This document shows positions 1 to 36,383 of a stretch of 36,383 nt of DNA, piece after piece; position 1 is the stretch's first letter, and each line of letters opens with the position of its first letter. The translations under genes were made by a program, and so were the position numbers. The DNA is from Chiloscyllium plagiosum (Eukaryota), in assembly GCF_004010195.1 (NCBI RefSeq), contig NC_057718.1:105710297-105746679 (forward strand). The letters are read 5' to 3'. The notes beneath the pieces were generated by a model. That model saw nothing but the letters and a program-made list of their open reading frames with translations. It searched no databases and was not told the DNA's origin.

Positions 1-267
1 TTTGGCTGGGCTGAGTTATTACTATTTATCTGTTTGTTGTTAGGTATTTATTTAGTTAGTTAAATAGCTAGTTTAGGTTTTTTTTTAAATTTTATACTTC
101 TCTATATATGTTTATACATTCGTATAGGAGGGTGGGTTGGGGAATTTTTTTATTATTTGGGTTTAGTTTTGTACTATTTTTGTACTGTTTTGAATTGCAT
201 TGTTTTGTATTTGTTGTAATATTTAAAAATCTATTTTTTCTTAATAAAAATATATTATTTAAAAAAT
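1..267 (+). mobile_element. 3' UTR and tail of an L1/Tx1-like LINE
   Basis: T-rich tract ending in AATAAAaatatattatttaaaaaa. It resembles the reverse complement of the poly(A)-tailed insertion at 30868-31100. Confidence 0.55.
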
Positions 268-309
268 GCAAATATTGCCAAAATACAGGAGACTTAATTT
301 TATATTATA

Positions 310-412
310 AAACAAAAATACAGACGTTTGAGATCTGAAACAAACAATAATTGCTGGAGAATCTCAACAGGTGTGGCAGCATCTGTGGAGAGAAAAGCAG
401 AGTTAACACGTT
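310..412 (-). mobile_element. Penelope-like family 3 terminal fragment
   Basis: attgctggagaatctcaacaggtgtggcagcatctgtggagagaaaagcagagttaac is shared with 16387-16554 and 27642-27736. Confidence 0.7.
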
Positions 413-599
413 GACTCAAGATTAGGATACAGACAGACTCTATCCTCACACCTTTAATGCACTGAGTGAACTGAGATGTCACCACATTCCATAAAAGAAT
501 AAAAGGAAGGAGGTGGTTTGTCATGGGGTGAACCAGTGAAGTGTTGAGTTTGCGAAGGGCCATGTACCTTAATGTATCTTAATGACTGCCTTTATGTAG

Positions 600-1066
600 T
601 TAAAACTCAAGCAACGCCAGGCTATAGTCCAACAGGTTTATTGGGAAGTGCTCCTTTTTGAAGCACTGCTCCTTTTTCAGGTGGTTGTGAAGCAGGACTT
701 TAAGACACAGAATTTATAGCAAAAGATTAGTGTTATTTAAGTAAAATGATATAATTAACAAACCTAGATTGTTATTAAGTCTTTCATATTTTAGAATGGG
801 TTACAGGTTTTGGTTCATTAATATGTAAATCCCAGAATTGCTTTTAAGTCACATTGTCAAGATGACTAAGGTTTTATAAAAAAAAAGACATCTCAGCTCA
901 GACAATGTGCTAAAAGTGTGAGGTTAGAGTCTGTCTGTATTCCAATCTTGAGTCAGACTGGTTCTATTTCCAAAGTGGAGTTTATAAAATATTACATGGA
1001 TTGACTGCCTGCAAGTTTTTAAACTTTGTCCACCCCAGTCCAACATCGGCTCCTCCATATCATAAC
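600..1066 (-). mobile_element. Penelope-like family 2 non-autonomous element with a decayed hammerhead motif
   Basis: 600-690 is the reverse complement of the HHR-bearing unit at 8734-8822 (shared caggctatagtccaacaggttta). Its core has decayed to CTGAAAA. The element ends in an aactttgtccaccccagtccaac tract. Confidence 0.7.
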
Positions 1067-1861
1067 TTTAAGTCCTGTGACACTTGAAGGCTCACAGGCC
1101 TTGAAATTATTGCATTTTTTGTAGAAAGAGTCCTTGAAATTCATGCTGATTTCTTCCAGGGCTAAGAATACCAGTTAGAATAAAAACAATGCAGTAAAAT
1201 AAATAGGTTCACTTAGAATCTCTCCCAGGACAGAGTCTACCCAACGAGCAGATAATAGAAAACCATTCATCATACAGTGGGAATCATCTACACTGCAGAA
1301 CCTCTTCAAGAAATAGATACATAATATGGGCTGAAATGCTTTTAGAATTGCTTTAGAATTGGTAATGTTACTCCAGAGCAGTAGTACAGTGATTATGAAC
1401 TGGATCAACAATTTGTGCTGCCAATTGGCAAACGAAAGCATATAAAAGCTTGTCACCAAAACCACACCAAGTGACACATCTTGATCTCAATAAAGGACCC
1501 AATCATTAACACTGCCAGTAACTTGAGGCACAAATACAGGACAGTTGCGTAGATTAAAAAGAAGAAAAAATCAAACTGTAGAATATTTTGATATAAACCT
1601 TTAATTCTGTAACAGGAAAGTTGAACAGTTATAGTTCAAGCTATAGTAACAAAGCTTTAAACATAGAATATTTCAATACGAACATCAACGAAATGTGACT
1701 ACAATGAAATAAATTAACTAATTTAGCTTCTTTCATTTACAAAATCTTTTCCGGCTTGTATTTAATAGAATTTAAATTTAAGTTATGATGTTAATTTTTA
1801 ATCACCAAAACAGCTTAGCAGTATGTTTATTGACCAAGCTGTTTGAGTCCTAAAGCACTTC

Positions 1862-2061
1862 TATGGAATGAGGAAGTGGTAGAGACAGGTACAATTACAG
1901 TATTTACAAAGCATCTGAATTGGTACATGAATTGGAAGAGTTTAGGGGGATATCGACCAAATGTTGACAAATGGGACTAGATCAGTTTAGGATATCTGGT
2001 CTGCACAAATGAGTTAGATCGAAGGGTCTGTTAATGCGCTGTATAACTCTATGATTCTATG
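1862..2061 (+). mobile_element. HER1/CR1 LINE 3' end
   Basis: CR1-type 3' sequence ending in an actctatg-attctatg tandem tail. Homologous to 15240-15525 and 23657-23850 on the opposite strand. Confidence 0.8.
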
Positions 2062-2544
2062 TCACAGCTGCTGGATTGTGTCTGTGGCAAGTGGTGAGGG
2101 AACCAATAAGAGGGAAATTCTTACTTGACGTTCTTACCAAGCTAGTTGGTCACAGATGCATTTGCCCATGACTGTATTGGTAGCAGTGACCACCAGAGTC
2201 CTTGTGAAAACAAAGACACATGTTCACAATAGTATACCTTTCACCATGTTGCTTGGCATTATCAGCATGGGGTAGACTTTGAAGAGATCCAGCAACTCAA
2301 AATTGAGCATCAGCCCAGCATATCTCCCAATTTACAATTACTAGGAAGCATGAGAAATCAACCCTGGATCAAAGAAGAGTGAAATAGGGCATTCCAAGAG
2401 CAGCACCAGGCATACCAAAAACAAGGTGTTGGCCTAGTGAAGATACAACTGAAGATTAATTGTGCGCTAAACAATGAAAGCAGTAAGTGATACAGCTAAG
2501 CAATCACATATCCAATGGATCAAATCTAAGTTCTTCAGTCTAAG

Positions 2545-3277
2545 CTCTTCATCTAAGTTTGCAGATGACACAAAAAAGGCGGAGTGAAAGGTAATGTTGA
2601 GGAAACAGGGAGGCTGCAAAAGCACTTGGACAGGCTAGGACAGTGGGCAAAGTGGCAGCTGGAATACAATGTGGCAAAACGTTAGGTTATATACTTTGGT
2701 GGGAAGAATAAATGTGTAGACTATTTTCTAAATGGGGAAAGACTTTGGAAATCTGAAGCTGGATTAGAGTGGTGCTGGAGAAGGACAGCAGTTCAGGCAG
2801 CATCCGAGGAGCAGGGAAATCGAAGTTTCGGGCAAAAGCCCTTCATCGGAAGCACAAGGGACTTGGGAGTTCTAGTTCAGGATTCTCTTAAGGTTAACAT
2901 GCAGGTTTGTTTGGCAGTTAGAAAGGAAAATGCATTTATTTCAAGACAGATAGAATACAAGAGCAGGAATATATTACCAATGCTGTATAAGCCTCTGGTC
3001 AGACTGCAATTGGAATGTTTAGAGCAGTTTTGGGCTCCATATCTAAGGAAGGATGTGCTGGCATTGGAGGGGGTCCAAAGGTCTAAATGAACCTGGGATA
3101 AAGACATAGAGTGGAAATGGAGTGATTTTCCACTAGTAGGCGAGCCTAGGACTTAAGCATAGCCTCAAAGTGAATGGACGACCTGTTGGAACTTAGAGGA
3201 GGAGGAGATCAGCCATGATTGATTGGCAGAGCAGACTTGATGGGCCGCATGTCCTAATTTTGTTACATATTATGATC
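2545..3277 (+). mobile_element. CR1 LINE (lineage A): RT C-terminus and 3' end, internally deleted
   Basis: SKFADDTK catalytic motif at about 2552-2575. ORF 2863-3090 reads LYKPLVRLQLECLEQFWAPYLRKD..LEGVQ, a typical CR1 ORF2 C-terminus. Confidence 0.85.
2760..2848 (-). mobile_element. 89-bp Penelope-like family 1 mini-insertion with a hammerhead motif and 5-bp TSD
   Basis: Flanked by GAAGC at 2755-2759 and 2849-2853. The minus strand reads CCGATGA-A-GGGC-TTTT-GCCC-GAAA-CT-TC, an HHR core with a U4C change. Confidence 0.85.
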
Positions 3278-3777
3278 AGCTTTATTTCAAAGTAATTGTG
3301 GTGGACAATCAAACAACTCATTGGAGGAGGAATCTTCACAAATATCCCATCCTCAATAATGAGGGTGTAGAGCACAATCACTGCAAAAGCTGAAGCATTC
3401 ACAGCAATCTTCATCCAGAGGTGCTGAATGGATGATCCATTTCAGTCTCCTCCAGTATTCCCAAACATCACAGATGCTAATCTTCTGCCAATTTGATTCA
3501 CTCCATATGGTATCAAGAAACAGCTGGAGGTACTGGATACCACAAAGGCTATGAACCCTGACAACATTCTTGTGCTCCAGAACTCAGCAAGCCCCCAGAC
3601 AAGCTGTTCCAGTACATTTACAATATTGGCACCTACCTAACAATGTGGAAAATTGCCCAGGTATGCCCTGTATACAAGAGGCAGGAAAAATCTAAGCCAC
3701 TCAATTATTATCCCATCAGCCTATTCTTGATCAGTGAAGTGCCGAAAGGGTTACCAACTGTGCTATCAAGTGGCACA

Positions 3778-3990
3778 TGAAACCAATCCACTCACTCCCC
3801 ATCTCTGAAGCCAATCCAACCAGTCTGCAAACACTGGAGCCAATCCATTCCCAGTCTCATGTCACTGCCACCAATCCACTTCCAGTCCACCCATACTGCC
3901 AACAATTTGGCACTCAGTCAAGCATCAATGCCATCAATCCATGCCCAGTCTACCCTTACTGCCACCAATCCTGCACCCTGCTCAGCATCA
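3778..3990 (+). repeat. Degenerate ~31-bp minisatellite (actgccaccaatcc...ccagtc)
   Basis: The motif recurs at about 3864, 3895, 3927 and 3958, with weaker copies upstream and again at 4350-4440. Confidence 0.6.
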
Positions 3991-3991
3991 C

Positions 3992-4350
3992 TGAGGAAGC
4001 AATGACATCGAGGTAATGTCTCTGGATAAGTTATTCAGAACACCAGGCTTATGTTCTGAAAACATTTGTTCATGTTTCACCATTACAGTTAGTGAAATCT
4101 GAATTCAAAAACAACCTGGAATTTTTAAAAAAGCTAGCCTAATGGGGATCATCTAGCGATAGTTGACTGGCGTAAAAACCCAATTGATTCACTGAAATTC
4201 ATTAGTGGGGGGGGAAATCTCCATCCCTACATAGTCTAGTCTACACGTAACTCCAGATCAACAGCAATGTGACTGATCCTTATTGGGATAGGCAATAAAT
4301 GCTGGCTTAGTCATCGATGCCCACATTCCATAAACAAATAAATTTTAAAA
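3992..4350 (+). mobile_element. tRNA-derived SINE, family B
   Basis: Shares the body motif gtaaaaaccc...ttcact...ggaaatct and the 3' end gggataggcaataaatgctgg...gcccacattcc with the copies at 16283, 19947, 12330, 23445 and 27415. Confidence 0.7.
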
Positions 4351-7289
4351 ACTGCTGCAAATCTAGCACCCAGTCTGCTGTCATTGCTGCGAATACAACA
4401 CCCAGTTTACCATCTCTGCCACTAATCCAGTGTCTATCTTGCATTCAATGAAATTAGGATTTGAGCATTACAGATACACAGGGCTGGGGGGGTCCACAAA
4501 TTATCTAGGCATCAGTTTCCTAGCCTTAGATCAAAAGTGAAGCTTTATAGCTCGACAGTTATCAGACAACAGGACTTGGCTTGCTGAAACCAATGCCCCT
4601 ATGTGGGTAATAGTAGTTCAAAGATAACTGTTACATGTAAATGCTATTCAATCAGAGAGGACATTACTGGTTAACCTTGTTTTGTTCATACCTAGCATTC
4701 ACAAATATGCAATTTCCATTAAAAGCTAAACAATGGAAACAAGGAGGAGGGAGTCTTGACCAATCAGCTGTTTAGTATGGTATCACTTCCAACAGTTTTC
4801 TTCTTGAGGTTAGCTAGGCTTTCAAATCTATAAAGTTCAGTTTGACAAAGACTAATGCTGTTGTCAACTCAGTCACTGGCAGAGCCTAGACATAGGCTAT
4901 AATAATGGAGTTAAAAGCTATCATTTAGTTGTCAAACTCTAGTACAATACATATCCTATGGTTTAGGAGGCCAATAAAAATTTTACATCAGTTTTAAAAC
5001 TAACAGATGCAGTCCAGCAGAAAGTAACTGGGTAAAATTTCACACAATGAAAAAGTATGCCAATAGTTTAAGGTTAAAACTCCAGATTCTAGGGCAGAAT
5101 CGGAAGAAAGTTTAAGAACAATGGTGATTCTATGATCGTTTAGGTAGGGCATAAAGAGGAGATCATATGACTTGAATTTGATATTACAGAGTAATTGACT
5201 TCCATTAAAAAAAATTCCAACCCCAATTTCAATTAAAGGCAACTAACATTAAAACTGAAAGAGTGAAAAATAATAGGAATAATTGGCAAAGCTTTTGGAA
5301 CATGGGATTCAGATTATGTTAAACCACAGGAACAAAGCCCAATACCTAGTAATTCCTTTTTAAAACAGCATTTGCAGTTGCTATTGCAATAACCTAGTCT
5401 AACAGACTTTATCAAACCAAAATAAAATCTATTTTCAGCTACTAATAAGAGCAAGACTATATTAAATGTCTGGAACAATCGATATTTTAATAAAACTAAA
5501 TTATAAACAGAATTTTCTTGTTATAGTAATGTGACAGAAAAAAATACTCCGCAAGCATAATAAATACTAAAATTGAGCATTACAATGATCTTGGCAAAAA
5601 AGTTTCATATTATCAGTGAATCTTAACCACAAGAACAATATTTACCTGTTTTTCGGTATTACAGAGGAAAACCCTCAATTGGGCTTAAGCCCACACACCT
5701 GTGTTTTCGGGACAGGATAAGCTCAGATTAAGCTAATGTTACCAAACCTTTCTGCTGTGTCATTCAAACCACTACAGGCAATGAAGATAGGACAAGTACA
5801 TTTTAACCACTTAAAAATGCAATAATTTATTACCAGAACTAAAGTTGCACAACAAAAAATGACATTTTGCCTTAAATGTAAATGCAAAGAAAATGCTAAG
5901 AGGATTTTAATTGAAATTTTTGTTTTGAAGGTAATGACTGATATAATCATAGTTACATACACAAAAAATACACTATCAATAGCATCTTCACAAGCTTTAT
6001 TTTATATTTTGGATTGACTCATTCATACTTTTGCATTAACACAGTACCTACCTAAATGAGTTCTTAGAAGAAGCTATCTTGATCATAAAGGCCTTATTCA
6101 TTTATTTTGCTATTTATTACTCAACCATGATTCTGTACCTTTTGAAATCTATGGACACATTATTTAAGCTATATTGAATTCCCCTCTGCGTGCACATGCA
6201 AAAACAGTTTCAATGCTCACGCTCTTTTCCTTTTACACGTACTTTTACTCTGTTTTTCAGTAATTCATGTTATAATCATAATAAAATTCCAACACATACA
6301 TGATGTTCTTCATACAAATGAGGGGATCAACAGAGGTGGAATAAATTAGTGACACTGATATAATTGAAGATAACAATATTGCTATTTAATCAATAATCTA
6401 TCAGTGGTACGATAAAAATAAGTCTGTTATCATTTCAATTGGAAGATCAACTCTGCTGCCCTACCACAAACACTGTGGGCTGAGATCAAATCAACACTAC
6501 AAACTGATCAGGAGAAAGGATGCAGGAAACTAGCACTAGCTGGGTTACAAAAATCAATATTTTAATTATTTCCAAAACAAAATAAGAGGCATCCTGAACA
6601 ACAAAAAATACTTTAAATTTGCATCAGAAAATCTCCCACTGACCCAAACTCTTTTTTACCTGGTTTGTTACACATTGAAGTCCATCATCATTAACAAGAA
6701 TCCCCCAACCAACACACTGAGAAATCTACACAAGTATAGCTTCTGTTTCTACAACATCTAGTTATCAGGATGGGGCTGGATGTTTTACTGCATATTGGCA
6801 ATAGAACGTAAATGATAAGACAAATACTGCTGAAAGGCTGTATATTACTAGAGAAGCACATTTTATTAAATTTATAAATAGCATGAAAATGATTGAAAAT
6901 TTAAAAAAACTGACCAAATAACACATGATCTATAGTGTTTAACACAAAATGAAAAGTGCAGTAGACATTTCATTTTTCTTCTGTAAATTAAGGAGACTTG
7001 CATTTTGCAACGTATTGTCATTACTTGCCTACTCAAAGCTAATTAAAATAATGGATGTCTATAATTATGTTGCAAGTTATGGTTACTTGATTAATTTTTA
7101 TCATCATAATTTAGTTCCTCCTCCTATAACAATTTTTTTGAATAAACCAATTATTCACCGATCTAACCAGAACCAGTTTTTCTGGACTCAGTACTGACCT
7201 GCGCTCATAGCCCATTTTTGATTCTTGTATAGGTAGGAACTAAGAGGCAATATCAGCCAACCAAAGCATTAATATGTGCATTCAGTGAC

Positions 7290-7501
7290 TGTAATAAGGT
7301 CAGCCAGGTGGACTTCATAAAATATAAATTCCTTGATTGGGACTATTAATCTGATCCAATCAGGGAGCCTTGGCTGACAGATATAAACAGGAGTATCAGT
7401 GGTTCTGTTCACTCTGAGAGCTGGCTCAGTATCAAAGACTCTCCATGTGTAAATAAAGAATGATTTTGTGACAGGATATCGGTTTCTGTGGAGTTATTTC
7501 A
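7290..7501 (+). mobile_element. Solo LTR (212 bp)
   Basis: TGTAATAA...TTATTTCA inverted termini (TG..CA). Contains two opposed CCAAT boxes (gattgg, ccaatc), a TATA-like gatataaa and AATAAA, in LTR order. No clear TSD. Confidence 0.65.
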
Positions 7502-8189
7502 ATATGCAGCCAAATAACCCTCAAGTTTGAATCTATTTTGAAACATTGATAATGTGTCTTTGGAATCCTTATTGCTAAAAAGAAAGGAGTCCTTCTATCT
7601 ACACTAACATTTACAGTAGTCGTGATCTATTGCAGTTTGAACTACTTTCTTGTGGACCAAACACTTTAATATTTCCCATTTTCGGAGACTGAAACTCACA
7701 CATGTTCTTTTTCAACCGATTTCTGACTAAAATAGGGAAAAACAGGATGCAGGAAAGAAACATCAAGTGTACAGAGCTCCAATGGAACAAGCTCAATTCA
7801 TGCACTGTCACCTTTTTATCATTGTCCTTTAGCAGAATTCAAGTTTGCAATCATAATAGTATAAACATCTAAAACAATCCACAAAAGTGATTATGTTAAA
7901 GTGCTAAAAAGTAAACAAAATGAATGAATGATTACCCTGAAGATCAGATAAAGCTCTTCCAGCAAAAACTGTTTTTCATTACATATGTTGTAGGAAAATC
8001 AAAAAGATCACAATTGTTGAAAAATGCCATGATATTCTATCAAAAGCACCTATTTAAATAAATAGTAGATCAAAGTCTGCGATTTTAATGCCTCAGTAAA
8101 CATGCAAGCACATTTTGAAATTGAAGACTTTTTGGATGTCAGGGAAATTTGTTTTAAGAAAAACATATCAACAATTAATAAATAAATTA

Positions 8190-8560
8190 GTGGTAATTTT
8201 CATGTCTGAGATAAGAATGCTGGTTCAGGTCCCACTCCACTCCCTGTACACATACTCTTGACTCATACGTTAGTATGGTGCTGAGCAAATGTTCCAGCAT
8301 TCAGATGACAAGTAATTAGGCTTTTTCTGTCTACTTAGACAGATGAACACCACAGCAGTGTTTGAGGATAGGCAGAGTTCCAAAGAACGCTACCAAAACC
8401 GATCACCTGCCCAGTGAACTCACTGCTTTCCGCAGGTCTTGTATTTCAAACTGGCTAGTAGATTTGACTATGCAATACTGATTGCACTTTCAAAGTAATA
8501 AATTTGTTTCAAAATGTTTTTGTGCACTAGGAATATAAGAAGTGTCATATAAAATGTATG
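8190..8560 (+). mobile_element. Highly decayed DeuSINE (SacSINE1-like)
   Basis: tRNA-like head (ggttcaggtcccactcca), a Deu-domain-like middle and a 3' end cactttcaaagtaa...atataaaatgta, matched to a recalled consensus. Confidence 0.5.
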
Positions 8561-8733
8561 AATTAATAATTTATTTTAGCTTCCTGCTCAGTCAATACAG
8601 TAAGATCATAAGTAAATACCGATTATTGGAATTTAACCTGGTGACAAAATTAAGTCTAGCCAGCGCTTGATTCTTTCAGTTGTTTTTAACATCACACTGA
8701 TCAGTAAATAAGGAGTCAAATAGCATCATGCAA

Positions 8734-8822
8734 TCACCTGATGAAGGAGCCTCGCTCCGAAAGCTAGTGTGCTTCCAATTAAACCTGTTGGACTATAACC
8801 TGGTGTTGTGTGATTTTTAACT
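8734..8822 (+). mobile_element. 89-bp Penelope-like family 2 mini-insertion with a 13-bp TSD
   Basis: Perfect direct repeat TAGCATCATGCAA at 8721-8733 and 8823-8835. The insert is homologous to the reverse complement of 600-690. Confidence 0.9.
8735..8769 (+). ncRNA. Minimal type I hammerhead ribozyme motif (core intact)
   Basis: cac-CTGATGA-A-GGAGC(ctc)GCTCC-GAAA-GC-TA-gtg. Stem I is cac/gtg, stem II has 5 bp, and a palindromic AGCT replaces stem III. Predicted cleavage is after A8766. Confidence 0.8.
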
Positions 8823-9189
8823 TAGCATCATGCAAAGAAGCTTTCAAAGACAAATTCTCTAAATTGATCTAGATAAACTGGTAGTAACATTCTCAGTTTA
8901 AGGAAACCAGGTAATCTGAGGATGTAGTGAACTGTCTTTGTTAACAGACCAGCCTGATCAGTAAATAACAAGCCAGTACGAGAGATTATCTCTATTCAAT
9001 ATTGACAAAAGGCTTTTTGTTTGATTAAATTCTAAGGTATATTATATGATGCATTGTTTTTGGATTTGTAAAAGGTGTTTATTAAAATTATTATAGGCCT
9101 CTGCTTGGAGTCCTGACTTTGACAGGCAGCTGAGATGTTGGGAGAACAGTGTCAGTCCTGATTTGGTTGTAGCCTTCTGTGATTAAAGG

Positions 9190-9504
9190 TTAGATTAGAT
9201 TAGATTAGATTACTTAGGGTGGAAACAGGCCCTTCTGTCCAACAAGTCCACACCGACGCTCTGAAGAGCAACCCACCCAGACTCATTCCTCTACATTTAC
9301 CCATTCACCTAACACTACGGGCAATTTAGCAAGGTCAAATCACCTAACCTGTACATTTTTGGATTGTGGGAGGAAACCGGAGAACCCGGAGGAAACCCAC
9401 GCATGGGGAGGATGTGCAAACTCCACACAGGCAGTTTCCTGAGGCAGGAATTGAACCCGGGTCTCTGGTGCTGTGAGGCAGCAGTGCTAACCACCGTGCC
9501 ACCC
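9190..9504 (-). mobile_element. HE1 (V-SINE) copy, full length
   Basis: tRNA head with A box (ggcacggtggttagc) and B box (gggttcaattcc), V-domain core and (AATCT)n tail. Confidence 0.9.
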
Positions 9505-9669
9505 AAAATTGGAGGTTCACAATTTTCCCTCTTGGGTTTCTATTACTGGACCACAGCAGTGACAGGTTAGTAGGCAGTCAGTTTGAAACTTACAACTGGT
9601 CGGCTCTGTGGTGTTACTATAACGTGACTAGAAAAGGGGAACTGTATCACTGTTAATTGTGGAGTTTTG

Positions 9670-10042
9670 AAATATGCAGATTCTTAAGGGGCTTGACAGG
9701 GTAAATGCTGAGATGGTCTTTCCCTTCACTGGGGAGTCTAGATCCAGAGGACATAGTCTCAGAATTAAGAGGTGCTAATTTAAGAATGAGATCAGGAGGA
9801 AATTCTTCTCTTCAAGAGTTAACAGTCTTTGGAACTTCTTGCCACAGAGAGCTGTGGGGGCAGAGTGCTTGTAATATATTAAAAGCTAAGATAGAAAGAT
9901 TCTTAATCAGTAGGAGAATCAAAGATTGTAAGGAAATGGCAGGAAAGTGGATGTTAGGAATGTTGGATCCTATTGATTGGTGGAGGGGGCTCAAAGGGGT
10001 GAATGGCCTACTCCTGTTGCTGTTTCTTATGGTCTTATGATC
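9670..10042 (+). mobile_element. CR1 LINE 3' end
   Basis: ORF2 C-terminal remnant ending in ggcctactcctg...ttcttatggtcttatg. Confidence 0.8.
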
Positions 10043-12329
10043 ATGGCTGATCCCGATCTCTCAATACACGTATTCCCATTTACCCCACATATCTCACGGC
10101 ATCTTTAGCTTGTAGAAATCTATTTCTTTCTCAAATGTATTCAGTGACTTCACCTTCACTGCCTCCTGTTGTAGAGAATTCACAGGTTCACCACCGTCTG
10201 ATTGAAGATATTCTCATCTCATCTAAAATGGCCTAACACACATACTGAGACCGTGACCCACCTTGTTCTGAACCACAGCTAAAAGACACATCAGCCCTGC
10301 ACCCAGACTGTCCAGCCTTGTCAGAAGTTTATACATTTAAAGAAATCATCTCTTCCTCTAAACTCTAGCGAATGCAGGTCAGTCAACCCAATCTCTTTTG
10401 ATATGACACAACTGCCATCAAAGGATGATGAACCTTCATGCTCTCCCTCTATGGTAAGTATACCTTTTCTCAGGTAAGGAGACCAAAACTGCACCAGATT
10501 GAGTCTCATTGAGACCCTCTACAGCTGCAGTAAGACTTTCTTGCTCTGTACTCAATCCCTCATTCAAAGAAGGCCAACATACCATTTGCCTACTTGTTTG
10601 CTGAACCTGCATGCTTGCTTTAAATGACTGGTGTGTAAGGATACCCAGGCCATTTTCTACATGAACATTTCCAAATCTATCATTATTTAAGTAATAGTCT
10701 GCCATTTGATTTGTCCTAAGTGGATAAATGCACTCTTACTGTTATTCTGCACCTACTCATTTGTCCACTCACCCAACTTGTCTAAATCATCCTGAAACCT
10801 CTACATCTGCCTCTCATTTCACATTCCCAAATAATTTGTCTCTCCAGCAAATGTAGCAAAATTACATTTCATTCCCTAATCCAAATTGTTACGATGTATT
10901 GTGAAAAGCTGGGGCCTAAGTTGTGACGTGCAATAGCCAGTTCGTCACTGCCTATCACACCGACAAATTACTTATTCCTCTGTTTCCCTTCTGCTAAACA
11001 ATTCTCAATCCATGCCAGTATATTACATCCACTGTTTTGATTTTGGACAGTAATCTCTTGTGAAACCTTTTCAAAAGGTTTCTGAAAATCTGAATACAGC
11101 ACATCCACGGGTACTGCATTATGTATCCCTAGTTATGTTCTCGAACACTCCAGCAGGTTTGTCAAAAGTGATTACCCTTTCAGAAATCCATATTGATTTT
11201 GTGTAATCCCATATAATTTGTTTTTTTTTAAAAGTGTCCTACTTTCACATTCTTACTAGTTCCAGTATTTTCTCCACCAATGATGTTAGGCAAACTGGAC
11301 TGAAATTCCCAGTTTTGTCCCTCCCTTTTTCTTTTAAGTGGTGCAGTTATATTTGTCATCTTCCAATCAGCCAGGACTGTTCCCGAATTTACAGATTATT
11401 GGAAGATGGCAACTAACACATTCACTATTTCCATGGTCACCTCCTTTAGTACCTTGAAATATAGATTATCAGGCCCTGGGGATGTATCGGTTTTCAGTTC
11501 CACTAATTTCTCCAACATTTATTTCCAAGTGATTTTTTTTTTCAATTTTTACTTCTCAATAAATCCTAGCATTTCTGAGAAATTATTTGTACCTCTGTGA
11601 AGACAGAACTAAAATAGTTGTTTAATTGCTCTGCCATTTCCTTGTGCTCCAATATCAATTCTCCCATTTCTAACCTTTTCCTTTTTCAATACTTTCATCA
11701 CATTCCTTGCAAGTTTACATTCATATTCTACTTTTTTCTTCCACCAATCTCTTAGTGTTCCTTTGCTAAATGTTAAACTGCTCCCAGTCTTTAGATTTAG
11801 TATTTTTTCTGATAACTTTATGTGACTCCTCTTTGAATCTAATACTATCCTCAATTTATTTTCTTAGCCACAGTTCAACCACTTTTTCTATTGCATTCTT
11901 TCACCCAAAAGCACAGCCAACCAGCCCTTGTACCTTCACAGTTCTCCTTTAGTTCTAGAACCCTAATTTTGGATTAGGCAACTTCACTCTCTAACTGCGT
12001 GAAGAAATCTCATGTTATGGTCACTTTTTCTTAAAGGACCTCTCAATTAGATTATTGATTAGCTTCTCATCAGTGCACTAAATCATGTCTAGGTAGGCTT
12101 GTTCCCTAGTTGGCTTTTCAATTTACCGATCTATAAAAAACATCTAGCACACATTCCAGGAATTCATCTGGCATACTAAAATTATTAACGTGGTTCGTCC
12201 TGTCTATATGTAGATCTAAGTCATGATTACTGTAGCATGCATCTCTGATTTCCTACTTAACAGTGCCTCCTATCTTACCACTAATGTTTGGAGGCCTACG
12301 GAAAACTCTCACCAATGTTTTCTGCCCTT

Positions 12330-12577
12330 TTTTCAAAAAGTAATTCATGGGATATGGGTGTCATTGGCAAGGCCTAAAGGACATTAGTGAACCAGATAGC
12401 TTTCTTCTGACAATTGACAATGGTTTCATGGTCATCATTCGACTCCTAATTCCAGATATTTATTGAAGTCAAATTCCACCCCCTGGCATAGCAAGATTCG
12501 AACCTGGGTCCTTAAGATATGACCAGGGTCTCTGGATTAATAGTGTAGCGATAATACCAGTAGGTCATCACCTCTCC
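12330..12577 (-). mobile_element. Family B SINE, internally deleted
   Basis: B box ggttcgaatc on the minus strand and the core taaaggacattagtgaaccag. Confidence 0.75.
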
Positions 12578-12616
12578 TTGTTGCTTCTTAGCTCCACCCA
12601 GAGTGATTCTACAACT

Positions 12617-12935
12617 AGATTGATTAGATTAGATTACTTACAGTGTGGAAACAGGCCCTTCGGCCCAACAAGTCCACACCGCCCCGCCGAAGCGCAACCC
12701 ACCCATGCCCCTACATTTACCCCTTACCTAACACTACGGGCAATTTAGCATGGCCAATTCACCTGACCTGCACATCTTTGGACTGTGGGAGGAAACAGGA
12801 GCACCCGGAGGAAACCCACGCAGACATGGGGAGAACATGCAAACTCCACGCAGTCAATCGCCTGTGGCGGGAATTGAACCCGGGTCTCTGGTGCTGCGAG
12901 GTAGCAGTGCTAACTGCTGTGCCACCATGCCGCCC
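12617..12935 (-). mobile_element. HE1 (V-SINE) copy, full length
   Basis: Near-identical to the copies at 9190, 15769 and 33157; (AATCT)n tail. Confidence 0.92.
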
Positions 12936-13584
12936 ATTGCTTGTACCAATATCCTTTCTCACTATTGCATTGATTGAATCTTTCACAAATAATATCACCC
13001 ACTTTCTTTTCTGTTTTGCCTGTCTTTCTAAAGATTGAAAATCTTCAGATAATCAGTTCCTAGCCTTGGTCACCTTGCAGCCATTCCCTGTAATCACAAT
13101 CATATTGTACCCATTTACAATTATTTGTGCTACTAATTCATCCAACATATTGTGAATGCTCCTTGCATTCATAAATTCTATCTTTAGACTTGTCTTTGAC
13201 ATTTTTACATATTTTCTATGGCCTTATTTGTTGCTACCTCTGGTTTCTCCATCTTCCACTTTCGCCTTCCACTTTTCTACCTTTCATTTCTATCTTTGCT
13301 TGCCTCGCTCGTCTTCCCATTCAGGTTCCTGTTTCCCTGCCTCTTTAGTTTACAGCTTCCTCCATAGTACTAGCAAATTCTGGGATGCAAACTCTCCAGC
13401 TTGTCAGATCCCATCTTCTTCAGAATTGGTCCCAATGCCTCAACAATCCCTCCTTGCTACACCATTGCTGCAGCCATGCATTCAACTGGTCTATTCTCCT
13501 ATTCCTAATCTTACTAGCACACAGCACTGGGGACAACCCTGAGATTGCTCCTTTGAGATGCTGCTTTTTAATGTTAACACTTAG

Positions 13585-14835
13585 CTAGGTATTGGTGAAA
13601 AAACACACTTTGATAAAGCATGTACACATCTCATTGGGCTTCATCTTGTGCTCAGACTCATCTGTAAAATGGAACTGACAAATATTCTTTTTCTTGATAT
13701 CCTAGCTGAGATACCTGCCAGGGAGTTCTCTTCTATTGTCTACTGCAAGCTTAACTTCACTGGTCAACACATGCATTGGGATTTCTGTAGTTACACACAC
13801 TATAAGATTAACCTGATCAGAAACCTTGTTATTAGAGCCAAGCCATTTGTTCATTGCATTAGCTTGATGCTGGAATTGATTCCATCAAATTCATCTTGTG
13901 GGATAATGGCTACCTTAAACACTTTCTTCTTTGCTGTATATCTCACAAGCTCATGAAAGGGATCAAGGTCATCATTTTTAATCCTGAGAAATGCCCAGTC
14001 TCCTTAGATTAATCTGAGTAAGGTATTTTAGACGTGTGAGCAAGGTGAACGTAGCTGTTTGACTCAGTTACTATTCTGTAGCAACATGAGTGGTGTTCAC
14101 CATTAAGAGGATGTCACTGTCAAGCCAGAAAGACATTCTGCCAAATGCAAATGAGTCACGAGGTATTTGAATTTCAGTGCTAGCATGATGCTGGTATGTA
14201 GGCTTTGACTGGCTGATTGCATCAAATAGTATATTCCATTAGCTGTTTGCAACAAGCAAGATAGAACCATACCCAACAGCCTGTGTTTGCAAGACTCAAG
14301 ACAGTGTCAAATATTGGATGTGATTCCATGATTAAACAACATTTTCTCAAAAATCCAAAGTGTGTGAAGAATTTCACTGACAACCAATTCAATCAGTCAG
14401 GTTTGCAGTGTGGTGTACTTGCACACATCTGAAGCTACGTATATTAACATGAAGGTCCCTGTCCTTTGCAGATTGAAAGAACATGTACAAACGGTGAGTC
14501 TGTTCCAACCCAACAAAAATAGGTGACAGCCATTCTCTGACTTACTTCACAGAGCAATACCTTGATCAGATAGAATCAACCTGCCTTGTTTCAAATTTAA
14601 ACAAAACTTGGTAGTTTATGATCAATCATTGTCTAACTGGTGCATTCTCCATGGAAATGCCTTAACCAGTTATGAGTCCACATGCTGACCAATCAGCACT
14701 TATTTCTCAAAATGAATAAATGTTGGTTTCCCATGATATTGGTATTTCGTGCATATTGCCCTGATATGTGCAAGAAGACAGTTTTGACAAAATATGTATT
14801 ATTTCCAGCAATACTCAAGGTCAGTATTACCAAAC
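13585..14835 (+). mobile_element. Penelope-like retroelement family 4, 5'-truncated and decayed (RT thumb plus GIY-YIG)
   Basis: ORF 13648-13956 contains FLDIL...VYCK.NFTGQHMHWD...YKI.LI.NLV.RA (PLE RT thumb). A VFEFQC..DA.YVG GIY-YIG remnant lies at about 14160-14205 and a decayed HHR-like motif at about 14760. The first ~35 bp resemble an inverted copy of the 3' end. Confidence 0.8.
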
Positions 14836-15239
14836 TTACTTAAGCTTAGGGGAGTTCAGGATGTCTTTACTGAGCTAACAGACTCCCTGTCCAGTTCAGG
14901 CAGCATAGCAGGATCCCCTTCCATTTCAACAGCATAGGAAGAAACTCAATCTAATAAAGTACCATCATCCTCAAACATTCACTCATTCTCTCTCCCTAGA
15001 TGCTGCCAGATCCACAGAGCATTTTTCTATTTTCAGGATAGATAAAACTGGTCCCTTCTTCAGCAGAAAAATTCTCTATTTCCCACCGATTTGAAATCCT
15101 ACTGTCTCACAGAAGATGTGGCAGTTATCAAATTTGGGGGCATAGGATCCCATGTACACATGCATTCAGTTTCTTCTTTTTCAGTGGCTTAACCAATAAT
15201 CCTTAAGGAATCATTGCAGTATTTACAAAATAGGGTCAA

Positions 15240-15525
15240 AGAGTCATCGAGCTGTACAGCATGAAACAGATCTTTCGGTCTAACTCATCCATGCCAACCA
15301 GATATCCTAAATTAATCTAGTCCTATTTGTCAGCATTTGGCTCATCCCTTCATATTCATATACGCATTTAGATGCTTTTTAAATGTTGTAATTGTACCAG
15401 CCTCCACCACCTCCTCTGGAGAATCATTCCATACATGCACCATCCTCTGCATGAAAAAGTTGCCCTATAGGTCCCTTTTAAATCTTCCCCCCCCTCATCT
15501 TAAACCTATGCCCTCTAGTTTTGGA
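15240..15525 (-). mobile_element. HER1/CR1 LINE 3' end
   Basis: Reverse-complement homologue of 1862-2061. Confidence 0.8.
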
Positions 15526-15768
15526 CTGAGAGAGAGAGCTTTGCACTTATACAGTCCTTTTCACAACAACTGGATATTTCAAAACAACTTACAGTCAATG
15601 ACAGAGGGTACATTTTAATACTTTGTTTCTATGGAGATAAAGCTGACAGGAGCTGACCTATCAGTCAAAGTCCACTCTCCCCACCTTAGCTCAATCCAAC
15701 TAGATGTACCTGTAGACCGGTTCAGCATAGAAGCTAGACAATTGACCAGCTAGGCCAGGATACTTTGT

Positions 15769-16090
15769 GGGCAGCACGGTGGCACAGTGGTTAGCACTGC
15801 TGCCTCACAGCACCAGAGACCCGGGTTCAATTCCCGTCTCAGGCGACTGACTGTGTGGAGTTTGCACATTCTCCCCGTGTCTGCGTGGGTTTCCTCTGGG
15901 TGCTCCGGTTTCCTCCCACAGTCCAAAAATATGCAGGTTAGGTGAATTGGCCATGCTAAATTGCCCATAGTGTTAGGTGAAGGGGTAAATGTAGGGGAAT
16001 GGGTCTGGGGGTGTTGTGCTTCGGAGGGTCGGTTTGGACTTGTTGGGCCGAAGGACCTGTTTCCACACTGTAAGTAATCTAATCTAATCT
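15769..16090 (+). mobile_element. HE1 (V-SINE) copy, full length
   Basis: A box tggcacagtgg, B box ggttcaattcc, V-core and tail gtaatctaatctaatct. Confidence 0.92.
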
Positions 16091-16386
16091 ACTTCATTAT
16101 ATGCTTGAGAAGAAATCTGAGGCCACATTTTCAGTGAGTCTCAGGCCAATATCTTCGGATACATGTTCTAATCGTGGCATTTGTCATTTAATTTCAGAGT
16201 CTCTACTACTCACACTTTAAGACTTTCTGTTCATCAGCTGCTTGATTCAAACTGTCGCTAAAGAAAATCTGTAAGTATGCATTATGATAATGTCACTCAA
16301 TTAATAATCCAAAGAACCACACTAATACTATGGGAAATGTGGCCTCAAATCCACCAAAGAAGCTGCTGAAACTTAAATAAATCTGG

Positions 16387-16554
16387 TACAAAACAAAGAA
16401 CTGCAGAAGCTGAAGATCTGAAATAAAAACAGATACCACTGGAGAAACTCAGCAATCTGGCAGCATCTGTGGATAAAAGGCAGAGATAAAGTTTTGAGTC
16501 CAGTGACACTTCTGAAGGCACAATGAGTTCCTCCAGCAATTTCTGTTTTGTTTC
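16387..16554 (-). mobile_element. Penelope-like family 3 insertion with a short terminal inversion and 12-bp TSD
   Basis: AAATAAATCTGG at 16375-16386 and 16555-16566. 16525-16554 is an inverted copy of part of the left portion. Confidence 0.8.
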
Positions 16555-16640
16555 AAATAAATCTGGAATTGAAAACTAGTCTCAGTGATGATAATCATGA
16601 AGGTATCATTGATTGTTATAAAAACCCTTCTAGTTCATTA

Positions 16641-16959
16641 ATTAGATTAGATTAGATTCCTTACAGTGTGGAAACAGGTCCTTTGGCCCAACAAGTCCAC
16701 ACCGACCCTCCGAAGAGTAACCCACCCAGTCCCAATTCCCTCTGATTAATGCACCTAACACTATGGGCACTTTAGCATGGCCAATTCACCTAACTTGCAC
16801 ATCTTTGGATTGTGGGAGGAAACCGGAGCACCGGGAGGAAACCCACGCAGACACAGGGAGAATGTGCAAACTCCACACACAGTCACCCAAGGCTGGAATT
16901 GAACCTAGGACCTTTGTGCTGAGAAGCAGCAGTGCTAACCACTGAGCCACCATGGCGCC
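16641..16959 (-). mobile_element. HE1 (V-SINE) copy, variant subfamily
   Basis: Same core and tail as the other HE1 copies, but a different pre-tail segment (ctctgattaatgcacc). Confidence 0.9.
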
Positions 16960-17176
16960 AAAAACATCCTTTAGGGAGGGAAATCGACTGTCCTCACCTG
17001 GTCTGGCCAACATGTGATGACAGACCCAGAGCAAGGTGGTCAACTCTTAACCGCCCTCTGAGTAAGCCATTCAATTCGAGGGCAATTAGCATGGGGTAAT
17101 AACTTCTGACTTTGTTATGTTGCCACATTCCCTAAAAGAATTAAGGGCCTTACTACATCTGCATGAGGTACAGGCG

Positions 17177-17350
17177 ATTAGATTAGATTAGATTCACTAC
17201 AGTAAGGAAACAGCTCTTTGGCCCAACAAATCCACACCGATCCTCCGAAGAGTAACTCACCAAGATCCATTTCCCTTACCCTATACTTAGCCCTGATTAA
17301 TGCACCTGATTTAGCATTGCCAATTCACCTAACCTGTACATCTTTGGATG
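17177..17350 (-). mobile_element. 5'-truncated HE1 SINE
   Basis: (AGATT)n followed by the 3' half only. Confidence 0.85.
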
Positions 17351-17592
17351 AGACCACATCTGGACTACTGTGAGCAGTTTTAGCCCCCTTATTTAAAGGA
17401 AATATATCATTTCAGTGGAGGCAGTTCAGAAAAGGTTTGCTACAATAATCCCCAGTATGGAATCGGGAAATCAAGGATTCTAGGTGAAAGGCAGGAAAGT
17501 GGACAGATCAGCCTTGATTCTACTGAATGGCAGAGCAGGCTTGAGATGTCAAATGACCTACTCCTCTCCCTGTTTCTTGGGGTCTTATGATC
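17350..17592 (+). mobile_element. CR1 LINE fragment
   Basis: RPHLDYCEQF..PYL motif and CR1 3' tail. Confidence 0.7.
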
Positions 17593-18241
17593 TCTACTGT
17601 TTTCCTGTGTCCCATTCAAATTTCAATTTTAATTCTTCTCCTCTGGTCCTATTCATTCTCATCTAGTCCTTTTCCATTTGCGATGTATGGATGGCTTTTC
17701 TGCTCCACTACAAAGAAGCAGAAGAGAAAATCAGAAAGCAATAACAAAAGTGAGAAACAGGGAAAGACGGTCAGAATTAGAAGAGCACAGGCAGGTAAAA
17801 GAAAGACTTACTAAGAACAACACCATGAGTTATTTATTCATTTATTAGCTGCTTAAGAATATTCACAACAGATTCTGAATCATCTCTTGATAATTTTCTT
17901 ATGTTGCATAAATCAAACTAGTCACCTCAAGGCTGGCTGAAGCTTTTGTGGACAGTTATTAATGATGCATGCCTATTCTTCACACCACATCAAAAGTGCT
18001 TGCCCCCTCCGTTACTTTGTACGATGTGCTCTTTTCTTTAATGCACTTAGTATTTTTAAATGGTTGTTTCGATCTTCCTTGTCACTTCAGACACATTAAC
18101 AGCACTGCCTCCAGGCTGTGTGGCATCAAAAAAATTTCCACACTCATAGTCAGTTGCTCTCTCTATTGTTGAAAATGGCTGTTATAATCCTGTTTACCTT
18201 TATTCATGCAAAGGTCATGAATTCAACAAATGGAGTAAACT

Positions 18242-18289
18242 CTGAAAACAGTACTGAAAACAGTACTGAACACAACTGAAACAGGACTA
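18242..18289 (+). repeat. Short 12-bp tandem repeat (ctgaaaacagta)
   Basis: Two perfect copies and two degenerate copies. Confidence 0.7.
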
Positions 18290-19559
18290 CATTCACAGAG
18301 CTCATTGATCAGTGAAACTTCAGAACCACTTGATGCATTTTGAAGGACTAAAACAGGAAGTTCAGTGAGATCTAGTACACTGGTCTGTACAAAGCAGCAG
18401 TAAGCGTAAGATCAGGTTTTCTTATGAACTGCATTACAAATGTGCCAATACTCTCAAATTGTGAGACATCAGGCTCAATCAATCTAAGCGTTTATAAACT
18501 ATACAATAAACTAGAATATTTTCTGAATCAGCAATGTTATAAATTCCAAGGCAACAGTACAGATGCTCCAGTCAATCTGGTGACACTATCAGACAAACAT
18601 TGACTAGTAATCTCCCTAGACTATTTGGCTTAGCTATCTATTGAGCCACTAAGCTAAATGGGGCGAGTCACCTGTACCCAAATAAATTGGAAAATTGTTT
18701 GGCATCTACAAAATGACAAAGGACACGTGAGGCAGATTCCAATAAAAAGTAGTTCTTTTTGGTTAATTAGTACTTTTTAAAAGGGAGCCAAGATCATTAG
18801 TTGTTGGAGATGTTGAGATTAATACATACTTGCATCATTCTTTTAGTTTCTACAGGAGCAAAAGTAGCAACTTAATGTTCATTAAAGTTGGAATCAAACA
18901 CTGATAGTAATAGGACAAAGAGATGCTAGATGGAATGTAAGTGTCAGGTCTTCTCCTCACATTGAACTTGGTATTCTTCTGATCATTTGATATAAGACAC
19001 TTTCTACCCAAACCGTCAAAAAGTTAAAGATGTTGACCATTTTAAACCATTATTTCTAACCATAGTTACATTCCAACTTTGACATTCCCTTAATCAGCAG
19101 CTCTCTATTTGCACTCATGCAGCACAAAAATGGACACTTTACCAATGTAGTCTCAGCTAATGTTTGATACATAGACATTCTCTGTAAAAACCTAAATACA
19201 GATTGCAATTTGGAATTTAATGTGGATTTCATTGTCTACTATTTGAGTCTCAAAATCACTATAATTTAAGAGTCAAATCTTTAGTAATAGGTTCTTAACT
19301 TAAACTTTCTACCTAGACAAAGCAGTTAAAAATTAAATGTAAAATACTGTGCTCAAGTAAATACACAATTAATAAATTACTTTTGAATACAATCAAAATC
19401 ATGTTTGAATGGTTTGATTGATGTGTATGATTTTACCTTCAATCAGCTCATGGAAATGCATCTTGTCCAGTGGAACTACATCACAAGTTATTTTAATGCT
19501 CTCAGGGGAGAATGGAAGAGAATACAGGCTAAGTTTTCTTTTCGATCCATTTGTCAGAT

Positions 19560-19895
19560 ATGGGAACTATAGTCAAGACCACAACTGCCCATTCTCAATT
19601 GCCCTCAAAAGAATGTTGAAGAGGTTGACAACTGATGATTAACCACACTGCTGAAGAACAGGACTTGCACGATGGGTGCCAGACTGGGTGAGGATAACAG
19701 ATTTCCTCCCCAAATGACATTAATAAATTTCCATCCATTAGTTACTCAGTTACCATTATGGACAGCAGCTTTTTATTCATTTCTATTCACTTAATGAACT
19801 GAATTTAAATTATTTTGTTACTATGATGAGATGTGAAGTAGTGTTTCCACCTAATCAGTCCAGGTCTCTAATTAGTCCAGTAACAAAAACCATGA
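19560..19895 (-). mobile_element. Family B SINE, decayed
   Basis: ccagactgggtgagga..cagatttcctcc..gacatta..gaatttaaatt is the reverse complement of the family core. Confidence 0.6.
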
Positions 19896-19946
19896 TGGGA
19901 GAGCTCCTGAACTAACATCCAGTAACCCCACAACTTAACAGCTTTT

Positions 19947-20343
19947 GGGAGACACTGGCCCAGTAGCAATGTCACTGAAGGAGTAATCTAACAGTCCAGA
20001 TTAATGGCCTGGGGGAATACACGTTCAAATATTACTGTGCTGATGGAATTTAAATTCAATTCGTAAAGCCTGGGATTAAAAGCTGGCCTCAGTAATTACA
20101 GCCATGAAACTATAACCGATTGTTGTAAAAATAATCCCATCAGATTCACTAACGTACTTTTGGAAGGGAAATCTATTGTGCTTATCCAGTCTGGCCTGTA
20201 TTTGACTCCACAGCCGAAACAGTGTGGTGGACTCTTATTTCCCTCTGAAAAGGCTGAACAAGCCATTTAGACCAATGGCAATCAGGGATGGGTAACAAAT
20301 ACTGACCTTATCAGCAATGTCCATATCTCAATTTTAAAAAAAA
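19947..20343 (+). mobile_element. Family B SINE, near full length
   Basis: tRNA-like head (tggcccagtag...gttcaaat), core and A-rich tail. Confidence 0.75.
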
Positions 20344-21418
20344 CTTTATAGGCATACTACAACCTTGTGATCAGTAGCATATTCTCATTTGAAGATTAGT
20401 TACTTGGGTAAAAGATTCAAGGACAATCATCACTTTCTTATAGTCAAATTGTACACACTGTTTAATTCGAATATTCTCAACTTACTGTTCTTATTTCTAA
20501 GAGGAAGGCAATAAGAAGAACAGATAACTTCCTTCCCTTTGCCACCCCTCATGCCACATACTCTAAATAAGCAAGAAACAGGTGCATTAGATTTGACAGT
20601 GCTGCCCACGTATTGACAGTTAATACATTTCTCAATGCCTGAAATATTGAAATTTAGTAAAGCACTGTTGCTGACATTCAGATTCTGGAAATTACAGAAT
20701 TAACTATATTCTGTCCATTAAAGTTCTATATTAAGCTGTAAATTGTTTGATAGTTGTAGAACCTTTCGTGAAAATCTATCAATCCATTTTGAACATCATA
20801 CATCAACATTACAGATCAACTGATTAACAATATTAGTATTTGTAAGTTTTACTAATACAAAGCAAAAACTGAACAAAATATGAAATTCAAGTAGTCTACT
20901 TCACCAAAAAGTAAAATGCCCTGGGACAATTTCAAAACTTTTGACAAATTTTGGGGTTCAGACAATCTGTGAAACACATGGACTTCAATGAAAAGCTCAG
21001 GTCAGTATCTGAAATCCCCTTTATAATTGCAATATAATTTCAAACAAAACTTACAAGTTGGCCAATGTTTTCATGATTCTTTCTGCAGTAATAGGAGCAT
21101 CATTAGCACTACATTTGTGAAACGATTAAAGGCACTGTTTGCAGAATTCTGAGGAAGACTTTTTCATAATAAATGCCAGAAACATTGATACTGTGACTCA
21201 TCTGAGCAAACATTCTGTTTTGGATACCTTACCTCTTGACTTTTCTTATTATACTTATCAGAAGTTGTTAGAAATAACTAAATTTGCAAAACATTTAAAG
21301 CTAAATTATCCACTACCCTTACTATCTAAAAGTTTGCCACATTATAGAACCTTAAAAGCTCAAAACTTGAAAACAAAAGTGAACTGACAATTATAATGAA
21401 TCTACTGCTAAACCATAC

Positions 21419-21632
21419 CTTTGGTGATGAGGATATATCGATCACAGTAGCTGGTTTGACGTACACCTTTACAGTTTCTGTCTTTGGTGTGGATGTATTG
21501 TCAGGTGCTGGAGGTGATGGTGCTTTCCTCTTTGTCTTTTTTTCTGTCTCGGCCTGTTGTACTGAAGCTGTCACTAATGAGGTTTGATACCTTGTAGAAT
21601 GTACAGCCTTCGGCTCGTAGAATGGATTAGAT
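21419..21632 (-). CDS. EHBP1: EHBP1 internal coding exon (last NPF motif and linker before the CH domain)
   Basis: Translates SNPFYEPKAVHSTRYQTSLVTASVQQAETEKKTKRKAPSPPAPD...DISSSPK, against recalled human SNPFYEPK...RVKRKAPAPP...DLSTSPK. Acceptor ttttctgttttaattag|A completes the GA|A (Glu) codon of the previous exon; donor AAG|gtatgg (phase 0); 214 bp. The intron between the two exons is 21633-25311. Confidence 0.95.
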
Positions 21633-23444
21633 CTAATTAAAACAGAAAAATATTCCTTTGACAACTTTCTTCCGTAAAATATATTTTCTTCTCATTCCAG
21701 AAATCATGTACAGTATTTTTGTTGCATCTTATAACCTTTAAACTGTGGAATAAATAAAAAATTCAGGCCACATTCGCTGTGACAAGCTTTTCATGGTTCA
21801 AAGATCATCTTGTTCGGTACTTCTTACTAAACATTTAAATAAATGTTAACTCTTATCTTAAGGTCCACATTCAGATATTAAGTGGCTTCCTGTCACTGTT
21901 CAGAATATGTCATTTGCATAGACTGTTTCCGTTAAAAAATATAAAATCTGCTTTAATGTTAATTTTAAATAATATTTCTAACCATACCAAAAAAGTGAAA
22001 ATAAATGTTACTGGTTTTAATACAACCACTTGCATAGCTTTGAAACCAGTTTTAGTTTAGCTCAGAAAATGACAGTCATTAAACAATGTCAAACATGCGC
22101 TTATTTGTTCATTTTCTTTCTGCACCTTTACAAAAGTAGTTAGAGAGAAAAAATTAGGCAATTAAAAATAAGCATTAATTTATAGTTTTATCATCAGCCA
22201 GATATAAAAACAACAACCAATTTAACCTAACATTAAACTTCTTAGATTGATATAAAGCTCTTTGTGGAAACAAATTTCATCATGGACTAGGTTTCAGTTT
22301 TTTTAAGGCAACTTTCCATTCACTATCAATAGGAAAGCAAGATGATCCTGTCGGTATAAAAAACACAATTGGTCAATTAGCCTGCTCTTGTGTCTTATAC
22401 TTGATCGACCTCTATTTTGCTGTGGTAAACCATTTGACAAGGAAACAAACAACTAGGCACTTTCAGTGCACATCACATGTCAGTCTTGAAGCTTGCCTTC
22501 CAGATCCATCTGTCATTCATGAACTTCCAATAAGACGAAGATACTCGAATGAAAGATGAGGATGACAGGACCAAATTTAACCTGCTGACAGAAGGGGTCT
22601 CTGAGGAATATTCCAGTCATCGCTAGTTTAAAACTTTAGAAGTAAAAGGGTAAAGGTATTAAAAGTATTACTGACTCAAAACGACTGTTGAGTTTTGGAA
22701 ACACAATTTGAATTTAGAATTGTAACACTATTAGTTTCTAATTAATTTCATTGGTTAACACCAAATATAAAGCAATAAAGACAATGGTTAGAAAGTAAGG
22801 CATTAAAATAAATGCCATAAGCAACAAACCATGTAACTTGTGGTCTTGCATGCATCAGTCAGAGGTTGTACTGATGCAAATAGATTGTAGAGTTTCAGAA
22901 AACATCAACACTTGGCAGCATTTTTAGGCCACATACCACTGACTCAAACTAACACTTTAAAAGGTTCAAATGACTGTCCTCCAGGCGGGGGAGTTTGGAG
23001 AGAATCTAACTCAATCTTCCTAAGCACTTAAAAAACATCCAAATTCTTATCTCAGACCTACTACTTACAATCCACAGGTTTGCTTGATCCATTCCAAGCC
23101 TCTGAATTTCTGCTTCCTTTCTCCTAACATCTTCAATACTGATGATATCTTACACTATAAGCTAAGGTCCCACAACTACATTCCTCAGTGGTAAAAAAAA
23201 GACAGTGAAATTACAAAAAATAAACCAGTTATAATTTAAAAACAAATGAATTGGAACGTGGAAGATGAGAAAAGACAAATGTTTTCATTAATGCTTACAT
23301 AATCCTGCAAAGGTTCCTCCTTATAAACTTAAGCTGCCATTATTAAAATGATCTCCACTAATTTCACCCTTGAATGTCGGCAAATTCTTGGGAAACTACA
23401 TTCTCCCACTAAGCAGGCATAGCTCTATTAGCAATAACTATATT

Positions 23445-24620
23445 TTTAAAAAATTCATTCATGGGATGCTGTCATAGCTGGCCAGGTCAGCATTTATTAC
23501 CCACCTCTGTGTTTCCAGAGTCACTTGTAGGCATGGACGGAAATTTCCTTCCCTAACGGACATTTGTAAATGAGATGGTCTTTTTTTCAATAATTGACAA
23601 CGATTTCATGTTCATTATTTGACTCAACTTCAAACTTTTATTGAATTAAAATTTCAAGTCATACAGCATGGAAGCAGACTCTTCGTTCCAACTAGTTCAC
23701 ACCAACCATGTTCTCAAACTAAACTAGTCCCACTCGCCTGCATTTGGCCCATATCCCTCCAAACCTTCTCTATTCATGTACTTATGCAAAATGTCTTTTA
23801 AATGTTGCAAACTGTACCTGCCTCCACCACTTCTATGGCAGTTCATTCTACACACAAACCAAACTTGTGTTATTTTAAAAAGAAAGTTGCCCCTCATGTC
23901 CTTTTTAAAACTTTTGCCTCTCACCTTTAAAAATACGCCCCCTTGTTTTGAACTCTCCCACCCTAGAGAAAAGATCTGCCATTCCCCTTAGCAATGTCCC
24001 TCATGACCTTATAAACCCCGATAAGGTCACCCCTCAGCCTCTGAAGCTCCAGTGGAAAAGGTCCCAGCCTATCCAGCCTCTCCTTACAACTTAAACCCTC
24101 CATTCCCAGCAACATCCTGGCAAATCTTTTCTGATCCCTCTCCAACTTAATAATACCCTTCCTATGGCAGGGTGACACATTACTCCATAAGAGGCCTCCA
24201 AATGTCCTTTACAATCTCAACATGACATCCCAACTCCTATACTCAAAGGGCTGAACAATGAAGGCAAGTGTGCCAAATGCCTTAACCACCCTGTTTACCT
24301 GTGTCGTAAATCTCAAAGAATCATGTACCTGAACCCCTAAGGTTCTCTGTTATATAATACGACCCAGGGCCCTACGATTAATTGTACAAGTACTGCCCTT
24401 ATGTTTTACAAAATGCAATACCTCGCACTTAACCAAATTAAACTCCATCTGCCACTCCTCAGCGCATTGACCTGATTGATCAAGATGTCTTTGTAATCTT
24501 AGATAGCCTTCTTCACTGTTCACTATGCTACCAATTTGATTCAAACCCAGGTCCTCAGAACATTACCTGGGTCTCTGAATTAATAATCTAGCAATAATCT
24601 CACTTGGCCATTACATCCAC
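23445..24620 (-). mobile_element. Family B SINE split by a HER1 LINE fragment
   Basis: The SINE 3' part is 23445-23656 and the 5' head is 24538-24620 (gattcaaacccagg is the B box on the minus strand). Confidence 0.65.
23657..24537 (-). mobile_element. HER1/CR1 LINE, 3' ~0.9 kb
   Basis: Minus-strand ORF remnants WQMEFN..KCEVLHF and LE.RLRGDLI.VYKVM. Confidence 0.88.
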
Positions 24621-25311
24621 TGCAATTTGCAATTCCTACATTTCAAATGTCAGAATTCAACTGAAGAAATGATCTGTCCAAAAGCTGCAAAACACTGCTC
24701 AGTAAGAAAGGAGAATTTTTAAAGATTTTAAAAGACTAAGATCTAAACTTGGTACACAATTGTTCCAAGCCTGACAACCTAAACCCACCACATTCTCAGT
24801 GCTTTTCTCAGAAGCTGTTCAATACATTTCTGGAAGAATTTAATTAATTATGTTGACATAGTAAATGCAATGCTTCACAAAATGGAAAAGATGTTCCCAA
24901 GGACCGAACCAAATTAGCCATTCACCTGGTCCCACCTGAGCTGAAGAAAAATCTGACCAGTTCGGACACGGGGTGAAATGTAAATAAATAAATAGACATC
25001 TTTTATGGTCTAAGCTGCAGTATTTATTCATGCAACCGTCTCCTTTGATGCATTTTATAGAAGAAACGTACTGGAAACTTAATTGACTAAACTAAAGTGC
25101 ATGAAATTGGATGCTCTGACTATATGATTTTTAATACCTATTAAACTCAGCTTACATAGGTGAACAAACAGGTAATGATCTCTTTCAGCATCATTGAAGG
25201 TTTAAGTGTATCCATCGGATAGCACCCGTAAGTTTTTAAGATATTAGCCTGTATGCTATTAGGTATACAAAACAAATTCAAATCAGATATTGGAATATTT
25301 TAATAACATAC

Positions 25312-25573
25312 TCATCTAATTCCTCCTCCTCTGTTTTTGTTGTATCAGCATAGAGGTACTTGCTCATGTCCACAGGTTTGACATTCTGCCTCTTCATTGG
25401 TTTAGGTGGTTCTATTGCTTCTATCCTATTTTCAATAATCCTGTCAGGTTGAGGATCATATACATCAAAGGGATTGAGAGAATTCTCATACTGTTCATTA
25501 AAAGGATTGTTAGGATCATTATCGTAGAAGGATTCTTCTGGTCTTGCGGCTGACATTGTTCCAATATTTCTCT
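25312..25573 (-). CDS. EHBP1: EHBP1 (EH domain-binding protein 1) internal coding exon, NPF-motif region
   Basis: Translates (E)RNIGTMSAARPEESFYDNDPNNPFNEQYENSLNPFDVYDPQ...KPMKRQNVKPVDMSKYLYADTTKTEEEELD(E). This matches the recalled vertebrate EHBP1 segment RKNIRPVDMSKYLYADSSKTEEEELDE and carries two NPF motifs. Acceptor tttgtttgcag|AG (phase 1), donor GA|gtatgt (phase 2); 262 bp. Confidence 0.95.
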
Positions 25574-25769
25574 CTGCAAACAAAGTTATGAGAGATTTAC
25601 ATTTGAAGTAAAACAGTTAAATGTAAAATAAATGACAGCACAGAAAATTCCTGCAAAACCTAAAATGATTATACAATTGAAGCAAAAACACAATTCTTAC
25701 TTCCATACATTTCTCTTTCTACAAAAAAAGTTGACAAGAAGAAAAGCAGGCTTTCCCAGCAAGTGTTTA

Positions 25770-26185
25770 ACATTGGAATGCAATGCTTGAGAGCATGGTG
25801 AAGGTAGAATCATAAAGTCATATGACATAGCAGCAAATAGGCTATGAAGCCCATCAAGTCTGCTCCGTCATTCAATGAGATCATGGCTGATCTGATAATC
25901 CTCAATTCCATTTTCCTCCCTTTCCTCATAATCCTCGACTCTCTTACTGATTAAAAATCTATCTCAGCCTTGAATATGCTAAACAATCTAGCCTCGACAA
26001 TCCTCTGCAGTAAAGAATTCTACAGATTTACATTACTCTGACAGAAGAGTGAATTGGATAACTATCTGGGCAGAAGATTTATTAGAGCTGCAGGAAAAAG
26101 GTGATTAGCTGAGGTGCACTTGCATAAATTCACAGTGGCACAACAGCATGAATGGCCTTCCTTGTGTGCTCCATCGTCCTATGAT
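25770..26185. mobile_element. Nested CR1 3' fragments (minus-strand copy 25815-26045 inside a plus-strand remnant)
   Basis: ttcaatgagatcatggctgatct is the reverse complement of the CR1 3' end. Confidence 0.6.
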
Positions 26186-26479
26186 ATTACCTTCAAAATG
26201 ATAGCATTCTGGGAACACCTGTGACATTGAGTAGGAAGCTACAATGAAGAGTGACTGAGGGGGAAATGCACATGCCCAGTGAAAAATCTCATAGCAATAT
26301 CCTCACAGACGATAGGGGTGTACACAATACATCAGCAGTTAATTTGTGTGGCTTAGTTCACAAACACTTCATGCAAGTGGCTATTATATCTATGAATCTT
26401 TCACAGCAATGCCTACAAACAAAAATATATTTCTGAAATGAATACCAGAACAAGCAGCATTTTTTTCACACAATGCAAG

Positions 26480-26780
26480 AAAAATCCTTTCACTGGAAAT
26501 CTAGAATGCAGGACATAATCTCCTGATAAAGGGCATATCATTTAGTACAGACAATGAGCAGAAATGTCTCCACTCAACAGCTTGTGAATCTGTGAAATTC
26601 TGCAACCTAGAGGGTCATAGATGCTCCATCACTGAATATACCCAAGACTGAGATACAGACATTTTTGATCTCTCAAGGAATCGAGGGATTTGTGAGTGGG
26701 TGGGAAAGTGGGGTGGAGAGAGAATGTTAGTCATGACCATATCAAACAGCAGAGCAGGATGGAGGGTTCCTCCTGATTCA
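26480..26780 (+). mobile_element. CR1 LINE 3' fragment
   Basis: Homologous to 9720-10020. Confidence 0.65.
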
Positions 26781-27070
26781 TTTATTTATAAATGTTTTAC
26801 TCACATTTCACAGTTACATAAACAAAACAAATCTATGTAACATAGATAGATTTGTAACATGTAACATGCTGTAGCTGAATGAACCAACAGCATCTTGTAC
26901 ATTGTCAGTTACGTTCCTTTCCCCTTCATGTTTAGCTCAGATAAAGTTAAACTTTGCCCACAGTGAGGTAAGCATATACATTTACATAACAATAAAGGTC
27001 AAATCCACAAAGTAGAATTGAAAAATGTTACAGGAAGTAATTATAGCACTTGCAGGATGTACGTTCTATA

Positions 27071-27266
27071 CAGTCAGTCCCTGCATTGCAAATGGGTTCC
27101 ATTCAGGAGTCTATTTACAAAGTGATTTGTATGCAATTCAGAACAGCTGTTCATAAGTATAGGAAATATTCATATGGCAGGTCTTAAAATTACACCCTGG
27201 ATGGATCGCATTCATAAATAAGAGTACTCGTAAGTCAGACATTCATGAATCAGGGAACCCCCAATA
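27071..27266. mobile_element. Probable decayed Tigger/pogo-type MITE
   Basis: Begins TA|cagtcagtccc and ends gggaacccc..ta, with recurring cgtaagtc-like motifs. The TIRs are degenerate. Confidence 0.4.
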
Positions 27267-27414
27267 CATAGGATTTTTAGTCTATATATAACAGATCTGC
27301 CACAGTGTCACTCACTGAGTCAATGGTGTTCATATTTTATAACCTACAAGACTGCAGAAATGATCCAATTGCAGGAAAATACTGCATTCATCCAATGGTT
27401 ATCAGCCCAATTGT

Positions 27415-27800
27415 GTTTTTTAATTTATGCATTTATGGGATGTGGGCATCTACATTAATTGTCCCACACCCCCCAACTGCCTCTTCACCCTGCTTGAACC
27501 ATTGCAGTCCACACAGTTTTAATTCCTTTGAGATTTCATAGCAGTTTGATACAACTGAGTAGTTCATTAGTCATCTCAAAGGGCATTTGCAGGTGAACCA
27601 CTTGGCTGTGGATCTGGAGTCACAGATAAGCCAGACAGGTACAAAAACAGAAATTGCTGGGAAAACTCAGCAGGTCAGGCAGCACTTTAGAGAGAAAGCA
27701 AAGTTAACATTTTGGGTCCAGTGACCCTTCTTCAGAACAGGTATGAGTGATAGCCTTCCTTCACTGGGCCAGTGACATTACAGCTACATCACCACCTCTC
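27415..27800 (-). mobile_element. Family B-related SINE or LINE 3' piece hosting a PLE mini-insertion
   Basis: atgggatgtgggcatc...gctgtggatctggagtcaca..gccaga is the reverse complement of the family B 3' half. Confidence 0.6.
27642..27736 (-). mobile_element. 95-bp Penelope-like family 3 mini-insertion with a hammerhead motif and 7-bp TSD
   Basis: ACAGGTA at 27635-27641 and 27737-27743. The minus strand reads gtt-CTGAAGA-A-GGGTC(actg)GACCC-AAAA-TG-TT-aac, with a G12A change. Confidence 0.85.
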
Positions 27801-28130
27801 CAAGTCAGCCTTTTTTCATAGGGTAATCTCTTCTTCTCAGGGACGAGTCACATGAAGTCCTCTCCTCAGAACTGTTTCTAATGTAATTGCATTCATTTTC
27901 AAATAAAGAGGGTGAAACTGTACACAGTATTCCAGATGTGTTTTTAACCAATGTCCTGTACAACTGTAACTAAACTTCCCTACTTTTATTTTCCATTCCC
28001 TTTGTAATAAACAATATTTCATTCGCGTTCCTTGTCACCTGTGCTCCTGCATGCTAACATTTTGCGATGCATGAACTAGGATCCTCCTGTGCCTGAGTTC
28101 TGCAGTTTATCTCCATTTAAATTGTATTCT
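27800..28130 (-). mobile_element. CR1 LINE fragment
   Basis: ORF 27837-28022 contains HLEYCVQF.P.YLK...LETV.RR. Confidence 0.75.
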
Positions 28131-28294
28131 GAATTTTACAGACTTATTGCTTTTAGGTTTACAGACTGTCTCCCTCCCTTTGAAAAGGAATCTAGACAGT
28201 TAAGTGAGTAGGCAAAAATGAAGTACTTTGTGAGAAAAAGTGAATTTGTCTACTTTGACAGGAAAAACTGATTAGAAAAAGATGAAATTGAAAT

Positions 28295-28500
28295 AGCATC
28301 CACCAGAGACACTCAGCAGGTCTGGCAGCACTTGAGGTGAGATAATGGATCAAGTCCAATAATATTCTGTTGGTCTTCAAAACTGAAGAAGTCACACTGG
28401 ACTCTAAACATTATCTCAATTTATCTCTCCACAGATGCTGAATTTCTCCAGCATTTTCTGTGTTTTGTTCAGAAGTCCAGCATCTGCAGTATTTTGCTTT
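28295..28500. mobile_element. Decayed fold-back Penelope-like family 3 element
   Basis: Left arm ctcagcaggtctggcagca; right arm ctgaagaagtcacactggactc...ccacagatgctg...ccagcatctgcag, in opposite orientation. Confidence 0.6.
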
Positions 28501-28701
28501 CACTTGCATAAAAACAAGAATGACGGTATTTGAAGAAATAGCTACTCCCAAAAAACGAGTTCCTAGGTGCTGCCTGACCAAGTCAGTGTTTCCTCTGTTT
28601 TCAGTTTCTGTTTCAGAATCCGGCTCTGAATGAGGAAATGCTTACAAGAGTTCCACCTAGTGGGAATAGGCCTGATATTACAGCATTGAAAAACATATCT
28701 A

Positions 28702-28852
28702 CGGAACAACCTCGGTAATCCGAACTTCAATTATCAGAATTTCAGGTTATCCGAACAAGATCTCAAGGTCCCGTAAAAACATTATCCAAACAATCAATTA
28801 TCCGAACAAAATACTCCCTACCCATCTCATTCAGATCATCAAAGTTATTCTG
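28702..28852. mobile_element. Tigger/pogo-like MITE
   Basis: TA flanks at 28700-28701 and 28853-28854. Imperfect ~23-bp TIRs (cggaacaacctcggtaatccgaa / ttcagatcatcaaagttattctg) and internal ttatccgaac repeats. Confidence 0.65.
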
Positions 28853-28854
28853 TA

Positions 28855-29250
28855 TTTGTATTTACATAGCACCTTTGATGTACAAAAAAAACCCACCTGA
28901 GGTGCTTCATAGGCAAAGACATCAGCTAAAATTTGGCACCAAACCAAAGTAGGATAAGTTAGGGGCAGGTGACAAAATGGAGAGTCTTACAGTCAAGGGG
29001 CAGGGTTGCAAATTGGGAAGAATTCAAGAACTCCAGGTCTAGGCAACTAGATGGTATGGTTGTCAATGGGATGGGTGGTGGAGAGGGTGCCCACCTTGGG
29101 AGTGGAAAACACCTAAGGCCAGACTTGGAGCACACACAAAGTTCTTAGAAGGATTTAGGAACTTACAGGCAGAAGTCGCAGACCCAGGGCAGAGGATGGT
29201 GGTGTAGAATTCAAAGAAAAGATAAAGAATTTTAAATACAAGGTGCAACA
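28855..29250 (-). mobile_element. Ancient L2-like LINE 3' fragment
   Basis: ttgtatttacatagcaccttt is the reverse complement of an L2/DeuSINE-type tail; very decayed. Confidence 0.4.
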
Positions 29251-29749
29251 AAATTGGAAGCTTATATAAATTAATCCATTCAGAATTGGTGAATCCCTGG
29301 GCAAATTAGAATCTGGCTACAAAAGTTAGAGTTGAGAGGCTCAAATCTACAGAGAATGGAAAATGGGAGGCCAATCTGACGGCCACTGGAATTGCCAAAT
29401 CAACAGAAAGATAGACAAGGCCCACAAGACATTTCATCATGCAACATGCCAAAAATAAAACACAAGCAGCAATCAAACATTCAGGTTTGGTAGACTTTGA
29501 CAAAATTTAGATGACGGGGAAATCTAGAATGTACTTTCCAGCCTGCACTGTTTGTTCGACAGAGGCGGAGGAGAATTTCAGCAGGACCCTGGTTACAGAT
29601 ACAAGGAACGTCTTTGTAGCTGGCCTACAGAATGTCTTTTAATTTTGCTCTTGAATACTTCTGTGCATTGTCAAGGCTGGAATTAGATGATTGCTTTCCA
29701 TAGGTGATTTTTCATCCCTCCTTTTACTTCTCCTCAAGCTAAGTGTGCA

Positions 29750-31660
29750 ACGGGCAGCATGGTTTTATGAAGGGCAAATCATATTTGACTGATTTGCTAG
29801 AGTTCTTTGAAGATGTAACAAGCAAGGTATACAATGGGGATGGTGTATATGTAATTTATCTGGACTTCTAGAAGGTGTTTGAGAAGATTCATGAGGTTGG
29901 ATCATTTGGAATTAGGGGTAATCTATTAGCCTGGATAGGTGACTGGCTGATGGACAGAAGACAAAGAGTTGGGATAATTTTTTTTCTGGATGGCAAGATG
30001 TAACTAGTGGGATGCCACAGGGTTCAATCCTTGGACCCCAGCTGTTTACAATTTACGCTAACGACTTAGATACGTACAGAAGGCTCAATGGCCAAATTTG
30101 CAGACGACACAAAAATAATCATGACAGTAAATTGCAATGAGGAAATAAGAACCTTACAAATAGGTATACATAGATTAGGAGAGTGGGCCAAAAAGTGACA
30201 GACGGAGTTTAATGTGGATAAGTGTGAGGTCATGCATTTGGGTTGAAAAATGGGAAGGCAGCCTATTACCTTAATGGGGAGAGACTTCAGAGTGCCCGGT
30301 GCTGAGAGATCTCGATGTACTAGTCACAGAAAATGAGCATGCAGGTACAGCAGATAGTAAAGAAAGCGAATGGAATGTTGGCTTTTATACATAAAAGACT
30401 AGCACATAAAGGGAAGGAAGTACTGTTGCAACTATATCAAATATTGGTGAGACTGCACCTGGAATATTATGCACAGTTTTGGTCCCTTATTTGAGGAAAG
30501 ATGCAGTGGCATTGGACGCAGTTCAGAGAAGGTTCTCTAGATTGATCCTAGAGGTGAAGGGTTTGTCATATGAAGAGAGATTGAACAGTTTAGGCCTATA
30601 CTCTCTGGAATTTAGAAGAACGAGGGGAGATCAAATTGAGGTATTCAGTATGATAGAAGGTGTGGATAAAATAGATGTGGAGCACATTCTTCCTCTTGTG
30701 GGGCATTCTAGGACAAGACGCCATAGTCTTAGGATCAGGGGTAGCAAATTTAAAACAGAGTTGAGGAGAAACTACTTCTCCAAAGGGTTGCGAATCTGTG
30801 GAATTCACTGCCTCAAAGTGCGGTGGATGCTGGGACAGTGAGGAAATGTAAGGAAGAGTTAGACAGAATTTTTTTTATTTTAATAGATATTTTTATTGAA
30901 AATTTAACGTGTTTTTACAAGCTTACAAATAAAAAAACCACAAGTACAAACACTAATATACAATTAAATCTTAAATAAATAATAGCCAAAACCTGTCAAA
31001 CAAAAAGAAGAGATACAGAGAGAAAAAAAGAAAAAGACAAAACTCAACTAACTACTAATCTAACCTATAACTAACCAGAGTGTATGATCAAATATCTTAC
31101 ATTACTCAAGAGAAAAAAAAGGATAACATAATAATTAAATAGTGAAGTACATGCTCGGAATGAATTAACATCAAGTCGTAATAAAACCAGTATTCATGTG
31201 GGATTCCTCCCCCAAGGGTCCCCGGACCAGCCATTACCTCAACTAGATGAAAGCTCTTGACAAAATGGCGAAATATCTGTATCTATATAATTCAAGAAGG
31301 GCTGCCATATTTTGTAGAATAATTCAGTCTTTTGGTGCACCATATTTGTAAGGAAGGCAAGGGGAATACATTCTATGATTAATCTGTGCCAATTCGGAAG
31401 TCCTGGAGGGCCCTCAGCCACCCAGTTTACTCAGATATTTTTCCTTGCACAAAAGGAGAGAATGGAAAATAATTTCCTCCCGTGCACATCCAGAGAAGGT
31501 TAGCTCGAGGTTAGACAGATTTTTAATTGTTAATGGGTTGAAGGAATATGGAGAGAAGGCAGGTAAACGGGAGTGAGGAGTATATCAGCCATGATCGAAT
31601 GGCGGAACAAACTTGATGGGTCAAATAACCTAATTCTGCTCCTGTATCTTATGAACTTAC
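29750..31660 (+). mobile_element. CR1 LINE, RT domain to 3' end, decayed and interrupted by an L1-like insertion
   Basis: [45 protein letters not shown] and LYSLEFRR.RGD.IEV. The 3' end resumes at 31510. Confidence 0.9.
30868..31509 (-). mobile_element. 5'-truncated L1/Tx1-like LINE with a poly(A) tail and 10-bp TSD
   Basis: GTTAGACAGA at 30858-30867 and 31510-31519. Minus-strand AATAAA plus A-tail. The ORF end ARKNI..NW...PP...W......P....F.KIWQPFLNY resembles an L1/Tx1 ORF2 C-terminus. Confidence 0.8.
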
Positions 31661-31821
31661 AAAATTAGTTTGCATTACTACACTGCTAAAGTCTGATAAA
31701 TCCAGTTTGTATTCATTAATTCATTCAACAACAGGTTCATAACTTTCAATGTTTTCTCTAAAAGTGCAATTGTGAGTGGTAGAACAATCAGGGAAGGACT
31801 CTCTGGTTACATACATACATG

Positions 31822-32040
31822 GAGAAAATGAGGTCTGCAGATGCTGCTGATCAGAGTCGAGAGTGTGGTGCTGGAAAAGCACAGCAGGTCAGGCAGCATC
31901 CGAGGAGCAGGAGAACCGATGTTTCGGGCATTACCCTTCACCAGGCTTTCCTGATGAAGGGCTAATGCCCGAAACATCGATTTTTCTGCTCCTCGAATGT
32001 TGCCTGACCGGCTCTGCTTTTCCAGCACCACACTCTCGAC
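31822..32040. mobile_element. Fold-back Penelope-like family 1 element: ~90-bp inverted arms, each carrying a hammerhead motif
   Basis: Arms 31856-31945 and 31950-32040 with a 4-nt loop CTTT. Flanked by catacatacatg and catacatatatacatg (TSD-like). Confidence 0.9.
31949..31982 (+). ncRNA. Minimal hammerhead ribozyme motif
   Basis: tc-CTGATGA-A-GGGC(taat)GCCC-GAAA-CA-TC-ga. The core is intact; the presumed stem III palindrome ACGT has decayed to ACAT. Confidence 0.7.
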
Positions 32041-32639
32041 CATACATATATACATGATAACAGTGTTCCCTTGCATTCCACTTCCATGTCTGCTAGTTAT
32101 ATGCAGGTATGAATCAACAGCTTCTATTTATTCCAAAGAATACAGAGAACTTATAGCCAATGAAGGTGTCATTACTAGTGCTATCAAGCAGCACCTGTTC
32201 AGCGACACTGAGTTTGGGTTCCACCAGGGGCCACTCAGCTCCTGATCTCATTACAGCCTTTGTTCAAATATGGTCAAAAGAGCTGAATTACAGAGGTGAG
32301 GTGAAAGTGACAGCCCTTGACATCAAGGCTGCATTCGACAGTGTGTGGCATCGGGGACCCCTAGCAAAACTGGAATCAATGAGTATCGGGGCAAACTCTC
32401 CGGTGGTCGGAGTTATACCTGACAGGTACCAGTACAAAGATGGTCATAGTTGATGGAGGTCAGTCATTTAAGCTCCAGGGCATTTGTGCAGGTGTTCCTT
32501 AGGGACAAAGGGGAAAAAAGATGGACAGAGACTGCTGCACAGTCTGATCCCACAGATGTCACTGGCTCCCTCTCAATCTCCAGTTCCTACCTCTACATCC
32601 GGGCTCCCAGCTCTCTGTCTCTCTCTCTGTCTAACATGC

Positions 32640-32945
32640 GAGGAATGGCTGAGGATCCTGGGATTGTATTCATTGGAGTTTAGAAGATTAAGGGGAGATC
32701 TAATAGAAACTTACAAGATAATACATGGCTTGGAGAGGGTGGACGCTAGGAAATTGTTTCCGTTAGGCGAGGAGACTAGGACCCATGGACACAGCCTTAG
32801 AATTAGAGGGGGTAAATTCAGAACACAAATGCGGAGACATTTCTTCAGATGGAGTTGAAATGCCCATCAGCCATGATTGAATGGCGGAGTGGACTCGATG
32901 GGCCGAATGGCCTTACTTCCGCTCCTATGTCTTATGGTCTTATGT
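32640..32945 (+). mobile_element. Young CR1 3' end with an internal deletion
   Basis: LGLYSLEFRRLRGDLIETYKI; tail atgtcttatggtcttatg; CpGs retained. Confidence 0.85.
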
Positions 32946-32976
32946 CTCACATCTTTTCTTCAATCCCCATCCTTCC

Positions 32977-33040
32977 CTAATCTAAATTCTGTTTGCTCTA
33001 ATCTAAATTCTGTTTGCTGCTAATCTAAATTCTGTTTGCT
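32977..33040 (+). repeat. Three perfect 21-bp tandem copies (ctaatctaaattctgtttgct)
   Basis: Copies at 32977-32997, 32998-33018 and 33020-33040. Confidence 0.95.
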
Positions 33041-33156
33041 CGCTTCCTTTGAGATCGCAGTCCACAAATGTCCCAGTTCCAATTCCTGGGCCGGGCCCAG
33101 TTACCACATTGCAGTGGGGTGGGGAGCTTTGTGTCAGCCTGAAGTTTAAAAAAAGT

Positions 33157-33464
33157 GGACGGCACGGTGGCACAGTGGTTAGCACTGCTGCCTCACAGCG
33201 CCAGAGACCCGGGTTCAATTCCCGACTCAGGCGACTGACTGTGTGGAGTTTCACATTCTCCCTGTGTCTGCGTGGATTTCCTCCGGGTGCTCCGGTTTCC
33301 TCCCACAGTCCAAAGGTTAGGTGAATTGGCCATGCTAAATTGCCCATAGTGTTAGGTAAAAGGGGTAAATGTAGGGGAATGGGTGGGTTGCGCTTTGGCG
33401 GGTCGGTGTGGGCTTGTTGGGCCAAAGGGCCTGTTTCCACACTGTAAGTAATCTAATCTAATCT
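33157..33464 (+). mobile_element. HE1 (V-SINE) copy
   Basis: A and B boxes, V-core with a small deletion, and (AATCT)3 tail. Confidence 0.92.
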
Positions 33465-34429
33465 CCACCTTGTTCACATTCCCCTGTAGATTCCCTTCCT
33501 ACAACTCTCTGGATCCTCCCTCTTTCCCAGAACTGTTGAATTGTTCAATCTCCAACCTCCCTGCTCACCTCTCCCCACACCCCTCCACACCCCTCTCTCT
33601 GTCAGCTCTGTGGGATCTTGCTGTTCCTGCCTGAAGATCAATCTGTCTTCAGCTGTTTTATAATGACCTTCTTTCCATCATAAGGGCAGAAGTTGGGATG
33701 TTCGCTGATGATTGCACCAATGTTCAGCACCATTCGTGACTTCTCAGATACTGAAGTAGTCCATGTTCAAATGCAACAAGCTCTGGACAATATCCAGGCT
33801 TGTGTTGACACGCGTCAAATATATGTCACACAAATGCCAGGCTATGACCATCACCAATAACAGACACTCTAACCACCGCAACATGCCATTCAATAGTATT
33901 ACCAACATTGAATATCCCAGTAGCAATATCTTGGGAGTCATCATTGATCACAAACTCAACTGGACTCACCACATAAACAACAGTGGATACAGGAGCAGGT
34001 CAGTGGCTAGCATTACTGTGGCAAGTAACTCACCTCCTGACTCCCCAAAACCTGTCCACGATCAACAAAGCACAAGTCGGAAGTGTAATGGAATACTCCC
34101 CACTTGCCTGGATGGGTGAAGGCAACATTCAAGAAGCTTGACACCATCCAGGACAAAGAAGCCCGCTTGATTGGCACAGCATCCACAAACATCTACTTCA
34201 TCACCTCCATAGCAGCAGCGTGTACTATCTACAAGATGTACTGGAAGAATTCACTCAAGATCCTCAGACATCACCTTCCAATCCATGATCACTTCCATCT
34301 AGAAGGACAAGGGCAGCAGATACATGGGAACACCACCTAAGCCACTCACCATCCTGACTTGGAAATATATCGCCATTTTTTTCAGTGTCGCTGAGTCAAA
34401 ATCCTGGAATTCCTTCCCTAATGGCATTC

Positions 34430-34912
34430 TGGAATGTGCTGTCAGGGTATTAGTGGAAGCAGATTATGATAGGGGTGTTTAAGGTGCTTTTAGATAAGCA
34501 CATGAATAAGTAAGTAATGGAGGAATATGGATCGTGGGCAAGCAAAAAGGATTAGTTTAATTTGGCATCATAGGACATAGAACATTACAGTGCAGTACAG
34601 GCCCTTCAGCCCTCGATGTTGCACTGACCTCTGGAACCAATCTGAAGCCTATCTATCCTACCCTATTCTGTTATCACCCATATGTTTATCCAATGACTAT
34701 TTAAATATCCTTAAAGTTGGCGAGTCTACTACTGTGGCAGGCAGTGTGTTCCATGCTTCTACTACTGAATAAAGAAACTACCTCTCATATCTGTCCTATG
34801 TCTAACACCCCTCAATTTAAAGCTATATCCCCTCATGCGAGCCATCATCATCCGAGGCACAACATCATGGGCCGAAGGGCCCATTCCTGTGCTTTACTAT
34901 TTCATGTTCTAA
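34430..34912. mobile_element. Plus-strand CR1 3' end interrupted by a minus-strand CR1 3' fragment (about 34570-34855)
   Basis: Outer piece gtttaaggtgcttttagataagcacatg...gggccgaagggcc; inner piece starts with a catagaacat tail. Confidence 0.65.
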
Positions 34913-35104
34913 AATGCAGAGCAAACAATTCCTAATTTATGACTGTGACTTAAACCAAAGCACTTTTAAAGCCCAAATACATCTGCTCAGCCATGATCAA
35001 AACAAACAAAAGCAAGATCATTTGACTCATCATGGATGGGAAAGAGAGAGTAAGAGAACAAAATTCTGAAGATCAAAATTTCGTATCACAATGTAGGTTA
35101 AATT

Positions 35105-35272
35105 ATGGAACATAGAACACTACAGCACAGAACAGTCCCTTCGGCCCTCGGTGTTGCACTGACCTGTGAACTATTCTCAGCTCGTCCGCTATACTATCCC
35201 AAAATCATCCATGTTATCTATGGATGGTTTAAATCTCCCTAATGTGGCTGAGTTGACTACATTAGCAGGTAG
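35105..35272 (-). mobile_element. CR1/HER1 3' end, cut by the Penelope-like insertion
   Basis: gaacatagaaca tail; homologous to 34572-34745. Confidence 0.7.
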
Positions 35273-36383
35273 AAAGTGAGGACTGCAGATGCTGGAGATC
35301 AGAGCTGAAAATGTGTTGCTGGAAAAGCACAGCAGGTCAGGCAGCATCCAAGGTACAGGAGAATCGACATTTCAGTCATGAGCCCTTCTTCAGGAATGAG
35401 GAAAGTGTGTCCAGCAGGCTAAGATAAGAGGTAGGGAGGAGGGACTTGGGGGAGAGGCATTGGAAATGTGATAGGTGGAAGGAGGTCAAGGTGACGGTGA
35501 TAGGCCGGAGTGGGGGTGGGGGCGGAGAGGTCAGGAAGATTGCAGGTTAGGAAGGCGGTGCTGAGTTCGAGGGATTTGACTGAGACAAGGTGGGGGGAGG
35601 GGAAATGAGGAAACTGGAGAAACTGGACCAGTTGCAATACCGTACATCTGCTCCCAGGAGGACCAGTTCCAATACCGTACAACCCAGATGGTCTCTTTCT
35701 TCAAAGACCGCAATTTCCCCCCAGACGTGATCGACGATGGCCTCCACCGCATCTCCTCCACTTCCCGCTCCTCCGCCCTTGAGCCCCGCTCCTCCAATCG
35801 CCACCAGGACAGAACCCCACTGGTCCTCACCTACCACTCCACCAACCTCCATATACATCGTATCATCCGTCGTCATTTCCGCCACCTCCAAACGGACCCC
35901 ACCACCAAGGATATATTTCCCTCCCCTCCCCTATCAGCGTTCCGAAAAGACCACTCCCTCCGTAACTCCTCGTCAGGTCCACACCCCCCACCAACCCAAC
36001 CTCCACTCCTGGCAACCGCAAGAAATGCAAAACTTGCGCCCACACCTCCCCCCTTACTTCCCTCCAAGGCCCCAAGGGATCCTTCCATATCCGCCACAAA
36101 TTCACCTGCACCTCCACACACATCATTTACTGCATCCGCTGCACCCGATGTGGCCTCCTCTATATTGGGGAGACAGATGTGGCCTTGGGGAGACAGGCCG
36201 CCTACTTGTGGAAGTTTCAGAGAACGCCTCTGGGACACCCGGACCAACCAACCCAACCAACCCAACGCTCAACATTTCAATTCCCCCTCCCACTCCACCA
36301 AGGATATGCAGGTCTTTGGACCCCTCCATCGTCAGACCACAGCGAAACAACGGTTGGAGGAAGAACGCCTCATCATCCGCCTA
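35273..36383 (+). mobile_element. Penelope-like retroelement family 1: inverted 3' end (pseudo-LTR) plus RT thumb and GIY-YIG endonuclease remnant; runs off the window
   Basis: 35273-35625 is the inverted terminal part, with a minus-strand HHR motif at 35362-35397 (CTGAAGA-A-GGGC(tcat)GACT-GAAA-TG-TC). From about 35645 the plus strand reads ICSQEDQF...PLVLTYH...KKCKTC...FTCTSTHIIYCIRCTRCGLLYIGET, with frameshifts. Confidence 0.9.

Follow-up and report, generated by a model that had tools for sequence, protein, structure and literature searches.

Insertions of endonuclease-bearing Penelope-like elements (EN+ PLEs) are described, in the accessible portions of two reports, as combining a reverse transcriptase (RT) and a GIY-YIG domain with a pseudo-LTR (pLTR) partial tandem, an adjacent inverted copy, an optional tail of 30-40 bp and target-site duplications (TSDs) of 8-18 bp, and a TATA/Inr-like motif has been noted in rotifer pLTRs (PMC8557442, PMC3846280). 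The minimal hammerheads of metazoan PLEs have the same core as found here, with a bulged base before stem II, a palindromic 2-nt helix III and a short helix I, and most of them are solo copies ascribed to truncated PLEs (accessible part of PMC4209133). In vitro work with the anole Poseidon element PAc, as far as its available text goes, identified two internal RT starts that bound the tail, extension of both strands and use of uncleaved RNA, while a 5'-truncated template gave a shorter product and no RNA ends fell at the cut site (PMC11167929). In Drosophila virilis, Penelope has a TATA-less promoter and starts about 120 nt before the hammerhead (PMC2377424, PMC4209133), the start lying within the pLTR with a 75-nt intron 46 nt downstream (PMC2377424; both sources in part). 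Non-LTR retrozymes are short, non-coding, hammerhead-bearing and derived from PLE pLTRs, according to the portion available (bioRxiv 10.64898/2026.07.22.740005). The 5' edge described below bears on how PLEs are copied and on the role of their hammerhead.

The window, a stretch of 36,383 nucleotides of the Chiloscyllium plagiosum genome, contains the Penelope pieces collected in Table 1. The sequence-only reading had placed three short TSD-flanked inserts here, each starting 0-4 nt from a CUGANGA motif, and we found all three in the sequence with the coordinates, TSDs and starts it gave; because each TSD end has 2-4 nt in common with the element, each start is uncertain by 2-4 nt. Insert 1 lies in a LINE-like repeat that is uninterrupted in 11 other copies once the insert is taken out, i.e., an empty site, and for inserts 2 and 3 no empty-site homologue was found among the sampled loci. 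The core of insert 1, starting at 2849/2848, is mutated to CCGATGA; insert 3 has CTGAAGA at 27735 and its GAAA box is mutated to AAAA. Insert 2, with CTGATGA at 8738 and intact minimal hammerhead boxes, is the only one of the three with both core boxes unchanged, the other two having one change each. With +1 as the first C of CUGANGA, the self-cleavage sites of the three inserts are predicted after +28, +29 and +30. An Rfam search of the window returned no hammerhead match, and a Pfam search of three window frames returned no match.

Table 1. Penelope-derived features of the window and the TSDs of the three inserts.
Feature	Position	Strand	Description
Insert 1	2760..2848	minus	family A stub (subfamily A3), edge to short 3' end
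Insert 1 TSD	2755..2759		GAAGC; second copy 2849-2853
Insert 2	8734..8822	plus	family B stub, short 3' end
Insert 2 TSD	8721..8733		13 bp; second copy 8823-8835
Insert 3	27642..27736	minus	family C stub, short 3' end
Insert 3 TSD	27635..27641		7 bp; second copy 27737-27743
Head-to-head family A pair	31820..32040		cores at 31944 (minus) and 31951 (plus)
Longer family A insertion	35271..36383		3' arm (minus strand; hammerhead and tail) followed by plus-strand broken ORF piece
Longer family B copy	598..955	minus	own upstream TATAAA; inverted piece 412-480
Family C end fragment	342..408	minus	
Old family C fold-back pair	16425..16549		
Old family C fold-back pair	28311..28468		

Both arms of the head-to-head family A pair begin at the edge and only one carries a tail, and the broken ORF piece of the longer family A insertion covers the RT thumb, the Cys linker and the start of GIY-YIG. 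Outside these pieces, the minus strand has exon-like frames with NPF motifs at 21326-21691 and 25278-25616 that resemble exons of a putative EHBP1-like gene, in which case the inserts would be intronic. Copies of a tRNA-type SINE with GATTA-repeat ends, presumably HE1-like, occur at 9194-9503, 12618-12945, 15765-16097, 16637-16964 and 33147-33464.

Family A corresponds to the 3' end of an element that encodes RT, a Cys-rich linker and GIY-YIG; its ORF matched RVT_1 with E=8e-9 and GIY-YIG with E=3e-4, the latter just short of the Pfam cut-off. For families B and C, and for D, a fourth family used as a control, an endonuclease-like reading upstream was obtained by motif or tblastn only. In family B this is a GIY-YIG-like frame about 1 kb upstream, and no RT was seen upstream of B and C. 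We assume that B and D are Poseidon-like. The Cys-rich linker between RT and EN, a feature of the Neptune clade, reads CNRRRCNTC in A, has a decayed match in C and was not seen in B, and over 52-53 endonuclease residues the four families are 23-42% identical. To call the three inserted families unrelated, as had been done, goes too far: the ends of inserts 1 and 3 are 80% identical over 30 nt, the linker/endonuclease regions of the A and C parents are 38% identical, and A and C are relatives. The EN+ PLE arrangement, in which a single ORF placed upstream of the terminal repeat encodes RT and, at its C terminus, GIY-YIG, was found, fully so for family A, together with the inverted 5' copy, the optional 30-40 bp tail and the TSD. 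The CUGANGA and GAAA boxes, stem II and short helix I of minimal type I hammerheads were likewise present, with a stem II of 4-8 bp and a helix I of 3-4 bp in 12 of the 16 long reference copies listed. Ten fetched stretches contained no full-length copy, the long 'open frames' listed being mostly runs of N. One C-like subfamily (L195, L045, L130 and L188) has the core TTGACAA in place of CTGANGA, and this resembles the U3-A8 variant in the accessible part of PMC4209133.

To place the 5' edge genome-wide, we sampled the 3.56-Gb genome at round coordinates in 120 stretches, each 10 kb long, from which one beside the window was dropped, leaving 119 stretches and 1.153 Mb without N; copies were detected only via sequence 3' of GAAA and then extended 5' against long reference copies. 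In this sample, 69 of the 178 uncensored family A 5' ends fell in -5..+5, only 8 in -100..-21, and 55 lay 3' of +5. The edge is thus a cliff with a smear behind it rather than a single base, and the uniform spread of breakpoints that would reduce the three inserts to coincidence was not seen. When loci picked by 3' patterns were added to the sample, cliffs were located at -5/-4/-3 in A (n=203), -9/-8 in B (n=140) and -6..-2 in C (n=126), edges that were fixed after the breakpoints had been seen, and at -18 in D (n=69; 5 copies at exactly -18), where an edge near -18 to -21 had been anticipated from the promoter-like box before 40 D copies were fetched, an expectation that was unrecorded. Copies stopped at per-base rates of 0.095 in A, 0.078 in B, 0.12 in C and 0.033 in D within 2 nt of the edge, compared to 0.005, 0.003, 0.009 and 0.004, respectively, over the 50 nt upstream, i.e., 9-30 times higher in the four families. 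The sharp shared boundary proposed in the sequence-only reading is supported, as a cliff in every family. It is not simply the border of the core, from which the starts lie 8 nt upstream in B and 18 nt in D. The 335 such ends in 1.153 Mb extrapolate to about one million genome-wide, and for the 3' portion of insert 2 a pattern search counted 20,978 exact occurrences in the genome.

Copies could merely look truncated if subfamilies differed upstream of a conserved ribozyme. Upstream sequence does vary among subfamilies, and one C-like subfamily for which there was no reference inflated the ends near +28. The probability that the edge is such an alignment artefact is nonetheless almost negligible, as the edge is bracketed by TSDs, which flank 10 of the 37 solo A peak copies compared to 3% of swapped-flank controls; an inverted copy adjoins 44 of 81 peak copies, and in the genome-wide A, B and C patterns the junction flanks vary from row to row. 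By the TSD test this explanation is already largely refuted. Among the TSD-flanked solo A copies that are well supported, 15/21 start in -8..+2.

That the boundary lies about 30 nt upstream of the predicted cut, and so is not explained by self-cleavage, had been noted from the three inserts, and the genome-wide data agree: cuts are predicted after +28 to +34 across copies, and 117 well-matched A copies have no peak of ends at the cut site, so the edge is not set by cleavage. An apparent excess of C ends at +28 was rejected, since it reflected the missing reference of the C-like subfamily. Three of the 21 TSD-flanked family A copies (L144, L136 and L131) start at +27/+28, beside the predicted cut; they are possibly a minor class copied from cleaved RNA.

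We then considered the sequence around the edge. In 16/24 A, 12/13 B, 2/7 C and 3/7 D references, the edge is preceded by a TATA-like box whose first base lies 29-33 nt away, against a background of 0.002-0.005 per nt, with the limits that the family A box, TTTATCT, is a non-canonical TATA picked after the data had been seen and that references within a family are not independent. The cliff base itself is a purine after a pyrimidine, i.e., initiator-like. For the base 5' of the edge, we used genome-wide patterns that required non-reference bases just upstream and counted by eye the junction base in the first 100 rows, all from contigs C1-C3. It was G in 87/100 rows of family B (first 100 of 1499 matches), 58/100 of A (of 9336) and 45/100 of C (of 1010), whereas the count was 25/100 at a control junction placed 3 nt farther downstream in B, with 26% expected; for family B the excess over the control was significant (p=2e-19). 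Family A rows with unique flanks had G in 22/43. In family D, G was not enriched (20/63 rows; p=0.37), and it stood in 20/37 rows when 26 fold-back palindromes were taken out (p=0.001). The fetched sample showed G at the edge in 19/37 compared to 103/378 overall, its solo copies in 9/20 compared to 60/226 (p=0.07), and family A alone in 5/18. A non-templated G at the 5' junction, as expected of run-off at a cap, was therefore detected, more weakly in D and in the small fetched sample, and for many of the B and A G's the template could have been a C in the inverted partner. In a few of the D, B and A rows, the initial 10-12 nt of the leader occur a second time, as a short direct repeat ahead of the edge junction, as if RT had switched to a second template past the RNA end.

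Taken together, the inserts are short end-pieces of ordinary EN+ PLEs, and their common 5' edge is quite probably where the capped mRNA of the element starts. The sequence-only reading had favored an end point defined by structure at the CUGANGA edge, which does not fit an edge at -8 in B and -18 in D, a TATA-like box about 30 nt before it and an extra G; among the options it listed, a dedicated short transcript came closest. A leader fold, or a protein bound to it, could still set the edge if a longer RNA were trimmed to the fold's 5' border or RT were halted there. In A and C, helix I (3-4 bp) does have its 5' strand at the edge, and in B, where the edge has to be read with this caveat, a predicted long-range helix from about -9 to +76 (z=-1.7) also starts near -9. 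We consider this improbable: the D edge is at -18 while helix I covers only -3..-1, no fold clearly beats its shuffles (z from +0.7 to -1.7), and a stalling RT, which approaches a helix from the 3' direction, would be expected to stop 3' of stem II and not past it. It would also leave the extra G and the TATA spacing unexplained.

The order of parts in the leader comes from L245, a family A copy and the only one in which a partial tandem forming a pLTR-ORF junction was found. Its edge lies at 2986, its partly deleted hammerhead has the core at 2982, and the tail ends at 2877, followed after 37 nt by the ATG at 2839; no further tandem junction was found, by shared downstream sequence, among 164 A1/A2, 23 A3, 67 B, 19 C and 8 D tail ends. 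With this order, a transcript started at the edge would have the hammerhead at the front of its leader, followed by the two 3' end sites. Two classes of 3' ends occur, at about +85-95 and +115-128, and those of family A are bimodal (88 short, 90 long). An inverted piece abuts 80 of the 178 family A ends, and one long and one short arm are combined in 61 of the 67 head-to-head pairs. In L246 the promoter-like box is joined straight to the pre-ATG sequence, without the hammerhead-tail leader.

For an edge at the cap, we propose the following course. Transcription would begin in the upstream pLTR, about 30 nt past the TATA-like box and at or shortly before hammerhead helix I. The element protein would nick the target, and RT, primed at either of the two internal start sites of the leader, would copy 90-130 nt, with the ribozyme uncut, until it ran off at the cap, where it would add a C opposite the cap. 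A TSD-flanked stub would result when this cDNA was joined to the other target end; if both target strands were extended, one per start site, two cDNAs would be joined head to head. Stubs, having no upstream promoter, are predicted to be dead ends. We infer run-off copying to the cap from the L245 layout, the paired arms, the anole in vitro data and the extra G of L1; promoter, cap and priming in this genome are putative. [quoted passage not shown]

The junction might instead be fixed by self-priming on an antisense template, as proposed for rotifer Penelopes (accessible part of PMC3846280), or by fold-back of cDNA at short palindromes. Perfect fold-backs centred on GAAGCTTC in 26 of the 63 D rows and on GGAATTCC in several A rows speak for this, and so does the frequent inverted piece at family A ends. 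However, the same edge is common to solo TSD-flanked stubs, the extra G sits at an initiator-like base of the sense strand, and the joining of a long with a short arm suits two priming events over one hairpin, which makes self-priming very unlikely as the source of the edge. RNA reads were also inspected. In a single-cell poly(A) run of a related organism, 2,420 and 1,998 matching reads showed no pile-up of starts, 93-97% of them continuing into unlike sequence, and a second run had 0 matching reads; because they come from passively transcribed copies, these reads are uninformative on the start site. Position -4 (L126:3997) is the end of 3 of the 4 fold-back joints listed from that organism's RNA reads (3-4 reads each).

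We next examined if the stubs form a class of ribozyme-bounded mini-retroelements, as had been suggested, with masters and short transcripts of their own. Stubs are very abundant and have two fixed lengths, and in pooled loci the A stubs resembled other stubs beyond shuffles (0.80 compared to 0.62; 0/500), the pooled test for clustering in B-D being not significant. The pooled set, however, mixed stub-chosen with long-copy-chosen loci, and in an unbiased sample of family A (61 stubs and 25 long copies) the effect was gone (0.71 compared to 0.71; 257/500). A stub-only lineage was rejected once the selected loci were removed, and no separate mini-element lineage was found among these family A copies. 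Each of the four A subfamilies contains both stubs and long copies, the stub does not include the promoter-like box, and there are no head-to-tail tandem units of the retrozyme type, the three inserts being solo and their short neighbours head-to-head. That the stubs are a non-autonomous class is thus held to be highly improbable, and the proposed class is not sustained.

Should the edge prove to be the cap, the RNA start of each family could be read from hundreds of thousands of stubs in the genome, and a sense, capped and uncut RNA would be the usual template. Many solo minimal hammerheads and head-to-head pairs would thereby be explained, and predictions exact to the base would follow both for CAGE and for the available in vitro system.

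Compared with known systems, the tail, the inversion, the TSD and the TATA/Inr-like motifs are already known from EN+ PLEs. Truncation of such insertions is described as variable, unlike the fixed, G-marked edge of the stubs, and the accessible portions of PMC8557442 and PMC3846280 contain neither a fixed G-marked 5' edge nor a counted long/short pairing. We found no report of a cap-marked stub edge in literature searches limited to openly accessible papers. The edge layout is not universal, because the TATA-less D. virilis Penelope promoter lies about 120 nt before the hammerhead. As far as its available text extends, the anole PAc study deals in vitro with the 3' end and contains no analysis of the element's natural 5' end or of short products in the genome (PMC11167929), and PMC4209133, in its accessible part, proposes a route by cleavage and circles and gives no account of where solo copies start. 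Retrozymes, in the available portion of their description, are tandem repeats with a ribozyme in each unit, whereas the stubs are solo or head-to-head and TSD-flanked. An extra G is the mark of full-length L1 insertions and comes from copying of the cap (PMC11702581, accessible part); there too, run-off at a capped 5' end leaves one G, although L1 primes at the poly(A) end and the stubs would prime at internal sites. Altogether, the edge is real, genome-wide and informative on mechanism, but the stubs are by-products of an element class already known rather than a new kind of mini-element. Retroviral strong-stop DNA is a short cDNA that extends from an internal primer site to the cap, is tRNA-primed and does not integrate on its own; the stubs are like it in being short cDNAs that would run from an internal priming site to the cap.

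Follow-up and report, generated by a model that had tools for sequence, protein, structure and literature searches.

Penelope-like elements (PLEs) leave insertions with a characteristic architecture, and the examples in the accessible parts of PMC8557442, PMC3846280 and PMC8969392 include a 30–40 bp tail, inverted 5′ copies, partial tandems and target-site duplications (TSDs) of 8–10 bp. According to the available text of PMC8557442, these insertions are also heavily 5′-truncated. In PAc, an element of the anole, the tail corresponds to the stretch between two internal reverse-transcription start sites, and the targets are AT-rich (PMC11167929). Transcription of PLEs starts in the upstream pseudo-LTR (pLTR), and an intron that lies 46 bp after the start in D. 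virilis has its end at helix I (PMC2377424 and PMC4209133, as far as their accessible text goes).

Minimal hammerhead ribozymes (min-HHRs) of PLEs are reported in the available portion of PMC4209133 mostly as single motifs ascribed to truncated PLEs, with thousands per genome in coelacanth and Xenopus; in lamprey and coelacanth, helix I is 3–4 bp long (supplement of the same paper, accessible part). A minimal hammerhead monomer assayed in that study did not cleave and dimers cleaved weakly, and one of nine Xenopus retrozyme dimers cleaved in the accessible account of bioRxiv 10.64898/2026.07.22.740005. The role of the PLE hammerhead is called unclear in the text available from PMC8557442; the PAc hammerhead needs protein to cleave, and insertion in vitro does not depend on this ribozyme (PMC11167929).

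Here we analyze a short insert in the bamboo shark Chiloscyllium plagiosum that lies in a 36,383-nucleotide stretch of contig NC_057718.1, which we refer to in its entirety as the window. An initial annotation, made from the sequence alone, had described the insert as a recent, very small ribozyme-bearing non-autonomous retroelement. We conclude that it is most likely a truncated end of a PLE, equipped with a minimal hammerhead; sequences of this kind have been known since 2014.

Results

A short insert with a minimal hammerhead core

The insert is bracketed by a perfect 13-mer, as the initial annotation had described; this 13-mer occurs exactly twice in the window, with no additional matching bases on either side (Table 1). 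Exact 13-mer pairs spaced 30–500 bp apart arise 0.83 times per shuffled window, and we accept this pair as a TSD because it coincides with the boundaries of a repeat family, and not by its own rarity. Since the last three bases of the left copy (8731–8733) equal the upstream sequence of that family, the 5′ junction shows microhomology and can be placed only to within 3 nt. An exact 15-bp direct repeat (8697–8711 and 8954–8968, 257 bp apart) also flanks the insert region, at a level expected by chance in the window.

Table 1. Coordinates of the insert, its hammerhead landmarks, its relatives and the neighboring exons in the window.
Feature	Position	Strand	Details
Older decayed copy of the insert's family	598..1014	-	76% identity over 88–92 bp; core bases mutated
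Inverted short 3′ end with 37-nt tail (1027–1063)	1015..1063	+	Head-to-head with the older copy
Left TSD	8721..8733	+	Final 3 nt shared with upstream sequence of the family
Insert: 3′ end (pLTR end, tail-less form) of abundant PLE-type repeat (likely PLE)	8734..8822	+	89 bp
Hammerhead helix I, 5′ strand	8735..8737	+	3 bp with 8767–8769, predicted pairing
Catalytic core C3–A9 and extra unpaired A	8738..8745	+	Core CUGAUGA 8738–8744, extra A 8745
Stem-loop II	8746..8758	+	5 bp, 8746–8750/8754–8758; 3-nt loop; G10.1–C11.1
G12-A13-A14, palindrome and A17	8759..8766	+	GAA 8759–8761; AGCU 8762–8765; A17 = 8766
ATTAAA poly(A)-signal-like hexamer	8778..8783	+	Followed by GU-rich 8802–8818
Right TSD	8823..8835	+	First T may be the element's
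EHBP1 coding exon	21419..21640	-	aa 349–422 of P0005; mapped exon nearest to the insert, upstream in gene orientation
EHBP1 coding exon	25311..25574	-	aa 264–351 of P0005

The catalytic core begins 4 nt after the start of the insert, and every landmark previously attributed to it (CUGAUGA, stem II and GAAA, with AGCU replacing stem III) is present, as is the poly(A)-like signal noted earlier as AATTAAA. The motif has the features that characterize PLE minimal type I hammerheads: C3–A9, G12–A14, A15.1–U16.1 and H17 are in place, one unpaired base separates positions 9 and 10.1, a G10.1–C11.1 pair is present, a palindrome occupies 15.2–16.2 instead of helix III, and a short closing helix I of 3 bp is predicted from the insert alone. 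Host bases of the TSD (8730–8732) could add three predicted pairs to this helix with 8770–8772. The palindrome is predicted to form an intermolecular helix III in a dimer, and hammerhead numbering predicts a cut after 8766. Anatomy and TSD together support the earlier proposal of a PLE-type minimal hammerhead on a retrotransposed insert.

To gauge chance occurrence, we note that a strict core with stem II is found at a rate of 0.017 per shuffled window and that, with the palindrome added, no match arose in 300 shuffles. The real window contains two strict matches to the core and stem II, and only the one at 8738 has the palindrome. No Rfam family, hammerheads included, was matched in the window at the gathering threshold, and at E ≤ 10 only an unrelated chance match to ArcZ (E 2.6) was found nearby; a motif that lacks helix III would be expected to escape detection in this way. 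Neither the hammerhead core nor the hexamer occurs on the minus strand of the insert. We also observed that the hexamer (ATTAAA or AATAAA, depending on the copy) and the GU-rich stretch give 8778–8818 a full poly(A)-site-like layout upstream of the 3′ priming points.

Position relative to EHBP1

Both minus-strand exons in Table 1 match EHBP1 of Chiloscyllium and Hemiscyllium (100% and 91–97% identity), and the nearer one lies ~12.6 kb from the insert. As no later EHBP1 exon maps in the window, the insert most likely falls within a long EHBP1 intron, a placement based on exon matches. The gene is on the minus strand and the ribozyme and hexamer are on the plus strand, so both motifs are antisense to it.

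An intact core inside a gene could be taken to mean that the host has adopted the insert, as an intronic ribozyme or as a poly(A) signal acting on EHBP1 RNA. This we consider scarcely credible, given that both motifs are antisense, that the strand of the insert that is sense to the gene has no core or hexamer, and that a close relative likely lacks the insert (see below). A domesticated intronic hammerhead, which would be sense to the pre-mRNA and conserved, was rejected on the same grounds of orientation and likely absence.

Repeats are abundant across the remainder of the window. Five full copies (82–90% alike) of a ~320-bp repeat were found at 9191–9503, 12616–12936, 15767–16091, 16641–16959 and 33155–33464; this repeat combines a tRNA-like head with a short tandem tail and resembles a shark SINE, possibly HE1.

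An abundant repeat family

We evaluated the family to which the insert belongs using public contigs aligned to 8450–9100 at 85% likeness, drawn from three DNA-type runs, two labeled with the same species and one from a related species. The insert attracted 28,842, 30,263 and 44,191 contig records in the three runs, and summed depth reached 10^6–10^7 on the insert against 5–30 on the flanks, a depth that is not a copy number. The insert is one copy of a highly abundant shark repeat, of which it comprises the 3′ end. Loose contig ends behind 8820–8822 are heterogeneous and AT-rich (262, 302 and 303 records in run X5, with agreement of 0.35–0.41, among the 18 of 394 loose-end rows listed), indicating that many independent insertions end there. 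Behind 8823, the majority letters in the rows listed (1006, 1007 and 1580 records) agree with the tail at 1027–1056 of the window in 28 of 30 letters (visual comparison, run X12). Tailed and tail-less 3′ ends therefore both occur across the family, the tail being an optional 37 nt. Before 8731, the majority letters (118 and 115 records in the rows listed) resemble the upstream sequence of the older copy in the window.

Several variants occur in the family. A change of G12 to A, at a CpG, accounts for 7–10% of depth, which leaves a potentially competent core in most copies. A change of T to A at 8779, which converts ATTAAA to AATAAA, accounts for 38–43% of depth, and a 2-nt deletion at 8767 accounts for ~8%, a value that is probably undercounted through clipping. 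The 15 of 16 joints listed comprise 12 head-to-head inversions, two partial tandems (go-back) and one skip. One side lies at 8733–8737 in 10 of the 12 listed inversion joints, and none of the 15 listed joints is an inversion at 8738–8768, patterns to which alignment bias may contribute.

The insert is a single unit at its locus, and its nearest relative in the window is 8 kb away, on the opposite strand and decayed. This older copy has the same 3′ end and reaches ~330 bp further upstream of the core. Six-frame translation of the copy gave no coding frame, and tblastn of 29 PLE-type proteins gave no match in its 425 bp. A possible decayed 10-bp TSD (588–597 and 1064–1073, 7 of 10 positions matching) surrounds the older copy's insertion, and an internal fragment of the family (412–480, 84% identical to 887–955 on the opposite strand) adjoins a stub of another hammerhead family described below. 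Exact 30-mer scans of metagenome, prokaryote-genome and viral collections returned zero matches in each, and metagenome and viral contigs yielded no related locus when queried with a shark PLE protein.

The family displays the insertion traits of PLEs, with a TSD, an optional 37-nt tail at a common 3′ end, inverted 5′ copies and partial tandems. On the strength of the tail, inversions and partial tandems, it is likely a PLE by analogy of architecture. The initial annotation had treated the 89 bp as a non-autonomous element of its own; this is not supported, as family members run on upstream and carry a tail downstream.

A likely empty site and the age of the insertion

In the related species (organism B), one contig record (record 2) covers 8604–8728 and ends inside the left TSD, while another (record 8) aligns over 8827–9100, with 26 letters toward the insert left unaligned. 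If the site is empty, record 8 would start at 8699 and share exactly 30 letters with record 2, the overlap expected between adjacent 31-mer contigs. A filled site (8801–8826) would likewise account for 26 letters; these positions are the best-covered part of the family, however, and should have aligned. We infer from these contig ends, with no joint displayed, that organism B likely lacks the insert, and hold this with considerable assurance; the initial annotation had proposed looking for just such an empty site in related sharks. In run X5, another sample of the same species label as the shark, one record spans the right junction and includes 22 insert letters; it is consistent with a filled site and falls short of the 31-letter bridging rule. 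Run X6 had a gap in coverage at the locus.

The flanks differ from organism B by 12 substitutions in 557 bases (2.15%). The insertion had been called recent, and the likely empty site in a species at this distance lends that description partial support. Perfection of the TSD does not add to it: a perfect 13-bp TSD is in itself compatible with up to 21% divergence, and we rejected it as proof of youth. If the empty site is confirmed, the insert could be used as a presence/absence marker among bamboo sharks.

Additional hammerhead families in the window

A second minimal-hammerhead family occurs in the window, and here the region 35634–36383 matches RT/GIY-YIG-type proteins of sharks and other organisms (E 4e-55 to P0050; E 5e-16 to the 894-aa P0059). 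An inverted 3′ end of the family (35270–35630) carries the ribozyme and is attached to this remnant of an RT/GIY-YIG-type ORF, in which Pfam gave only a sub-threshold GIY-YIG match (E 0.15). Homologues thus suggest that the second family is a PLE. Across 35270–36383, which reaches the end of the window, a 3′ end on the minus strand, its hammerhead decayed (core at 35393), stands head-to-head with a frameshifted remnant of RT thumb, linker and GIY-YIG. We presume this remnant to be Neptune-like from its CxxC linker.

Shorter members were also observed. A head-to-head pair of second-family ends lies at 31823–32040 in a (TACA)n-like target, with cores at 31944 (minus) and 31951 (plus), and both arms start 1–3 nt before their hammerhead cores. 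A ~90-bp stub of the same family, starting from the hammerhead core, is located at 2760–2851 inside a LINE-like fragment, with a 5-bp duplication (GAAGC). A third family consists of decayed hammerhead-type ends at 306–410, 16387–16513, 27643–27735 and 28385–28500; three of these copies share no sequence upstream of the core, which again suggests starts at the core.

The 5′ boundary at helix I

Using long copies as references, we measured where the copies in the window start. For the insert, the start lies 4–7 nt upstream of the core; for the second family's three short copies, the distances are 1, 3 and 3 nt. Every one of the four short copies in the two families thus starts 1–7 nt before the core; these represent three independent events among five insertions, and two of the six copies extend 237–342 nt upstream. 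The probability of this clustering is 2.5e-5 to 2e-4 under uniform truncation and about 0.004–0.02 under the most favorable exponential, in a small sample and with a width chosen after seeing the data. The reference for the contig alignments contained no upstream family sequence, and these counts of 5′ ends cover window copies only.

One explanation is that truncation was random and that a start beside the ribozyme is a coincidence or an effect of how the copies were found. The heavy 5′ truncation of PLEs (PMC8557442, accessible text), the long reach of two of the six copies and the 3-nt junction microhomology, which fits ordinary end joining, are all compatible with this, and BLAST may miss very short or decayed copies. 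The concentration of all four short starts within a few nucleotides of the core, at the low probabilities given above even under the exponential, and the lack of listed inversion joints at 8738–8768 (with possible alignment bias) speak against it, and we regard random truncation as unlikely.

The ribozyme itself might instead have set the boundaries, if reverse transcriptase ran off hammerhead-cut RNA. One side lies at 8769 in 29 of 48 inversion-joint contigs (from three runs that are not independent), and this is the first base past the predicted cut in the variant without the 2-nt insertion. Position 8769 is also the main clipping point of that variant (419, 387 and 566 loose ends), however, so the peak may be an artefact, and we rejected it as proof of cleavage. 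Moreover, the insert and the three short second-family copies retain the entire core and have their starts upstream of it, an outcome that cleavage cannot yield; and in PAc, hammerhead mutants left insertion unchanged and the cut was neither the beginning nor the end of any RNA read (PMC11167929). Cleavage fossils are therefore a very improbable account. More generally, stalling at the ribozyme should produce ends on its 3′ side and cleavage should produce ends at 8767, and a boundary 5′ of helix I follows from neither. The most economical interpretation would be a template that ends at this point, given that PLE transcription starts in the upstream pLTR and that the D. virilis intron mentioned above ends at helix I.

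The recurrence of short copies with near-identical boundaries could also mean that the ~90-bp unit is an independent mini-element, either a monomeric retrozyme or a ribozyme SINE, with its own masters and mobilized in trans by a PLE. The position of one side of most listed inversion joints at 8733–8737 would suit such a unit, as would the subfamily variants at 8767 (the 2-nt indel) and 8779 (T/A), and pLTR-derived retrozymes occur in vertebrates, including one chondrichthyan, in the accessible account of bioRxiv 10.64898/2026.07.22.740005. A hammerhead SINE of the Schistosoma Sm-alpha type would be expected to have an internal Pol III promoter of its own and master copies distinct from those of an autonomous element. 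Against this, family members extend past the 89 bp on both sides, the insert is not a tandem array, no promoter was identified inside the 89 bp, and an equal boundary in a second family that has a long copy linked to a PLE ORF points to a common mechanism and not to separate masters. We consider an independent element improbable, and slightly more so than random truncation.

Prospects for cleavage

The initial annotation had singled out the insert as the best candidate in the window for catalytic activity. It does carry the most intact motif, the only one with the palindrome, but its prospects in place are poor, as it is a single antisense copy for which a dimer fold is disfavored. The predicted fold of the whole insert pairs the 5′ strand of the ribozyme with the GU-rich 3′ part. 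An explicit two-strand hammerhead dimer is predicted at -17.7 kcal/mol with a 3-bp helix I, or -20.7 kcal/mol with three extra host-TSD pairs, compared with -22.6 kcal/mol for two separately folded monomers and -27.3 kcal/mol for the best dimer fold; the hammerhead dimer is thus not favored. Fold z-scores of the insert are unremarkable (-1.0 to -1.6). In the ~6% of one raw RNA run that was covered, 0 reads fell on the region, a share too small to bear on expression in either direction. Considering the antisense orientation, the lack of a dimer partner nearby and the published monomer results, hammerhead cleavage at the EHBP1 locus would be unlikely.

Discussion

The explanation that best accounts for our results as a whole, and that we think probable, is that the insert is the 5′-truncated 3′ end of an abundant, likely PLE family, placed in an EHBP1 intron likely by target-primed reverse transcription, with a passenger hammerhead that is probably silent. 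In such an event, the RT/GIY-YIG protein of a PLE would nick an AT-rich target with a 12–13 bp stagger, and cDNA would begin at the tail-less internal start site (8820–8823), by analogy with what has been shown in vitro for anole PAc. Synthesis would then stop a few bases before helix I, with about an even chance that it does so because the template RNA ends there, either at a start site or at a splice junction of the upstream pLTR. The boundary 1–7 nt before the core may accordingly mark the point where the template RNA has its 5′ end, and a template that ends before helix I would cause short copies to start repeatedly at the front edge of the ribozyme. Within the parent element, cleavage by the motif would fall after A17 and would take place in a dimer or with the help of protein; the lone antisense copy presumably does not cleave.

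A more specific version of the truncated-PLE explanation is that the ~90-bp stub is a discrete and mass-produced PLE product, generated by internal priming in the upstream pseudo-LTR and by run-off at the RNA 5′ end before helix I. This interpretation must be made cautiously, and we put forward run-off as a plausible proposal that falls short of probable. If it were true, shark genomes would contain a huge in vivo record of where PLE transcripts start and where priming occurs, and the ribozyme would be the first structured element of the PLE mRNA. At its boldest, the run-off proposal would have stub RNAs mobilized anew, as a ribozyme SINE of ~90 nt. If the 5′ boundary were fixed at helix I across families, the role of the PLE hammerhead would become testable, by comparing transcript 5′ ends with genomic stub ends. 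The single locus is of little weight in itself, being one antisense intronic stub among very many. Our literature search, which took in few subscription journals and part of the supplements, and not Repbase or Dfam, found no published description of this shark family or of the helix-I 5′ boundary.

The closest described counterparts of the motif are the min-HHRs of metazoan PLEs (Cervera & De la Pena 2014, PMC4209133), with which, going by the accessible text, the insert shares the intact core, the extra base after A9, the G10.1–C11.1 pair, the palindromic 15.2–16.2, a very short helix I and the lack of helix III. The bamboo shark is not named as a host in the available portion of that paper, which likewise does not describe a fixed 5′ boundary at helix I, and abundance appears far higher here. 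As an insertion, the locus resembles endonuclease-bearing PLEs such as Penelope/Poseidon and Neptune (PMC3846280 and PMC8557442, in the parts available) and PAc (PMC11167929): these share 5′ truncation, a short TSD, AT-rich targets, an optional 30–40 bp tail between two 3′ end points, inverted head-to-head copies, partial tandems and no poly(A) tail. The TSD is 12–13 bp here, whereas the rotifer PLE examples in the accessible text of PMC3846280 and PMC8557442 have 8–10 bp. The ORF of PAc starts inside its ribozyme (PMC11167929), whereas the ATG at 8741 of the insert reaches a stop after 8 codons. Finally, the non-LTR retrozymes of animals (bioRxiv 10.64898/2026.07.22.740005, available text) are likewise non-coding and pLTR-related, carry a type I hammerhead, and have dispersed monomer derivatives and consensus sequences from 51 bp. 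Retrozymes are expected to pass through a circular RNA intermediate. They consist of at least two tandem units, each with a ribozyme, whereas the locus described here holds a single TSD-flanked unit whose family runs into longer sequence.
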